DNA from: Auanema rhodensis | Taxonomy: Eukaryota > Animalia > Nematoda | Length of the DNA: 64,000 bases | Assembly: GCA_964057225.1 (NCBI GenBank) | Contig: OZ059894.1 | Coordinates: 16,430,001-16,494,000 of the forward strand | Reading direction: 5' to 3' | Part shown: one piece after another, positions 1-64,000 of the stretch | Position numbering within the stretch: the stretch's first letter is position 1 | Layout of the letters: each line of letters begins with the position of its first letter | The notes under the pieces: generated by a model | Databases searched by the model: none | What the model saw: only the letters and a program-made list of their open reading frames with translations | Told to the model about the DNA's origin: nothing | Translations under genes and position numbers: made by a program

Positions 1-2858
1 TGAGAAGAAGGTGGAAGAGGAGATCGGAATTTCGGGAAGGTGTTAATTGAAAGATTTTCTTCATCCTTTTCTTATTTATCTATTATTCTTCTTAACAAAT
101 GTTATTTTAATATTTCACTAAATCTATTTGAAAGAATTTTAATAGCTAATCAATCAACTTCGAACTTAAAACCTTAATTTTAGAAATATATATTTCAATA
201 TGTAATAAATCTTTTCTATCATCATTTAAATGATGATGAACAATTTTTCTTATTATATATTCAGAAGATTCAAAAGATGTTCAATGTTGACGTGATACAT
301 CTGAATCTCAATTAGCAATACATCTTTCTCAAGAGATTCGAAACAATGAATTTCAGATTGTGAATACTGCCAATGAAGCGTGCCATATAGAGGTCTCGTG
401 TTGACACAAGAAATGCTCAAGGTTTTAGTTTCTTTCAAACCTTTTTTTTCTTGGAAATGAAATGAGAGGGTAAAGAAAGAAGGTAAAAAGGATCAAAATG
501 TCAACGTAAAAGGATTTGACCCTGAATATACATATAGGCTATAAGATTTAGCAATCTAATGCTATAGAGACCCTATTCACCTCTCCTCTGCTCATCTAGT
601 TAATCCTACCAATTCTAATAATTGTGTAATTTGTACAATGACAATCCTCTTCTAACAGATATTTAGTCACTGCTTATGAAAATATGAGAAAAATAGATGA
701 AATATTAGGAGATAATGAGAGGTAATGAACGAGAGATAGAGCAAGTCTTGAAGATGCTGATCTGATTCTGATGATGAGAAACGGTGTGCATCTCGCCTGC
801 TCCTGGATTAGTACCTATCAGATTTCAGAGACCCTGAGACCTGAGAACGACAGAATCAACGCTCTTACGAGATGTTGTTCTCTCATCCTTGTCCATTCTT
901 CCTCTCTCTCTGTCTCTTTTTGTATCGTGTCCTCCTTGGCCTATTATCTGCTGTCCTTCCAAAAAAAAATGTTATTGAACAGATTCTGGATGAACTGTCT
1001 GTTTCATCGTCTCAATTTTCATCAAGTATGGCTGCCAATTAGGAAATTAGAAGAAAAAGAGCTGTCGTCAAGACGTCTGCTATTCCATACCATCTATGTC
1101 CAAAATGAACAGATGGTAAATCTGGTCCAAAAATTTGTCAAAATTGAATGAATTATACGGTTAAATTGCCATCACATAGTCAAACAGGCACATCTCTTTC
1201 GCGGATTTTCGTTAAATTCAACTATTAAATTGTCTTCTTCCGGCTAATAACTCATTGATGATGTCATATGTCGATATGCTTCTGTTTCTTCTCTTCTCAT
1301 CATACTTCGGTCATTATACACTATCAATCCGTCAACTTCAGTCATTGTTTCCAGCAATTTGCTCAGTTTTTCTCATTTCAGTTTAACACATATGCTCTTT
1401 GTCTAACTAACATGGCTTGGCTCTCAACTGTTGAATATACATCCAATGAGCAACAACGATATGTTCTCTAACAAACAGACGCAAGTAGTAGAACTCAGAA
1501 GCCATGATGAACGAGTATGATGTTGGCAAACTTCTGTCATCGCGTGGCTTGTCAGTTGGTTTTAAGTCAAAACCTTATGTTTTCTCTTATACATCTTCAC
1601 TTCTTTTTCTTTATATAATGCTTTTCGTCTTTTACAAGAAGGAGTATAAGAAGTACAATTTGGAGAAACAAGCAAAGATTCGCCAATAAATCGCATAAAA
1701 AGAGCCAATTATGTCTCACATCTCCTTCAACTTAAGCCATCAAAACGCTTAGTTGTCTGAATGCTCAAGTTCTACTAAAAGCCTTCATGCTGCACCTAGT
1801 TACAACATGTAAAAGATGCCGAATGTGATAGAAAGAACGGCATATCCCCATGTATTTCGGTTTTCCATAAAAGGGAAATGAAAGTAATTAGCATTACGAC
1901 TTTCATATTACGCATGTTTTGGCCTCTAACAATCTGTCTGGAGAACCATATAAGGCATTTCATGGTTTTAGCTTGACATCGACAGAAAGAGAAATAGAGA
2001 GTTATATATACATATTTATATTTATATATATAGTATATTGAAGTACGCTGAAGGAAAAGCTAAAAGAGAGAGAGAGAAAGGGGTATAGAGAGAGTGTTGC
2101 TTGAAATGGACGCAAAGCTGAGCAAAACGCTTTTGGGTGGTCATGTCCTGAAGGCAATTTGTCAGCTAAAAGTAGTGGAAAGCCCCTAAGGGCTTTTAGT
2201 TGTTTCAATATACATATCTATATGTGACTACGAAAGCTGACCAATTAAGGTCTTTACAAACACAAGAAAACAAGCCAACTAAGAGAAATTCCCTCATAAA
2301 TATTAGAAAAGGTGCGAGTGCATTGATTTGAATTTTTCATTCCATACTTAAAATTCTTCACCAATAACCGCATTCAGTTAGTAAATATATCACGTTAGAG
2401 ATGATGCTAGTGTTCAAACAAGTGACTATCAGAAATAATTATAAACTTTGATTTCATGCTAGCATAATTTATATGATATAGTTAGATATTACGAGTGCTA
2501 TATCGTGAAAAATCATGCTTTTATGTTAGAAAATAGTATCAGGCATCTTAGTAACTGTATATAAAATGTTAATAACAAAGCATTATTTTCAATTAAATCA
2601 ATTTTCCTCATGATTAAAGTACTTGATTTCTCATTTCTCTGACTATTTTGTGGCTTTTGAGCTCTTAGGTACGACAATTCTCTTAATCCAGATAGATGGA
2701 ATCTAATTGGAAAGGCACAAACGAGATTGTTTACCTAATATGGTCTAAGAGGAAAATATATATTATGCTGAGTATATGAAAGCATGAATAGGCATTCTTG
2801 CTATCTTAGGTGGTTTGAAAATGGACAAGAAATCTATCTATTAGACATATATTCATTA

Positions 2859-2864
<6 letters not shown>

Positions 2865-2917
<53 letters not shown>
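2865..2917. repeat. (AG)n microsatellite
   Basis: uninterrupted AG run in the madd-2 intron. Confidence 0.95.
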
Positions 2918-2919
<2 letters not shown>

Positions 2920-4233
2920 TAGTAAATGTTACTGTGTGTATGAAAGGCTAAATAACCTCACTAATATGGTCCCGTTGTTTAAGGTGTCATTCGGCATATG
3001 ACAGACTATAAAGGGTTACTCGGATAAACTTCTAGACTACTACTACCTGCTATATGACTCTCTGGCTTCAGTTTTTCTTTCTTTCAACATTCTAGTTCAT
3101 TCATCTGGTTCATATATCCATTTACTATAATTTCTTCACAAGAACAGAAACAGGTAGAAGAAATAAGACAGAAATGAAAGAGATGAGAGCGAGGTGTTGA
3201 CTGTTCATGAAATTACAGGTCTAACACGCGATAGCTGTCATATTTCTTAATTCTTAAAGGATATAATGAAGATATAACGGGATATAGTTAACGATAACTA
3301 TATGTTATACGAACTTGGTAACATGATATAAGATCTTATATACTATATCACTCTATATATATCTTTATGATGTATACAACTAATGAACGAATGGCACAAA
3401 TCGTAATGTAAGGGTAAAACATACAGAAGACCTTGACTTATCTGGCCACCTTCGACCCTAATTAACCGTTTAATGAGAAAAAATCATTCAATCTGTATAG
3501 ATTCACTATTCTATTCTTCTTAGAAAACGATACAACACGTTTTACTCTTCACGTAGTGCGATTGAGTTGACCAGCTGACAGATGGTCATCATCATCATCA
3601 TCTTCACTATCGTCGACATCCAAATGAAACCATGTGTGGGAAACATGCCAACAGCACTGTGATGGCTTGGCTTATGGACAACGGAATGACGATGGTGTTG
3701 AAGAAGTTCAATGAAAAACGAAAAAGAATGAGAAAGAGAGAGAGAGGGAGAAGGGAAAGCTGGCATTCTTCTGGCACGAGCACACACACACAGAGCGCCA
3801 GCTGATGATGATGACGTCGTTGTCTGTCTTGTTATGAGGCTGATGATAACGCATAAACCATCAACAAGGACAACAAAGGAAATGAAATAATGAGAAAAGG
3901 CCATACAGTTAGAGAAATTAAAATTTGAAGAAGTAAATCATAGACAATTAATAGATAATTGAATGTAGAAATGATGAGTAATAGCAGAATATATCGTAAG
4001 TAGTGTATTAGATGTGACTGAGTGACTGGCTAAACAGGAACGTAATATCTCTAACGGTTTTTCGACTACATGATTGCCAGCAATTACATTTCTATGTTGT
4101 AGAATTAACTATTAGATAATGACTAAAACCATGAATACAAAGAATATACTAGATAATCATATACATCTCAGATTCTTCGTTGAATGTCAATTAGCGCATT
4201 TTTTTGATGAAAAAAAAACGAAATAGAACTAAC

Positions 4234-5414
4234 CTTATGTGTTTTACAAGTTGTTGTTAAAGATTGAACATCATGGTTAGCATGTCGAATATCTTGAAGA
4301 CATAGACAGCAAACAGGCTGTTTACAAGCTAGACAATACATAGATAACAGTTCAGAATGGTGAGAATTGCAATGAGCTTCTCGATTAACTGCTTGAGATG
4401 ACTTCCGTGATCTAGAAAATGTATTAATGAATAGTAAAATCATTTGAAAATGAATAGATAATACCTGCTAGTTGCTGGAATTAGAATGTGCTTGGCTAAT
4501 GGACCACGAGATGGATGAAGTGTTGTTTGGCATTCATTACAATAGTAAATATCACATTGTTCACAGAAGGTCGTGGCTGCTCGAACAACTTCTTCACAAA
4601 GCTGAAACAGAAATTTCATTAAAATATGCAAGTTTAAAGCAATAACTGACTTGACAATTAGGATCGCTCACAGGCTGATCTGTTGTCTTTGGAGCTAGAT
4701 GAGGGTGAGTACTGAGATAGCGAGTTATAACATTCATCATTGCAATGTTTGGTGGAGCTGTTAATATAGCGGATTCATCAGCAAAATATGTTGATTTTTG
4801 ACAAATTCCTATATAATTAAGAAAATTTTATACTAAAACAGTGAAAAAAAGAGAAATATACCGCATTGAAGATGAGCAGCATTCGTTGAAGGAGTGAGAA
4901 TACTACGCATTCGGAATTGTGAAGGACCAATGATTGAAGAGGGTCGGGAAACTAAAAAAAAGAAAACGGAAATGAAAATACAAAAAACAAATTATTTAAA
5001 AGAAAGTTACCTCGTCCATTACATACTACAACTCCTGAATCTGTTTCTGATAGTACAGATAGCTTGTCACTTTCATGATCAGGATCAGAAATACATACAG
5101 AAATAGTATCAGAAGCCCCACTACTGCATTGAGGGGACAGAGGGGATGAACTAAGAATATGGGAAAATAGTGATGGTGTTGAAGCACCGTGTTGATTAGC
5201 TGGAGTAGTAGGTCGTGGAGATGCCACTGTTGAGGTACTTGAAGCCGATGAAGAACATGGTTGAAAAACCTTTAAAAAAACGGGAAAACTAAAAAGAGTT
5301 AGAGAATTAACATACCTTGAGAGCACAGCATCGGCAATAACTGTGGCCACAATTAAGGAGGATAGGATCCTCGAAGAATTTTCGACAAAACGAGCACTTT
5401 AACTCTTCTTCCAT
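4234..5414 (-). CDS. madd-2: TRIM9/TRIM67-family RING/B-box E3 ligase (MADD-2 orthologue), 5' partial; coiled-coil/COS/FN3/SPRY exons lie beyond the left edge
   Basis: Exons read by eye with GT-AG borders: 5316-5414 (MEEELKCSFCRKFFEDPILLNCGHSYCRCCALK), 5011-5269 (Ser-rich insert incl. DKLSVLSETDSGV), 4862-4951, 4651-4808 (last RING CxxC 'CGIC'), 4465-4601 (B-box1 CQLCE...CEQCDIYYCNECQTTLHPSRGPLAKH), 4234-4411 (B-box2 CNSHHSELLSMYCLACKQPVCCLCLQDIRHANH). The MEEELKC start and a RING split by a long Ser-rich insert are TRIM9/MADD-2 hallmarks. No further exon recognised in 1-4233. Confidence 0.93.
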
Positions 5415-5430
5415 AGCATTCGGAGAGTTC

Positions 5431-5440
5431 CTAAAAAAGC
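5431..5440 (-). promoter_or_regulatory. splice acceptor just upstream of madd-2 start (likely SL trans-splice site)
   Basis: gcttttttag| 16 nt before the ATG; typical of nematode outron acceptors. Confidence 0.5.
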
Positions 5441-8400
5441 GAAACATCATAGATTGTGGGAAAAAACATCGATTTTACAGAAACGAAAACGGAAAAGTTG
5501 AAAATAAGAAAGAATAAATGAATGAATGGAAAGAAAAAATGAAGCTAGCTGGTAGTAGTTCTATCATTATAACGATCAAGGGTTGAAATATATCGAAGCC
5601 ATGATGTGTGGACATACTAGATAGCTTAATCAATCATAAATCGGCAGTTGTGGTCCTGAATGACCGAAGCCTAGCTCAGATGTGGGTGACGGAATAATGG
5701 AATAGGTTGGTAGAGATAGAGTGAAAGAAAGAGGGCGAGCAGGAAAAGGGGGTGTGGCTTGGAGTAGTCTACAAGCCGAGGAGGGGAGGAGTAGGAGGAG
5801 GAGGAGAGAAGGACGAGGAGGAGGATCGAAGACGATAGAACTAAAAGAGAATGGCAAAAGCTGCTGACGACATAGCTAAGAACAGCACAACAGAATCAGA
5901 AGTGAAAACAAAGAAAATATTGAAAATGTAACTTTGAAATAAAAGAATTGAAGAAAGGAAAATTGAGATAATGAGTTCAAAGGGGATAAGAAGTAATCTG
6001 TTTCAGAATATGAATATCACAATTGGCAAATAAGAAAGATGATGATGTGCTGAAGTTGAAGAAGTATTCGTTAGAAAAGTGAAACGCTGAATACGAAGCA
6101 GAGTAAGGATGAAACTAGTCAGGCAAAGGCAAAAGACACGAAATATGAGGAGAATGTGTGAGGAAAAAGAAGAAGGAGTAAGAGATAGAGGAAGAGGAAA
6201 GCAGGCAAGATGATTAGCTATAGAATGACCGGCAAACGCATATTCCTCAAGCATTTTGATCATACTACTCTTCTTCTTCTTCTATCATTATACACTTAAT
6301 GAATTGAGATTCATAATATTTCAGAAATATATGGAGAAAATGAAAAAGAGGAAGTGAAGTGTTTGATGTTTAGATGGATAGTGTGGGAACAGATACTTAA
6401 AACCTTCAATTCTAAGTAAAGTTTGAAGAATTGAATTTACTCTCTTACTCTCTTTTACCATATTATGCATATAATCTATTTTCTCTTTACCGTATAAACA
6501 CGTGAAAAGTTACGTGAGCGTGAACTTCATTTTGGTCATGCGAATCGTTTCAATTGGTTGCATATTCTCATTCATCTCTCTCTTTCTCTCGATTCGATTG
6601 CTCAACTCATCAGTCTCTATCGACAGTTATTCACACAATATGCTCTTATAAGGAAGGGGGGGGGAAACACTGTAGAAGCAGCCTGAAGGATTTTATAGTT
6701 TCTGTCTATTCTGGTCATTGTGTGACAGCAGATGAGCAGATGACAATATTCTTGTTCAATGTATAGCAATACGCAAAAAGTAGGCGGAGAACATCATTCA
6801 TCTTGGACGATCTCCAACCTCCTTGTCTCGTCTCATCCACTTTCCTCAGTTTCCCATTCTCTTTAACAATTCCTTATCGGTATATATGTCTAATATCTCT
6901 TCTGATCGTATTCTATTCCAAATAGATGGAGTCATAGAAGGTCAGAACAGACTGTCCAGAATGCCATATGCAGGTGGCACGAGACTGTCACCTCTAAAAT
7001 TATTTTTTTTTGGTCACCGTCCTCGTGTACTACCGATATTCATATTTCTATAACTTCCTTTCCAAATTCATAATTCTAATCCGAAATAAACGACATCAGA
7101 AAAAACGTGGTAAAAGAATAAAATAATGGAAAGATACATGAATTGTTTCGAGAAAAAGAAAAAGAAAGAAGTATCATTGTCATGCAACTAGAATGAATCT
7201 CATATGGTGTGTCACTAAACTGTGGAACACCTGAAAACGTGCTCAAACTTGAGAAAAAAACTGCACCAGCTAGGTATACAGAAGACAGTCTTATTTGAAT
7301 TCTACAGAGAGATGAGATTTAAGAAAAAAACTGCAAAAACGGATGATGTTGTAAGTAGTTGTAGAAGATATACAACTATAGACCACCTCAAGGATTATAA
7401 AACGCATTAAACAGTGGTTAGGTAAACGATGAAGTTTTTTCACATAAATAAAGATGAAAAAAACGAGGATGGTGACAACGAGGTGTTCATATAGATGCAT
7501 TAAGAGGGAGGAAGAGAAAGAAAGAATGAGGGGATTTGACGTTAACGAGGCAATTGGACATCCTTTAAGGTTGTCGCTCCTGTTTCCTTCACAATGATAT
7601 TTGTAATGGATAACTGAAGGTTTTTCTATAACAATATCAAATTGAAAAAAAAGAGGAAAGGAAGTGGGAAATCGAGTAAAAGGAAAAGATAACAAGATGA
7701 GAAAAGAAGAAAACGATGAGGAAAAGTTTAAAAGAATACTTAAAATGAATTTAGGAAAGATGAAAAGAAAAATGAATAAGTGGTAATACTAAGATATGCT
7801 GTATATAGAAAGCTTGTAGATGAAAGATGAAACGAAAAAGCTCAAATGAGGATGAGAGTAAAGATGAGAAGGGATAGAATGAAATGAGCATAACGTAATG
7901 AAAGAGAACATGATTTGAAGAAGTTACGAGAGAAAAAGAAAAAAAAATGATAGAAAGTAGAAGAATAACTTCAGAAAAATAATTGATGACGCCATATAAG
8001 CACATGCATGTATCTTTCGTTAAGCCTTTGACTACTTCTTGCGGTTTCTAGTCTACAAATCCGTTCGGTAGTTAGTGGTTGGCAGCGTTTCTGATACGAA
8101 GCTCATGCTGATGAAGAAGAGACGAATACTTTGCATGAAGCAAAAGAGCAGCAGGAGTACGAGATACGAATGACAATACTATTGGGAAAACAATGTGCGG
8201 CCTGTGTCAGATGCTAGTGGCATCTAGCTGAGCAGAGGATGAGCCGACGACAAGCTGCTAGCTGGCCATTGGGACTGATGAGTTGACATTTGAGACTGCG
8301 GGATATGTGGAAGTACGATTCAGGTATGAAACAGATGGAATAAGGCAGTTAAGAAGTCACATGCTGCTCTTGCTGACCTTAATCATGTCCAAAGAAAGAA

Positions 8401-11400
8401 CCCAAGTAGGATGATACTGCAAATATATTCGAAAAGATGACATTGAAATGAAAAAAAAAATATTTTGAATAAACCAAAATAAATTATTTGAATTAGATTT
8501 TCTTAATCAATTATCGCATATAAGATAAGTTGAGGCATAGAGCATAGTTTTTTGAAAAAAAAAAAGAAGAATAATTGTTCATCAAATAAAACTCAACTAT
8601 AGAGAATATGTTCAAACAGGTTTTTAACATTTTTTTGTGAATCCTCATAAGGATTGGAAGTAAAAAAAAACTAAAAACCGATATAACGTTCACAAATTAT
8701 CGTTCAAAATCAATGAAATGGAAGATAATTGGTCAAATCAATTAAGTCTATTAGATCTTCATTGAGTTGTTTGTTTAAACAAGAAACAAACACACTGAAG
8801 ATCCGATAAATTCTTCAATATGCCAGAATGTTGTGGAAAGTGAAAAGCTGTTGATAAGTGATCAGTAAGAATGATCAGGCATGAGATCAGGTAGAGTAGA
8901 CGACATGTTGTTTGTAAACAAATCAATAAACAAACAACAAATGCGTAATGGAGTCAGCAAACCGCTGTTGACACAAACAGCTCAAAACAGCATTGACAGG
9001 AAGGTCGACTGGCCTTTTAAGGCTGCTCAGTCTATGATCGGAAAATCCAAAAATGGAGTAACAATAGTCAGATAATGAGCACATTACATGTTTACAATTG
9101 ACTGTCCGTTGGCATGAATCAGAATTGAAGAATGGCTAAGTTGAAATAGAAATATGAGTAAATTCAGATGATTGTGATTAACAAACACGATATTTTCTAC
9201 TTCCCCTTCAAGCCAAAAAGAAAAAAGAAAGAGAAATCAGCCCATGAGCTCTGCAATAAAATTTTCATGCTTTAGCTCCATAAAACCCAAAAAATCACAA
9301 AGCATGATTAAAACGGAACGAGTAGAGGATCAGAAGTGAGGAAGTTAATGTATTGAAACCAGCATTTTACCAATTTTCTCTTATATAATGCATATCTCTC
9401 TCTATTTGTTGTCCCTTATACTCTCAATTGCTCTCTACCTCTCTCGTGTTCTCATAGTCTTGTCACCCAAGGCATATCTGTTGGCAGAAAATGGGTAAGC
9501 GACTACTGAGTGCTTAGCCAGAAATTAATGATAGAGTAGACAATCTGAATATAGTGCATATAAAGACAATCCTTTCGAAATCGGAAATAGAGAGGGAGAG
9601 AGAGAGAGATAGGAAAGCTCTTGGGAGAGATAGACAGTAAAGATACATATCCTTCGCTCGGCTGCACATCTAATTAACAGGTGTCAAAGGCTTATGAAAT
9701 AAGCTTCAAGCGCGGCTATGACTCAAAACATAAGAGCAGGAAAAAGTGGTTTCGAAAGGAAAGTGGTCATGAACGCGGTAATATAAGAGAGTGAACAGAT
9801 GAAATTGAGAGAACGAAATAATTTGTGAGAACACAAACTGACCACACACAACCGATTGTAGACTGCAACATGATTATAAATGAAATTCATTTTTACATGC
9901 ATACTCACGTATTCAAATTACGTGAAAACTACGCAAATTATAGTTCAAAGAATATATTTAATAGTTGCAGTCAAAATGTAAACTAATTTGTGGTTGAAAG
10001 TAAAAAAGAAGAGGTAGAAACAAGAAGAAAAAAAATTGAAAACATCGGCTAATTTTAGGGTCATATCCCAATAGCGGTTGTTGGCTTCTAACATTGTAAA
10101 TGTTTGTCTTAGAGCCTTCAGAATGAACATGTCTATGTTGGTCGTATCTTATTTCGAAGGACCAATACATGAAGCTTGTTAGTTAGCTAGTTATAAGGTT
10201 GTACATATTCAAAAAGAAAACATGAAAAGGAATAAGAAAGAGAGTTATGTGAAAAGCATCCAATTTTCTTGCCAAATTGTAGAATATAATATCGATTGAT
10301 AATACAGTTCAAAGAAAGAAATATGATAAATGGCTAAAGCATCAAACAATTCTGATAAACAGTAATACACGAAAGGACTGTTGTTCTTATTCCTTTAGAG
10401 GACTTGGCATTAGAACGAACTAAAACCACGTTCAATCGGGTTTAGGGACAAGAAGACACAACAGGAAAATAGCCAGTCTCGGACAAGAAAGAAAAACAAT
10501 TGTCATGATTATTTTGGATAGGAAAGGAGAAAGAGAGAAAGAAAGAGAGGGAGAAAAGTAGAAAAGTGAAAAAAGACTAAGATAAAGACTTCGAGACATC
10601 TATTAAGCTAAATGAAAACGATGGAGGAAATTGCAAAAAGAGTGAAAACTGAGCTAAGTGAGTACTTAGTAGAATATACGAATACAAGTTTGAAAAGAAA
10701 AGAAAAACAGAATTCATATGAACAAGAAAATATCGTAAAAATGAGAAATAATGGCATATTTCATGAAATTTTGAAAAAAAAAAGGTTCAAATAGTAGATG
10801 AAGATACGAGATGTAAGTAGATAATATGAGATATGGATAGGTAAACCGACACACAACCACATTTTTGGTCTCATGTAGAACAATAAAAATCAATAAAAAT
10901 CGAAAAATATAAAAATTAAAAAATATGGATGTGAAGTAGTGATAGAGAATTTCTGATAGTCATAGTTAAATGAATAGTTAAGCAGATCTTTGAGTTTTTG
11001 AAATCAATAGGATTGTGTTCGATGTGATAGATTGTAGAGCTGAGATGAGGAGAAGAAGCAACAAGTCGTGCTGGCTGACCGGCTGACAAGTGGGTTGGAT
11101 GAATGGCAGGACGGATCCGTACATCCTCTTCTATTTGATGGTCCGGCTATCCGTACGGCATTTTGTCCGTTCTTTCCGTTAATATAAGTTGCAGGCGTTG
11201 ATCAGCAGCAAGACTGAGTAAGAGAGACGTAAAGGCTCGACTGAGTAGGCGGAGCTCAAATCAAGGTCCTCAACGACCATCTGCAAAGGATGAAGAAGCT
11301 TTGAAATAAAGCTTAACTTCAGTTATAGAAATTATTTCTTGATTTATCCATCATTTCCAAGTTTAATGTGAGCAAGTTGCTCGATACGCTAAGAGAGGAA

Positions 11401-13279
11401 GAAAAAAGTGAGTGAAGAATCAGATAAATCCAAAATGAGCTTCAGATATGTCAATGTGAAACTGAAATAAACAAATAAATATTTGATCAAAACTATGATA
11501 ACTATTCCCGGAAATAGAGAAAAAACGAAAAAATTTAATTCAAAGTAAATAATAATTGGAACAGTAATAACATTTAAAAATGTTATAAATTGAGTAATAA
11601 ACTATAAAACAGACGGCTTTGAACAATCTGCTTAACTGCTGATGAGGCAGGAATTTGATCATAAAATTTCAGCAACGTACTCGAAGAACTAAAAATCATT
11701 TTCACACATTTTTTTCGAATTTTACTTCAATACTCTTGTCTACATAGACATTTCAGTGTTTTTTTAATTTTCTAAATAAGGTAAATTATTCACGCCTTCT
11801 GCCCTTGGAAACATTTTTTTTCTCGCCCAATTTTACAACGATAAGATCGATTGCGAGAGATTTTTCCAAAAAAAAAAAAAAAAACTGAAATTGCTATCGA
11901 GGCTGAATGAAGTATTTAGTACTTCCTGTATGATATAACTAGTGTAAGAATATTGGAATAATCCTCATAGTTCGTGCTTGATTTAGCAAGTCTTTCCTCA
12001 TTTCCGAAATACTCTCTATGGCTATTCATACTTGTAGTTGTTGTCTTTCTCTCTTTTCAACAGAAAATAAGAAGAAAACGGAAAAAGGCTTGTAGATTGT
12101 TGCATTGTTTCCGTTTTTCATTGAAAACTTTCAGGAGTAAAACAGATGTAAAAGAATAGAAATGAATTCATGGAAAAAGTTGAATTGAGAAGATGTAAAT
12201 GAAAACGCGATTCATCTTCTTTCTCAGTTTGACTATAAAAGGTCACTCAGAATTTTTTTTTCTGAAAACAGACCAAGTGGACATAGTTTTTGGAAACATT
12301 TACTTTTTTTTTTTCAAAAATACAACTCATTTTTACATAAGAAAAGGATTGTTGAATACGAAATTATGAGTTTAGTAAACTTCTCAACACAACTAATCCT
12401 TGTTATAAACTTTCTAAAATATTATATTTTAACAAAAAAAAAGACGATAAAGAAAATTTTTTGTAGATCGACTGAAAGCTTAGATGAAATTTAAAAAAAA
12501 GAAAGAAAAAAGAATTCACAAACAATTTGAAGAATTACCTATAAATAAAGAACCGTTTCATATTTCATCTGATTCAATATTGAAAATTAAACCCGAAAAT
12601 ACTTATAAGAGGAAAAGGAAGAAACATAAAACCAACATTGGCTCTTTTACTATTGCTTACTGATTGCACAAACAAGATTTTTCTCTCTAAATAGACAATA
12701 GAAAACAAAAATTCCTAAGTATTATGGAATAAAATCTTTTTACAAGATCTATTAAACACGTAGATAGTGCTTTGAAGGGTATCATGGTAACAATCCGAAA
12801 GGGAAACAGATGAAGAGCAAAGCGGAGGAAGGATAAGATTGAGCTTGATGAGCCTCGTTAAAGCTTTGCTCCAGCATGCAATTCAACACAATGATGAAGC
12901 GTGAATGAGAGCCACGCACCCATAATTAGTGAATCGTCGATCAGGCTTGTTGCCTGTTAACTGGATAATATCTTTAATTATACCGTAAAGGCTCAAGGGA
13001 TTTGGTGATCAGCATAGTAAACCATATTCTAAACCGGAAACAAACAAGCTGTCGTGAATAGAGCATGTTTGATTAAATCAACAGATAGTAATCATATACA
13101 TCATTAATTCTAATTAAATATTTCACGTAATAACTGTGTTATTTGAATATTAATTTGATTTTATATTATTTATTATTAATATAAAAGTAAAATATAGTTA
13201 ATTAGTTGGATGGATATTCATTTAATATTAGTTATTTTTAATTTGAAATAGTAAATAATCGATAAATCGGTACTTTGTT

Positions 13280-13310
13280 AATACGTGAACTTTCTCAAAG
13301 TTCACGTATT
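13280..13310. repeat. perfect 14-bp inverted repeat with 3-nt loop
   Basis: aatacgtgaacttt-ctc-aaagttcacgtatt. Confidence 0.9.
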
Positions 13311-15115
13311 CATAAAATGTCATATTCTGATTTACTTTTATGAGAATCTGCATAAAGGAGTACGGTCAAGCCATATCCAACTGAATTCGTCATAAATAGA
13401 TTTATCATAATCATTATAAATTAATATATATTATTAATTTTAAAAAAAAATTATTATACACATAGTTAATAGAAAAAATAAATATAAATATAATTCCCTT
13501 TGGAGTTATATGTTTTGTATACATGTATGTATAGTAAAGTGCTACAACATGTGATCCGTAAATGGAGCAGCACACATTAAGAAACTCGCTCAAAGCTCTT
13601 GGGGCTTCAGAAAATGACCATCCGACATCCGGCAAAGACGACAACGAACATAACAATGAATCTTTTCATCACATATCTTCAGATATACATAAGGAAGATA
13701 TAGACAAGTGAAATGACAATGTATTTGAAGATGGGTAAATAGGATGTCTTACATATAAATCTGTTTCCATATATAACGTCAATAAAAGTTCTCAAATTTG
13801 GGAACATTTTCATGAATATGCTTAGTTTTAATTAGTAATTAAGTATTACTAGTTTGTATAGTTTATATAAACTGTATAAAAGAAAAAAGGAAATATTCAT
13901 TATTTCATTAGAAACTTAAATCTGAACTCAACTCTTTCACAACCACAAACCGATTTCATACTACAATTACATACAGAGGATTGCCTGATGTTTATAAATG
14001 GATTATACATGTAAATATTTAAGAGAAACCATAATAATCTGTTCAGAATGGAACAGAGATTGTCAGTTTCAATATAAATCCGCTGATTTTGAAGCAGCAT
14101 TTGATGACGATTCTAACTGGAAAAATGAAAAATAGAACGCTATGGTGAGGCAGACCATCTGATAGAAAAATAGTATTTCTTAGAAATACAATAAGCTGTC
14201 AACTTGATAGAACGACAGTCCTTGATATGAAAGTAGCAGGGGGTCTCCACCTGTTCGTCTGATTTCATCACTTGGATCAACATTCACTCTCTCAATTCAA
14301 TTGCCCTTTCACATAATTTACTTTAGAAAACTATTGAAGTTTATGAAATTGAAATTGAAATTAAAATGAATAGCCGGTAGGTTCAAAGGGGAAAATGAAC
14401 AGAACTGGGAAATGTAAAAAAGTAAAATGTACAGAGCATGAGTACAATCTGATTCATTCGAAGCAGGTGATGTACCAACACCTTCTTTTTCATCAAAAAT
14501 TGTGCTGTTCAATCCACTAAGTAAACTAGTACTTTCAAAACTTTCAAAACTTGAAAAACCATTTGTGTAAATGGTCGAGATTATCAGAATCAGGAAGGTG
14601 TACGTGTGAAACAACGTAGAGTAAACAAAAGAATTTGTCGTAATAAGTGGGAGATGAAGGCGAGTTCATATAACTTGAATGATAATACTTTATATGATAA
14701 AAGACAGCAATTTTTGAAAAAATCATACTTTGGGCAAGAATTGTGTTGTTGATTTCCATCTGGATTCTTACATGCAAAACAAGACGGCTAATCGGTGTGA
14801 CATTGCTATTCTGACGATGAGAAGGTCCGACATATTGGGTGAACCAGAGGATAGAAAGAGATAAAGAGAAAGAGTTGAATAGAGGAAAGGAGAGGAAAAG
14901 AGATAGACTGACCATATAATAGACGATATAGTAATGTCTGTCTAAATGTATTTGAATTGTTGGATATGATGATGATGATGATGATCAGTCAATTCTTCTC
15001 ATTCAAACATGCGCAACTGTACCAACTGACAACTTTATATGTAATTAAGCTTTGAAAGAGATTGTCACATTATTAAGAAAATCACAAAATACTTTGAGTA
15101 ATCATCAAAAAAGAA

Positions 15116-15120
<5 letters not shown>

Positions 15121-15146
<26 letters not shown>

Positions 15147-15220
15147 AAGAGAGAGAGAGAGAGAGAGGGAGAGAGAAAGAGAGAGAGAGAGAGAGAGGGA
15201 GAGAGAAAGAGAGAGAGAGA
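15121..15220. repeat. GA-derived 30-bp tandem repeat, 3 full copies plus a partial copy
   Basis: unit gagagagagagagagagggagagagaaaga at 15121, 15151, 15181. Confidence 0.95.
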
Positions 15221-16447
15221 ATATAGATGAATAGAATGAATGAAACTAAGAGAATGATTGTCTTGAATGAATACAATTTTTCTTTTTTCATTTTTTAAGA
15301 TTTTTAAGATAAAACCATAGACAACTGTATTACTTGTCAACTTTATAAAAAGAACTTATTTCATCATAAAAGCACATATTCTTACTAATAACTTAATCAT
15401 ATGTCAGGTATTTGTTCAAGAAAATGTTAAAAAAACTCCTCAAAATCAAACGAATAATCAAACTTCTTGTAAATATAGGTTTTCTCACTTTCATTTCTTT
15501 AACAAATTTCTTCAAACTATTGACTGAATTTTTGACAAAATTTTTCCAAAAACAGAAAAAAAAGTTTAAATGATGGTTAAGCGGAATGTATCCATCTAAA
15601 TTTCATATATATTGTATATCCAATGTAGTTAACAACATACGTGGCATTGCTAACTTAACTATCTGAGGGCCCACAATCACATCTGGTTTCGTTTGTTCGT
15701 TTTTAGGACATCATTTGATATATTTAAAGCAGTAGCATCATTACAAAGCTGTTAAAAGGGGAAAAAACCTTTATGTACATATCATCTAATAATAAAAAAA
15801 ATGTATATTATCAAAAGAATTTACAAATAAATAGAAAAAAGTCTTTTAATTTTAATTTGAAAGCCTTATTAAGGATGAAAATTTAAATGATTTTCATTTG
15901 AAAACCAAAAAAACGATATGAATATACATATATTCTTCTTGGAATCTATAGAAGCTTAAAAGGATTTAAGAAAATCAAATAAAATGATATATTGAATGTT
16001 TTATTTTTTAATCTTTTTATATAAAAATCATATAATTAACATGGATTTAAATGAATTATTTAAAAATAATATTCAGAATTAGAAAAAGAAAGTGGATTTA
16101 CTTACACATATACGTATAGTTTAATTTGTTTTTTTAAATTTAAAAATTAGAAATATTCTCATCTATTTTAGAAGTAAATGAATAAGATTTATGAGCATAT
16201 CACTCTGAATTACATCAGAAATAGATTTTTTTTCTATAAAAACTGTTCTTTTCAAAGCAAACAAGCAAAATAAAAAAAGCCAATGAATGTCAGCTGTTTG
16301 TGTGCCCTTTATCTGCTGCACCGCTTTAGTTGAAAAAGAACAGCTTGGAAGATAATTTTCCGGAACGGGAAAAACGTAAAAGCACAAAGTGGTCAAAGAC
16401 ATTGAAAAACGAAAAAATCATTGAGAGAAAAGAATAAAAAAAAGGCA

Positions 16448-16475
16448 AAGAAGAAGAAGAAGAAGAAGAAGAAGA
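16448..16475. repeat. (AAG)n microsatellite
   Basis: direct reading. Confidence 0.9.
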
Positions 16476-17205
16476 TGTCTTTTTGAAAATGACAATAATC
16501 TATCAAAGGTGTTAATGTGCTCCATTAACTATGGACATCGTCACCATCATCATACATACATGTATGTATGTATTGATGGTATATATGTATGTATTTATCT
16601 AATATACATATAATCAATATAATTTAAATTTTTTTCAAATATAGTTAAAGAAAAGAATTGAAAATCAAACTTTAGTTCGAGAATTCATGTGCATTGGATG
16701 AATTGAATTGGATGTTCTGGAGAGGAAAAGCCATAATTTAAAAAAATAGAAATAAAGTCTTAGAGATTAACTGGATTATTTGAAGCAATATAAGATATAA
16801 TTTAGAAAAATCAAACTATCATGAAGTACATGAAGATAATACAATTTTGAATAAGATGATGAGATGTGGATACTTCTAATGATGTTATCAGAAGGCTATC
16901 CATAAAGCTTCTAATTTAGCTCAAGCTAATCGACAAGCTCATGGCATTTACGAAATTGTAAAAGAAAGACAAAAGATTAATTAAAGAAGTGGTGAAAAAT
17001 GAAATTGAGAGAGAAAATGTTTGAATGAGATCTCACATTGAACATAGAATGTGAATGAAAAGGAGAAGCACAAATGAAAGAAACATTGGGTGGAAAATGA
17101 AAATAATTAAGAGAAAGCAGAGAAAAAGAGAGCAAAGGAAGATGGAGATATGGTATAATTATAAGAGAGAGAGAGGGATGAAGATAGAAAGAGATAAAAA
17201 GAGAA

Positions 17206-17207
<2 letters not shown>

Positions 17208-17244
<37 letters not shown>
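17208..17244. repeat. (AG)n microsatellite
   Basis: direct reading. Confidence 0.95.
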
Positions 17245-17246
<2 letters not shown>

Positions 17247-19811
17247 TTTGATGATGGCATAAGTGCTGGATGAGATATGTTCGTCTTCAGATCATTACAG
17301 CCTGTGCTTGGATGTCTTTTCTTTAATTTCTCTACACTGATTTTCTACAACCATCAACATATTCCACGTTCAGCTACATATTATGTTGTACAATCAGAAA
17401 TATTTCTTAATTTCTTTTCAAAAACTGAACATTTGCTTTTGAACCTATGGATCAGAAAAAAAAAGTGAGAGATGTGAACAGAAAAATGAATGAAACGGCA
17501 TGCTTCTCAGTTATTTAGTAGCTGATGTCTTATTTTCTTACATTCCACTTGGTAAAGAAATAATAGTTTCGCTTGACAAAAAGAATTTTTTTAAATTTTG
17601 GAATCAGCTTTAAAACTTTTTTTCAATTTCTTTGAGAATTTCAATATTTAGAGAAAATTTAGATAAGTCTTATCAATCAATTGAATTTTCTAAGCAAATT
17701 ACAAGAATGTAAATACTAAAAACAGAATAAAGAGACAGATGTTTCATTTGAGTCCAAAGGGCAATCATATAGGAAAACGACCAAAAAAAGAATTGAGAAT
17801 TGACAAAAATCCGTATGGACGATTAAGGAAAAAAAATGGATCGACTGCTGTCATCGTGTTTAGAGACATTCTCTATACACATCATCTACCACCTCCCAAA
17901 CCCTCCCCACCCCCCACCACTTCTTCCATTCCTTCTTCTCTCATCCCTCTCTCTCTTAGTTCCAAAAAATTTCATTTACATCAGTTGTAAGCCAGATTGA
18001 TATATGTTATTTCCTATCTATTCTGTCAATACATCATTAAAAATTATATAAATCCTACACAATTTATACAGATATTTTTTGTTTTAAAAGAATATTTTGA
18101 ATAAAAAAAAATAAATTAACTTCATAAAAAATTGATAATTAGCTTCACTTTCATGAGAAAAAAAATCTAATTAAAGCAGTGGATTGTAGAATCAGAATTG
18201 CAAATAGCATCTTCAATGTGATTTTAGGACAGAATGATTATGGATTGAAAAGAAAGAGAGTCACCTGTATTTCCCTTGAGACTACTAAATAAAGTAATTG
18301 GAAAAATGTGAATGAAGTAGAGAGATATCTAATTTTCTGAATAAAAAGACGATGATGTTAAAGTTAGTTTGAGAAGGTCAGATGAACGAGGATTTCTAAA
18401 GATTTTGAAGCAAATGAAAACAGGCAAAAGCCTCTTGTTCTAGATTCTCATACTTTTTTAAACTTTTTTTTTAAATAGAAGAAAAAGTTAAAAAGAAGAT
18501 GAACAATAAAATCAGAAAATGAAAAGTTGTATGAGATATCTCATCATGCCATTCATTTCTACTAGCTCCAGATGTCATTAACAACTCTCTTTTCTCTCTA
18601 CTTTATATGATATTTTCTATATTTTGTAGATATGAACTACTAATATGAGTGAGAGTTCAAGCAATAAATCAAAAAAAAGAAAGAATTGGCTTCTTAAACA
18701 AGTGACAAGAATTAGGTAGAAAATGAGCTAAACACAAGAAAATATAGATAACTGAATGTGTAAATCAAATCATTTTGAAGGAAAAGTAAATAAAAAAACA
18801 AGAAGAACCATAAAAATTCCAATACAAACTTTAAAATATAGATATTTGAAAAAGTGAAAAGTCAAAATGACAATCATTCTTCTTCTTTTCCCATTTATGA
18901 AGCTGCGAATTATTTAGAAGATAGGCCTAGAAGATGCTTCAGTGTCATTAAGATATGAATTGTGGAAGAACACAAATATTGTTTTTACGAAAAAAAAAGA
19001 AAAAAAGAAAAGAGAATATTCACCTCTCTGTACAAAGTACTTTTCAGAGAAAAAAAATTTATTATATGAAATACAAATAGTTTTATTCATAATTTCTATT
19101 TCTTATAAACATATAGTTACTCTTAGTTGTTACAGCTTCACACATTTTTGCAACAAAAGATGAGAAAAGATATTTTTTTCTCGGAAAATGTGTCTCTGAC
19201 CCCCGTCACGTTTCATATATTTCATCAAGTTTTGACTTGCAACACATAGTATCTATGAAATTTGCAAACACATTTTGGCGGCGAATCTGCTTGAACTGAA
19301 TAAATCATACGAGTACTAGAAGAAATTGAAACATATTTTTAAATTTCTATAGACATTCATGATGAAACTTTCTCATAAAATTATAAAAGAAATAAAATTA
19401 AATATATATGTAAATTAACAAAGTTTTATATCAAATATCACATAAAAACAGGTGAAAATAAGATAAAATTTATTTATAAATTACTTAAATTAGAAAAAGA
19501 AATAGAATTTATAAATAAAATCAATTTGTCAAACTTTAAATACATGATTTGAATGAATAAATATATAATAATTCATTCAAAAAAGATATTTCTTAACAAC
19601 AATCAAGATAATCCATTTTGAAATAAATTTATTTATTCAAATGTTATGACAGACTTGAGCACTTTTATTGGAATGAACTCAATAGATTTTCATTTTAGGT
19701 TGTAACTTTTCAAAATCTCCTCCCATAACTAATCACTCAACCATTTACTATGTGATAAACAGCTACGGGATTTTCAATGGATACTAGCTAACTAGCTTGA
19801 TTATTATTTGC

Positions 19812-19814
<3 letters not shown>

Positions 19815-19851
<37 letters not shown>
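19815..19851. repeat. (AT)n microsatellite
   Basis: direct reading. Confidence 0.95.
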
Positions 19852-19855
<4 letters not shown>

Positions 19856-22800
19856 AATAAATCAATTGTATGACTACATCCATACATGTATGAGTCGACA
19901 GATAGGACCTAAGATACAGTTAGAAAAAGCTCATAGATGAAGCATCAAAAAGAAAGATGATTTCTTGATATTTAGATTAAAATCAAATATTTTATACTAA
20001 ATGCCAATAAGATTGACAGATTTCTTAAAACATTCATGTGTATGGTACAAGCAAAGGAATGATCTTGTTGAAAGAGAGGGGTGCTATGAGTGAAGCTTCA
20101 TCAAGATATCGTCGCTGTACGGGACTACATGACCTTTAGCTGACAACATGCATTTGCTTTAGGAAAATGAAATGAAATGGCTAAAAAGATAGTTAGATAT
20201 TCATATTAAAACCATATAGTTAGTAAAAAAATTATAATATTAAAAGTTAACTAAGATCAAATGTTATAAAATAAGTTTTAATTATAAGATAATAATTAAC
20301 TAATTAATATTAATAAATGACACTTTGGCACGCGTCAGAAATGATTAAATGATGTTTAATTTATAATTATTATCACTAAAGAGCAAACAGATTATGCGAC
20401 TTTATGGACAAACAATTCATTATTTCATCTTCTATCTAGGGAGGAGCACAATAACTAGTAGAATCAAGTCAAAACTACATAATAACAGTTACATATTAGA
20501 GAAATATTCAATATATACATACATGTATATATCGGTTTTAGAATATAAAGTTTAATATACAGTATAGATTAGAAATTACTTGGTTAATGATGGTCAGTAA
20601 GAAAGGAGAGTCCTTTGCGGTAGGTCAGTCAGATAGATAAGGAAAGACATAAAATATCCATATGAAGACATATAATTAACCTTTTGTTATAATAATATTG
20701 ACTATATATAAATATTTTATGAAAAATAAAAATATTCGAAGATAAACTAAAACTAAAATATTATTTTTACAAGCTTAAGCAAGTAAACTAGTGTTCGAGG
20801 TAACCTTGTTGCTGTTGCTATGACTATGTAGGAGAGAGGACATAAAAGAAAAGAAGAAAGGAAGGAAGGAAGAAATGAATGAAAATTAGTTATTTCATAT
20901 AAACTTTTATTTTTTTTAAATTAATCTTATATACTAGATATACATAGATATACATTTAAGTTATAACATTGCAAACTAAAATATTGAAAAAACAAACTTT
21001 TTTTCGTCAAAACTAAAATTTTTCACATGGAATTAAAGAAATTTTCATATGAAAAAACAAAGGAACGCTATAGATTTTTTAGCTTTCTGATTCAGAGAGA
21101 CAACATGATCTAGATAAATTCTTGTAATTCATTAGAAAATCTCAAAAAGAGTACATGATGATAAGTTGAAAGAATCCCCCTTTCGTGGGGGTGAGAAGAA
21201 AAAAAACGTCAAAAGGGAAAGGAAAAGAGAATGAGAGCAAGACGGATCAAACGAGAATACAAGACTCATGAATACAATGACAGATAGGAATTGAGCTGAA
21301 TCCTATTCAGGCCTCGGACCATGTGTCGCTTTGAGGTTACAATGTGAAACACACATAGCAAATGCCTAACAAATACTTCTGTTATCTTGCCGACATGAAG
21401 GTAACAACCTAGGTGGTCAGAGTAGTTCTCTATCCGAACAAGAGACAACTTAAACGTTCATCTATACATGCTCTCTTCAAGTAGATAAGTCATCAACAGC
21501 ATTTGCATGTGCATTTTCAATATAAAAATATTCCATGAGAATCAATATAACTTCTTCAATTTTTCCGCAAAATAAAGGGAAAAAAGGAAAAAAGTGAACA
21601 GCCTCTTGAACTTCATCAATTCAGCTGTTGCCCACATACATGGTGTACCCATTCCCCCCTTTAGAAATGTTAAGAAAATCAGGTTGGCCGGCCAGTTAGT
21701 TAGTTTCATCTAAAAACTTGTTGTCAAACTGACTTACCATAGAAAATTTCAGCTGATTTATAGTAAATGCTTTAATCGTTTTCCATAAAAATCAACAATA
21801 TCTTCTCTGAATTGTTTTGCTTGTAAGATAATATTAAAGAATAAATTATATAAATTTATAAATTATATGATATAGTTAACGAATAAAAAAAAATGTCTTG
21901 ATATAGAATATTATTGAAATCTTATTGGAATACATTCATTGATATACATACATGTTCGTGTAAGGTGTGGCATGATTGCAATCAAATTGAACATTCCAAA
22001 GGAATTTATCGGCAAAGCTTTGAAGAAAGATCATGAGCGATAAATAAATGTTTTTATTGAGAAAGAACATGACTTTTCCCCCAAACACACAAATGCCATT
22101 ATTCAAATCCAGCCTTGTTGTTAGTCGTAATATTCCGATCTTTAGTGTAATTATTGGAGAAAATAATTTTCAATGAAAACTTAATAATAATTAAAAATAA
22201 ATAAAAAAATTTTGAAATGATAATTAACAAATTGAAAGTATATTTCCTTTTTTGAATCAATTTTTGCGCCAAATAATAGGCTGACAGAACCATACAGATT
22301 AACGTAAGATCTAATATACTCAGTAGATTTCGGTAAAAAATAAAAAGAAAAGATGAAGATATAGCAAATAAGGTCAATGAACAGCATCAAAGAGGCTGGT
22401 AATCCACTCATCAGAACCAGATGCCAAACGTGAGTTCTTCCTCACCCCAACCCATCAATCCCCAAATCTCATACATTGGTAAGGCAAACATGATATGAAT
22501 GACAACTATTCTTTAAATAAAAAAACCTCGTACCTTACTATTCCTTTCCTCAGAATTCAGAAGTATGAGAGCTATAACCGGCTAGACTGATTGATTTGGG
22601 AAAAATAGCATTTTCACGTGAATTTTACTCAAATTCATTTTTGAGCAAACTATAGGTCAAAGATCAATTGTAATAATAATTTTTGTGTTTATTAAATTTA
22701 GAAAAGAGTTGTTTTCTTTTGTCAATTCAGCTATTTAGTCATTTCTTATCGTATCATTTGATGGTAGAAAGACGAAATTTCAATTTTATATATTGGTTTT

Positions 22801-23535
22801 CACAATCATCATATTTATTATTTATAATTTATATATTATATATATAATAATAAAAAGTATCATCAAATACCTTAAGAACATTAGATAAAAAAATTTATTT
22901 TAATGCATTTGTTTGGAAATGAATACAAATGCGAAAATTTGTTTTTAAACAAATAAAACTGATCATCAATACGGTACATTACAGTATAAATTGTGAAAAA
23001 AAAATTGACAAAGTCAGGCATTCAAGTTCGAAAGGCTTAGAACTTTTAAGGAATATTAGAATGATGTGAGCAATAACAGGGTACAATTAATAATAATTTG
23101 ACAAAACAAATTTTAAAAAAAGACCAAAAAACAGTGAAAAAGGAAGAAAAAAATTATAAATAAGAAGAGAAAATTGCAAAAATTGATATTATAGTTGTAT
23201 CACGAATCAGGTTAAAATTATCTATTTTTGGAATTAAAAAAAAAGAATAATTGAACTAGAAGAATTCAGGAATGTTTAAAAAAACAGAATCTAACATGAA
23301 AATCAATATTATTATTATTAGTTTAATTATAAATATAAATTTTAGTTTATAATAATAATAATAATATATTATGAATTTAATTATCATAATATAGATATAT
23401 ATATAGATATAGATATTCTTTTTTTAAAAATTTTGACAACTAGACCCATGGTAATGATGATCATCAAAGATGACAACAAAAATAAAAAGATTTTGAATGA
23501 TCATACATAGAGAAACATAGATTATATGATTTCTC

Positions 23536-26500
23536 TCATACATACCATTCTTTAAAATCTTTTTTCTTAATGACACCGCCATTTTTAGAATTTCCATTCA
23601 TCATCGATCGTCCATTTCCGTTCATTCCGTTCACACCATTCATGCCGTTCATACCATTTGGTATAACAGCTCCTTTCAATGGCTGATATCCATTTCCATT
23701 GACCTGAACAATCGAATGAATGCTTCTTCTTTAATGGAAATATTGCTTATCATACCTGTGGTTGTCTGCCTAGCAATGGTTGAGTTGATGGATCGACTCC
23801 TAACGGTGGTGAAAGATCTGGAGCTATTGCTGTATATCCTGACGGTGCTTTGACTCCATTAACAGCCTATCAAATCAAAATGTATTTGAACATCTATTAT
23901 GCATAGTAGTTATTGCTATCATAAGACTACTATCAGTTGAAACATACCATGGGATAATGGTCATTAGGAGGAGGATTCTGACGGCAGCGGAATACACAAA
24001 ATACTACAATTGCTATCAGAAGAACGACTGTTAATGATGCAATCATCACAAGAGCTGTACGAGGAAATTCCCCAGCTTCAGCAGTATTGTACTGAAAATA
24101 CGTGATTTAGCTATTGATGATAAATAGTTTTAGCATTGCAATTCGCTTATAAACCCCTTTATTTTACTTTTTTTATAATATTTATTTTTAAAATTATATA
24201 ATAAATTTATAATTATTATAATAACATATGCTAATTTACAATTTCTTTAACCCACTCCCTAATCAAAAGTTTTTCAAATTTGTACTGATATATGTTATTA
24301 ATTTTTTAATATAATATTAATATTTTATAAAGAATTAACTATATACTTTTACAAAGTATAAGTATTTTATTATTTAATAATCTTTAAAATATTTATTCAA
24401 ACTATTTACTTATTATTTCTTTCTCAAATAGCAATTGCTTAACCATCTCTTCATTTTCAATATGAAAAAGAAAGAGTAAGAGATAATAAGAGAGAGAAAG
24501 AGAGTAAAAGAGAGAAAAAGAGAGAGAGAGAGAGAGAGTAAAAGAGAGAGAAAGAGAGAGAGAGAGAGATTTGAAAATATTTTTTTTGGGAAGAAAGAGA
24601 TTGTTTTATGCTTTCTATATATATTATATATCTATGTATGTATTATAAATACTATACATATGTATATGTATATATGCTTCTAAGATGACTATTTGACAAT
24701 AACAGCCCCAAAAAACATATAATTGGAGATGCTTTTATATGATTTTTGAAATAGAAAACGGTGTAATCGTACCTTCATTGTTGTTGTGAGCAATTCGCCC
24801 ATAGGCGTCGTAGGCCTGACAGGATAAACTGTGAACGACGGAGTCGTTTTAGGCTTAGCTAGACGAGTTGTAGTTGTAGATATAAGTGTTGAAAATGTTA
24901 ATGAACTAGTAGCTTTATCTGAAAAAAAGAAAATTTAATATTAAAATAATATTATTGATTAATTGATTGATTAAATGATAAATGCTTTTGGGTGAACCAT
25001 ACACATAAAGTATTCTTAGTTATCTTCACGTACAAGCTATACACACAGATACACGTACACACTTAAAACTTAAAACTTATAAAGCAACATGAGCTCACTA
25101 AAGCTGATGAAGAGTGAGCAATAACATGCTTTTTCAAAACTTCTTTTAGTCTATTTAACTATTGAGAGAATAAATGAGGAAAAACGACAATAAGAGGATG
25201 ACTATGAACAAAAGGGAGGAGAATGGAAATTCATATAATCATCTTTAGATGAAAAAAAAAGAAAAGTTGTTTTCAACTTTTTGGCTGAATATGAAGAAAT
25301 AGCTGCAAATGGTGGAAAACCCTCTATATATCTTTCTCTTCTCACGCACAAAGAGAAGGAGAGGTAATGAGAGAGATGACGAAGCATTGAATAAGATGAA
25401 CAGAGAGAGAGAGAGAGAAAGAAATCGTTCAAAAAGTAAAATATTTGATTTATGATTCTAGTTTTAATTTGTATTTGTTTATTTATATTTATGTAAATTA
25501 GAAAGTTTGAGATTAAATATACCTTATAAGGTAAATGTTCAAAAATGATTTTCTTCTCTTTTTTTTTTGCTTATCTTGCACGTCAATACATTTCTCATGA
25601 AATATTTGAATTATTAAGTATTATTTTGTGTAAAAATGTAATGAAAAGATCTAATATCATTATTCTTTTTTTTCTTTTTTCTTCTTTTTTTTTGTCAGCA
25701 AATGTGCGAAAAAATTTTCAATAAGTAATATCATGTGCATGAAGCACATACATATGGGAAACGGTCGAGAACAAAAGTTTGAACAATTGCACTTTTCCTA
25801 ACGATATTGCCAGCAAAAAAGCAATTTAAGAGCTAAAATAGGAGAAGAAGAAGAAGATAGAAAATGAGTGAGGCGAGTAATGGTGTTGGAATCTTTGTTG
25901 GTACTCTCACAGCTGCATTGAGATCAGAATAGATGTAACATGTATTTCTATGAATATGAGGTTTGATCTCAAAACTATATTCAGAATATGTATAATATAT
26001 TCTAAAACTTTAAATTATATTAATTATATGTATATAAATAAATAAAAGAAAAAGAAAAGATAATAGTCAATGAACTATTCACTAGTTAACTCTAAGCTAA
26101 CAGGGATCTGTCTTGTTTCGCAAGCAATATTTGCCATCTGGTTAATATGGCTTCACTATTGCTTGCCAACTGATATGGCATTTCATTTACGTCTCATCAA
26201 TATTTTCTTTCACTTTGGCTTTAACAACGAATTTGGTGATAGTTTAAAAAGGATAGCTGTCGTTAAGGAGCTTAAGAAAGCCATCGGAAATCACAAAAAA
26301 AGTGTGAAGCATGCCTTGCTAAAGACAGGAAATAAAATCAATTTTTTTTGGAAAAAAAGAAATGAAATTGCTTGCAATAAGAAATAGTTCTTAAACTCTT
26401 GATGTTGTGGTGGTCTTACTACCCCATGTGCTCAAGCTTCAAGTTTAAATCAAGGCTTAGTTGAAGCAATCATGCGGTGAGTTCACGAATATATACTACA

Positions 26501-29500
26501 TGGTTCATTGCAATTTTAAAAGAAATGCGGAAAAAAGAGAAATGCAGAATCAGAATACTGGAAGCAGAATGAAAAGACAACCATAAAAATGAACAAAATA
26601 ATGTTATTTAGTTGACATCAAAATAGAAACACAAATTGAAACTTTGCATGATGTTGTCTTTGCTCAAACTGCCTAGATGCTCGATGTGTTAGCATTGTAG
26701 CCAAGCGTCAAAAGTCTGACCAATAAGCCAAACCAGATGGCATAAGCAGGAGCACGAGGATAAACGAGTAGAGACTTTGGTTCAGGACAGCTCTAGCGTT
26801 TGGAAGAGGCAGATGAGCTAGAGGCTAAACGGAAGCAGAACCCAGCATGCATAGCACTGCCAGAGGTCTTTGCTCTCTCTATCCTTCTCTCTCTTCCTTT
26901 CTATAAATCCTTTCAATGTTCTCTTTCTCTCTATATGTCCCTATATTTTCTTTTTCTACCTCTTGCTCTTCTTCTCTCTTTGAATCTCTGGGTGACAAGC
27001 AGAATGAGGACGATGCTAATTAATAGAAGAAATATTGGTTCTGAAGGCTGAAGCACTTTCTGCCAATTCTCATTAAATAAACGGACCAGCAGCACCCAAC
27101 TGATTGTGTGTCATGTTATTTTAAAAAATAATAAATTTCAAGTACAAGGCATATACCTTGATATCCAAAAGAAAAAACATGCGAAAGCGCGTTGGCCTTT
27201 CATTCTATTGAGCAACTTTCGTTATAAATTTTGCCAAATAAAGTTTTAAATGTAAAACTTGGCGTGGAGTCAATGCGTTAAGTACGGAAATTATAACATC
27301 TTGTTCAATTTTATATATTCTGCTTCAAAATCAATAAAATTCGATATGCAAATTTGTCAAAAGAAAAGTTGGAATAAAGTAGTGTGTTGCTAAAAAAAAA
27401 AGCTTAGAAACTATTTTTATGAAAAATTGATATGATCAGAAAAGAATAATTCTCTTATTCTATGACTAATTTTAAAAATTTAATTAGAAAGATATGATTA
27501 GAATAATGAGAATAGTGAGAATATTTACGTGAAACGTGATTATATTATTCACGTGTAATCGAAAAAAATAATATTATTTTAATTTTCATTGAATAAGAGA
27601 ACGGTTGTTTTAATTTTTTTTTAAAAACTTATATTGATTATATATATAGTATACTATACTATATATATAATTGTTAAAAGAAAAGGAAATATTCAACTTC
27701 TTATACATATAATATGATTAGGCAGCTGATATTGAATACATTTCGATATCTAGCTAAACTACTGCTTAATGGAAAAATCAATTTGATTATGAGTTTTAAT
27801 GAGTTGGCAGCACCACGCAAAGTTTGAGTTTATAGGGGAAAAAGTTGGAGAAAAAGAAGTAAATGAAAGGAAAAGAAAGACAAAAGTTGAGATGAAAAGA
27901 ATGTTATGAATGAATGAGTTAATAAACTATCAAATATAATGTTACTAAAAAAGATTAAACTATATATTATTTATAATAATAATAATAATAATAATAATAA
28001 AATCAAACTATGAAAGGATTAGATAGTAGTTTAACGGTGCATACAACAAAAAAAATTTTTTGTTGCTCCGCTACTTCATTCAAAAATGCATAAGCTACTA
28101 GATCTCCGATGAAAGACGGAGAGATTGCTTATTAAGAACAGAACTTAAACGACACAGCAGACTGCCAAACAGGAAAAGCCCTATTCACACAAAATGTCAG
28201 ACAAGGTAGTCATATGGGCCAGATGAACCACAGTTTGACGACTTATAATTGGTGATCGATGGTGCTGAAGCATTTGATTGGCTGTGTGCTCTCTCTTTCT
28301 CTCTCTCCCTAGGAGGTAGCTGGGCTGGCTCTGAACTTTTACGTCTTTCTGCCATATTTCACGCCGCCAATGCCCTCAGATTATACTTGAATTGCAAAAG
28401 ATTACATTAGGAATTTTCCTTTTTTTCCTGATTACTTGTAAGTTCACAGAATGCAGGGAAAGAGGATTTGTAAAAGATTGATCCAAAAGAAGAGGAGATC
28501 AAGAAACATTTCAATTGCCTATATGACAGTATAACAAAAAAAAAGGATTGAACAAGGAAGTTAAAATTGAAGAATCTTCAAATTATCAAAATAATGATAC
28601 TGAATTGAGTTTTGAGGGAAGCACACACGATGGCAGTTGGCCAAAATAAAGTTTTGTTGTTGATAAAAGGTTGATTATAAGCATGCCAAGCATATTACAT
28701 ATGTTTGTAAACTGAAATTCAAATTTGACATGAACGTTATGGTAAAACCGGACAGGACAGACACAGCAAGACTTGAAATACAGACTTAATACTTGGAAAA
28801 ACACATTTTAGATGGTCTTCATACGTATTAAATGAACAAATAGAACAGTTCTGATAGATGAATCAAGATAGAGGAGCTTGGCAACGACAGGTCGACTGAT
28901 GACGACTCGACACACAGCAAACAAAACACCGCTAAACGGATAACACAGTTATAGTAAATCCTGTATAGCACTAGACGTTCAGACCTGAACACTCGACGGA
29001 ATCAGAAAAGCAACAGAAAACTGGGTAAGCTCAGAGGGTACTGGAAGAAACTCGTAAGGATGCTTCAAAATAATACAAGCAATAAGAGGTTAAACCCAGG
29101 AAGCAAGCATCACACGCAGAATAAAGAAGATATATACCAACCCGTGAGACTTTTGAACGGCGACATCTTCGTTTGACTAGCAGTTGTTGTTGCTGGCACA
29201 CTAGTTGTCGTAGTCTTCCGTCGATGATGTACTGACGTAGTTGACACAGTGGTTGTGATTGGTCTAGGCACCATTTGAGTTGTTCGACTGCCAGTAAGCG
29301 AACTGTTCTTGCTCGGACGCCAAGCAGGTCCAGTTACCATTGGCTCCGGAAGCAAGTCTATGTCGGCCCATATACTGTCGCCTAGATATTCAGGATTCTG
29401 TTCAGCTGCAGCACTAACACTTTCATATGGTCTTGGTAAAACTGTGACACGTGTAGATGCTCTGGTAGTTTGGATGTTAGGAGAAACTGTGCTGTTTTTA

Positions 29501-32500
29501 GACGTCGGGCGCCCGACGGGTGCGTGATGGCCCGGAAGCCGTGCGTCTGATCCGAGTTGCGACACGTGTTGCCGCGAATCTGAACCCGGTCGAGCATGTG
29601 GAGCCTGAGGCGCGATGGGATGTGGTGGCATCACAGTGGGGAGAGATTTCGGTGCCGTGGTGCGTCTGGCTTGAGTGGCTGCAGTTGTCGAAAGTGGCGA
29701 CAAAGTTGAATCTATATCGGATGCTTCTGTGCCTTCGATAGAGGAGAGATATATAATAGAAGGAGGAGTTAAAGGTGAAGAGCTACTAGTAGTGGAATAA
29801 GAAGAAGATTTAAAATCAGAAGAACTATAAGAAGGTGGTGGGACTGGTCGTGAGACGACGGAAGTTCGGGTAGAATCTGCAGACTTTCTAGGAGACTCAC
29901 CACGAACTGCAGAGGATGGTGGATTATTAGTAGTAGCACGTCGAGGAGCAGTAACCGCGGACGGAATCACTGGAATGAAGAAGCCTGCAAGAAAATAGAT
30001 TAGATGTTTTTGTCAAAGTTGAAAGAAAATATTTTAATATTTTTTCTCTTTTTAGCTTTTTGTTCGAAAAAAGAATGCATCATCATGTATTTTTCAGGAT
30101 GTATCGAACCGGAATCAGAATAATCTTCGTGAGACTGATAATCTTCTTGGCTGCTCCCGTGGAACGACATCGAATTCATACGATTTCGAGTAGCATCCAA
30201 ACGACTCGAATCGAAATTTGGAGCAAATCGTGGAGGTGGCGGAGCATTCAGACGACATTTTGGAGAGTTCCAATCCATCAAACAGAGGATTGGTAACACT
30301 GTGCTTGTCATCACAATCATCCATAGGGGCGGGTCCTGTGTATTTACATGACATAATCAAACAGATCATATTCTCATTAAGAGAAAGAAGTACGTGTTGA
30401 ATAATTCTATTTGGAACAATGAACATGAAACATTGGCATTTGGTTAACACAGAGAGCAAAGAGAAAGGATCAAATTTCTAATAGTTTGAGTTCAAATTGG
30501 AAGGTGGTTAGTAGATAGCAATATAGCCTTCAGAAATCTCATCTATCAAGTTTCGGGATGGAAAGAAATAAAAAAATAGAAAAAAGGCTCAACAAAAGGA
30601 ATAAACTGAACATGGATACATGAATATACAGCATGTATATGATCATATGAGGAAAATTGGGGTTAGATGAGCAATTTGAAGACATCGACTACATAGATAC
30701 TACTATTACTTACAATACATCGAAAGGATATTATAAGGTTTTATAAGAAAGAGGAAATGACCTTCATTTCAAGCAAAAACAAGGTATAGTATAGAAAATT
30801 TTCTAAACATATACATATATATATATATATATATATATTTTACTATGTTTCGATATAATATATTATAAAAGAATAATATTAAGTAAAGGGTTGGAAACGA
30901 GGTAATAGCAGAGTTTGAGATTGCTGATTTTGAAAAAAAAAAGAATAATCTTTTCATACAAAAATTGTTTATATGTAAACATAATATACTAATATATACT
31001 ATATAGTTTAAAAAAAAGGAAAAAATAACATCAGCTTGAAAAAAAAGTAAAATAGGAATAGATCAATGAGTATTGCAAGAAAATAATCTGAGAATGTGAG
31101 AAAAGCACATATTGCCTTGTTTCTTTCATTATATTGGAAAGAGTCAAAGAAAATGAAAGATATTTGGAGGGATGAAAGTTGAAAGTTGCTTATGAGTAGA
31201 TATTTGAAAATTATATGGAAAAATGAATAAAATTTGGAATAACGAAGACACAAAAATGAAGATGATGGCATGGCTTGTGACTGAGAAGAGCAATATTTCA
31301 AAAAGTTTTTAGATGAAATTAATTAGAATTACAATTAAAATAATAATTGAAACTTCTTTACATGAGTTTCTCGAAGAAACAATAGATATGAACAAGAGTT
31401 CGTTAAGTTGCCAAATAAAAAAAATATAATTAAAATGGAAAAGTAAGTGAAAGGATAAGAAAATCAGAGATGACTATGTTAATTAGATATGCACTAATAT
31501 AATTCCTTTCTGCCATCAAAGTTTTAAAAAGTTTTGAAAATAAGGAAAAAGAGAAGAAGGATAGATGTATTCCAAACAATTTCTGGAAACGAATTCTCAA
31601 GGAAAACAAGGAAGAGGTTTCAGATGTGAAACATGCTCTCTGGTGAAAGAAGGAAAAAAGAAAAAGAGAAAACATGAAGAATGACGAATAACTTGGTAAA
31701 TGAAGTACAAAGTTGATACTTTATCAACTAAACTTAAAGCTTGCGCTAGTTGTGCTCCATGATGAACGTTATGGTATTGGAGAGAGAGGGGAAGAACAAT
31801 AGATGAGCATTAGACTAATCATGACTTATATAAGATTTTCATAGTTAAAGAGTGCGAATATAAATATGACTATAGTTAACTATGTGCTTCTCTTGAGAAT
31901 GAATGAAAATAGAGAGGGGAAGAGAGAAAAAGAGACAAATAGAGAGAGAGAGAGAGAGAAAGAGAGGGAGAGAATAGGTCTTAAGGCCTTTATAGGAAGT
32001 GAGCTCTTCACAGTTATGCAAGGTTATGAATCCAGATGGCGCAACTGTTTGATTTTCAGTTCTTCATCTATTCTATCTCTTCCTATTCTCATGGCCTCTT
32101 AGCTGTAGAGATATCAAGGAAACGGCTCATCCCTCCCTCTCCCCCATCTTCGTCATCAACTAAAATACACGAAGGACAAAGCAAGTGTCGATAGCTAGCA
32201 AGCATGTGCTGACCAAAAGGGTTGTCTCACACTCTATTCCTTGATGTACGCCCCAGCTTGCTACTATCGACTTCCAGATTCTTAGCAAATTCAATCATTC
32301 CGACGACAAAACAATTTTTGAGCTCACGATGGCAGGAAAGACGACCAAATACTTTTTCTTAGTATAACGTATATATCAAGAGCTCAGATTATATATATAT
32401 ATAGTATATAACATATAGATAGATGTATGGATCAAGGTTATTTCGTAAACGAACAGTATGACACGTTCAGTCAAGCTGTTGCTTTTGAAAAACAAGTTTC

Positions 32501-35500
32501 TTTTTTTCATATAAATGATAGTAAATTAGCTGTCAACGAGCTGTCCAAGTAACAAAATAAACAGACAGACAAGACAAATATTGAAATTTCAGAATAAAAA
32601 GAAGAATGAAAGGAAAGATGGATATAGAACTATATTCTTTATTATAAAATGTCCGGAATTGAAGTATATGGTTTATATAATTCTCATATACCATCAAGTT
32701 CTCAAACGTTTCGTGGCGAAGGGCAAATAGAGCAAACTAGAAAGAAACGTAATGTTTTCGTGTACTTGGCATGTAAGCCGTCAAATATCTAAAATAGACA
32801 GGAAGGAAGAAATGTTGTTAAGATTGTTCCAAAAGCTTAGGTTCTTCCTTCTATTCAGCTTTGCTGTATGGAAGTCTCATCTTCATTGCAACGTCAGGCT
32901 CTCTGATTGAATTGGCGCACAACCGTTGCGAAGCTATTCAGCCGAAATTCTGTCATGAATCATGTACTTCTTTTCAACTATTCATCCTTATGTGTAATAG
33001 AGTGACAAGGTTGACGACATCAAAATTTGGAAGAAATGGAAAGAAGAATCATTCGTACAAGTACATACATCGACACGTTTCTAATCAAAGAGCATTTGTA
33101 GGAGAGAACATGAAAGCTAATTTCACAAACCAAATGATCAGAAAGTTCTAAAAGAGTGGAATAGTCAATGGGGAATATGTAAACGAGTTCAAACAGTGAT
33201 ATTGATGAGAAGAGAAGTTCATAATCTTCGAAATAAGACAAATTGTAGTTAGATGAATGAATATGTTAAACATATACCAAACATCGCTCTATGTCTCGAA
33301 CATTTGGAAAAGTCAAAAAGTAGATATACGAGTAGGCTCGACAAGATGCCAAACCGAAAGTAAGAGAGAGAAGGAAATAGATAGATAGATAGATAGATAG
33401 ATAGACGTCATTCCTGGATTCGGAAATAACCGCATTGGGTGCGATCTGGTGAGCTGTCTTCTGCTAAGACAACAGGCACAGCCCCCAAGAGACAGATTGG
33501 CCTTTCGAATCAAGAGTCTTGTATTCTAAGAGAAAGCTCTTAGTTTCATCTTCATCTTTTTCTATATCTCTCCAGATGCATTACTCTTTGGTAGACATTT
33601 GTCATTTTTCTTGCTAAGTTATTCCAAAAACCGTTTATAGCATGGACGTTTCGGAAGAATCATGCCCAAAAGAAAAGATATTGACAGATCATGCTGTAAG
33701 CTTAAGCAAGTGCCAAAAAGACGAAATTTCTCTAATAAGTATAGCTCATGAATCGATTACACATCACCAATTCTTTTTTCTACTTCAACATTTGAAGCTA
33801 ATGCTTATTAAGATCTAAAGAGAATGTGTGTGAAGTGAAGTAAATAAGATATTTTCAAGAAGAGCTCAAGTCCAAAAACATTTATTTATTTCAAAAATCC
33901 AAAGAAGGAAAACGATTAGAAGCACCAATCTTAAACATTAATTCATTATGTTAGTACTTCTTCAAATTCGAAAGAATTGAAATGTTGCCAAGAGAAAAAT
34001 AAATTTAATTTTAAATAATAATAACAATAATTATAATTATAGTAATCTATAAATATAAAAAATCAATTCAAATGTAGTATAGAATAATCATATCCAAAGA
34101 AATATTATCTATCGTGTTATCTTTCTGCATGACGGACTACATGCGGATATGCTGATATTAGTTGTCTACAATCATGAATTTGACATCTTCAAAATCGTGG
34201 ATATGTCCCGATAAGATGAAGAAAAGTTTCAAATATAAAGATATAAACAATAATAATCTTGAAGAAGTTATATAGCTATTATTACTAATATAACTGATAT
34301 GTAACATATCTTTTTTCATTTTCATAAATCGTAATTTACTTAAGATGAAAGTTATTGTAAACAGCCAATTGATCTACGAAATTATTTTTTGCAAATTGGC
34401 TGAACCAACTGAAAAGGAAGCGAATTCATGGAAAATGGGTGGGTATTGGCATCGATACATGAAGAGTTGCAAGAAAAAAGGATGAAAAGCAAAAGAAAAT
34501 CCGTGAGTATGATACATATATGTGTCAAGTTGTTTAATCATCTGAATACCAGTTTGGTGGGTTAGTGAGAAGAGCAATACATACATTAACATGTACAAAC
34601 CACGTTTAGAGCTTATATAGAAAGAGAAAAAAAGAAGAGCTTGGCCAAAAGAGTTAGACAGGCAGACCTGCGCTTCTTTGACAAGCAACAACATGGCTGT
34701 GATTGCTGGTCTTTAGAGCTTGTCAAGCTACTTGGAGAAATTGAACACCTAGAGATTTAGTGGAAATGTGTCTTTTTCCCAGTCAAATGCATATACACAT
34801 ACATATAGACAACGTCCACTAAAATCGCAATCCAATGCATGTCTCTTCATTTTGCTCGTTTTCAATTACATAGTAAATGCTGAATAAGCGAGAAACCATA
34901 CAAATAGGTTAGTAATGTGAATCAAAAAAAAAAGGAAAAACATTAATTGTTAATTTCTTTCTCTTTTTTTTTGGAAATCCAAGACAAAAAATATGAAGCG
35001 ATAGTGAAATGAAATATTGGAATATTATAAGGATAAAATGATGGCAAAATTTGCTCAAGAAACTTTTAAGATGTGTCTGGATTTGAATCGAAAAAAAGGT
35101 CATTTTGAACATTTTTTTGAGAAGAAAAAAACAATAACGAAGTGAAAAAAGAAAGTTATTGTGTTTAAGATATACTTGCAACTGCAATTGCATGATCGGA
35201 GAGAAAAAAATTAGACAAAAAAGAAACGTGTAGGACAATTGAGCTCAATTGAGCGTAAAGTTGTTTGACGCTCTGAGCATATTCAGGAAGAAAACGAAAA
35301 CGAAGACTAGCTAAGGTTGTGAAGATTAGTTGCTTCTTATTACGCAGCAGTGGCGCCTTTTCATTATAAAAAGATAAATCGGTGGATTAAGTGAATGTCA
35401 AAAGAGAACCTCATACTAACTTCAGCTGAGCACAGAACTTGAAATTGAAAAATGCAATACAAGAAATTAAAAATGGTAATATTTGATAAAAACCAAAAAA

Positions 35501-38500
35501 AACTGGAATGCAACTGCTTTGTGTGTCGTAATGATCAGAATTAAAAACATCTTCTTTCATAGAACATCTTAACATCCTTCAATGAAAGAAGAAATGATTT
35601 TGCTCAATCGAGTTACGATTAAGAAAAGCTTTTTATGGAGGAACATGACAACACAGGTGGCTTACACTGGATAAAGTAGTTGTGAATGCTAAGATGACAA
35701 CAAAACCTTTTGCACATGTGAGATAAAACCAACAAATTTCTATTCTGGACACTTGAAATAATAGCAGTGAAAGAGCTTCTCCTCAATTATTTGTCAGAAG
35801 GTCAGTGGAGCAGAAGAAGATGGTCATTGAAATAATACCTGAATAGTGTATTATCCTTCAAAACTCGTTACTTTCTTCAATCATTACTACTGCTTAACTA
35901 TGGAAAATATAGTAAGTGAAGCCATATAGAACAACACCATTGGCTTCAAAGCCAACCAGGCCCGTGTAAATCATAAAAAGTTTAATCAGTTGGATGCTAT
36001 TGATAAAATAAAATTTTCTAGAATGTCGTCTAAAACTTCCCAATATTATCTTGAATGAGAGCAAATCTCATGTGTATTTATCCAAATTCGATAATTTTTT
36101 CGACAATTTGCAGCATATCTATATCAAAAAGACTCAATTTAGTACTAATTCTAGAAAAACTTGTATTGTAAAGGACATTTAACTATATATTAAACATAAC
36201 AAAAAATATTAAAAATATAATAATAAATTCTCAATAGAATTATAATATTCAAATTAACTTATAAGTATATAGTTAAATATAATTTATTAATATATAGTTA
36301 ATTGGAGTTAAAATTTTAAAATATAATGATAATCAAAACAAATAATTTTATGAAGAAGACAAGAAAAAAGAAAATTTTTTTTCTTCAATTTTTGTCATAT
36401 TGTTTTATGATATTCAACTGATCATAAACCAACAACTTCTCACGCACAATATCTCAAAATGAAATAAAATTATTTAAAATGTGAAGGATAAGTGAGACGG
36501 GGCTAGTAAGATATACAAGAAGTTCAAGAAATTATGCCCCAGAGATGGTACCACATGTGACAAGTGGTCAGTTCATGAATAATGTTTTTAAGAAAGCTAT
36601 TTTAAAAATTGTTTTTAGTGATGTTCAAAAAACATATTTAAGTAGTTAGCTCATAAGAAAATCAGAAAAAAATAAAGTTCCTAAATTCTTCTTTAATAAC
36701 TAAATTGTATTCACATTGTATTATGTGTATATAAGATTCAGTCAAAAGCATGCACATAGCGTAACTATAGGTGAAATTACAAATTCAAGAATCTAATCTG
36801 AAAATATTAATATTTGAATTTGGAAGCATAGATTATGAGCAATGATGCATGTTGCTTTCCTCCAAAAAAACCAAAAGAAATATAATTATCACAGTTGCAT
36901 AGCTACTCTCAAAGTTTGTTAGAATCCACTCAAAATTCAGGAATTGCAACATTGCAGCATAAAAACTAATAGGACAAGATATATTTTGTTTCGAAGCCGA
37001 AGAAAGAAATAATAAAAAGTCAAAGAATATGAAATCAACTTCCGATTGATAAGTTGATGTGTATGCATATAATAGATTTGCTATCAAAAATAGTTTTAGT
37101 AATATACTCAATATCATTCGATTCGATGATTTCTAATACAATGATGACACCTTTTCTTTTTTGTTTTTATTTATTGTTTTATATATTAATAGATAAAAAT
37201 AACATTTTTTCATATCAAAACTAACCTGAATGTTCCGTTTCAACATAGCAACTATCATGTTCTTCTACTGTTAAGCAAGCGGCACCGAGCGACTCTATTA
37301 GGGCGTCAGCAGAATTCTGAAAAAAAAACAATTATTATTATTATATTATGATATAATAAATAATTTGTTCTCAGGTAATAGTAATTTGTTGCAGTAAAAT
37401 GCATTTAAAAGTTTTATAATATTGAAAGAATATATAGAATATGTCAGACGGATATTTTTGAATAAAAGTAAAAGCAAACAAATAACTGCAGAAATTTAAT
37501 ATTTCAAAATCACATAATGCGAGAAAAGAAAAAAAAATAGAAGCAAAAGTTGAGGTGACGACTTCACAGCCATACTGAAAGTGGCCACAAAAGCTGGATA
37601 GCCTCTATGGAATTGCTATCATTCAACACGAAAAGGCAATAGAGCACAACAAAACTTGACATTTATCAAGATAAAAATGTTGAAAATCTGATTTGAAACG
37701 AAGATTTTTACCAATGTGACGAAAAAAAATTTTTTGGTCTTCCTCTACTTTTCTTTGTTTTAATATTTAGCTGTACTTTACATCTTTTATGAATTTGAAG
37801 AGAAATTGTTAATGATTTCGAAACTCATTTCATATTCGGAATATGGAAGGTACAGAGTTCGAGAAGAAAAACAAAAAATATTTTCGATTTAGCTTTCAAA
37901 TTAATTTCTTCAAGATAAAAAAACAATGAGCTTACGTCCATTCCTTCCTGCATCATTTCTTCACTTGGCTGCTCAACAGGAGGAGATTCGTGAACTTTCT
38001 TAACAGATCCAATAGCAAATACACGTGGCGATCCTAAATAATTAAATATAACTATATTAATTATATTATCATATTAATATATAATAATAAAATCAAATGT
38101 TCAAGAAAAATAGGGGAAAATGGATTATGAGGACATTAACAATACTTTAGTTTCCAGATTAAAGTAAATGATCAAACATCTTTTCATGAATGAGAGGTAT
38201 AATTTACGTAATATAGAAAATCATGACGATAATAATATGATGAAGCTTATTATATTTAACATTTGAATATGCTATACATAATATTATTATTATTATTATT
38301 ATTTTAACATACATGACATATAATTTAGATATATATTTATATATATATATAGGCATATTGAATATTATATAAAATGATTATGATAATCAATAAAGTAAGC
38401 TATATGATTTAAACAATTTTGATTCGTAAATTATAATATTATATTGCACTAACTATATTATACTTTATCATCAAAAGAAGAAATAAAAGTTATATAGCAT

Positions 38501-41500
38501 AGATCAATATCAATCTCATCTTCTATTCATAACTTGTTGAGGCAAGAAAAAACCATACAAAAAGTCATTTTTAAAGATAGAAGTCTCAGATATTCAAAAA
38601 GCTAAAAAGAAAATGATAAAAAGTAAAGAGAGATAGAATATTAATTTAAACTTTTATCTTCTTTTCAATATAAAAGAGAAAACTGATGAAAATATTTTAT
38701 GAATATACTTCAAGAAACTACTTCAAGACTGAGCATTGTCAACGAAAAAATTAATATTTCTGTCAAAATTGTTCAATAATCATTGTTGCAACTCAATCAG
38801 CACAAAAATAAACTAAAAAGATATTCTATTAAGAAACTGACTATTCACATGAAAGTTTCGCAGAACAACTTGAAGACAATCAAGGATATTTTTGCGGAAG
38901 GAAAAATAGAACATGACGATAACTCGAAACCGTTCATAGTAGAATGTGCAGAAACGGCAACAATGAAAAAGAAGATGCATAAGTTGTTGTCACAATTGTA
39001 GCTGAAGCTCAGCGAATGATATTGTTGACAGGCGAAGAGCTAGAGTATTTGGCTACTCAGTCACAACCTTTTTAGTATGAAAAGGCTATAGCTCAATATA
39101 GAAAGAAGAGAACTCAGACAAGTTTTTTTCCCAAAACAATTTGTCAAAGGAAAACGAGTAGCAAAGACAAGAACAGACGTGATGCGATTGAGCTAGTCGA
39201 TTTCAAATTGACCGAAATATTTGAATCGAATTAAATTTCACATAAGCATCCGTATAACCGAGACCGGCGGCGAACTGCCCCTCGAAATGAACAGGGAAGG
39301 AAGAGGAAGATATCCCGAGCTTGAAAGCAAAAGTACGCTGAACCAATAAGAAATTCTAGATGTTGGATCACGGCAATGACTAACTTCCTTTTATGAAATG
39401 CCAAAATTCAAGTGAAGAAAATTGACACGTGAATGAGCAAATAAAGGTCTGCTGATTTCTAGATGGATAACTTATACTTTTGTATAGAAAAGTTTTTAAA
39501 AAAAATGGCGAACGCCAATAGAAATATATAAAAGAACTGCACTTCAAAGCAAAATGAAATAATAACTCAATTTTAAAAAAAAAAAAAAGAAAAGAAAAAG
39601 AAATTGCATTTCAAAGGATCACATCAGCTGACCTGGGCTCGTTCATAGTTTGAGTTTCACGAAAACGGCTTACCGACATTCCCATAACATATTGCACGTT
39701 TATTTAGCCTACGGCTACATCTTCCTTTCTATTCTTTCTTCTCTACTTTCTTTTGCTCCTCTCATTTCGTTTTCTCTTGCTCTCTCTGCTAATTTCTATA
39801 TGTTACTTTCTTCTTTTTCATGTTCACTTGCTTTCATAGTTTGGCTATTGGCATTGAGTGAAATCAATAAAAGGAGAGTAGAGTAAAAGCACAAGAAATA
39901 AGAGAAGGACACATCCGACTTCTCATACATCATCAGAACATACATTGCATACATTTAAATATTAAATTTATAATACTGTATGCGTATAAATTGAACGAAA
40001 ATTAATGAAAAATCAAAAACAGTAATTTGTTCTAAATGAACATCTGGCATTACACTTGCTTTCTCTTCTCCCATACTCAAATGGGCTTCAAGAAGCACAT
40101 GACACACAGTAAGTACTAATTTAGAATGTTTCGAACATTCTCATTAAGAAATATAACTTTAGTTTAGATCAAAATATCAAAAAACAGGATGAATTAGTGT
40201 AAAGTAGTGCTCAGTCCATTTGGACTAACGATATACAGACATCAGAACAAATGAATGAACAGAAGCTCTAAGGAGCAACAACAACATCTTTTGTGAAAAT
40301 AGCAAATGATAATAGACGTCAACCAACTGACATGCATAAAGATAATAAAGCTTATTGTCAGCATGTATAGAATCTTCAGAAACGAGTAGACTGGATGTGA
40401 AAATAAAACATATAGTACGCTTACATATGAAAAAAAAATTAAAGAAGAGTCAGTGAGCAGGAATCAAAATTTGAGACGAACAGAAAAAAAGAAAATAGTC
40501 TGAGAAAAATGCTCAGAAATCTGATTTGACAATTCATCTGTCTATTCAGTTTATGATGAGATCGAATTTTCAAGTTGACAACTCAACATTTCAATGATCT
40601 CGAATTTTCACGTCTTTTTTTAGATGCAGTTTAATGCGCATTCACAGGAAATACTTAGGAGAGACTAGCGTTATGCTCAGGACGAGGAAGCAATAGAAGA
40701 AAGACTTGATGATGAAGACGTTAGTGAGAAAGATGAAAGCAGTAGAAAGCAGAGTGACATAGCCCCATAGCTTGCTTTCAATAGAATCTTTCATCCGCTG
40801 CTTGCCTGAGCTCAGCTTTTCAGTGGTCGAGCCTTTTGAGGGCGCCAATTGTGAAAAATTCATAGCAATTGATATGCACGAAAGATAGAGTTGGGTTCAC
40901 TGAGTGTCTAGATGAACATATATGAAAATACTTATGAAAAACGGAAGAAAGAGCATCTGAATATAACAGCAACGCATGTATTATAAAATGAAATGCGATT
41001 GCGATAAAGAAAAAAATTATATTTTGGATATAGTTAGCCGGAGTAGAAGCTAACGATCAGTGAGACTAGAAAGTATCTGCTTCTCTACACTAGAATGATT
41101 GCATAGACATATCTGCTTTTCAAACAATCTCTTGCATAGACAACATATACAACAGGAAAAAGTAATGAATCAGAAATCATGGATACGGAGATGTTCGTTG
41201 TGAGTTAAAACCTTAATGGAAACAGAACAGAAGACAAATGGAAGGTCTAGTCGAGAAAATCTCTTAATAGGGGTGATGCAGTAGTAGTGAATGCATGTCC
41301 ATTATGGAGGCCAGCGTATAGCACGACATGTATTATGCTGGCAACAGAATGATTGTAGGAATATAAAGGCATTCCTATCTGAATGAAAAAAAAGTTAAAA
41401 AGAAAACAGAGGGCTAGAGTTGGCGATAGAGACACAGAAAGTGAAGAGAATAGGCATAAGGGAAGGATATGAAGAAAACAGGGAAAAGAAGCCTGGACGC

Positions 41501-44500
41501 CACGAAAGCAAATCAATCGAGCGAACGAGAGCAAAATGATAAATAAGCGATTCAGAATCTTTGGAAATTGACTGCTACTGATGGAACACGCAATGCGAAA
41601 CCAAACGAGTGTACACTTAGCGCGTTGGCATGAGCTTCAACTCTCCTGAAGGCCATGTTCATCAAACTTTAACTTAAATGTGGTTTTAATATACTTTAAA
41701 GTTCAAATAGAACAGTGAAAGAGAACTTGAACTAAGTGAAAGAAAAGCTCAAACAGTTGATGTAAGCCTATAAATAAAATATCTTCATCATCTTCTAGTT
41801 GTCCGATAATTATTCATTCATAATATTCCATCATGTATGTTTCCGGACACTTGAGAAAGTATGAGAGGGCAAGATTTACGAAGAGGATTGAAGAAAAAAG
41901 TCGGACAGCATCATTTCGAAGACAATGAGCTTAACTATATTAACTTTATTATAATATAGAGATAGTAAACGCCTGTTTTCAAAGCACAAATAGGAGAACA
42001 AAAAGAAGAAAAAACGAATAAGCTATTATAATAAAAACATATTTCTCGTTGAGAAAAGTTGAAGAAAGTTTGCCGCAAATCATAATAACTATAATTTTAT
42101 AACTAATATAACTAAGCATTATATGAAAATTCAATAAAAGTAAATGGCAAAGTTTCTCTTAATCTACTGACTGAGAGCAATCAAATTAAGCTGAACAACC
42201 ACAATTAGTTATAAGCTTTCGATCTATGCTGAATCCCAGTAGAGGGCTGGAGTGACCCTTCGACTCATTTATGGCTTGGTGTGGGTGATAATTAGACGAC
42301 GCAAGCTATGTAAACCTCAGCAGAAAATTATGGAAAACCAACGAGGAACGGAGAAACAGATTAGACAATCGTCAACAATCAAATGAAGTCAACGAATTAT
42401 TTGGAATGGGCGTCCATTCGAAGGACATACGAAATCCTTTGAACCATTAAAGCCCAAAAATAATCCCATCTGTCCATAAAGAAAAAGCTGTTCGGAAAAG
42501 AATTGATGAAGATGGAGAAAAGAAATAAAGAGAACAAACTGCGTTCACGTTTCTTGGCCACCATGACATTGATCGGCTTTATTTTTAAAAACGTATGGTT
42601 TAACGAAAGTTGAATTATGGTTGAATCCATATTAAGCCTTCAATATATTCTTATTTGAAATGACGTCATCGATTAATTCATGATTAGTGTGTACAGGAAC
42701 ATAAAAATATATTTATATATTGAGAACATAAGCACGACGTTTATGCTCTCAACGCTCTTTGCACCCTAATATGGAGACCCTCTTTCTCTCTCTCTCTCTT
42801 TCTATCGTTTTCCTTATACTCCCTTCCACTAGAGTTAAAGAGAGCAAGACCACGTGGGCAGTAGAATAAAGTAGAAAGGCAGCTAAACATCACATATAAT
42901 ATTCTCTAAAACTTATGCATGGTGCTCTGAGTTCGCATTTCAGATCCCAAATAAATTCCATATACATATAAATATATACTTAATAATTGAAGGTTAAGAA
43001 AAAGAGCGGAAGTGCATTTTCACTGTTGCGGGTTTCTGAGCAACAAGAAAGAAGGGTTATATGGAATTTAGAATCCATAAATACGGCCTCCAATATCTTA
43101 AGTCTTCGCAAACTAGTGATGGGAAATCATTCAAACTGAATAGTGGACTGACGTCTGAGTGAGACTTTTTCCACGCAGAAATATATTGAGAATAGGCTAA
43201 GAAGATTGAAAAAGATTGCACCATGAACAAAGACATTGAATAGAATATTTGAGGATTTTTCATTTTTAAATGAAAGTTATTAGTAATAATATGCTATTTA
43301 ATCTTCTGTGCTGCGATATACATAGATAGATTTATATAGCAAATATGCATGTTCAGTCGTAAAATTGCTGAAAATGGGAGAATAAAAAAGGTGTATCGTA
43401 TGAAAAAAAAAATTAGCCAGTCTTCTGATAAGATATTCATCAACAGAGAAAATATCTGATTGGTCTGCTGTTTAGTTTCCTACACACATACACACACTCG
43501 TTGCTAGGTAGGATTTAGCCTAGTCATGCTCTTCCCAATATTTTTCTGATTCGAACATTAATTCTAAAAACATCAGACGAACGTCATACTTAAGCAAATT
43601 AACTATCTTATAGTCTAATAGTGTATACAACAACCAAAAAAAAGACAAAACAATGAATAATAGACTTATCGGGAACAACTGAATGAATATGTCTTTCATA
43701 AATCAGTTGCGCATTTCCTAGTTTAAGTAAGCTATTATAGAAATATTAAACATAAATAGCTCCTAACAAGCAGGTTATATCGTGAAGTGAAATTAGAGAG
43801 GAGGAAAGAATAAAGTATTGAGCTGAATATGGAGAGGGTGGGAGGGTAAGGGAGACTGATGAAGTAAAGAGCGCCTATTGAGGTTATTTAAAAATAAAGA
43901 AAATCAGAGAACAAAGATGAATGCGTGGAAAACAGAGAGAGAGCACAACATGGATAGCAACATGCAAGACATAGTAAAGGAGAGAGGGAGGAGAGGGAGA
44001 GGGGAGGGGAGGGCGATGAGAGAAAATGAGGAATTCAGTGTAAATGAGCACCTACATATAGGCCGGATGACGATGATGGTGCTACTAGACGTCTTCTACT
44101 GGCCATAAATACTAGGCTTCAGCTCCCTTGTAGCCTATCTCCTTTTACTATTTAATTATCCTTCGTCGAGTCGTGGGCCGCCCGTCTTCTCTCTCCTCCC
44201 AACATCACCCTTTTGCTAGCATACATCGTATACTTCTGAGCTATTATGGAATAGATGAGAGACTTGGCAATAGATGGAAGTCCGGAAAAGATAAACTAGC
44301 GACTAAAAACCAGAAGAAACAAGAAAGTAATTCAGTTAGTAATTTGTTTAAATTGAGAAGCAATTTTCAGAGGAATTCAAGAAAGCGGGTATAGTCATAC
44401 GTTAATTCTATTTCGCATAAGATGATCAATTATTATTTTAATTTCTATTATTATTTTGAATTGTTCGAACATATTCCTAAAAAGCACAACTAACCTTGAA

Positions 44501-47500
44501 CATACAAATCCAAAATTGGCAATCCATTAAAGTTGATTCCAGAAATCTCTCCGTGAAAAGGGTCATATAGACGAATATCATTACTTCGAGTATATCTGAA
44601 TGATTGATAAAGCTTATCAATAAACACTATTATATACCGAGTTTGATCAGTTTTCTGTAGATGAAGAGTATTCATAGATGATCCAATGAGTAATCTCCAA
44701 TGCATATTTAACGTTGTCAATTCAATACCTTCTAAAAATATTCACATAATTAAAATATTAAATATAATTAAACCTTTAGGTGCATATCGAACTGGACTAG
44801 AATTATCTAATTGAAGAGTTACATTGTATTCATAACGGAATAATTTAACAGTATGTAGTTTCCCATCATTGACAGTTTTCGATAAAACACCAAAATGATG
44901 TTGACCACTTCCGAGATCAAATCTCAGATGTAGTATTCCTTCATCCTGTAATTAATAGAATATGATTTGATTGATATTAAAAGAAAGTTTCAAACAATAT
45001 AAAGTGTGAAGAAATCGGGTTCTGCCGATGATTCAACAGAAAACAATACTCCTGATAATTCTTTTGTACTGAATGCTATAACCATGAAGTCTTTAGATGT
45101 GCTTGGCATTTCTCCGGGTGGATACTCATAGTAGATACCAGATGCTTCCCCATTGAAGGAAAATGTGGTTGCAGCTTCAAAAAGCAGTTTAGTTACATTT
45201 CGAAAATAAAACAGAATTACGTTGACTGCATTTTGGTCCAGCATATCCGGATAGAGTGCAATCACAAAATATGTTGGTCCATCGTTGTATACATCGACCA
45301 CCATTCGAACAAGCAAAAGGTGAGCATCGTGATACAGGTCCTAAACAATCTCAATTACATAATGCTAAGCAGAAGTGTATAATATTGCAGTTCTAAACAA
45401 CATTCAATGATATTAGATGCATTGAGACAAGTGATAGTGAGGAAAAAAGCAGTGAAATTACAGCCAAGAAAAAGAATAAGAAAAAATTTCGGAGAATTGC
45501 AGAAGTAGTAATATAGAGCATAACTTGTATACATATATATTATATATACATATTTAGTTATACTCGTGAATATAGATATACATTTATAAATCTACATTAT
45601 ATCTAGTTTACCTATAGTTTTATAATTATGTCTTAGATGATGACTAGCTGTAAAAGAAGTAATTTCCTCATTCAGAAGGAAATATTATAAATATTATAGT
45701 TGAAAGATAGCATATTTTGATTCAAAAATATATGTATATGTATGTATATGAATTACCGTTGCAACCCTTTGCGATACTATGCATTGAATTAGCTTCTTCC
45801 ATTATATCTATCAAACGATCATTCAGACGCAAAGTTGAAATACAACCACGAAAACCAGTAGCTGACAGAGCACCATGAGCAGCTAAAGATGGCGGAATGC
45901 CTCCTATAATAAATAATATAAATATATATTCACATAATTTAGCTGAGACCTAAAACAGCTGGACCAGTTGGAACAAATATGGAGCTTGCAGCAGTGTTAT
46001 TCATAGGAATCGATGATGTTGTGTTATCAATAAGAAGCACATGTTCCATAGTATCAGGATTCTACAGCAACTTAAGTTTTAAAAAAGCATAAAATGTTGT
46101 TATTTACCTGATATACAAGTACAGTATGCCATCTCATGTCACTTAGATGTTGCTTATTTGAAAGTCTTGGAGATGTAATTGAACCTTCAGTTTTACCAAA
46201 TCGAAAAGAGTATCGAACTCTAGAAACAGAATGACACTATCATGATTGAAATTATGCAAACCTGGCATTAACTAGTTGGATTGTCATGAAGTTAGGTGAA
46301 TTAACTGGCAAATATGCAAATAGTAAAGACATTCTAACAAGAGTTTGAAATTTAAATGAAACCCGAAAATGACCCGTTAGTGAAGATATCTGAATCAAAA
46401 TAATAATTATGTGTATATAAATTATTATAAAATACTTTATCTGAACTAAAAGAAACGAAACCCGTTGAGTTTGTGAATGAAACCGACAATTGTTTTGATT
46501 TTCTGAAAGAAGCAAATACTTTTAAAATTATTAAAACCTGAAAACTACATGTTTCGAAGTCCCTTATTCTCTTTACTCGATTTTCCTTCTTTTCGAATTT
46601 TATTCAATAAATCGATGCTATTAAAATTCTGAAAAAAAGGAAAAACTATATTGAAAATACATATGGAGGTGATTTTACTAATTGACTAATATGCCCTTTA
46701 AAAGGTGATTGAATACGATCATCAGGTTTGAACGATCGTGCTCCAACGACTTCATCTATTTCTATTACAAGTGAAGAATTTAAGGTATCTGAATATATAT
46801 ATATTGAATATACTAATTAACATTGAACATTCATACAGCTGCTTCCCCATTTTCCATCAAAGTGCAACAGCATATGATTTCCTCGTCTTTTAACTTTGGC
46901 TGTATGCCATTTATTATCTGTAACTAGTTCTCCCCACATATGAACCTATAATCAATTTTATATATTATTTATAATATATTAACATACAGTTTTAGATGTA
47001 GATGTTTGTAATACAATATGTAGCATTCCATCTAATATGAATACAGATAGGAAATTTGAAGGATGTGCATTCGAACGAGTTTCGAGAAGACAGCCACGCA
47101 TTTGGTCGGTCTGATAAACAATTAGATAATTTCATTACAAACAAAAACTTTAATATTAACTTACTTTGAATCGAACTTCAATATTTTCAGCTTCAGACAT
47201 GGTAGATCGTGGGTATATGAACAGCATATTTTGTTCTCCGTCAATTGAATAAAACACCGGATCTGATTCGAAAAGTATTTAGGTTGAAACATATATGACA
47301 GATATACCAGCATTACAAGTTGGTCCAACCATGCTTGTTTGGGTACAATCACATTTGAAGGATAATGTTCCAGAAACGCATTTTCCATAGTTATGACATG
47401 GATTAGGTGAACAGTTATCCTTTCGTGTTGGACATCCCAGAGAAACACCTATTCAAGTTTGTAACAACAAAAGCTTCTAAAGCTTACCTGTTGTATTAGA

Positions 47501-50500
47501 ACTTTCAAAAGCTGATGCGATCTTGGCACTAATTCCATTAAGACGAACATTCTTGATACAACCAATAAAAGACTATAAATAGAATAATTATATTTTTCTC
47601 TTAACGTTTAACAATTACTTTTCGTAAAGATATGGACCAAATTGATGAAGGATATATGAAATTGGACGGAGGTAAGCCACCAATCAAGAGTGGATCAACT
47701 ATATTTAGTATTCATTAATTTATGTTAATAATGATACGAATAACTCACCAACATCCAAATTTGCTGATGTTCCAGGAGTATTGAAATCAGTCTTATGACT
47801 ATTTACAATAATCTTTCCTTGTCTTCTTATTCGTTCCATATAAACAAAATTCCAATCATTTGTATCAGTCAAACGTTTGAATGTAGTTTGTAAACGTATT
47901 GATCCTGCTCCAAGATCTATTATCATGTACAGATGACCATCAATCAGTTCAAAAGCTAAATACTCGGAAGAATTGTCAATCATTGAGCTTAATAAAAATA
48001 TTAAGCCATCAGGCTCAGTTGAACGAAAATGGAAAGCTGTAAAAAAAGATATTTATTATATCTTTCATAAAGTATAACTAACATATACTTCCACCTTTAG
48101 CATCACCTGTCCATTTAGGTAACACGAGAGGGCTTGAGCCTGAATGAAACGATAATACATCGGCTGGTTGTGCAGGATTTTTGCATGAAAAAGATAAATC
48201 TCCTCCTAAATAAGAATAAAAATATAAATACTATATAGGTAATATACCTGTTCTTATAATGCTATCACCATAACCTTCATCAGCCAAGCTTACAAAGTTT
48301 ATGCGTAAAGAATCAGCAGCATATTGAACCTGTTAACTATAATTAGTCAATTGTAAACAAACTATAACTAACCATCTTCAAACATCCTCTAAATGGAACC
48401 CTATTTACATTTTTGATATCATTATCCTTTGGAATTCCCCCAACATATACGAATGAATTATAAATCCAATCCATTTCAGGAGCATACTGTCGAATTTGAT
48501 CTTTCTGGTCATCGACTCGTAGTCTCATCTAGAACAAATGATATTCTTCCGTCAAACAACAAACCCAGAAGCCAGAACATCATATTTTCAATCATCATAT
48601 CAGAATATCATGCACTTTGAACACAGGGATGAAAACCAATAAAGGAAAAAAAACAAAATGAAAGCTGGAGAAAAAGCGTTAAGCCACACCCTCCACCGTA
48701 TTCGAAACGTGAAACGATGGACCGTTAGTAAGTAATAGGAGAAGCGAAGAACTGATTGAAACAAAAAAAAGGAGGAGAGGAAATTCAATGCAATGGGTCA
48801 TAACTTACATGAACTGCTGCTGTCTTTTCAGAATGCTAAAGAAGGTAACATGGTTAGAATACAACAACAACAAGCAGAGGGAAAAAACGTTAGAGCTTTA
48901 GAATGAGTTATTAAAGTTGAATAACATTCTTTTATAGGAACTATGCTATAAATTATAATGCAATATAATTATAATATTATTTATGTGATTACTGATTAGG
49001 AAATCACAAATATAATTAATATATGTTTATAAAAGTTATTAGAACTATTGATTTTAAACTCACAATTTGTAGAGTCCTCTCCAATGTTACTGTATGCCAT
49101 GTATCGTCATCATAACGTTCTGCTGGAAATTTATTGAAAAGCCGGATTATTCTAACATCTGTTCCTTCGAGTTTTGAAGCAGCTATCATAGCTCCATTTT
49201 CTAATGTTAATAGAAAATAACTCTTAAAATATAATTTGGTAATTCGGAAATAATTTTTTCATTATTTCAACCTTTTCGTCTCCGGCAAAGAATATAATAG
49301 CTGTTCCATGAACAGTTTTGAATGATAACGTGATATTCTCAGATTTAGTTCGAATAATCGCTGATATGTTTTTTGAAACATCGTATCCAATCCATTCTTG
49401 GCCACTGAATGTCAGCTCAGCATCAGTTTTTTCTTAATATGATAAATAAATAATAATTAAGACTAGATATCGTTACCTATATCACAGAATTTTCCTTCGT
49501 GATCACTGTTAGAACAATCACATTGTGGCCCTTCATTAGTTGAGAAACACGTTCCAAAATTTTGACATTCAAATACTTCTCTTGATGATACCTAAAATAC
49601 AATAACATTATAATTTAATAATTAAATTGAATAATCGTACGCCTGAAGGACGACAATAGTTGTCATCTGTATGCCTGATTCCTTGTCCATCGATGAGCTG
49701 CGGTGATGTTTCGCCTAAACAAAAGTTAAGATAATCACAACCGCTGCTGGTAGATTTGAAATTAAAAATGAAATGTAAAAAACACATAGTAAATCGCGTA
49801 ATTCATTAGCATATTACGTTAATTATAAATATAATTATGAAAGTACCAATAATCAATATTATAATACTACTATATTAGCATATAATTAAACAAATTATAT
49901 TCTTTACCTTGAGGATATAATCTATATACTAGATTACGAATATTTGCAGCTAAATGTATGGAAAAACGACGTAAGGGTGATGATAATCGGGGAAGAAGAT
50001 GTATATCCTATAAATATCAAGTATATCTTTAAATAGAATTATTTTATAATCAAAAAACATACAGCTGGAATACCGCCAACAAATACATCAGAATTCTTAT
50101 GAATATTTCCAAAAACAAAACTACGTTGGTTGAGAATTTTAAAAACTAGCGTAAAATCTAGTTCTAGTTTTACATTTTCGAAACTCTGAAATAGGTTCTA
50201 AGTGAATTTCAAATTTATTTTAACTTATAAGACCTGATGCAGTCTTAACGTGTGCCACCTATCATCATCAACTCTGATTTCATCTATTCGAATAGTTGTA
50301 ACTGGACGTTGGTGCCGGAAGTCATTTGAGTTGTCTCCCAACCTAAAGATCAAATGTTATCTATCAAAAAATCATGAAAATAATACCTAAAATCGAGCTG
50401 AATATGCCCATCATTTATCGAAATAGCATAGAAATTTCCATTCACCCCACTGTCATCAGTGTATAGAATAAGTCCATTTGATTGTCGAGTTTTGAGCTCT

Positions 50501-51035
50501 AGTGACAGAGAATTTTCGTATGAATGTGCCCACTTGGGATACCTAGAACAAAAAAGTTTCAAAAGAGTAACACCATGAACTCATCCATATTTTAAGTTTT
50601 GTTCGGCTCAAAGTTCGATATGCTGTTAGCATGACCAGATAAAAGAGTCCGCCTTCATATATCTTTTTATATTTGAGATAATATAGTATGTACTTTACAT
50701 CATTTTCAGTTTTAAAATATATAACCATCAGAATGTTCAAGAATGAACGTTCAGAAGTTTTTTTTTGTTTAATGACTGACGTGAGAGTTCAAAACGAAAG
50801 AACTTAGAAAATCAGAAATTCGCTTTGCATAACTTAAATTTTCTCCTTTCTATAGAATCTACGTCAAAATCTCAAAGTTCATTAAGCGTTTGATGGACGA
50901 AAAAATAATGAGCCGAGAGACACACCTAGCATACGAATCGGGAGCTCCAGACAAGATTATTGATGTGGCCAAATGGAATTGTAAAAAGAAAAAAACTATG
51001 GTGAATAGGCCAGGATCAAATATATTGTGAAGCAT
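23536..51035 (-). CDS. nrx-1: alpha-neurexin (signal peptide, 6 LNS/laminin-G, 3 EGF, Cys-loop, S/T-rich stalk, TM, PDZ-binding tail)
   Basis: 37 phase-compatible exons: 50926-51035, 50387-50542, 50234-50342, 50063-50185, 49908-50007, 49641-49714, 49477-49591, 49272-49432, 49064-49222, 48373-48528, 48248-48329, 48083-48205, 47749-48036, 47619-47698, 47488-47572, 47308-47448, 47165-47262, 46988-47110, 46837-46945, 46679-46788, 46549-46628, 46436-46502, 46262-46389, 46108-46219, 45950-46061, 45757-45903, 45221-45340, 44996-45174, 44774-44945, 44495-44731, 37936-38033, 37226-37316, 29142-29984, 24773-24918, 23948-24091, 23756-23866, 23536-23703 (sum 5457 nt). Starts MLHNIFDPGLFTIVFFFLQFHLATSIILSGAPDSYARYPKWAHSYENSLSLELKTRQ; TM ALVMIASLTVVLLIAIVVFCVF; ends KKKDFKEWYV*, the nematode neurexin PDZ ligand. 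Confidence 0.96.
24489..24569. repeat. interrupted (AG)n microsatellite in nrx-1 intron
   Basis: AG runs broken by repeated gtaaaa and aaa. Confidence 0.9.
25833..25912 (-). CDS. nrx-1: candidate alternative terminal exon of nrx-1 encoding a GPI-signal-like hydrophobic C-terminus
   Basis: caatgcag|CT GTG AGA GTA CCA ACA AAG ATT CCA ACA CCA TTA CTC GCC TCA CTC ATT TTC TAT CTT CTT CTT CTT CTC CTA TTT TAG = (A)VRVPTKIPTPLLASLIFYLLLLLLF*; phase 1 matches the upstream stalk donors. Confidence 0.45.
27974..27999. repeat. (AAT)n microsatellite
   Basis: direct reading. Confidence 0.85.
30110..30335 (-). CDS. nrx-1: alternative second Cys-loop exon of nrx-1 (gamma-type or mutually exclusive)
   Basis: tacacag|GAC CCG CCC CTA TGG...GAT TCC G|gttcga; DPPLWMIVMTSTVLPILCLMDWNSPKCRLNAPPPP...EDYSDS(G); phase 0-1, joins GFFIPVIP in frame; GC level like coding exons. 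Confidence 0.7.
33377..33405. repeat. (ATAG)n microsatellite
   Basis: direct reading. Confidence 0.9.
37040..37117 (-). CDS. nrx-1: candidate signal-peptide first exon for a short (gamma-type) neurexin isoform
   Basis: MILSILLKLFLIANLLYAYTSTYQSE|gttgat, phase 0 donor, preceded by a tattag acceptor about 15 nt upstream of the ATG. Confidence 0.4.
45612..45647 (-). CDS. nrx-1: candidate 36-nt alternative microexon of nrx-1 at LNS5-EGF3 hinge (ASHHLRHNYKTI), SS6-equivalent position
   Basis: cttttacag|CTAGTCATCATCTAAGACATAATTATAAAACTATAG|gtaaac; phase 1-1 matching flanking exons; no stop. Confidence 0.6.
48809..48835 (-). CDS. nrx-1: candidate 27-nt alternative microexon of nrx-1 in LNS2 (HSEKTAAVH), SS2-equivalent position
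   Basis: ttctttag|CATTCTGAAAAGACAGCAGCAGTTCAT|gtaagtt; phase 0-0 matching flanking exons; no stop. Confidence 0.75.
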
Positions 51036-51040
51036 GACAT

Positions 51041-51050
51041 CTGTAAAGAA
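51041..51050 (-). promoter_or_regulatory. splice acceptor just upstream of nrx-1 start (trans-splice or 5'UTR intron)
   Basis: ttctttacag| 5 nt before the in-frame ATG. Confidence 0.5.
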
Positions 51051-53681
51051 AGAGCATTAATATAAAACATAAATATGTGAAAAATTAAAGAAATAATATA
51101 ATAAAAATGAATAAACATGCTCAAAATAGGAGAAATTGACGTACAAGAAGTGAACTATGAAGCACTTTTTAAGAACATAAGAGTCGATAAGAATTAAATT
51201 ATAAGCAAAAAAATAAAAAATACAAAAAACTGTGATCAATATGAGCTAATAATAGAAAAACTTTTTGTATTGGGGAGCAGAATAGAGGCTCGAAGTTTCT
51301 CGCGTTTAGCTTGAGAAACGTTATGGACTTTCGCGGCTTTTATTCAAAAGATATTTTTGAATGAAGTCACTATTCTCGTGTGGATCTAATAGTTACCTTC
51401 ATTGTAGCTAGAAACATTGAAGAACTTAGAAAGAAAGCACGAATAAGAGCGCAAAATGAAAAATTTCTTCGAATCAGGTGAATAGAAGAAGCACTCGTTC
51501 TGGCAAGCTTAGCTCAAATGAGTGCCACATTTTTCTTCCACAATAGGTATTCTTTTTGTATCTATCTTGACAGAAATGCTCATGATTCAGCTAAAGTTAA
51601 CAACAAAATTGAAATGAAGCCGAAAATAGTTGAACAAGCCTGCAAAATTTCAGTTCTATCAGTTCTAGAATCCAATTGGGCTCTATTTTAAACGAAGTCG
51701 TTTCATGAACAACGTCTTTTAGGTTGAAACTACTTTATGAAAAGTACATGAAAAAACAGCTGGAAAGACATAGAATTCAGTTAAAATAGGTTTTTAAGTG
51801 AGAACTCAGGCGTTTTCTGTTATTGTACGTTCGTGGAAAAGCTTTATGACAAAAACCACTTAAACGACTTCCCACAACGAATTACAAAGACAGATGAATG
51901 AGTTCAAGAAGATGTAATGACAGAACAAAGCATAATATTTGAAAACATTACATTAAAAATAAAATATTACCAAGATTAAAAATGATTGAAATAAAACAAT
52001 TTTATATGTGAAGCATACGAACGCAACGAGTTAAAAAAAAAGGTAAAACAGCGATGTTACATCACTTTAATGGATATAATATATGGAAATGTAAATTGCA
52101 ATAAAGAAGAAAGGTATAATATATTCATATTTTAAATAAAAAGCTTTAGATTGGTTGAAAATGAAAGGAAAACAGCTAATATATAGTATAGTATAGTGTA
52201 TATAATATATAGATATATATCGAGATATAACTATATATAACTATATATATATACTTCAGAAATAGTTAACACTACATACTACATATGAAGCAGATGCTTC
52301 AAGAAAGAAGCCGAACGATGAATAAAGAGAGAAATACACAGTAAAGGATGTTAATCAAATTTGTGAAAAAAAAGCTTTAATATAATGACACAAAAGATGA
52401 GGAAGCAAAAATGAAAATTTTATATTTTTAGAAAAAATGGCTAATGATCAGAAAAAATTTAAAAAATGAGGTAGAAGCTTTGTGAAGTCGAATAACGAGA
52501 CGAAGATTTGAAAATTTACGTCATATTTACAGTTGTTGGAGGCTTTGAAAGAGATGTCACAACGCTAAGAAAACGGAATAGTGATATATGGAAAGGATAT
52601 ACTTGATCCATTCATCAAAAAAGCAATGGATATAGGGGAAAAGAGGGAAGTATTTGTTGCGCATTGATATTTTATATATATTTTATAGAAATATCTATTT
52701 GTAAATTTTTAAATGGAATATGAGTCAGGAACTTATCCAAGTTTACGGATGAGTAGGAGATGGATGAGGAGCTGAAGTCAAATGTATGTTGAAGTCTAGC
52801 TGTTACTCAAAATCCATGGCAGAACGAAAATATGATATTGATGGCAAATACATAGGTTGGATTTTTTTCAAACGAAATTGGAGCATTGTGAAAAAACTAT
52901 GAAAAAGCTGTATGGAATAAGTTACGAAGTGTGATGCCATCCAGAAGATGGAGAGCAAAGGCAATAGGTCTCAATCAAATAAATGATTTCATAATGGGCA
53001 TCCTGCCAAGCCCGGAACAAATAAGAAAATAAAAATATGAAAATAAAAATATTTACAAATATCATGAACAATTTTAAATGTCCAGCTTATTTTCTTTCGG
53101 AAGAAAAGAATTGGTCTCAAATCCTGAGTCATGAAAGAATAATTACTTCTGACACGACAAGATGGCTTTTCGCAAATTAGCAAATGCTGACTCCAGTTGT
53201 CAGAACATCTTCTTTCATAGATTTGGCAAAAAAATTGGAAGAAAGTAAATACAGCTTTTAGAAGTAAATAACGGATGAAGCTCGTTAAGTTAAATGAATA
53301 CCCTGACAGTGGATTACATGAGTATCACCTAGGACAAGCGGGGTGGCTTGTACATAATGAGCTGAGCAACTAGATTCCAATGGTCAGTTAGTTTATCTTG
53401 TCGTCAACGTCTGAGCATGGAAATGAGCTGCTATCGAATGAACAATATAGTACGCTTGACTAGTTAACGAACAGCTCGTCTTCAAGGAACACAATGCTGA
53501 AGAAGAATAGGTAGACAAGATTCAACACACATTTTTGCAGAAATGCTGAATTAAATATATAATCACGCTAATAATGCTGTATAATAAGAATATACAAAAT
53601 CTTTCTGAATATAAAAACAAAACAAAAATAAGAAAAAAAATAATTAGAAAACGATGTGTACATATAAAGATCATTAAACAT

Positions 53682-53708
53682 TTTTGAAGCAGTTATTCTG
53701 CTTCAAAA
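53682..53708. repeat. perfect 11-bp inverted repeat with 5-nt loop upstream of nrx-1
   Basis: ttttgaagcag-ttatt-ctgcttcaaaa. Confidence 0.85.
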
Positions 53709-56700
53709 TGCTCGAAAAGAAAAGAGCACGGAGTAAGTTCAATTTATTTTTTCTTGGTTTGATCTAAGAAAAGACATTTCTGCTAGCGTATCACACGAAG
53801 AAGACAGACAAAAGGGAAAAAAACTGAGAGCAATTGGAAAAACCAGCATGAATATAGACTCTACTAACTCGAGGAGCGTACAAAAACAAAAGTCACAACA
53901 ATCATTCCATTGTCTTATTTTGTAGAAAAACCACTCAACTAAGAAGAAGAAACAGCTGAATATTCATAGAAACTAATTAGTTGAACCGATTAGATCTCAT
54001 TTTGATTTAACACAAGTAGAAATGATCGATTTAAATCTAGGCAATGGATTAACTTTTGTCCTTTGTGTCAAATAACTTAAAAGTGATGACATGAATAAAA
54101 GGGGGGGGAGAAAGAGAAAGAGAAATAGAGAAAAGAGAGAGAGAGATTGAAAGCAAAAGCAAAGCTTGGAAATGTAGCAAGTTGAACTTTGATGGCTGAT
54201 CTCCATAGGAGGGAAGATAAAAAGGGCAATTGTTCTTACAAAATGTTATGACTTCCTAACAAATACAGACCAGGATTGTTAGGAAAAAAAAGATTAATGG
54301 TAAAATTGACCAGAGATTTGTTTACGAATTTTAAAGAGTTGAAAAACGGAAAAGCCTTAAGGCTCGTCAATTTCAGATTGGCCATAAAGAGAATGGCAAC
54401 TTAAAGAAGCTCCGGAACTCTTCGAGTTACGAGGAAGTATCCCATGAACAAGAGAAAACAGTTAGAAACCTAAAAGCATATAGGATCACAACTCAAGTTG
54501 CCATGCTGAGTCACAACATATGAACAGGCTCACAACTACAATAAATATGGAAAAAAAACATGATTCTTCGAGTATATGGAATCAAAATATAAAAATCGTC
54601 AGTAAAAAACCAAGAAAAAGTTTGTTTGTTATACGGGATGAATACTTCTATGTGTTTTAGTAGCAAGCAATGGTTGACTAGCCATCCATAGCTGGTATCA
54701 GAGGGACGAATATAATTATAATAAGATGAGAACAATAACAAATTTCAGAAAGCCAATCAACAAAAATGGTCTACATGAGCAAAGGAAAAAAGAAAGTAGG
54801 AACAAACGATAGTAGGAGGAAACTCTTCAAATTAGGCGAATGCGGTTCAACTTGGTTCAATGGCTCTGAAGATCGGAAAATTATCTGCTAATTAATCACA
54901 TAGAATAGACGTCCAAGTACATAGAAGGAGCATTTGAACTAAACTAAATAGTAAATTGAGAAAACAATACGAATGATGCGGAAACAAATTAATTCACTAA
55001 CTGATTGAACCTTCGAAGTGCAAACACAAAGATTTCTCTGAAGCTTCAACACATGCATCTCGAGTAACAACACTACTTCACGCCAAAATTGTGTTTAATA
55101 CTAATTGTGTGATTAACGTCTAGTCAGATATGTTTCAGACACTGGAATTCATAGCTGTCTTTAACCCCTGGGACCACAGTCAAAATAACAAAGTTTAGCT
55201 GAAAAAGGCAAAAAGGATGAGGAAAGAAAATTAGAAGAAAAGAAGATGAGGCCTGAGCCACATGGAATTCAACAGCAGCCATCATTCACACATACAAACT
55301 AATTCCAGTTCATTGCAAAAAAAAAGTGATAACAAAGAGGACGAATTCTTCGAAGGCTAGGCAATAAGTTGCAGAAAAACGATGACAAGACATATGATAT
55401 ATCGGCATGAACGGAGAAAAAATATAATTTTTTTCTGTTTGTTCTTTGATTTAACGAATTACACTTGTCAGAAAAAGTTTTCAAAGGCTACAAGAAAGTG
55501 AATTGTTCCAAAAGGACAAGAAGTTTTATTATATTCCTTTCCTTTCGTGTTAGTGAGCCATATTGAGATTTAAAACTATCTCTAGTACAAAGCTCGTGGC
55601 TTAGTAGTGATAGCACAAAATAGTTGAAACCGTACTCTACGACAATGCTAAGTCTAAGTGTCTTCTGTGAAGTTTAGGAGTTTGAAGAAGTGGGAAGCAA
55701 TAGTCACAAGTGGGAAATTTGATAAACTTCCAGAATATATTAGCATAGTACAAGTCAAGACAGAATGTTTACTGTTCATCTTGTTTTTTTAGATATCTTC
55801 AAGTGTTTAATGAATTGTATTATATAAATTTGCAGAGCAAAAAAAAATAAAATTTCAGATATAACGCAGCTCAAGATGGTTATCTGATACCAAGTGCTGA
55901 GCTTTGTTGAAGTCATTTGTGGAGATACAGACTCTTGAAACGTTGTAACTTGACTAATGTCTTCGATGAAACACAAATGAATTGAATCTGCTATATCATA
56001 CTTAATTCAAACTGGACAAAGCTGTGAGGAAGGAACATAGAAAGAGTGCTCGGTTGACTTAGGGATAAGGAGTCAAGATTGAGAATGTATACATCCTTCT
56101 GTCCATCTCTTTCCGCTCTTTTCCTAATAAATGCCTATTCAATGATACCCAAATTCCCTTGGGTTAACTGAACCTCCTTAATCTAGAAATAGTATTAGTG
56201 GTTGTGAGACGACAGAGACAATGCCATCTGATGAATGGACCATCAATGAAGATGATTATGTTTGACGCTCTACTACCGACGCTGAGATTTTCCTTACAAG
56301 TTTTAAGTTCAATATATCAAAATTAGAACGATAAACTAATCAGTCTAAATCATGAGATTGTATTTGAAAAACAATCTGTTTATCACAGGCGAACATCATT
56401 TTCTTCAAAAGAATCAGTATGTTCAATCTAAACATGAAGGATAAACATTTTTAAGATTTTTCTGATGTTAGAAAAGTCAACAAAAACATAAAAAAATTAA
56501 AAATAGGATAAGATTTTCTATTATCATCAAAAAAGTGATTATTAAAACCTATTGAAAAGAAAGACAACATAAAAATATAAAATCAAAACGACAGGAAAAT
56601 TTTAAAAATGAAGGTAATCATTTTCAACGGAAGCTAGGCCTAATTAGTTATTATCGTCAAGATGCCTTCTCGGCAGGCATTTCAGCTTCGAGAATAAACT

Positions 56701-59700
56701 GAATATTTCGGAAAAATTCCGATAGAATAGAACAACTTTAATAGAGCATTCACTATTGAAAGCGGAGAACAAACTTGTTAAGATAAATGAGACAGTCAGA
56801 TTAGGATGAAACTGATCAACTACTGACACAAGATTGAACACATTAACCAAACTTCACAATGAAAGAAAGAAAGAAAGAAGACGAAGCTTAATCATGTAAC
56901 TTAATAGTGGAACAGGTTACTCAAAAAGATACATTGTTCCTTCAAGACGAAGACTGCTTGTGTTTGGTAGAATGGAAGAGAGTGAATCAGATTATGCTCT
57001 GTAATTGTTCGACTTCCGAAGGGCATGCATGAGAAGAGACACTAAGCATCGTATATGAAAAAGAACTTCAACTTTTCGAAGCCAAAGATCAACAGGCTCA
57101 GATGTTTTTAACTAAACAAATAAGGTACCATAATACGTTAATGAGTATATAATAGATCAAATAAAGCTACTGCGTTTTCAGAAAGCAATGTAGATAGAAA
57201 TACTCGAGTAAATCAGCATCGAACATCTCAATGTTGCTACAATGTTCTTGATGATCAAAGTTTTAGATAAAAGTATTGAAATCATGATGATACCAAAGGC
57301 AAATTATAAAAACATTTTTAAAAAATAGTTAAAAGGTGTGAAATAGAAGAGAATAGTAGTTAGATAATAAGTTCTATAGAAGAGAAAGTCAAAAGAGATT
57401 GCTTTACTAGCGACTTTAAGCGGTATCCATGTAGTCCACAAGAGTATGTGGTCTCGCCTGAATTATTGAGAAGTCATAGCACAACTGAAACTGGCAGAAC
57501 ACAAAACTGAACAGACAAATAGGGTGAGTCTAAAACGCATAAATTGAATGAATATGCAAAGAAAGTCACCAGGAATTTATCTTGAATTCTTAAAATTGTT
57601 TTAAGCCTTAAAAAAACTTCCGAAAACTGCTAATTGTAGTGAGAAATAAATTAAAATATCATCTGACAAAACAAAAGCTTAATTTTCCTGAATATAGTGA
57701 ATACCGCTAACTGGTGGTATTATGTGCAACACAAATTTCACGAGCAAACGTTCAATGAACTACATGAAAACGAAAAGACGATCTAGATATCTTGCGCTTA
57801 CGCACTTCGTTTCTCCGCCGGCAGTTTCAGGAAATTAAGTTGCGACAAATAGAGGGAGAAAGAAAGTTATAACTACACATTGAAGACAAAGCTCAACTGA
57901 ATAATTTCAGGCATACTACTAGGTCGATTGCATCTTAGTATCTAATGGGAACATGCTCGTTTAAATATAACATCTCATTCAGCAATATTCTATTTGTATT
58001 CTTAGGATTTTCGATGCGACTTGATGAATTTCCATATTAATTTTCCTAATATAGGCAGGAAACATGCCATGACTATCAGAAAACAGGATATATTTTGAGC
58101 TAGCTATTATCCATTGGAGAAAAAGTGCCTACGATTGAGCTGTTTGAGATTCTGTCTGTTTTCAAAGCATCAAAATAGATATAACTTGGATATAGGGAAG
58201 ACAGTCGTGGCGACACCATCATAGCACAATCAAACAAGGCTCAACCTTATTGGGAGAGCAAAGTTTGACAAGCATCAGAAAAATGAAGAATGAAAAAAAG
58301 CATTTTGTCATTTTCAGATCAGCTGCCCATAACTTCGATGCAATGCTTGACTCGTCTTAGAATCCCCCTAAGGAAGTGGCCGGCGGCGACACGAGACGCA
58401 GCAGAATGCTTGTTCAGGAGGAGGAAGACGTAGAAAGAAGAAGAAAGATAGGGATAATATATATGTCTGTGTATATTTTTCAAGAGACTGGCCAAAGGGA
58501 AGAGGAAGAAAAGAAAATAAGAGAGATACAATCCTTGTGAGGAAAACGGTCAGATAAAAACGATAGAGAACAAAGGGAGAAACGACTGAAAGGAGTCATG
58601 CTTCTTAGAGGGCACAGGAGACTAGATGAAAGAGCAACAAACGAGTTGGGACTCTTTCCCAAGAGAGCTGTAAAGACATAAGATACGAGTCTGTGAGGCC
58701 CGATTTCGAATACTTTTAATATACTAGACACTTGTATAATGGCGAACAGCCAGCTGCGAACAAGCACGTCAGGAGTTCTCTGTTTGTTGCTTCAATAAAT
58801 CGAACTATAATATTACTTAATATCAACAGTTTAGAAAATTATTAACAAACACAACTTATTTCAATTGCTTATAGTCAAATGCTTATCAGAGTTAATGAAT
58901 TGATTAATTTTTCATGAATTACAGAGTAAAAATGTCGAAAAACTTGCATAAAATATTAGTATACAGAAAATTATTACAGGTGTCAGCTCGTTTTCCAAAA
59001 GAAAACAAAGAGTTTAATAGAAATGAACACGATAGAAGGACATCGATATGCTTTTCACATCAGAAAAATAAATACTGCTTGGCATATATCAGATGAATTT
59101 CCAACTGAAGATCGGATGTCCGGGATACAAATTGCAAACATCCTCAGTTCTACAATCGTTTTCAACGCTTTTCTATGGAAAGGTGAATAGAAAAATTCAT
59201 CAGAATGAAACAGGCAAACTTTCCATGAAAAATTTCAAGCGAAAACTAGACAAAAGCTAAGTAAGTCTGGAGATATATATATCTATATTATTCCGTGTAT
59301 TTATCATCAAGGTGGCCACTTGTCCCTAAGGAGCACACAAAACCGAAAACCTTTCTGCAAAAATTCAACTTTTTGTCAAAATCTGTCATAAATGACAACG
59401 CACACAAATTTAAATTATTCCCTATGGGTGAGGTTAAACAGATGTGTTTTACTAAAAACAAAAGACAATTGCAGAGTGATAAAGCAGATTCAGCGGAGAA
59501 AAAACTCAAAGATCTACTTTCAGATGAAACAAAAGAAATATTGAGCATTCAATTTGAAGTTAGTAGAATTGAAAACACTAAGAAGGTTAACTCACACAAA
59601 ATAGAAACATTACGGAAAGCATTCCAACTAAAGAAGATATGCTCATTAGGATCTTTTCAATATAACTAGAATCATTTGTCATTCGCCACGTAATTTATAA

Positions 59701-61636
59701 ATTTGCATAAAATCTAAAATCTTATGTTAATCATATGCAGATGACTGCAATTGTAGATAAGAGCACAAATGTTTTGTTAACTAAAAGAGTAAGTTGTACA
59801 TCAAATTACTTTATAAAGATGAAATCATAATTCAAAAGTAATACCATTGAAATTAAAGCTATTAATATATAAAATGCTTTTAACTGTTTCATTTATGGGC
59901 TAAGTTTTACATTCAACATGCATATAGTAGGTGAAGTAAAACGGAATAACTAGAAAACAAAAGTTCCCAAACTAAATTCGATTTCTAATAGCCTATGTTA
60001 GGACATATGTATATGGCTACTCTTGCCTAATGATCCTATAATGAAGAACGGGCCGTTTCCTCGTATTTGCGGTAACAAAGTAACAAATGATAAGTGGAGC
60101 GTCACCTATTTCTTCATGTCTTATAATAGAAAGAGGAAACTAAGCGAAAAACTGCAAATCATTAGACTCTATTACTATATATGCTGAAATATTTGCTTTT
60201 GATAAAGCTGATGAAAAATGAGGCATGGCTAGAGAACATAAATTTCATCCAAAAACTGAAAACGACAATGACTTTGCAACAATGCAACAGCATTCATTTA
60301 GAAAATTTAAAATTTCTAGCATGTGAGAAAGTGTTGAAAGTCACGGAAGGTCAAGATTTTAGAGGGCAATGACATAACACCCACGGGATTTGTTTCAATG
60401 ATTGGGAACACTTGATTTAACGTTTCGTTTGCCTACAATGAGCCAGAAAGATGAATTCATTCTAGCACATCAAGTAAAAAAGAAATTGCGAAATAACAAG
60501 GTGTTACCAAAAATGTTTGAAAGAGAAAATCCAGAAACTACGCTTATCTATATCCATATATGGGCAAAGAGATCGTTTGTCTTATGTAGTCCTTAGAGAG
60601 GCTTTCCAGTAACTTAAAGAATTCCAATGACTCTTCGAGTCCAATCAAACTGATTCTTAGAAGGTCAATCGAAAACTTAGACATGTTTGACAGTTATGGT
60701 ACATCAAGTAGTTCAAAGACTCGAAAAGAACAAAACGAACACTTTTATAAAAAAAACATTGCTTTTTGATCCGTTGTTCAGCCAGTGGTATGCAACCAGT
60801 TCACAGCATTTCAACATATAAAATGATATTATATCCAATAAGGAAGAATAAACAGTAATAATATTAGAAAAATGATCACATATATGAAGAAAATAATAAC
60901 TTAAAGAAATAGTTCTATAGAATCATCTCTATTGAAACATTTACAACTGCCCTTCCTACTTTGCTAAAATGACACATATTAAAGCCCCAGAGATTTTAGA
61001 AAAAGAAATTTGACATTTGTTCTGCTCTTCATATATCTTTGGCTGAAACAAGCTAAATTATATGAACCTGAATTCCGGGTTTCTTAAGAGATGAGTCAAT
61101 CTACATCTGTTTAATCAGTTATGCTTTATGCATTAGTCACCCCTTCCGGACAAGCATAATTGTCTCCTAGGAAAGCAAAGCGATGGGTCAGGAAGCCAAA
61201 TTCTGCTCCGTGACCACAACGAAGACAAATTGGATGATCGGAAATGTTAATTCACGCAGAGATTGGTTGGATAGGAAGTATATGGGCATGAAATAAGATA
61301 GGATGGTTAATGTCAAAAATAACATCATTATTTCAGGTAGAATATTAAATAAAGAAAACGAAATATATTATTTTAACAGAAAAAACAACATGTATAGTAA
61401 TCTTCAAAACGAAGAAACAATAGACAACAGATAAAATTTTGGAACAGAGATAAAAAGATAAAATACAGCATAAAACAAGAAAAACATAAAAAGCAAAAAA
61501 CAGTGCACATTAAACAAGATGGTGGATTATCAATTAAAACAACATATCTGTTCACCTTCTTATTTGTTGAAACGGGAATGAAGCAACGCCAATATTTCAT
61601 ACAATTTTTAAAGTGAATCTTAAGTCTTACTTAATA

Positions 61637-63515
61637 TCAAACATATTTTCCACCTAGGTCAGACATGCGTCTAACATTTTTAAGAAGACTTGGTGATAAT
61701 TCCTGAATAACAATTACTGGAGGTCGGTAATTCTGAAATTAACATGTTAATTCGAATTATAAACAATCGGCCAACTTTTCCCAAATAAGTTTCAACGAGT
61801 GCTTGGTCATCTCCATCATTATTAGCACCTTCTTCCTGGCCATTATTCGTACTTTTGCTCTCAGTCGGCTCTACCTAGAGTAATAAATTATTTAAAAAAA
61901 TTAAATGAATTTATTACCTTAATATCTTTTTTAAAACAGTTGATCCTATAAGGTTTTTTGACATTCGGTTTATATTCTATATCACAATCATTACTGGGGC
62001 ACGTACGACTTTTAGAATTAGGAAACTTCGAACTTCTTCGACGATTTGCTTCATATACATTTGTTTTAATATTCAGACTCTTTTTGTTACCAATTTCATC
62101 ATCAGGAACTGTAATGTTTCGTCCTGTATCGTTTCCCATGCTCAAAAGTTTATTCGTGTCTTCTTGACTTTTATTGGTCGGAAGATTGCCCACAACTTCA
62201 CAGTTCCGACGACGGAAATAATTTTTATCCTGAATATAATTTTAAAAATACAAAAAAAAATTAAAAGCAACCTGGTATCCTGATTGATTCTCACTTGGAA
62301 TAAATGGTTTAATTTCTGCTGTATTTACTGCTTGACAGATCTCCTGTGAATTAGAATTAGAAGAGCTATTCCGTACTGTTTTGAATAACTAAAAATTCTA
62401 ATTAAGTAAACAACAAATTTAAATCCTACATCGTCCCAAGGCTCAAACCGAGATAAAGTACTATATGATTTATTAAGATGTTCTAACACGTTACGATAAT
62501 TCTTATCCTAAATTTTTTTAAATATACGTTGATTTGCTTGGATTACCTGATGTGATGCATTATGGGGTACGCTATTTATAGAAGTAGCTGGCTGGATCGT
62601 ATTCAGATCATTTTTGGCTACCTGTCAACAACTACTAAACGAAAGATAATTGATGCTTACTTGGTTTCTGTTTTGTTCACTTTGAATTGGTACGTTGTTT
62701 TCAATATCAAACTTATCTTTAACTTTTTTTACAGCTTCATACAATTGATCGATCTAAATCACAAAAATACAATGAAAGAAGATGATCACGTTACTTTGTT
62801 CATTATTGAAGGATTTCTTTCATTTATTGACTTAAGTTCATTGAGCAAAGTATCAAATCTCTGTAATTTTGAATTTAAAGAGAGATGAGGGATTGAAGCG
62901 TACAGTATTAAATAGGCTACAAGGTTGGTTTATGTCGTAATTTGCTGTACAATCAGTCACTTTCTTTAAAAAAATACTATTCTACTTCTACAAAGCTTTC
63001 TCCTACCTTTTTTAAATCAGGAAGTTTCAAAGATTCGTCTAAAATAAAATACTATTGTTGAATATGATGTACCTTTAAAGAACAACCATTGTGAACACTT
63101 ATTGAATTTACAACTGGTCGAAGAGCATTGCGTCCTGATTGACAATCAAGTCCTGGAGGGGATTTTCGGATATCCGAACATGACGTAAAATCGAGGTTCG
63201 CCGAATTATTTGGATTCTAATAAGTAAAATATGATGATAAACGAACAGATATTTACTGAGGCGGTCCATGTGAGAGATTTGTTTGTATCATTACTGGTAT
63301 GGCTCACTTGATCATTCAGCACAACATTTCCCAGTTTCTCAGCTTGATTGGCGACCTAATGTGTTTAATTAGAAATTAAAAACTAGTGTTTCTACCGTTT
63401 CAATTAAATTATTCACAACACAACTATAAGTCTTATGGTCATTCTCACTAAACTGCATGAACTCCTTGAAGTTTATTTTCTCCGAGTGTGAAAACTGATT
63501 GCTTCTTTGAGTCAT
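61637..63515 (-). CDS. hypothetical 458-aa N/S/K-rich protein, 13 exons, short central coiled-coil-like segment; family not recognised
   Basis: Exons 63396-63515, 63257-63355, 63087-63216 (donor choice uncertain), 63007-63038, 62904-62963, 62795-62860, 62661-62753, 62547-62621, 62430-62507, 62272-62388, 61918-62229, 61776-61874, 61637-61732. All introns are GT-AG and 39-48 nt; the spliced frame is open from MTQRSNQFSHSEK to ...VRRMSDLGGKYV*. A ttttaag acceptor lies 1 nt before the ATG. Confidence 0.8.
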
Positions 63516-64000
63516 ACTTAAAATACTATCTTTCTGTTGAAATGAACAGAAAATAATAAGTATATTAGCGTTGATACACTAATTATAAAGCTATAATTTC
63601 AGAAACCATTTACAGAAAAACAATACAAAATGATAAAATGATAAAACAATATCAACACTTGCAAAAGTTTAAAAATACGCTAAATACGAAATATTGCGCC
63701 AACCAGTAGTAGCTTGCATTAAAACTTTGAAAATAATAGCATTTCTATAAACTTGAAAATTGCTAATGTCTTTTCTAGTAAATATATAAAACAAAATATA
63801 AATGAAGCCTAAAACATAGAAATATTTCAATAGTCTTCTTATTTCTCTTTCTCATTGAGATATATGATATGGATCTGTTAAACGAAGATCTGTTCCTCTT
63901 AACCGCAAAACTATACCACATTTTTTACCAGATGATAAAATAGGCTCGGCAGTGGATATTTCTTCACTGTTCAATCTTTATGAGACACAAAAATAGAACT

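What the first reader, a model, noticed from the sequence alone, without database searches (positions are those of the whole stretch)
23536..51035. Hidden vertebrate-like neurexin splice code in a nematode: enlarged introns mark cryptic alternative exons
Seen: most introns in the LNS/EGF region are 39-55 nt, too small to hide anything. Two of the few enlarged ones (48529-49063, 45341-45756) each contain a frame-preserving microexon with strong splice sites. The multi-kb juxtamembrane introns contain a second Cys-loop exon, a signal-peptide exon, an alternative stalk donor and a hydrophobic terminal exon. Known: vertebrate neurexins diversify ligand binding through SS1-SS6, and C. elegans has alpha and gamma nrx-1 promoters. 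Inference: this one gene could combinatorially make alpha/gamma, +/-SS2, +/-SS6, short/long stalk and TM/GPI/secreted forms, while the introns near the SS1, SS3 and SS4 positions (44, 42, 42 nt) cannot hold inserts.
Basis: partly seen in the sequence, partly recalled or inferred. Interest (0 to 1): 0.85.

Follow-up and report, generated by a model that had tools for sequence, protein, structure and literature searches.

The report
Nematode neurexin gene's alternative exons
This is the neurexin (nrx-1) gene of an Auanema-like roundworm: three of six proposed hidden splice options hold up, chiefly a 27-base mini-exon kept across roundworms that sits exactly where vertebrate neurexins have splice site 2.

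Summary
The window carries nrx-1 (alpha/gamma-neurexin) on the minus strand, 51035-23536. The closest relative found is Auanema sp. JU1783.

Supported:
- The 27-nt microexon 48835-48809 (HSEKTAAVH). RNA contigs skip it in two runs and one contig includes it. It is a 27-nt AG..GT unit in six other nematodes from clades I, III, IV and V. It sits at the vertebrate SS2 insertion point.
- The "second Cys-loop exon" (30335-30110). It is the first coding exon of the short gamma isoform, homologous to the N-terminus of the C. elegans short NRX-1, not an internal alternative exon.
- The internal stalk donor after 29901. It is conserved and matches the UNC-75-regulated cassette exon 24 of C. elegans nrx-1. 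RNA support is indirect.

Not supported:
- The 36-nt "SS6" exon: skipped in all four runs, not conserved beyond the sister species.
- The signal-peptide exon at 37573: ATG and frame lost in the sister species.
- The GPI-like terminal exon: chance level, not conserved.

The large juxtamembrane introns otherwise hold conserved islands that look non-coding. The verdict is partly supported. Several relatives' annotated proteins already include the microexon, so novelty is modest.

The parts
   Evidence: tblastn of Auanema sp. JU1783 NRX-1 (P0001) covers 49585-23539 in order. Spliced RNA contigs cover it. Open frames.
48529..49063 (-). 535-nt phase-0 intron inside LNS2, at the vertebrate SS2 position
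   Evidence: Contigs X1 rec3 and X2 rec5 join 48528 to 49064. Sequence. Alignments to PDB neurexin-1 LNS2 and to vertebrate sequences carrying the SS2 insert.
48809..48835 (-). 27-nt cassette microexon encoding HSEKTAAVH
   Evidence: X4 rec13 carries 27 letters lying in 48750-48949, joined to 49064 (inferred from the depth arithmetic). Identical peptide in L001 with 3 synonymous changes. 27-nt AG..GT counterparts in L002, L003, L004 and L006. Included in annotated proteins P0165, P0161, P0172, P0162 and P0170. Splice score ranks first, P=0.038.
48609..48614 (-). Single UGCAUG (Fox-1/ASD-1-type motif) in the intron half downstream of the microexon
   Evidence: One copy each, downstream of the microexon, in the window, L001 and L002. 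A regulatory role is inferred only.
48661..48695 (-). Conserved intronic block (GGAGGGTGTGGCTT...GCTTTTTCTCCAGCTTT) downstream of the microexon
   Evidence: Alignment with L001. No hit in L002-L004 or L006.
45341..45756 (-). 416-nt phase-1 intron at the LNS5-EGF3 junction
   Evidence: Removed whole in contigs of all four runs. The homologous intron is 345, 256 and 257 nt in L001, L002 and L004.
45612..45647 (-). 36-nt candidate microexon (ASHHLRHNYKTI); unsupported
   Evidence: Good splice scores, P=0.026. L001 keeps AG, GT, the length and an open frame, but the peptide differs (AIILTDPDSNEI). Depth is zero in four RNA runs. No counterpart in L002 or L004. No annotated nematode protein has an insert there.
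37936..38033 (-). Exon after LNS6 (SPRVFAIGSVKKVHESPPVEQPSEEMMQEGMD), phase 1 to 0
   Evidence: The 30-letter loose end of contigs X1, X2 and X4 at 44494 maps uniquely to 38003-38032. P0001 alignment.
37603..37697 (-). Conserved non-coding block in the intron upstream of exon B
   Evidence: 82% identity to L001 with 16- and 26-nt perfect runs. No conserved frame.
37514..37573 (-). Proposed signal-peptide exon (MAVKSSPQLLLLFFFLFSHY); rejected
   Evidence: In L001 the ATG is lost and the stretch has non-3n indels and stops.
37226..37316 (-). Cys-loop exon B (NSADALIESLGAACLTVEEHDSCYVETEHS-G), the alpha-form exon, phase 0 to 1
   Evidence: Used in P0001 and in C. elegans, C. briggsae and S. ratti proteins. 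16 of 20 differences to L001 are at third codon positions. The lengths of contigs X2 rec4 and X4 rec11 fit B.
30110..30335 (-). Exon A: first coding exon of the gamma (short) isoform, ATG at 30320, encoding MIVMTSTVLPILCLMDWNSPKCRLNAPPPPRFAPNFD...; an AG lies 15 nt upstream of the ATG
   Evidence: Homologous to the N-terminus of the C. elegans short NRX-1 P0176 and M. belari P0182. 80% identity to C. auriculariae and recognisable in S. ratti. 12 synonymous and 1 non-synonymous codon change against L001. X4 rec11 ends 29 nt into the stalk exon.
29142..29984 (-). Mucin-like stalk exon (281 codons), phase 1 to 1
   Evidence: P0001 alignment and best-scoring exon model.
29895..29900 (-). Internal alternative 5' donor GTGAGT after exon base 84 (29901). 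Its use would drop 759 nt (253 aa) of stalk.
   Evidence: Identical in L001. G|GTAGGT at the same position and phase in C. auriculariae. X2 rec4 ends exactly at 29901, since 468 = 94+101+98+91+84. C. elegans precedent: nrx-1 exon 24 cassette (PMC3627589) and short-stalk proteins P0168 and P0176.
25833..25912 (-). Proposed GPI-like terminal ORF (AVRVPTKIPTPLLASLIFYLLLLLLF*); rejected
   Evidence: Acceptor score 3.2, below the median of real sites. It is one of 22 similar ORFs in three introns. No similarity to L001.
24773..24918 (-). Pre-transmembrane exon (DKATSSLTF...PVRPTTPMGELLTTTMK)
   Evidence: 92% identity to P0001.
23948..24091 (-). Transmembrane exon
   Evidence: P0001-guided model.
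23536..23866 (-). Two cytoplasmic exons (23866-23756 and 23703-23539) plus the stop; PDZ-binding end KEWYV

Best explanation
This is the single nrx-1 neurexin gene of an Auanema-like rhabditid nematode. It makes isoforms in the three ways that nematode nrx-1 genes share.

(1) A 27-nt, phase-0 cassette microexon lies in the enlarged LNS2 intron.
- Skipping gives ...TLERTLQI|MRLRVDD...
- Inclusion inserts HSEKTAAVH at the very point where vertebrate neurexins insert SS2A.
- By homology and by a model of a relative's domain, the first four residues form a turn and the rest lengthens the next beta-strand at the ligand-binding rim of LNS2. This should change which partners LNS2 binds (inferred).
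- Inclusion looks sample-dependent.
- It may be driven by a Fox-1/ASD-1-type UGCAUG site in the downstream half of the intron (inferred).

(2) An internal promoter in the 7.2-kb intron drives the short gamma isoform.
- Its first coding exon (30335-30110, ATG 30320) carries its own Cys-loop motif.
- It splices to the shared stalk exon.
- The AG 15 nt upstream of the ATG is probably a trans-splice acceptor (inferred).

(3) A conserved GTGAGT donor lies 84 nt into the stalk exon.
- It can splice to the pre-transmembrane exon and remove 253 aa of mucin-like stalk.
- This is the counterpart of the UNC-75-regulated cassette exon 24 of C. elegans.

The 36-nt 'SS6' exon, the signal-peptide exon and the GPI-like terminal exon are most likely chance ORFs. 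Apart from the gamma first exon, the conserved stretches seen in the multi-kb introns look non-coding.
For: Microexon:
- Spliced contigs skip it in X1 and X2. X4 rec13 joins 27 letters lying in 48750-48949 to 49064. The depth 0.96 equals 27 x 7.1 / 200.
- The L001 copy differs by 3 synonymous changes, inside an otherwise poorly conserved intron.
- 27-nt AG..GTAAGT counterparts are found in C. auriculariae, S. ratti, A. viteae and Trichuris suis.
- Annotated proteins of C. briggsae, C. angaria, M. belari and two Pristionchus species include a 9-residue insert there.
- The insertion column is the same as vertebrate SS2.
- An AlphaFold2 model of M. belari LNS2 with the insert has pLDDT 84, shows a turn plus strand extension, and best matches 6PNQ, the SS2A-containing LNS2. 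Wilson et al. 2019 report that SS2A extends beta9.

Gamma exon: plus the end of contig X4 rec11 29 nt into the stalk exon.

Stalk donor: plus X2 rec4 ending exactly at 29901.

Rejections.
Against: - The row placing the 27 letters of X4 rec13 was not printed, so its coordinates are inferred from depth arithmetic.
- Contigs cannot quantify inclusion and they drop rare forms. Absence of the 36-nt exon is therefore not proof.
- Use of the stalk donor and of the gamma exon in this species rests on where contigs end. That reasoning assumes the behaviour of a k=31 assembly graph.
- The length of X1 rec1 fits either stalk form.
- The 36-nt candidate has good splice sites, and its length and frame are kept in the sister species.
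- One Pristionchus fissidentatus model (P0160) places an exon-A-like segment inside an alpha protein.
- No ligand or regulator was tested.
Confidence: 0.8

Rival explanations
1. All six options (alpha/gamma, SS2, SS6, short/long stalk, signal-peptide exon, GPI or secreted end) are used.
For: All six features exist in the sequence. Both microexon candidates rank first in their introns. The sister species keeps the length and frame of the 36-nt unit.
Against: - The signal-peptide ORF is destroyed in L001.
- The GPI-like ORF is at chance level and not conserved.
- The 36-nt exon is absent from four RNA runs and from about 15 annotated nematode proteins where that junction could be read.
Confidence: 0.04
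2. The 36-nt unit at 45647-45612 is a genuine cassette, but it is specific to the Auanema lineage and rarely or cell-type-specifically included at the LNS5-EGF3 hinge.
For: It is the only frame-preserving candidate in its intron. Its splice score is 13.1 and shuffles reach that in 2.6% of trials. L001 keeps AG, GT, 36 nt and an open frame. The intron stays enlarged in other nematodes.
Against: Depth is zero inside the intron in all four runs. The peptide is not conserved, the splice scores in L001 are weak, and there is no counterpart in L002 or L004.
Confidence: 0.15
3. Exon A is also an internal exon of alpha transcripts, mutually exclusive with exon B. Alpha forms would then come with either Cys-loop.
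For: Both exons run from phase 0 to phase 1 and follow a phase-0 exon. The 15 nt before the ATG are open in frame in the window and in L001. The P. fissidentatus protein P0160 joins exon-B-like sequence to exon-A-like sequence, while P0162 and P0170 carry B only.
Against: In C. auriculariae the stretch upstream of the ATG is in another frame, so alpha-to-A splicing would not be coding there. C. elegans and M. belari proteins start at this exon. Contig lengths fit exon B in the alpha contigs.
Confidence: 0.2
4. The contig ends are assembly accidents. In this species the stalk is always long, and the GTGAGT is kept only because it encodes Gly-Glu-Ser.
For: No junction read was seen directly. X1 rec1 can be read as a long-stalk transcript with a 121-nt 3' UTR.
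Against: The donor is kept at the same phase in C. auriculariae with a different amino acid (G-R-S). X2 rec4 ends on the exact base. Short-stalk isoforms exist in C. elegans and M. belari.
Confidence: 0.2

Closest known systems
Vertebrate neurexin splice site 2 (SS2A insert HSGIGHAM in LNS2; PDB 6PNQ against 6PNP)
   Same: - Same insertion column: RNLRQ|VTISVDG against RTLQI|MRLRVDD.
- A small alternative insert: 8 residues in vertebrates against a 9-residue, 27-nt phase-0 exon here (the vertebrate exon structure was not examined).
- Both inserts begin with His-Ser.
- In both, the modelled or solved insert is a loop followed by an extension of the next beta-strand.
   Different: - 27 nt against 24 (+21) nt.
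- No similarity beyond His-Ser.
- The insert-dependent vertebrate ligand neurexophilin is absent from invertebrates (PMC12665717), so the nematode partner is unknown.
- Common descent against convergence is unresolved. Drosophila encodes a 9-10-residue extra stretch there as part of the upstream exon. The annelid Owenia has a 5.6-kb intron at the site with no recognisable counterpart.
C. elegans NRX-1 short isoform (gamma, formerly 'beta'; P0176, 287 aa)
   Same: It starts in a dedicated exon carrying ...PILCLM(D/N)W....C...(R/K)FA.NFD and joins the shared exon at GFF.PV. It has no LNS or EGF domains.
   Different: The window's exon has a shorter, more hydrophobic N-terminus (MIVMTSTVLPILCLM). 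It lies 7 kb from exon B rather than a few hundred bases as in Caenorhabditis.
C. elegans nrx-1 exon 24, a 528-nt UNC-75/CELF-activated cassette (Kuroyanagi et al. 2013, PMC3627589)
   Same: It removes or adds the long Ser/Thr/Pro-rich stalk segment at the same place, about 26 residues after GFF. The length is a multiple of 3.
   Different: Here, and in C. auriculariae, no intron separates the two parts. The choice is therefore an internal alternative 5' donor rather than a cassette. UNC-75 dependence was not tested.
Honeybee neurexin I alternative splicing (Biswas et al. 2008, PMC2570956)
   Same: It is an invertebrate neurexin with multiple alternative sites. Introns coincide with human SS2 and SS4.
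   Different: The bee variants are mostly exon or domain deletions and alternative 3' ends. No SS2-position microexon was reported there.

Membership tests
alpha-neurexin (NRX-1 orthologue) | Six LNS and three EGF domains in the order LNS-EGF-LNS, three times over | tested here: met
   Collinear tblastn with Auanema NRX-1 P0001 (EGF1 to the C-terminus). Laminin_G Pfam hits on P0001. LNS1 exons seen in the window. PDB hits to neurexin-1 alpha for LNS2 and LNS6.
alpha-neurexin (NRX-1 orthologue) | [quoted passage not shown] | tested here: met
   ...ALVMIASLTVVLLIAIVVFCVF... and ...KKDFKEWYV*.
SS2-type alternative insert of neurexin LNS2 | Insert lies between the strand ending ...R.L.. and the strand ..VD(G/D), 10 residues after the conserved WH | tested here: met
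   MAFFT alignment with bird neurexin-2 sequences that carry the insert. Ungapped HMMER alignment to 3R05, 3QCW and 6PNP.
SS2-type alternative insert of neurexin LNS2 | Both the inclusion and the skipping forms are expressed | tested here: met
   Skipping contigs in X1 and X2. One inclusion contig in X4, with coordinates inferred from depth. Relatives have annotated proteins with and without the insert.
SS2-type alternative insert of neurexin LNS2 | Insert sequence homologous to vertebrate SS2A | tested here: inconclusive
   Only the initial His-Ser is shared. Lengths are 9 against 8 residues. Inserts in clades I and IV do not even keep the His.
SS2-type alternative insert of neurexin LNS2 | Insert changes ligand binding (dystroglycan, neurexophilin) | not testable with these tools
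   Only a structural analogy is available.
gamma-neurexin | N-terminus encoded by its own exon downstream of LNS6, homologous to the known short isoform | tested here: met
   Exon A against P0176 and P0182. Purifying selection.
gamma-neurexin | Independent transcript start or promoter | tested here: inconclusive
   Only indirect evidence: a conserved AG 15-16 nt upstream of the ATG in three species, and contig X4 rec11 breaking 29 nt into the stalk exon.
Stalk cassette (C. elegans nrx-1 exon 24 type) | In-frame removable Ser/Thr/Pro-rich segment at the same position | tested here: met
   759 nt between the donor after 29901 and 29142. Position compared with P0168 and P0176.
Stalk cassette (C. 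elegans nrx-1 exon 24 type) | Alternative use in RNA; UNC-75 dependence | tested here: inconclusive
   X2 rec4 ends exactly at the donor. No junction was seen. UNC-75 dependence cannot be tested here.
SS6-type insert (LNS5-EGF3 hinge) | Included in transcripts and conserved among relatives | tested here: not met
   Zero depth in four runs. No counterpart in L002 or L004. No insert in annotated nematode proteins. The position of vertebrate SS6 is from memory and was not verified in the papers read.
GPI-anchored or secreted neurexin variant (SS5 type) | Alternative terminal exon with a hydrophobic tail that is conserved or expressed | tested here: not met
   The ORF is at chance level. No similarity in L001. 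No reads could be laid on it because the reads call was already used.

The most novel reading that the evidence does not exclude
The alternative microexon at SS2 is ancestral. A small regulated insert at this intron would already have existed in the bilaterian ancestor, kept in nematodes (27 nt) and vertebrates (24 + 21 nt) and fixed into the upstream exon in insects. It would be under Fox-1/RBFOX-type control. Part of the neurexin 'splice code' would then predate vertebrates and could be dissected genetically in C. elegans.
Probability: 0.3. Interest if true: 0.75.

Novelty: new member of a known kind. Interest (0 to 1): 0.5.

Why it matters
Reviews state that extensive neurexin alternative splicing is exclusive to vertebrates (PMC12665717; PMC3229692).

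A 27-nt exon kept for the whole depth of the nematode phylum, at the exact SS2 insertion point, shows that at least this site is regulated outside vertebrates.

This gives a genetically tractable route to ask what an SS2-type insert does when neurexophilins are absent. One can delete or force the exon in C. elegans.

There is also a practical lesson for annotation. Four of the five nematode gene models whose loci I fetched omit the microexon, and the fifth (T. suis) also lacks an insert in the protein alignment. One model lacks LNS1. One splits the gamma unit off as a separate gene.

Most of this is already implicit in public protein predictions of other nematodes. I found no paper that describes it.

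Tried and rejected
- Exon-sized PDB searches were too short to be informative.
- Two ab initio dynamic-programming gene models skipped or invented exons. I used them only where RNA or P0001 agreed.
- Loci for C. elegans P0168, M. belari P0172 and Trichinella P0068 are not on record. I therefore could not check the C. elegans genome or its isoform list for the microexon.
- Rfam found nothing in 23000-52000.
- The conserved intronic islands gave no hit in the Caenorhabditis, Strongyloides, filarial or Trichuris loci.
- Paper searches for nrx-1 together with microexon found nothing. A hit for neurexin together with microexon was only a reference to Neurexin IV.
- The length of X1 rec1 cannot tell a long stalk from a short one: a 121-nt or an 880-nt 3' UTR are both plausible.
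- The 5.6-kb Owenia intron has 76 open AG..GT units and no recognisable counterpart.
- The other enlarged ectodomain introns (50862-50543 and 49870-49747) hold no good candidate.

Full report
**What the region is.**
- Open frames on the minus strand run from an N-terminal hydrophobic start at 51035 to ...KKDFKEWYV and a stop at 23536.
- An exhaustive HMMER search with the LNS3 exon found a 93%-identical protein, P0001. This is the predicted NRX-1 of Auanema sp. JU1783.
- P0001 aligns collinearly from 49585 to 23539.
- The four sequencing runs that hold the stretch are RNA, because their contigs lack the introns.
- The window is therefore the nrx-1 gene of a close Auanema relative.

**Check of the observation.**
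- Sixteen introns shown by contig joints are 39-54 nt long.
- The two enlarged introns have exactly the stated borders: 49063-48529 (535 nt, phase 0) and 45756-45341 (416 nt, phase 1).
- I built splice-site weight matrices from 21 introns of this gene. With them, the 27-nt unit 48835-48809 and the 36-nt unit 45647-45612 each rank first among frame-preserving AG..GT units in their intron.
- Shuffled introns reach their scores in 3.8% and 2.6% of trials.
- The two other enlarged ectodomain introns hold nothing comparable.

**The 27-nt microexon is real.**

RNA:
- Contigs X1 rec3 and X2 rec5 join 48528 directly to 49064.
- Contig X4 rec13 (200 nt) has 162 letters on 49064-49225, preceded by 27 letters that lie in the bin 48750-48949.
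- The depth of that bin, 0.96, equals 27 x 7.1 / 200.
- The row with the coordinates was not printed. The 27-nt AG..GT unit is the obvious place, but this step is an inference.

Conservation:
- In Auanema JU1783 the unit differs by three substitutions, all synonymous. Both splice sites are identical, while the surrounding intron is poorly alignable.
- The homologous intron of four further nematodes holds a 27-nt AG..GTAAGT unit at or near the top of the splice ranking:
  - Caenorhabditis auriculariae: HSEKMSAVH
  - Strongyloides ratti: NSMATTTVI
  - Acanthocheilonema viteae: RTASVASVH
  - Trichuris suis: LQAGILTAT
- The annotated proteins of those four loci and of Auanema JU1783 lack the insert.
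- Predicted proteins of five other species include a 9-residue insert at this point:
  - C. briggsae: HSEEMVAIH
  - C. angaria: HSEEMMAIH
  - Mesorhabditis belari: HSEKVSAIH
  - Two Pristionchus species: HTDRISAVH

**It sits at SS2.**
- In a multiple alignment, the bird neurexin-2 insert HAGIGHAMVNKLHYL falls in the same column, 10 residues after the conserved Trp-His.
- HMMER aligns the nematode LNS2 without gaps to neurexin-1 alpha structures across RNLRQ|VTISVDG. 6PNQ and 6PNP differ there by 8 residues.
- I modelled M. belari LNS2 with its insert using AlphaFold2 (pLDDT 84). Residues 1-4 of the insert form a turn and residues 5-9 prolong the next strand.
- The best structural match of that model is 6PNQ, the SS2A-containing LNS2.
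- Wilson et al. describe the same geometry: the first four insert residues are disordered and beta9 is extended.
- Whether the two inserts share ancestry is open:
  - Drosophila grimshawi encodes an extra EISSITSFCR as part of the upstream exon, with the intron right after it.
  - The annelid Owenia has a 5.6-kb intron at the site with no recognisable counterpart.

**Possible regulation (inferred).**
- A single UGCAUG lies in the downstream half of the intron in the window, in Auanema JU1783 and in C. auriculariae.
- A 35-nt block at 48695-48661 is also conserved with Auanema JU1783.

**The 36-nt "SS6" unit.**
- Contigs of all four runs remove the intron whole. Depth inside it is zero.
- Auanema JU1783 keeps AG, GT, 36 nt and an open frame, but the peptide is unrelated and the splice scores are weaker.
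- C. auriculariae and A. viteae have no counterpart.
- None of the about 15 annotated nematode neurexins where the ...GC.G|P..RC... junction could be read has an insert there.
- Contigs drop rare forms, so I leave about 15% for a lineage-specific, rarely used exon.

**The juxtamembrane region.**
- The loose end of the contigs after the LNS6 exon maps uniquely to 38032. This defines an exon 38033-37936 that ends in phase 0.
- Exon B (37316-37226) follows in P0001. It is conserved in Caenorhabditis and Strongyloides.
- Exon A (30335-30110) is even better conserved. Against Auanema JU1783 it shows 14 differences in 141 nt, 12 of them at third codon positions, giving 12 synonymous and 1 non-synonymous codon change.
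- Exon A is 80% identical at the protein level in C. auriculariae.
- The C. elegans short isoform P0176 ("NRX-1 beta isoform", 287 aa) and an M. belari 329-aa protein begin with exactly this sequence and then join GFF.PV.
- Exon A is therefore the gamma first exon, with its ATG at 30320.
- Upstream of the ATG the frame is not kept in C. auriculariae, but an AG lies 15-16 nt upstream in all three species. This fits a trans-splice acceptor.
- The proposed signal-peptide exon at 37573 loses its ATG and its frame in Auanema JU1783.

**The stalk.**
- The donor G|GTGAGT, 84 nt into the stalk exon, is identical in Auanema JU1783. In C. auriculariae it is G|GTAGGT at the same position and phase.
- In C. 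elegans the corresponding segment is cassette exon 24 (528 nt), activated by UNC-75 (PMC3627589). Short-stalk proteins are on record there.
- Contig X2 rec4 extends 468 letters beyond 44774. That equals 94+101+98+91+84, so it stops on the last base before this donor.
- Contig X4 rec11 extends 413 letters, which equals 384+29. This is the break expected in a 31-mer graph if a second exon ending in ...CG (exon A) also joins the stalk exon.
- These are precise coincidences, but they are not junction reads.

**The GPI-like ORF.**
- Its acceptor is weak.
- 22 similar AG-started ORFs with hydrophobic tails occur in three introns of this T-rich strand.
- Nothing aligns to it in Auanema JU1783.

**What else the big introns hold.**
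- Eleven islands are 70-91% identical to Auanema JU1783.
- They have no conserved frame, carry indels that are not multiples of three, and contain TAATTA-type motifs.
- They gave no Rfam match and are not detectable in more distant species.
- They look like cis-regulatory elements.

**Literature.**
- Reviews state that extensive neurexin splicing is exclusive to vertebrates.
- The honeybee study noted that SS2 and SS4 coincide with introns.
- I found no paper describing a nematode SS2-position microexon.
- It is nonetheless implicit in public protein predictions.

**Verdict.** This is an ordinary nrx-1 orthologue. Its real isoform options are shared with other nematodes. One feature is under-appreciated: a phylum-wide microexon at the SS2 position.

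Noticed in passing
window 44161-44033, 42482-42424, 41306-41220, 39946-39697, 39175-39014, 35846-35774, 33651-33567, 32968-32902, 32329-32165, 28210-28067: Islands 70-82% identical to Auanema JU1783 inside the multi-kb nrx-1 introns. They have no conserved reading frame, and some carry TAATTA-like motifs. They are probably neuronal enhancers.
   Followed up: partly
window 27083-27006 (minus strand): A 78-nt island 91% identical to L001. All five substitutions fall at one codon position of an open frame (RLFNENWQKVLQPSEPIF), yet no usable AG/GT borders exist and a 1-nt indel follows. It could be coding or chance periodicity.
   Followed up: partly
window 30477-30003 (minus strand): Two overlapping open frames of 120 and 118 codons cover the gamma first exon. 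Only the CLMDW frame shows synonymous-type divergence. The stretch CCGCCYCTATGGA upstream of the ATG is conserved at nucleotide level between Auanema and Caenorhabditis, in different frames.
   Followed up: partly
window 24460-24640 and 31896-31978: CT/GA-rich low-complexity repeats that match many places in the Auanema JU1783 locus.
   Followed up: no
L002 (C. auriculariae) 22682-24571: The public annotation splits nrx-1. The gamma first exon and the stalk are called as a separate gene downstream of the alpha part. The Auanema JU1783 model P0001 lacks LNS1, although homologous exons lie upstream in L001 (8750-9679).
   Followed up: partly
L006 (Trichuris suis), intron after ...RTLSQ: The microexon has two tandem donors 9 nt apart (GTAAGTACG|GTAAAT). 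This would allow 27-nt or 36-nt versions.
   Followed up: no
P0016/P0189 (Ptychodera flava) and P0007/P0192 (Holothuria transcripts): Isoform pairs of invertebrate deuterostome neurexins differ by 7- and 17-residue acidic inserts between EGF1 and LNS2, which is the SS1 position. Ptychodera has a further 7-residue difference in LNS4.
   Followed up: no
window 44350-50349, runs X1-X4: X4 assembles only the microexon-inclusion junction (contig depth 7.1), while X1 and X2 assemble only the skipping junction. The X3 contig breaks exactly at 48528. Inclusion may differ between the samples, for example by stage or sex.
   Followed up: no

What the first reader, a model, noticed from the sequence alone, without database searches (positions are those of the whole stretch)
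30110..37316. Two phase-identical Cys-loop exons (both C-L-x7-C) that cannot be spliced together in frame
Seen: exon A (37226-37316) encodes AA-CLTVEEHDSC-YV and exon B (30110-30335) encodes IL-CLMDWNSPKC-RL. Both are phase 0-1 and both end S|G before GFFIPV, so direct A-B joining shifts the frame. Inference: B is either mutually exclusive with A in alpha-neurexin or belongs to a gamma-type isoform, and may be an old duplicate of A. Known: the vertebrate Cys-loop binds CA10/CA11 and lies next to the heparan-sulfate site, so swapping loops could switch partners.
Basis: partly seen in the sequence, partly recalled or inferred. Interest (0 to 1): 0.7.

Follow-up and report, generated by a model that had tools for sequence, protein, structure and literature searches.

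The report
First exon of short (gamma) neurexin
The second "Cys-loop exon" is the start exon of the short, gamma-type form of a roundworm neurexin gene, as already annotated in C. elegans. It carries a very strongly conserved two-cysteine motif that I found described in none of the papers read.

Summary
Spliced transcript contigs from four public runs join exon A (37316-37226) directly to the stalk exon C (29984-29142). In two runs they also join exon B (30335-30110) to C, and a third run covers B.

No contig links B to any upstream exon. B contigs stop at or just past the AG acceptor at 30337/30336, with at most 5 unmatched letters.

B frame 1 is under strong purifying selection: 11-14 third-position changes and 0-1 residue changes over 23 codons. 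Relatives have in-frame stops, or leaders whose lengths differ by other than multiples of three, upstream of the ATG. The same N-terminus heads complete short neurexins in C. elegans, Ancylostoma and Acrobeloides.

So B is the first coding exon of the gamma/short isoform, made from an internal start and probably SL1 trans-spliced. It is not an alternative cassette of alpha-neurexin. Profile comparison finds no homology between A and B.

The C-x8-C spacing with an invariant Trp holds in all full-length relatives across nematode clades III-V. Whether it is a retained disulfide loop or part of a signal sequence is open. This is a known kind, with a modestly new motif.

The parts
37226..37316 (-). 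Exon A: the canonical stalk/Cys-loop exon of the long (alpha) form. It has an ALIES motif followed by an acidic C-x8-C loop (Cys codons 37277-37275 and 37250-37248).
   Evidence: Translation. Splice sites. A-to-C junction in contigs of all four runs (loose end at 29987). Orthologues aligned.
30338..37225 (-). 6.9-kb intron of the long form. It is inferred to hold the internal promoter and outron of the short form.
   Evidence: No transcript contig lies on 30450-35049. The promoter itself was not mapped, so this is inference.
30336..30337 (-). AG acceptor in front of exon B, probably a trans-splice site.
   Evidence: B contigs end at 30333 (X1), at 30337 plus 5 unmatched letters (X2) and at 30337 plus 2 (X3). 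CAG|G is conserved in three of four species. The genome holds about 1,258 SL1 copies.
30110..30335 (-). Exon B: first coding exon of the short (gamma-type) isoform. It has a 15-nt leader and then an ATG at 30320-30318. The ATG conserved across species is at 30311-30309.
30210..30311 (-). Conserved gamma-specific motif, residues 4-37 of the exon-B product. It includes the C-x8-C pair (Cys codons 30284-30282 and 30257-30255), an invariant Trp, and a PxP[KR]FA[PS]N block.
   Evidence: Invariant among strongylids. Conserved in 23 sequences from clades III-V. Substitutions are synonymous-only. AlphaFold pLDDT is 75-86 over residues 11-50.
29985..30109 (-). 125-nt GT..AG intron between exon B and exon C.
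   Evidence: Joint seen in contigs of X1 and X2.
29142..29984 (-). Exon C: mucin-like stalk exon shared by both forms, starting GFFIPV. It has an alternative donor at 29901/29900.
   Evidence: The orthologous block is present in L003 and L004.
23539..24106 (-). Shared 3' end: the transmembrane exon (24106-23936) and cytoplasmic exons ending in the PDZ-binding KEWYV and stop.
   Evidence: The same tail is present in P0042, P0044 and P0055.

Best explanation
Exon B is the first coding exon of the short, gamma-type neurexin isoform. Transcription starts inside the 6.9-kb intron that follows the Cys-loop exon A. The primary transcript is processed at the AG at 30337/30336, most likely by SL1 trans-splicing (inferred). 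Translation starts at the ATG 15 nt (or 24 nt) into the exon. The 70 gamma-specific residues are spliced to the stalk exon C, which the long form reaches directly from exon A. A and B therefore never meet in one mRNA. They are alternative neighbours of exon C through alternative promoters, not through cassette choice. The equal phase in this species is a coincidence of leader length. The gamma-specific peptide carries a very conserved hydrophobic segment with two cysteines eight residues apart and an invariant tryptophan. I rate it about even whether this is a retained, disulfide-stapled mini-domain that stands in for the alpha Cys-loop, or the core of an ER-targeting signal.
For: Shown by transcripts: B-to-C and A-to-C junctions; no contig anywhere in the intron; and B contigs ending at the acceptor in three runs at three slightly different points, which fits fading coverage at an mRNA end rather than a graph branch. 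Shown by comparison: frame 1 of B has 11-14 third-position differences and 0-1 residue changes in 23 codons between four species. Stops lie upstream of the ATG in L004 and L006. Leaders measure 24, 25, 25 and 38 nt. The A-to-B frame hits TGA at once in Haemonchus placei. Complete short neurexins begin with this motif: C. elegans P0042, Ancylostoma ceylanicum P0044, Acrobeloides P0055, C. bovis P0028. The order A, B, C is kept in L004. The literature reports that C. elegans long and short NRX-1 come from distinct promoters and that the short form predominates (PMC10680821, PMC12414531). For SL1: the contigs match the genome through AG but not the preceding c, as expected for ...GAG and not for exon A's ...CAG, and SL1 genes are abundant.
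Against: The few unmatched letters in front of B could not be read, so the leader is not identified and no promoter is mapped. The runs are only guessed to be RNA by their record, although the spliced contigs argue for it. Contigs drop rare forms, so a minor alpha+B transcript cannot be excluded. In this species the frame from the acceptor to the ATG is open. Two database gene models (Heterorhabditis P0009, Meloidogyne P0037) fuse an A-like loop to B, though these look like prediction artefacts.
Confidence: 0.88

Rival explanations
1. B is a cassette exon used instead of A inside alpha-neurexin (mutually exclusive splicing), swapping one Cys-loop for another in the long protein.
For: In this species both exons are 3n+1 long. 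The frame from the B acceptor is open, so a join from the exon ending at 37936 would be in frame.
Against: No contig joins B to an upstream exon. The letters before B in two runs are AG, not the AC that ends the 37936 exon. Relatives have stops or frame-breaking leader lengths upstream of the ATG.
Confidence: 0.03
2. B is included after A as a frame-shifting 'poison' or truncating exon. This would give a soluble neurexin ending at TGA 30117-30115, like the stop-containing inserts at vertebrate splice site 5 (recalled from memory, not checked).
For: The shifted frame stays open for nearly the whole exon, 120 codons from 30477 to 30118.
Against: No A-to-B junction is seen. The shifted frame is not conserved and stops after 7 codons in H. 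placei. Substitutions fit frame 1 only.
Confidence: 0.03
3. On the role of the cysteines only: the hydrophobic start of the exon-B product is an ordinary cleaved signal peptide. The first cysteine is then removed and no loop exists in the mature protein, so the likeness to A is chance.
For: The motif sits at the very N-terminus in strongylids and Acrobeloides. Its 8-residue core has a mean hydropathy of 2.9. Several relatives have basic residues before it. A source names two orthologues 'Secreted protein'. A mucin-like ectodomain of several hundred residues needs ER entry.
Against: The core with its Pro and Cys, and the polar stretch after it, are nearly invariant across three nematode clades, which is unusual for signal peptides. 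By my own reading of the residues there is no small-residue -3/-1 cleavage site. AlphaFold places residues 11-50 in one moderately confident unit. C. bovis, C. elegans and Meloidogyne models carry 17-30 mostly polar residues before it.
Confidence: 0.45

Closest known systems
C. elegans NRX-1 short isoforms (called beta in 2011, gamma since 2018), e.g. the 287-residue protein P0042
   Same: Same gene position and the same splice into the GFF..P stalk exon. The N-terminal motif is orthologous, with C-x8-C, Trp and the [KR]FA[PS]N block. The transmembrane segment and KEWYV tail are the same, and the short-stalk variant is shared too.
   Different: Here the motif begins 3 residues after the first ATG, whereas C. 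elegans has 17 residues before it. The linker after the motif is unrelated in sequence. This species' stalk is longer.
Vertebrate neurexin Cys-loop domain (binds CA10/CA11 and FAM19A; next to the heparan-sulfate serine)
   Same: Exon A resembles it. Its L-I two and three places before a Ser matches the vertebrate L-V, and an acidic loop between two cysteines follows (PMC8024894). Exon B shares only a cysteine pair of similar spacing. FAM19A binding is reported to need the loop but not its sequence (PMC7480106).
   Different: The vertebrate loop has nine residues and lies next to the membrane, so vertebrate gamma keeps it. In nematodes loop A lies upstream of the mucin stalk and of the gamma start, so gamma loses it. 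Loop B is not acidic and lacks the L-V/Ser element.
Vertebrate Nrxn1-gamma (internal promoter, no LNS or EGF domains)
   Same: Internal start, a short isoform-specific N-terminus, and a shared stalk, membrane span and PDZ-binding tail (PMC7480106, PMC8024894).
   Different: No sequence relation was tested between the two gamma-specific N-termini. The vertebrate form retains the canonical loop and the heparan-sulfate site.

Membership tests
Nematode short (gamma-type) NRX-1 isoform, first coding exon | Lies inside the neurexin gene, downstream of the last LNS and Cys-loop exons and upstream of the shared stalk exon | tested here: met
   Laminin G exons at 50.5-44.5 kb. The order is A 37.3 kb, B 30.3 kb, C 29.9 kb, with the tail at 23.5 kb.
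Nematode short (gamma-type) NRX-1 isoform, first coding exon | Spliced to the shared stalk exon in mRNA | tested here: met
   B-to-C joint in contigs of two runs.
Nematode short (gamma-type) NRX-1 isoform, first coding exon | Own 5' end or promoter, not joined to alpha exons | tested here: inconclusive
   No upstream junction is seen and the contigs end at the acceptor. The leader letters could not be read and no promoter is mapped.
Nematode short (gamma-type) NRX-1 isoform, first coding exon | Translation starts in the exon | tested here: met
   Stops and frame-breaking leader lengths lie upstream of the ATG in relatives. Annotated proteins start there.
Nematode short (gamma-type) NRX-1 isoform, first coding exon | Sequence orthology to the C. 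elegans short-isoform N-terminus | tested here: met
   The profile search gave 30 hits. C. elegans P0042 came from the word search with P0028 and aligns with the motif.
Neurexin Cys-loop domain (vertebrate definition) | [quoted passage not shown] | tested here: not met
   This refers to exon B. The cysteines are conserved, but the loop holds Trp, Pro and Lys with one acidic residue. Exon A meets the feature.
Neurexin Cys-loop domain (vertebrate definition) | Leu-Val and the modified Ser just upstream of the first cysteine | tested here: not met
   Absent before loop B. Exon A has L-I-E-S five residues before its first Cys.
Neurexin Cys-loop domain (vertebrate definition) | Intramolecular disulfide; covalent binding of CA10 or FAM19A | not testable with these tools
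   The AlphaFold output gives secondary structure only. No binding test was run.
Mutually exclusive cassette exons | Each exon is joined to the same upstream and the same downstream exon | tested here: not met
   The downstream exon is shared, but no upstream junction exists for B.
Cleaved N-terminal signal peptide | N-terminal hydrophobic core followed by a small-residue cleavage site | tested here: inconclusive
   The 8-residue core is present. No clear cleavage site was seen by eye. No signal-peptide predictor was available.

The most novel reading that the evidence does not exclude
Nematode gamma-neurexin is described in the papers read as having no extracellular interaction motif. It may instead carry a private folded mini-domain at its N-terminus: a helix-turn-helix stapled by the C-x8-C pair and packed on the [KR]FA[PS]N block. 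This would replace the alpha Cys-loop module that the gamma start bypasses, and would give the predominant isoform its own covalent or cis ligand.
Probability: 0.3. Interest if true: 0.6.

Novelty: new member of a known kind. Interest (0 to 1): 0.38.

Why it matters
Short neurexin is reported to be the predominant isoform at C. elegans synapses and to act in behaviour separately from the long form (PMC10680821, PMC10689797). Its ectodomain is treated there as featureless. This window shows the same isoform in a parasitic-type roundworm, with transcript support. The comparison shows that its first 35 residues are among the most constrained parts of the whole ectodomain across three nematode clades. 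That gives a concrete, mutable target (two cysteines and one tryptophan) for asking whether gamma-neurexin has an extracellular partner. For genome annotation, it also explains why many helminth gene sets list this exon as a small orphan 'secreted protein' or fuse it wrongly to the alpha exons.

Tried and rejected
- **Paralogues of B in the own genome:** none by DNA or protein (one search failed on a frame slip that I then corrected).
- **Pfam:** nothing on B in either frame or on the short proteins, apart from a sub-threshold cadherin-tail match in the cytoplasmic part.
- **Profile-profile comparison of loop A and loop B alignments:** probability 0.2%, one aligned column.
- **Fetching the transcript contig to read the letters before B:** an exact look-up of window:30141-30320:- found nothing on record.
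- **C. elegans and Ancylostoma loci:** P0042 and P0044 are not on record, so synteny in those two species was not checked.
- **SL1 inside the window:** none, as expected.
- **Kurshan 2018:** not held in the library.
- **Earlier scan notes on a gamma exon:** none by words.
- I reran it by coordinates only.
- All searches were exon by exon, by reference.
- **The S|G junction as a glycosaminoglycan site:** rejected as a conserved feature, because the residue before the G varies.
Full report
**What is in the sequence**

The window carries a neurexin gene on the minus strand. Its parts are:
- Laminin G exons between about 50.5 and 44.5 kb.
- A transmembrane exon at 24106-23936.
- A last exon ending in the PDZ-binding KEWYV at 23539.

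Each has two cysteines eight residues apart, with Leu after the first. Each is 3n+1 long and hands one G to exon C, which begins GFFIPV at 29984. Joining A to B shifts the frame. The shifted frame happens to stay open until TGA at 30117-30115. B is single-copy in its 181-Mb genome.

**Transcripts**

One run search found four runs of one study that hold 70-84% of the B+C stretch. Their record does not say RNA. Laid on 29050-35049, however, their contigs skip GT..AG introns and leave 30450-35049 empty, so they are spliced transcripts.
- All four runs have a contig that leaves exon C at its acceptor and continues with the reverse complement of the 3' end of exon A. This is the A-to-C junction of the long form.
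- Runs X1 and X2 also have a contig joining B to C across the 125-nt intron 30109-29985.
- X3 has a contig covering 30140-30337.
- X4 has no B at all.

No contig ties B to anything upstream. The three B contigs end at 30333, at 30337 plus five unmatched letters, and at 30337 plus two unmatched letters. Ends that differ from run to run look like coverage fading at an mRNA end, not like a branch in the assembly graph.

The two letters before the exon are AG in X2 and X3, and the match stops before the genomic c at 30338.
- The exon ending at 37936 ends in ...AC.
- Exon A ends in ...CAG, which would have matched one letter further.
- The spliced leader SL1 ends in ...GAG and fits.

The genome holds about 1,258 exact SL1 copies with their donor. 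I could not read the unmatched letters, so SL1 trans-splicing is an inference.

**Which frame is coding, and where it starts**

A word search with exon B found small orphan proteins in Haemonchus placei, Necator, Angiostrongylus and Strongylus. Residues 4-37 of the exon-B product are invariant in them.

I fetched the DNA of three relatives: L003 (H. placei), L004 and L006 (two unnamed nematode contigs). Over 23 codons, pairs of species differ at 7-14 third positions and 1-4 first positions. There are no second-position differences and 0-1 residue changes. So frame 1 is under strong protein-level selection.

Upstream of the conserved ATG, the leader is 24 nt here, 25 nt in L003 and L006, and 38 nt in L004. 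L004 and L006 have in-frame stops there. In H. placei the A-to-B frame stops after seven codons. The piece before the ATG is therefore non-coding, and the equal phase of A and B in this species is accidental. In L004 the order A, B, C and the one-G handover to GFF..P are the same.

**What it corresponds to**

A profile of the motif, run against 1.8 billion representative proteins, gave 30 hits. The named hits come from:
- three Caenorhabditis species;
- Mesorhabditis;
- Heterorhabditis;
- Ostertagia;
- Dictyocaulus;
- Bursaphelenchus;
- two Ditylenchus species;
- Meloidogyne;
- Acrobeloides.

A filarial short neurexin (Elaeophora) came from a separate search.

Several hits are complete short neurexins with the same layout: motif, variable linker, GFF..P stalk, membrane span and KEWYV tail. 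A second word search found the C. elegans proteins.
- P0042 (287 residues, named NRX-1 beta isoform by its source) begins with the orthologue of exon B.
- P0041 (410 residues) begins just before the orthologue of exon A.

The two loops are therefore already annotated in C. elegans as alternative neighbours of the stalk exon.

The literature agrees. A short form was reported in 2011 (PMC12414531). Long and short forms are driven by distinct promoters, the short form has several splice variants, and it is probably the predominant isoform (PMC10680821). It also has its own behavioural role (PMC10689797). The same source describes its ectodomain as lacking canonical interaction domains.

**Are the two loops related?**

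Exon A is the true counterpart of the vertebrate Cys-loop module. Its orthologues keep A-L-I-E-S followed by an acidic C-x8-C. In vertebrates, Leu-Val sits at -3/-2 of the heparan-sulfate serine and an acidic loop follows (PMC8024894).

Exon B has none of this. Its loop holds an invariant Trp, usually a Pro and a basic residue. Profile-profile comparison of the two alignments gives probability 0.2%. So nothing supports duplication, although ten residues cannot exclude it. The Ser before the junction G is not conserved in either exon.

**What the motif may do**

In all 21 sequences that include the first cysteine, the spacing is eight residues. The Trp, the second Cys and one Pro are invariant in all 23 sequences.

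For a signal sequence:
- The motif is at the very N-terminus in strongylids and Acrobeloides.
- Its core of eight residues is hydrophobic, and some relatives have basic residues before it.
- A source names two orthologues 'Secreted protein'.

Against a plain signal peptide:
- The near-invariance includes a Pro and a Cys inside the core.
- The polar part after the core is also conserved.
- Several gene models have long polar extensions before the motif.
- AlphaFold, given the 23-sequence alignment, returns one unit with pLDDT 75-86 over residues 11-50. It has a helix on the hydrophobic core, a turn at D-W-N-S, a short helix at the second Cys and a helix at residues 38-50.

I leave this at roughly even odds.

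**Verdict**

The thing itself is a new member of a known kind. The conserved gamma-specific motif is the only part that appears undescribed in the papers I could read.

Noticed in passing
window 29142-29984 (minus strand): Exon C has an alternative GTGAGT donor at 29900, joined to the same downstream exon near 24.9 kb in runs X2 and X3. An internal GT..AG intron (29899-29381) appears in X3. C. elegans P0042 shows the matching short-stalk form.
   Followed up: partly
G000:C3:6741531-6770267 and beyond (L007, L008): About 1,258 exact copies of SL1 plus its GT donor are in the genome. Those listed lie in a tandem array with a period of about 252 bp.
   Followed up: no
window 30118-30477 (minus strand, other frame): A 120-codon open frame overlaps exon B in the frame that an A-to-B join would use. 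It is not conserved: it stops at once in H. placei. It looks like a by-product of the G+C-richer coding exon.
   Followed up: yes
runs X1-X4 on window 29050-30337: One of the four samples (X4) has the A-to-C transcript but no contig on exon B at all. This suggests that the short form is regulated by stage, sex or tissue. The sample identities are coded.
   Followed up: no
P0009 (Heterorhabditis), P0037 (Meloidogyne incognita), P0001 (Haemonchus placei): Public gene models fuse an A-type loop or an invented mini-exon to the B exon, or list B as a small orphan protein. These are likely annotation artefacts of the internal start.
   Followed up: partly
window 4171-4667 (minus strand): Open frames rich in Cys/His spacing, like B-box or RING zinc fingers, suggest a separate gene downstream of neurexin.
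   Followed up: no

What the first reader, a model, noticed from the sequence alone, without database searches (positions are those of the whole stretch)
48809..48835. 27-nt microexon HSEKTAAVH at the position of vertebrate neurexin splice site 2
Seen: ttctttag|27 nt|gtaagtt, phase 0-0, inserted between ...WHTVTLERTLQI and MRLRVDD in LNS2. Known: the vertebrate SS2 insert (HSGIGHAM, +/- VNKLHCS) sits between WHDVKVTRNLRQ and VTISVDG at the LNS2 Ca2+/ligand surface and blocks alpha-dystroglycan binding. Inference: same position, similar length and the same His-Ser start suggest an ancient, homologous SS2 microexon rather than a vertebrate invention.
Basis: partly seen in the sequence, partly recalled or inferred. 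Interest (0 to 1): 0.8.

Follow-up and report, generated by a model that had tools for sequence, protein, structure and literature searches.

The report
Conserved nematode neurexin SS2-site microexon
A 27-base optional exon in a roundworm neurexin gene sits exactly where vertebrate neurexins carry their "splice site 2" insert; it is conserved across nematodes and matched by a same-sized exon in a beetle, so this way of tuning a synaptic adhesion protein is not only a vertebrate feature.

Summary
On the minus strand, 48835..48809 is a 27-nt, phase 0-0, stop-free segment (HSEKTAAVH) with AG/GT borders. It lies in the 535-nt intron that splits LNS2 of the nrx-1 (alpha-neurexin) gene of an Auanema-like rhabditid nematode.

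It is not a chance ORF. Auanema sp. JU1783 has the same peptide in the orthologous intron; the only three base differences are synonymous, and the intron around it is unalignable. The same 9-residue insert occurs at this junction in C. elegans genomic DNA. It is also in gene models of C. briggsae, C. angaria, Pristionchus, Mesorhabditis, Nippostrongylus and Dirofilaria. The last two have paired isoforms with and without it.

RNA contigs of this species join the flanking exons directly. Skipping is therefore the assembled form, and inclusion is not shown here.

HMMER and Foldseek place the insert at the vertebrate SS2 position. AlphaFold models give a loop plus a strand extension, as in mouse SS2A.

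A beetle has a stand-alone 27-nt exon at this site, and an oyster isoform has a 9-residue insert. The listed echinoderm, hemichordate and Clavelina isoforms have none. The site is therefore ancient in protostomes; common descent with the vertebrate exon is possible but unproven. I found no paper describing it.

The parts
48809..48835 (-). 27-nt cassette microexon, phase 0-0, encoding HSEKTAAVH
   Evidence: The identical peptide, with only 3 synonymous changes, is at L001:2654-2680. Homologous 9-residue inserts occur in other nematodes.
48836..48860 (-). 3' splice site region (tctttAG) with pyrimidine-rich run
   Evidence: TTTAG is invariant in the window, Auanema JU1783, C. elegans and S. ratti.
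48795..48808 (-). 5' splice site GTAAGTT plus conserved following bases
   Evidence: GTAAGTT is invariant in four nematodes.
49064..49222 (-). Constitutive upstream LNS2 exon (159 nt), ends ...WHTVTLERTLQI
   Evidence: RNA contigs X1 record 2 and X2 record 9; translation.
48370..48528 (-). Constitutive downstream LNS2 exon (159 nt), starts MRLRVDDQKD
   Evidence: RNA contigs; Pfam Laminin_G_2, E 1.3e-05.
48529..49063 (-). 535-nt intron that hosts the microexon; most mapped neighbouring introns are 39-54 nt
   Evidence: Joints table and pieces table.
48661..48694 (-). Conserved intronic block about 115-150 nt downstream of the microexon (GGAGRGTGTGGCTT ... GCTTTTTCTCCWGCTTT); candidate splicing control element
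   Evidence: Island of identity with Auanema JU1783 in an otherwise unalignable intron; coordinates. The function is inferred.
48609..48614 (-). TGCATG (Rbfox/FOX-1/ASD-1-type motif) 195 nt downstream of the microexon
   Evidence: GCATG lies at +196, +180, +197 and +82 in the window, JU1783, C. elegans and D. immitis, and never upstream. This is a post hoc observation and a hypothesis only.
48585..48595 (-). Conserved intronic block ATGATTGAAAA
23539..50989 (-). The mapped part of the nrx-1 (alpha-neurexin) gene that contains the microexon
   Evidence: tblastn of P0001 and C. elegans NRX-1 P0153 against the window; spliced RNA contigs.

Best explanation
Window 48835..48809 (minus strand) is a real, evolutionarily conserved cassette microexon of the nrx-1/alpha-neurexin gene of an Auanema-like rhabditid nematode. 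When included, it inserts nine residues (HSEKTAAVH) into LNS2 between ...RTLQI and MRLRVDD. This is the same place as the vertebrate splice site 2 (SS2) insert.

Shown:
- The exon and both splice sites are conserved under coding constraint.
- The same insert exists across nematodes, as alternative isoforms in at least two species.
- The form assembled from RNA of this species skips it.

Modelled: the first four residues make the turn and the last five lengthen the following beta strand, so the beta-hairpin at this edge of LNS2 becomes longer. This is the geometry described for mouse SS2A.

Inferred: inclusion is restricted to a minority of cells or stages, probably neuron subsets. It may be helped by downstream intronic elements, including a GCATG. 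It switches the binding properties of LNS2 for an as yet unknown nematode ligand.

The 27-nt exon at this site most likely dates at least to the ecdysozoan, probably the protostome, ancestor. Whether it shares descent with the vertebrate SS2A exon is open (about 0.35-0.4).
For: Coding constraint:
- Against Auanema sp. JU1783 the microexon is 24/27 identical. All 3 differences are third-position and synonymous, with 0/9 residue changes.
- The flanking constitutive exons are only 72-74% identical, with 8 and 14 residue changes in 53. The rest of the intron does not align.

Same insert at the same junction in other nematodes:
- C. elegans genomic DNA has ttttAG|27 nt|GTaagttt encoding HSEEMVAIH at L003:5526-5552.
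- C. briggsae, C. angaria, Pristionchus (2 species), Mesorhabditis and Nippostrongylus models carry H[ST][ED]x..A[IV]H.
- D. immitis has RTTSIASVH as a separate 27-nt exon.
- S. ratti has a candidate NSMATTTVI with the same splice-site context.

Alternative use:
- The two D. immitis products differ only by these 9 residues.
- N. brasiliensis has products with and without it under one locus tag.
- In this species, RNA contigs X1 and X2 join 49064 to 48528 directly.

Position:
- HMMER aligns the insert to SS2A of 6pnq_A. The score is 57.0 bits, against 48.3 bits for the insert-free chain 6pnp_A.
- The Foldseek top hits are the neurexin-1 LNS2 structures, with the SS2A+ one first.

Structure:
- AlphaFold2 with the insert gives strand 100-110, turn 111-114, strand 115-124 (pLDDT 85.7).
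- Without the insert it gives strand 100-107, turn 108-109, strand 110-115.
- Mouse SS2A has HAM extending beta9 and HSGIG as a loop (PMC6856630).

Outside nematodes:
- The beetle Exocentrus has a stand-alone 27-nt phase 0-0 exon (ISAITSFCR) at the same column.
- An oyster isoform has LTVGNAKYI there, and a near-identical mRNA-contig ORF lacks it.
Against: - No transcript of this species containing the 27 nt was seen. All four RNA runs are assembled contigs, which drop minor isoforms, so this is absence of evidence.
- I could not check what transcript evidence lies behind the gene models of other species.
- The Ca2+-site Asp needed for dystroglycan binding in vertebrates (D345N kills binding, PMC2150755) aligns with Ser/Asn in rhabditid LNS2.
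- Neurexophilins are absent from invertebrates (PMC6856630). The vertebrate ligand logic therefore cannot simply be transferred.
- The GCATG observation is post hoc, with a rough chance of about 1-2% over three independent lineages.
- Against deep homology: the insert sequences of different phyla share little, and the listed echinoderm, hemichordate and Clavelina isoforms lack any insert.
Confidence: 0.8

Rival explanations
1. Independent origins. The vertebrate SS2A exon and the protostome 27-nt exon arose separately by exonisation in the same ancestral phase-0 intron. That intron interrupts a surface beta-hairpin that tolerates extension. The resemblance (position, size, HS start) would then be convergent.
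For: - The inserts of different phyla share almost no sequence.
- HS is found only in vertebrates and clade V nematodes.
- No insert is present in any listed isoform of Asterias rubens/amurensis, Holothuria, Clavelina or Ptychodera.
- The neighbouring AS4 exon has been argued to have arisen de novo in chordates (PMC3933685).
Against: - The column and phase are the same, and the size is nearly the same (24 against 27 nt).
- The predicted loop-plus-strand geometry is the same.
- The isoform sets of non-model deuterostomes may miss neuron-restricted microexons.
- The ascidian Phallusia has a 10-residue segment at this column.
Confidence: 0.55
2. The 27 nt is a conserved non-coding intronic element, such as a splicing or transcriptional control sequence. 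It is never translated in this species, and the gene models that include it elsewhere are annotation artefacts.
For: Only the skipped form is assembled from RNA here. Other conserved non-coding blocks exist in the same intron.
Against: - All substitutions between the two Auanema species are synonymous, and between genera they conserve the peptide pattern rather than the bases.
- The AG and GTAAGT borders are invariant.
- The length is always 27 nt, with no stop codons in any species.
- Two species carry paired isoforms differing only by this exon.
Confidence: 0.05
3. Chance open reading frame with chance splice-like borders.
For: Short AG...GT in-frame segments are common in AT-rich introns in general.
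Against: Only one such 27-nt candidate exists in this intron. It is the one conserved in seven or more nematode genera.
Confidence: 0.01

Closest known systems
Vertebrate neurexin splice site 2, insert SS2A (mouse Nrxn1 379-HSGIGHAM-386)
   Same: - Same gene family and same LNS2 domain.
- Same alignment column, between ...R-x-L-x-x and the strand x-T-[IL]-x-V-D.
- An in-frame mini-exon that is used optionally.
- The N-terminal part forms a loop and the C-terminal part extends the next beta strand.
- Starts with His-Ser in clade V nematodes.
   Different: - 27 nt / 9 residues instead of 24 nt / 8, with no counterpart of the extra 7-residue SS2B extension.
- The known vertebrate readers of SS2 do not transfer. 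Neurexophilin is absent from invertebrates.
- The Ca2+-site Asp required for dystroglycan binding is Ser/Asn in rhabditid LNS2.
- Common descent is unproven.
Insect Nrx-1 27-nt exon encoding IS[AS][IG]TSFCR (present in gene models; I found no description of it as SS2-like)
   Same: In the beetle Exocentrus it is a stand-alone 27-nt, phase 0-0 exon at the identical column (L007:6725-6751). It has the same length as the nematode exon.
   Different: - It contains a Cys and has little sequence similarity.
- It is present in all five arthropod representatives seen.
- In Drosophila grimshawi it is fused to the upstream exon, so it may be constitutive there.
- The beetle has TGC next to the 3' splice site; the nematodes do not.
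Agrin LG-domain splice inserts (y and z sites)
   Same: These are small optional inserts in laminin-G domains that modulate ligand binding. Agrin LG structures titled 'Modulation of agrin function by alternative splicing and Ca2+ binding' are among the structural matches of the LNS2 model.
   Different: A different protein and different positions in the fold. This is an analogy of principle only.
Neurexin AS4/SS4 exon
   Same: An optional exon in a neurexin LNS domain that switches ligands.
   Different: It lies in LNS6 and is 90 nt long. It is reported as absent from fly, nematode and sea urchin and as a chordate novelty (PMC3933685). The SS2-site exon, in contrast, is present in protostomes.

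Membership tests
alpha-neurexin (NRX-1 orthologue) | Ectodomain of repeated LNS(LamG)-EGF-LNS units | tested here: met
   Pfam Laminin_G hits on window exons. The closest protein, P0001, carries PF02210/PF00054/PF00008. tblastn of P0001 and C. elegans NRX-1 covers window 50547-23539.
alpha-neurexin (NRX-1 orthologue) | Single transmembrane segment and C-terminal PDZ-binding tail of the ...E[WY]YV type | tested here: met
   The P0001 C-terminus is ...KKKDFKEWYV. Its last 50 residues align to window 23706-23539 at 75% identity.
Neurexin SS2 alternative insert | Insert lies in LNS2 between the residues equivalent to mouse Q378 and V394 | tested here: met
   HMMER alignment to 6pnq_A and 3r05_A; multiple alignments; Foldseek top hits are Nrxn1 LNS2.
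Neurexin SS2 alternative insert | Encoded by a separate in-frame mini-exon flanked by introns | tested here: met
   27 nt, AG/GT borders, phase 0-0, flanked by introns of 228 and 280 nt.
Neurexin SS2 alternative insert | Both insert-plus and insert-minus mRNAs are made | tested here: inconclusive
   In this species only the skipped form is seen in contigs of 4 RNA runs. In D. immitis and N. brasiliensis both forms are annotated from one locus. Raw reads were not available.
Neurexin SS2 alternative insert | Insert sequence related to HSGIGHAM | tested here: inconclusive
   HS and one Ala align, and the score is 8.7 bits higher against the SS2A+ chain than against the insert-free chain. The insert is too short, and other nematode, insect and oyster inserts do not share HS.
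Neurexin SS2 alternative insert | N-terminal half is a loop and the C-terminal half extends the following beta strand | tested here: met
   AlphaFold2 models with and without the insert, compared with the description of the crystal structure (PMC6856630). This is a model, not an experiment.
Neurexin SS2 alternative insert | Insert switches dystroglycan / neurexophilin binding | not testable with these tools
   This needs binding assays. As caveats, the Ca2+-site Asp is replaced by Ser/Asn and invertebrates have no neurexophilins.
SRRM4/eMIC-type neural microexon | Length of 27 nt or less, multiple of three | tested here: met
   27 nt.
SRRM4/eMIC-type neural microexon | UGC-containing element just upstream of the 3' splice site (from my knowledge of that programme) | tested here: not met
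   There is no TGC in the last 25 nt before the AG in the window, Auanema JU1783, C. elegans or D. immitis. It is present in the beetle.
SRRM4/eMIC-type neural microexon | Neuron-restricted inclusion | not testable with these tools
   No tissue-resolved raw reads were available.

The most novel reading that the evidence does not exclude
The SS2 microexon is a single ancestral bilaterian invention. In this reading, a roughly 24-27-nt optional exon in the LNS2 hairpin has been kept for more than 500 million years in vertebrates, nematodes, arthropods and molluscs, and lost or overlooked in echinoderms, hemichordates and some tunicates. It would be one of the oldest regulated neuronal microexons, and its original ligand switch could be studied genetically in C. 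elegans.
Probability: 0.35. Interest if true: 0.8.

Novelty: new member of a known kind. Interest (0 to 1): 0.62.

Why it matters
Reviews state that extensive neurexin alternative splicing is exclusive to vertebrates, and that invertebrate neurexins are not reported to be extensively spliced (PMC12665717; PMC10084454). The only C. elegans nrx-1 cassette I found in the literature is the large stalk exon 24 (PMC3627589).

This work shows a conserved optional 27-nt exon at the SS2 position in nematodes, including the C. elegans genome, and a same-sized exon in a beetle. SS2-type regulation of LNS2 is therefore not a vertebrate novelty. Its function becomes testable in a genetically tractable animal with a single neurexin gene, no neurexophilins and a known wiring diagram. 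The finding also warns that nrx-1 rescue constructs built from the insert-free isoform may lack one natural form.

The exon is already present in several public gene models. What is new is its recognition and interpretation, not the sequence.

Tried and rejected
- Single-exon queries were too short. The PDB search with the 53-residue exon gave only weak laminin hits, one frame was mistyped, and Pfam found nothing for the 44-residue piece.
- A brute-force intron enumeration to complete the gene model timed out. I replaced it with three-frame reading and tblastn.
- I hoped to find spliced Logan mRNA ORFs spanning the junction by using a 141-residue C. elegans fragment. Only genomic exon-sized ORFs came back. 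One of them did give the C. elegans genomic contig.
- Locus look-ups failed for C. elegans P0153, C. briggsae P0182, oyster P0165 and Trichinella P0054. The spider gene was too long. The oyster insert and clade I nematodes could therefore not be checked in DNA.
I also could not see WormBase isoform tables, so the C. elegans exon may already be an annotated isoform.
- An eMIC-type UGC element upstream of the exon was looked for and not found in nematodes.
- The contig ends exactly at 48528 (X14) and at 49065 (X4) might reflect a branch in the assembly graph at this junction. Low depth or pre-mRNA explain them equally well, so I do not count them.

Full report
**1. The observation**

On the minus strand the sequence reads ccttctttAG, then 27 nt (nine codons, HSEKTAAVH, no stop), then GTaagttatg. 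The motif search places the 27 nt at 48809-48835.

Spliced RNA contigs define the flanking exons as 49222-49064 and 48528-48370. Both are 159 nt and phase 0-0. They end in ...WHTVTLERTLQI and start with MRLRVDDQKD.

The intron between them is 535 nt, whereas most mapped neighbouring introns are 39-54 nt. It contains only two in-frame stop-free AG...GT candidates of 15-39 nt. Both share the same donor, so this is the only 27-nt candidate.

**2. Gene and organism**

- Window exons hit Pfam Laminin_G.
- A full HMMER scan with the 95-residue exon 48034-47750 returned as best hit P0001 (94% identity, 1570 aa). P0001 is an unnamed product of Auanema sp. JU1783 with LamG/EGF repeats and the tail ...KKKDFKEWYV.
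- tblastn of P0001 and of C. elegans NRX-1 (P0153, Q18291) covers the window from about 50550 down to 23539 on the minus strand.
- The gene is therefore the nrx-1/alpha-neurexin orthologue of an Auanema-like rhabditid. The species names of the sequencing runs are coded.

**3. RNA of this species**

Four runs of one study hold spliced copies of the gene. Every joint is GT..AG on the minus strand, so they are cDNA.

In X1 (record 2) and X2 (record 9), positions 773/774 and 613/614 of the contig pass directly from 48528 to 49064. No contig piece or inserted letters lie on the 27 nt.

The assembled, presumably major, isoform therefore skips the exon. These are contigs, which drop minor variants. 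Raw reads were not on offer and the single read-laying run is used, so inclusion in this species is neither shown nor excluded.

**4. Conservation between two Auanema species**

The orthologous intron of Auanema sp. JU1783 (L001:2524-2937, 414 nt) contains ctttAG, 27 nt, GTaagtt at L001:2654-2680. It encodes the identical peptide.

| Segment | Nucleotide identity | Residue changes |
|---|---|---|
| Microexon | 89% (24/27) | 0 of 9 |
| Upstream flanking exon | 74% | 8 of 53 |
| Downstream flanking exon | 72% | 14 of 53 |

The three microexon differences are all at third codon positions and synonymous. In the flanking exons more than half of the third positions differ.

In the pairwise intron alignment the exon and its immediate splice-site flanks form an island. 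The rest is essentially unalignable apart from two or three short downstream blocks. This is the signature of a translated exon under purifying selection.

**5. Conservation across nematodes**

At exactly this junction:

| Species | Insert | Source |
|---|---|---|
| C. briggsae CBR-NRX-1 | HSEEMVAIH | gene model |
| C. angaria | HSEEMMAIH | gene model |
| Pristionchus entomophagus, P. mayeri | HTDRISAVH | gene models |
| Mesorhabditis belari | HSEKVSAIH | gene model |
| Nippostrongylus brasiliensis | HSDRISAVH | gene model |
| Dirofilaria immitis | RTTSIASVH | gene model; separate 27-nt exon at L002:4936-4962, introns of 541 and 1370 nt |
| C. elegans | HSEEMVAIH | genomic DNA only; ttttAG / GTaagttt at L003:5526-5552 inside the 614-nt intron. 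The protein model P0153 lacks it. |
| Strongyloides ratti | NSMATTTVI (candidate) | tttAG / GTaagttt in a 347-nt intron |

- The two annotated D. immitis products differ only by these nine residues.
- N. brasiliensis has products with and without the insert under one locus tag.
- TTTAG and GTAAGTT are invariant in the four-species alignment.
- Trichinella and Trichuris models show no insert, and I could not fetch their DNA.

**6. Equivalence with SS2**

HMMER aligns the C. briggsae LNS2 with bovine and mouse neurexin-1 LNS2. It places HSEEMVAIH-M against HSGIGHA-M of the SS2A-containing chain 6pnq_A. The score is 57.0 bits, against 48.3 bits for the insert-free chain 6pnp_A.

Mouse SS2A is 379-HSGIGHAM-386. 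HAM extends beta9 and HSGIG is a disordered loop (PMC6856630).

An AlphaFold2 model of the Mesorhabditis LNS2 with the insert (pLDDT 85.7) has strand 100-110, turn 111-114 (HSEK) and strand 115-124 (VSAIH plus LVLTV). The insert-free Auanema JU1783 LNS2 has strand 100-107, a two-residue turn and strand 110-115. In the models, the exon therefore lengthens a surface beta-hairpin by several residues per strand, as SS2A does.

Foldseek ranks the SS2A+ LNS2 crystal structure first, then the other Nrxn1 LNS2 structures.

**7. Outside nematodes**

| Taxon | At the same column | Call |
|---|---|---|
| Arthropod representatives | 9-10 residues: ISSITSFCR (fly), ISSGTSFCR (locust), ISAITSFCR (beetle), ITRATGFCH (spider), LVDSGHSVCY (barnacle) | 35, 36 |
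| Beetle Exocentrus | stand-alone 27-nt phase 0-0 exon, ttgcAG / GTaagtg, L007:6725-6751 | 82 |
| Drosophila grimshawi | fused to the upstream exon | 58 |
| Oyster | isoform X7 has LTVGNAKYI; an mRNA-contig ORF in the same 90% cluster lacks it | 55 |
| Annelid Owenia | 5.6-kb phase-0 intron, with a weak 27-nt candidate | 71 |
| Honeybee | an intron at human site 2 was reported | PMC2570956, |
| Asterias rubens/amurensis (9 isoforms), Holothuria (3 transcript ORFs), Clavelina (10 isoforms), Ptychodera (2 isoforms) | no insert | 78, 79 |
| Ascidian Phallusia | unrelated 10-residue segment | 35 |

My reading is that a 27-nt exon at this site is old in protostomes. Its relation to the vertebrate 24-nt exon is certainly positional, but possibly only convergent.

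**8. Regulation (hypothesis)**

- GCATG, the core of the Rbfox/FOX-1/ASD-1 site (from my knowledge of that family), lies +196, +180, +197 and +82 nt downstream of the exon in the window, JU1783, C. elegans and D. immitis. It never lies upstream.
- The two Auanema species share further downstream blocks at 48661-48694 and 48585-48595.
- No UGC element of the SRRM4/eMIC type precedes the 3' splice site in nematodes.

**9. Function and caveats**

In vertebrates SS2 inserts abolish Ca2+-dependent alpha-dystroglycan binding (PMC2150755) and strengthen neurexophilin binding (PMC6856630).

Invertebrates have no neurexophilins. The Asp whose mutation kills dystroglycan binding aligns with Ser or Asn in rhabditid LNS2.

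I therefore infer the same kind of mechanism, a lengthened hairpin at the ligand-binding edge that changes partner choice. I do not infer the same partners.

**10. Literature**

- Reviews state that extensive splicing is vertebrate-exclusive.
- No paper in the library combines nrx-1 with microexon.
- The only C. elegans nrx-1 cassette I found is the 528-nt exon 24, regulated by UNC-75.
- The evolution of AS4, but not of SS2, has been analysed.
- I could not inspect WormBase isoforms or the supplements of the C. elegans splicing atlases.

Noticed in passing
The depth in its bin is fully explained by the exon that starts at 45757, and 45400-45596 has depth 0. If it is real, it is also a minor form.
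   Followed up: partly
window 29122-29985 (stalk exon region): C. elegans nrx-1 has a published UNC-75-dependent cassette, exon 24 (528 nt) (PMC3627589). Its size suggests it may lie in the mucin-like stalk. It may be the counterpart of the optional stalk segment flagged in this window (s1-422598). I did not compare the sequences.
   Followed up: no
window 49272-49300 and alignment A2, columns about 55-70: The LNS2 Asp that coordinates Ca2+ in vertebrates (...ADYVNL) is Ser or Asn in rhabditid nematodes (...GDEK-SYFLL here). Arthropods, molluscs and annelids keep Asp. The nematode LNS2 may bind Ca2+ differently or not at all.
   Followed up: partly
L007:6646-6751 (beetle Exocentrus adspersus): The insect 27-nt exon has TGC directly at its 3' splice site (ttgcAG) and only a 79-nt upstream intron. 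This context resembles SRRM4/eMIC-dependent microexons, unlike the nematode exon.
   Followed up: no
L006:6822-6848 (annelid Owenia fusiformis): In the 5.6-kb intron at the SS2 position there is a 27-nt in-frame candidate, acAG / GTaagtaa, encoding LIVDKGIGY. It faintly resembles the oyster insert LTVGNAKYI. It is one of six candidates and has no support.
   Followed up: no
proteins P0013, P0022, P0035, P0040, P0187, P0029: Several public nematode neurexin models start at the Met that opens the exon just after the SS2 intron. Others carry odd insertions at the junction (23 residues in Heterorhabditis, 'vgnl' in Wuchereria). These look like prediction errors caused by this long intron.
   Followed up: no
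window 48528 and 49065 (contig ends): Contig X14 record 5 begins exactly at the downstream exon's first base. X4 record 14 ends one base before the upstream exon's last base. This could be a graph branch at an alternatively spliced junction, or simply low depth.
   Followed up: no
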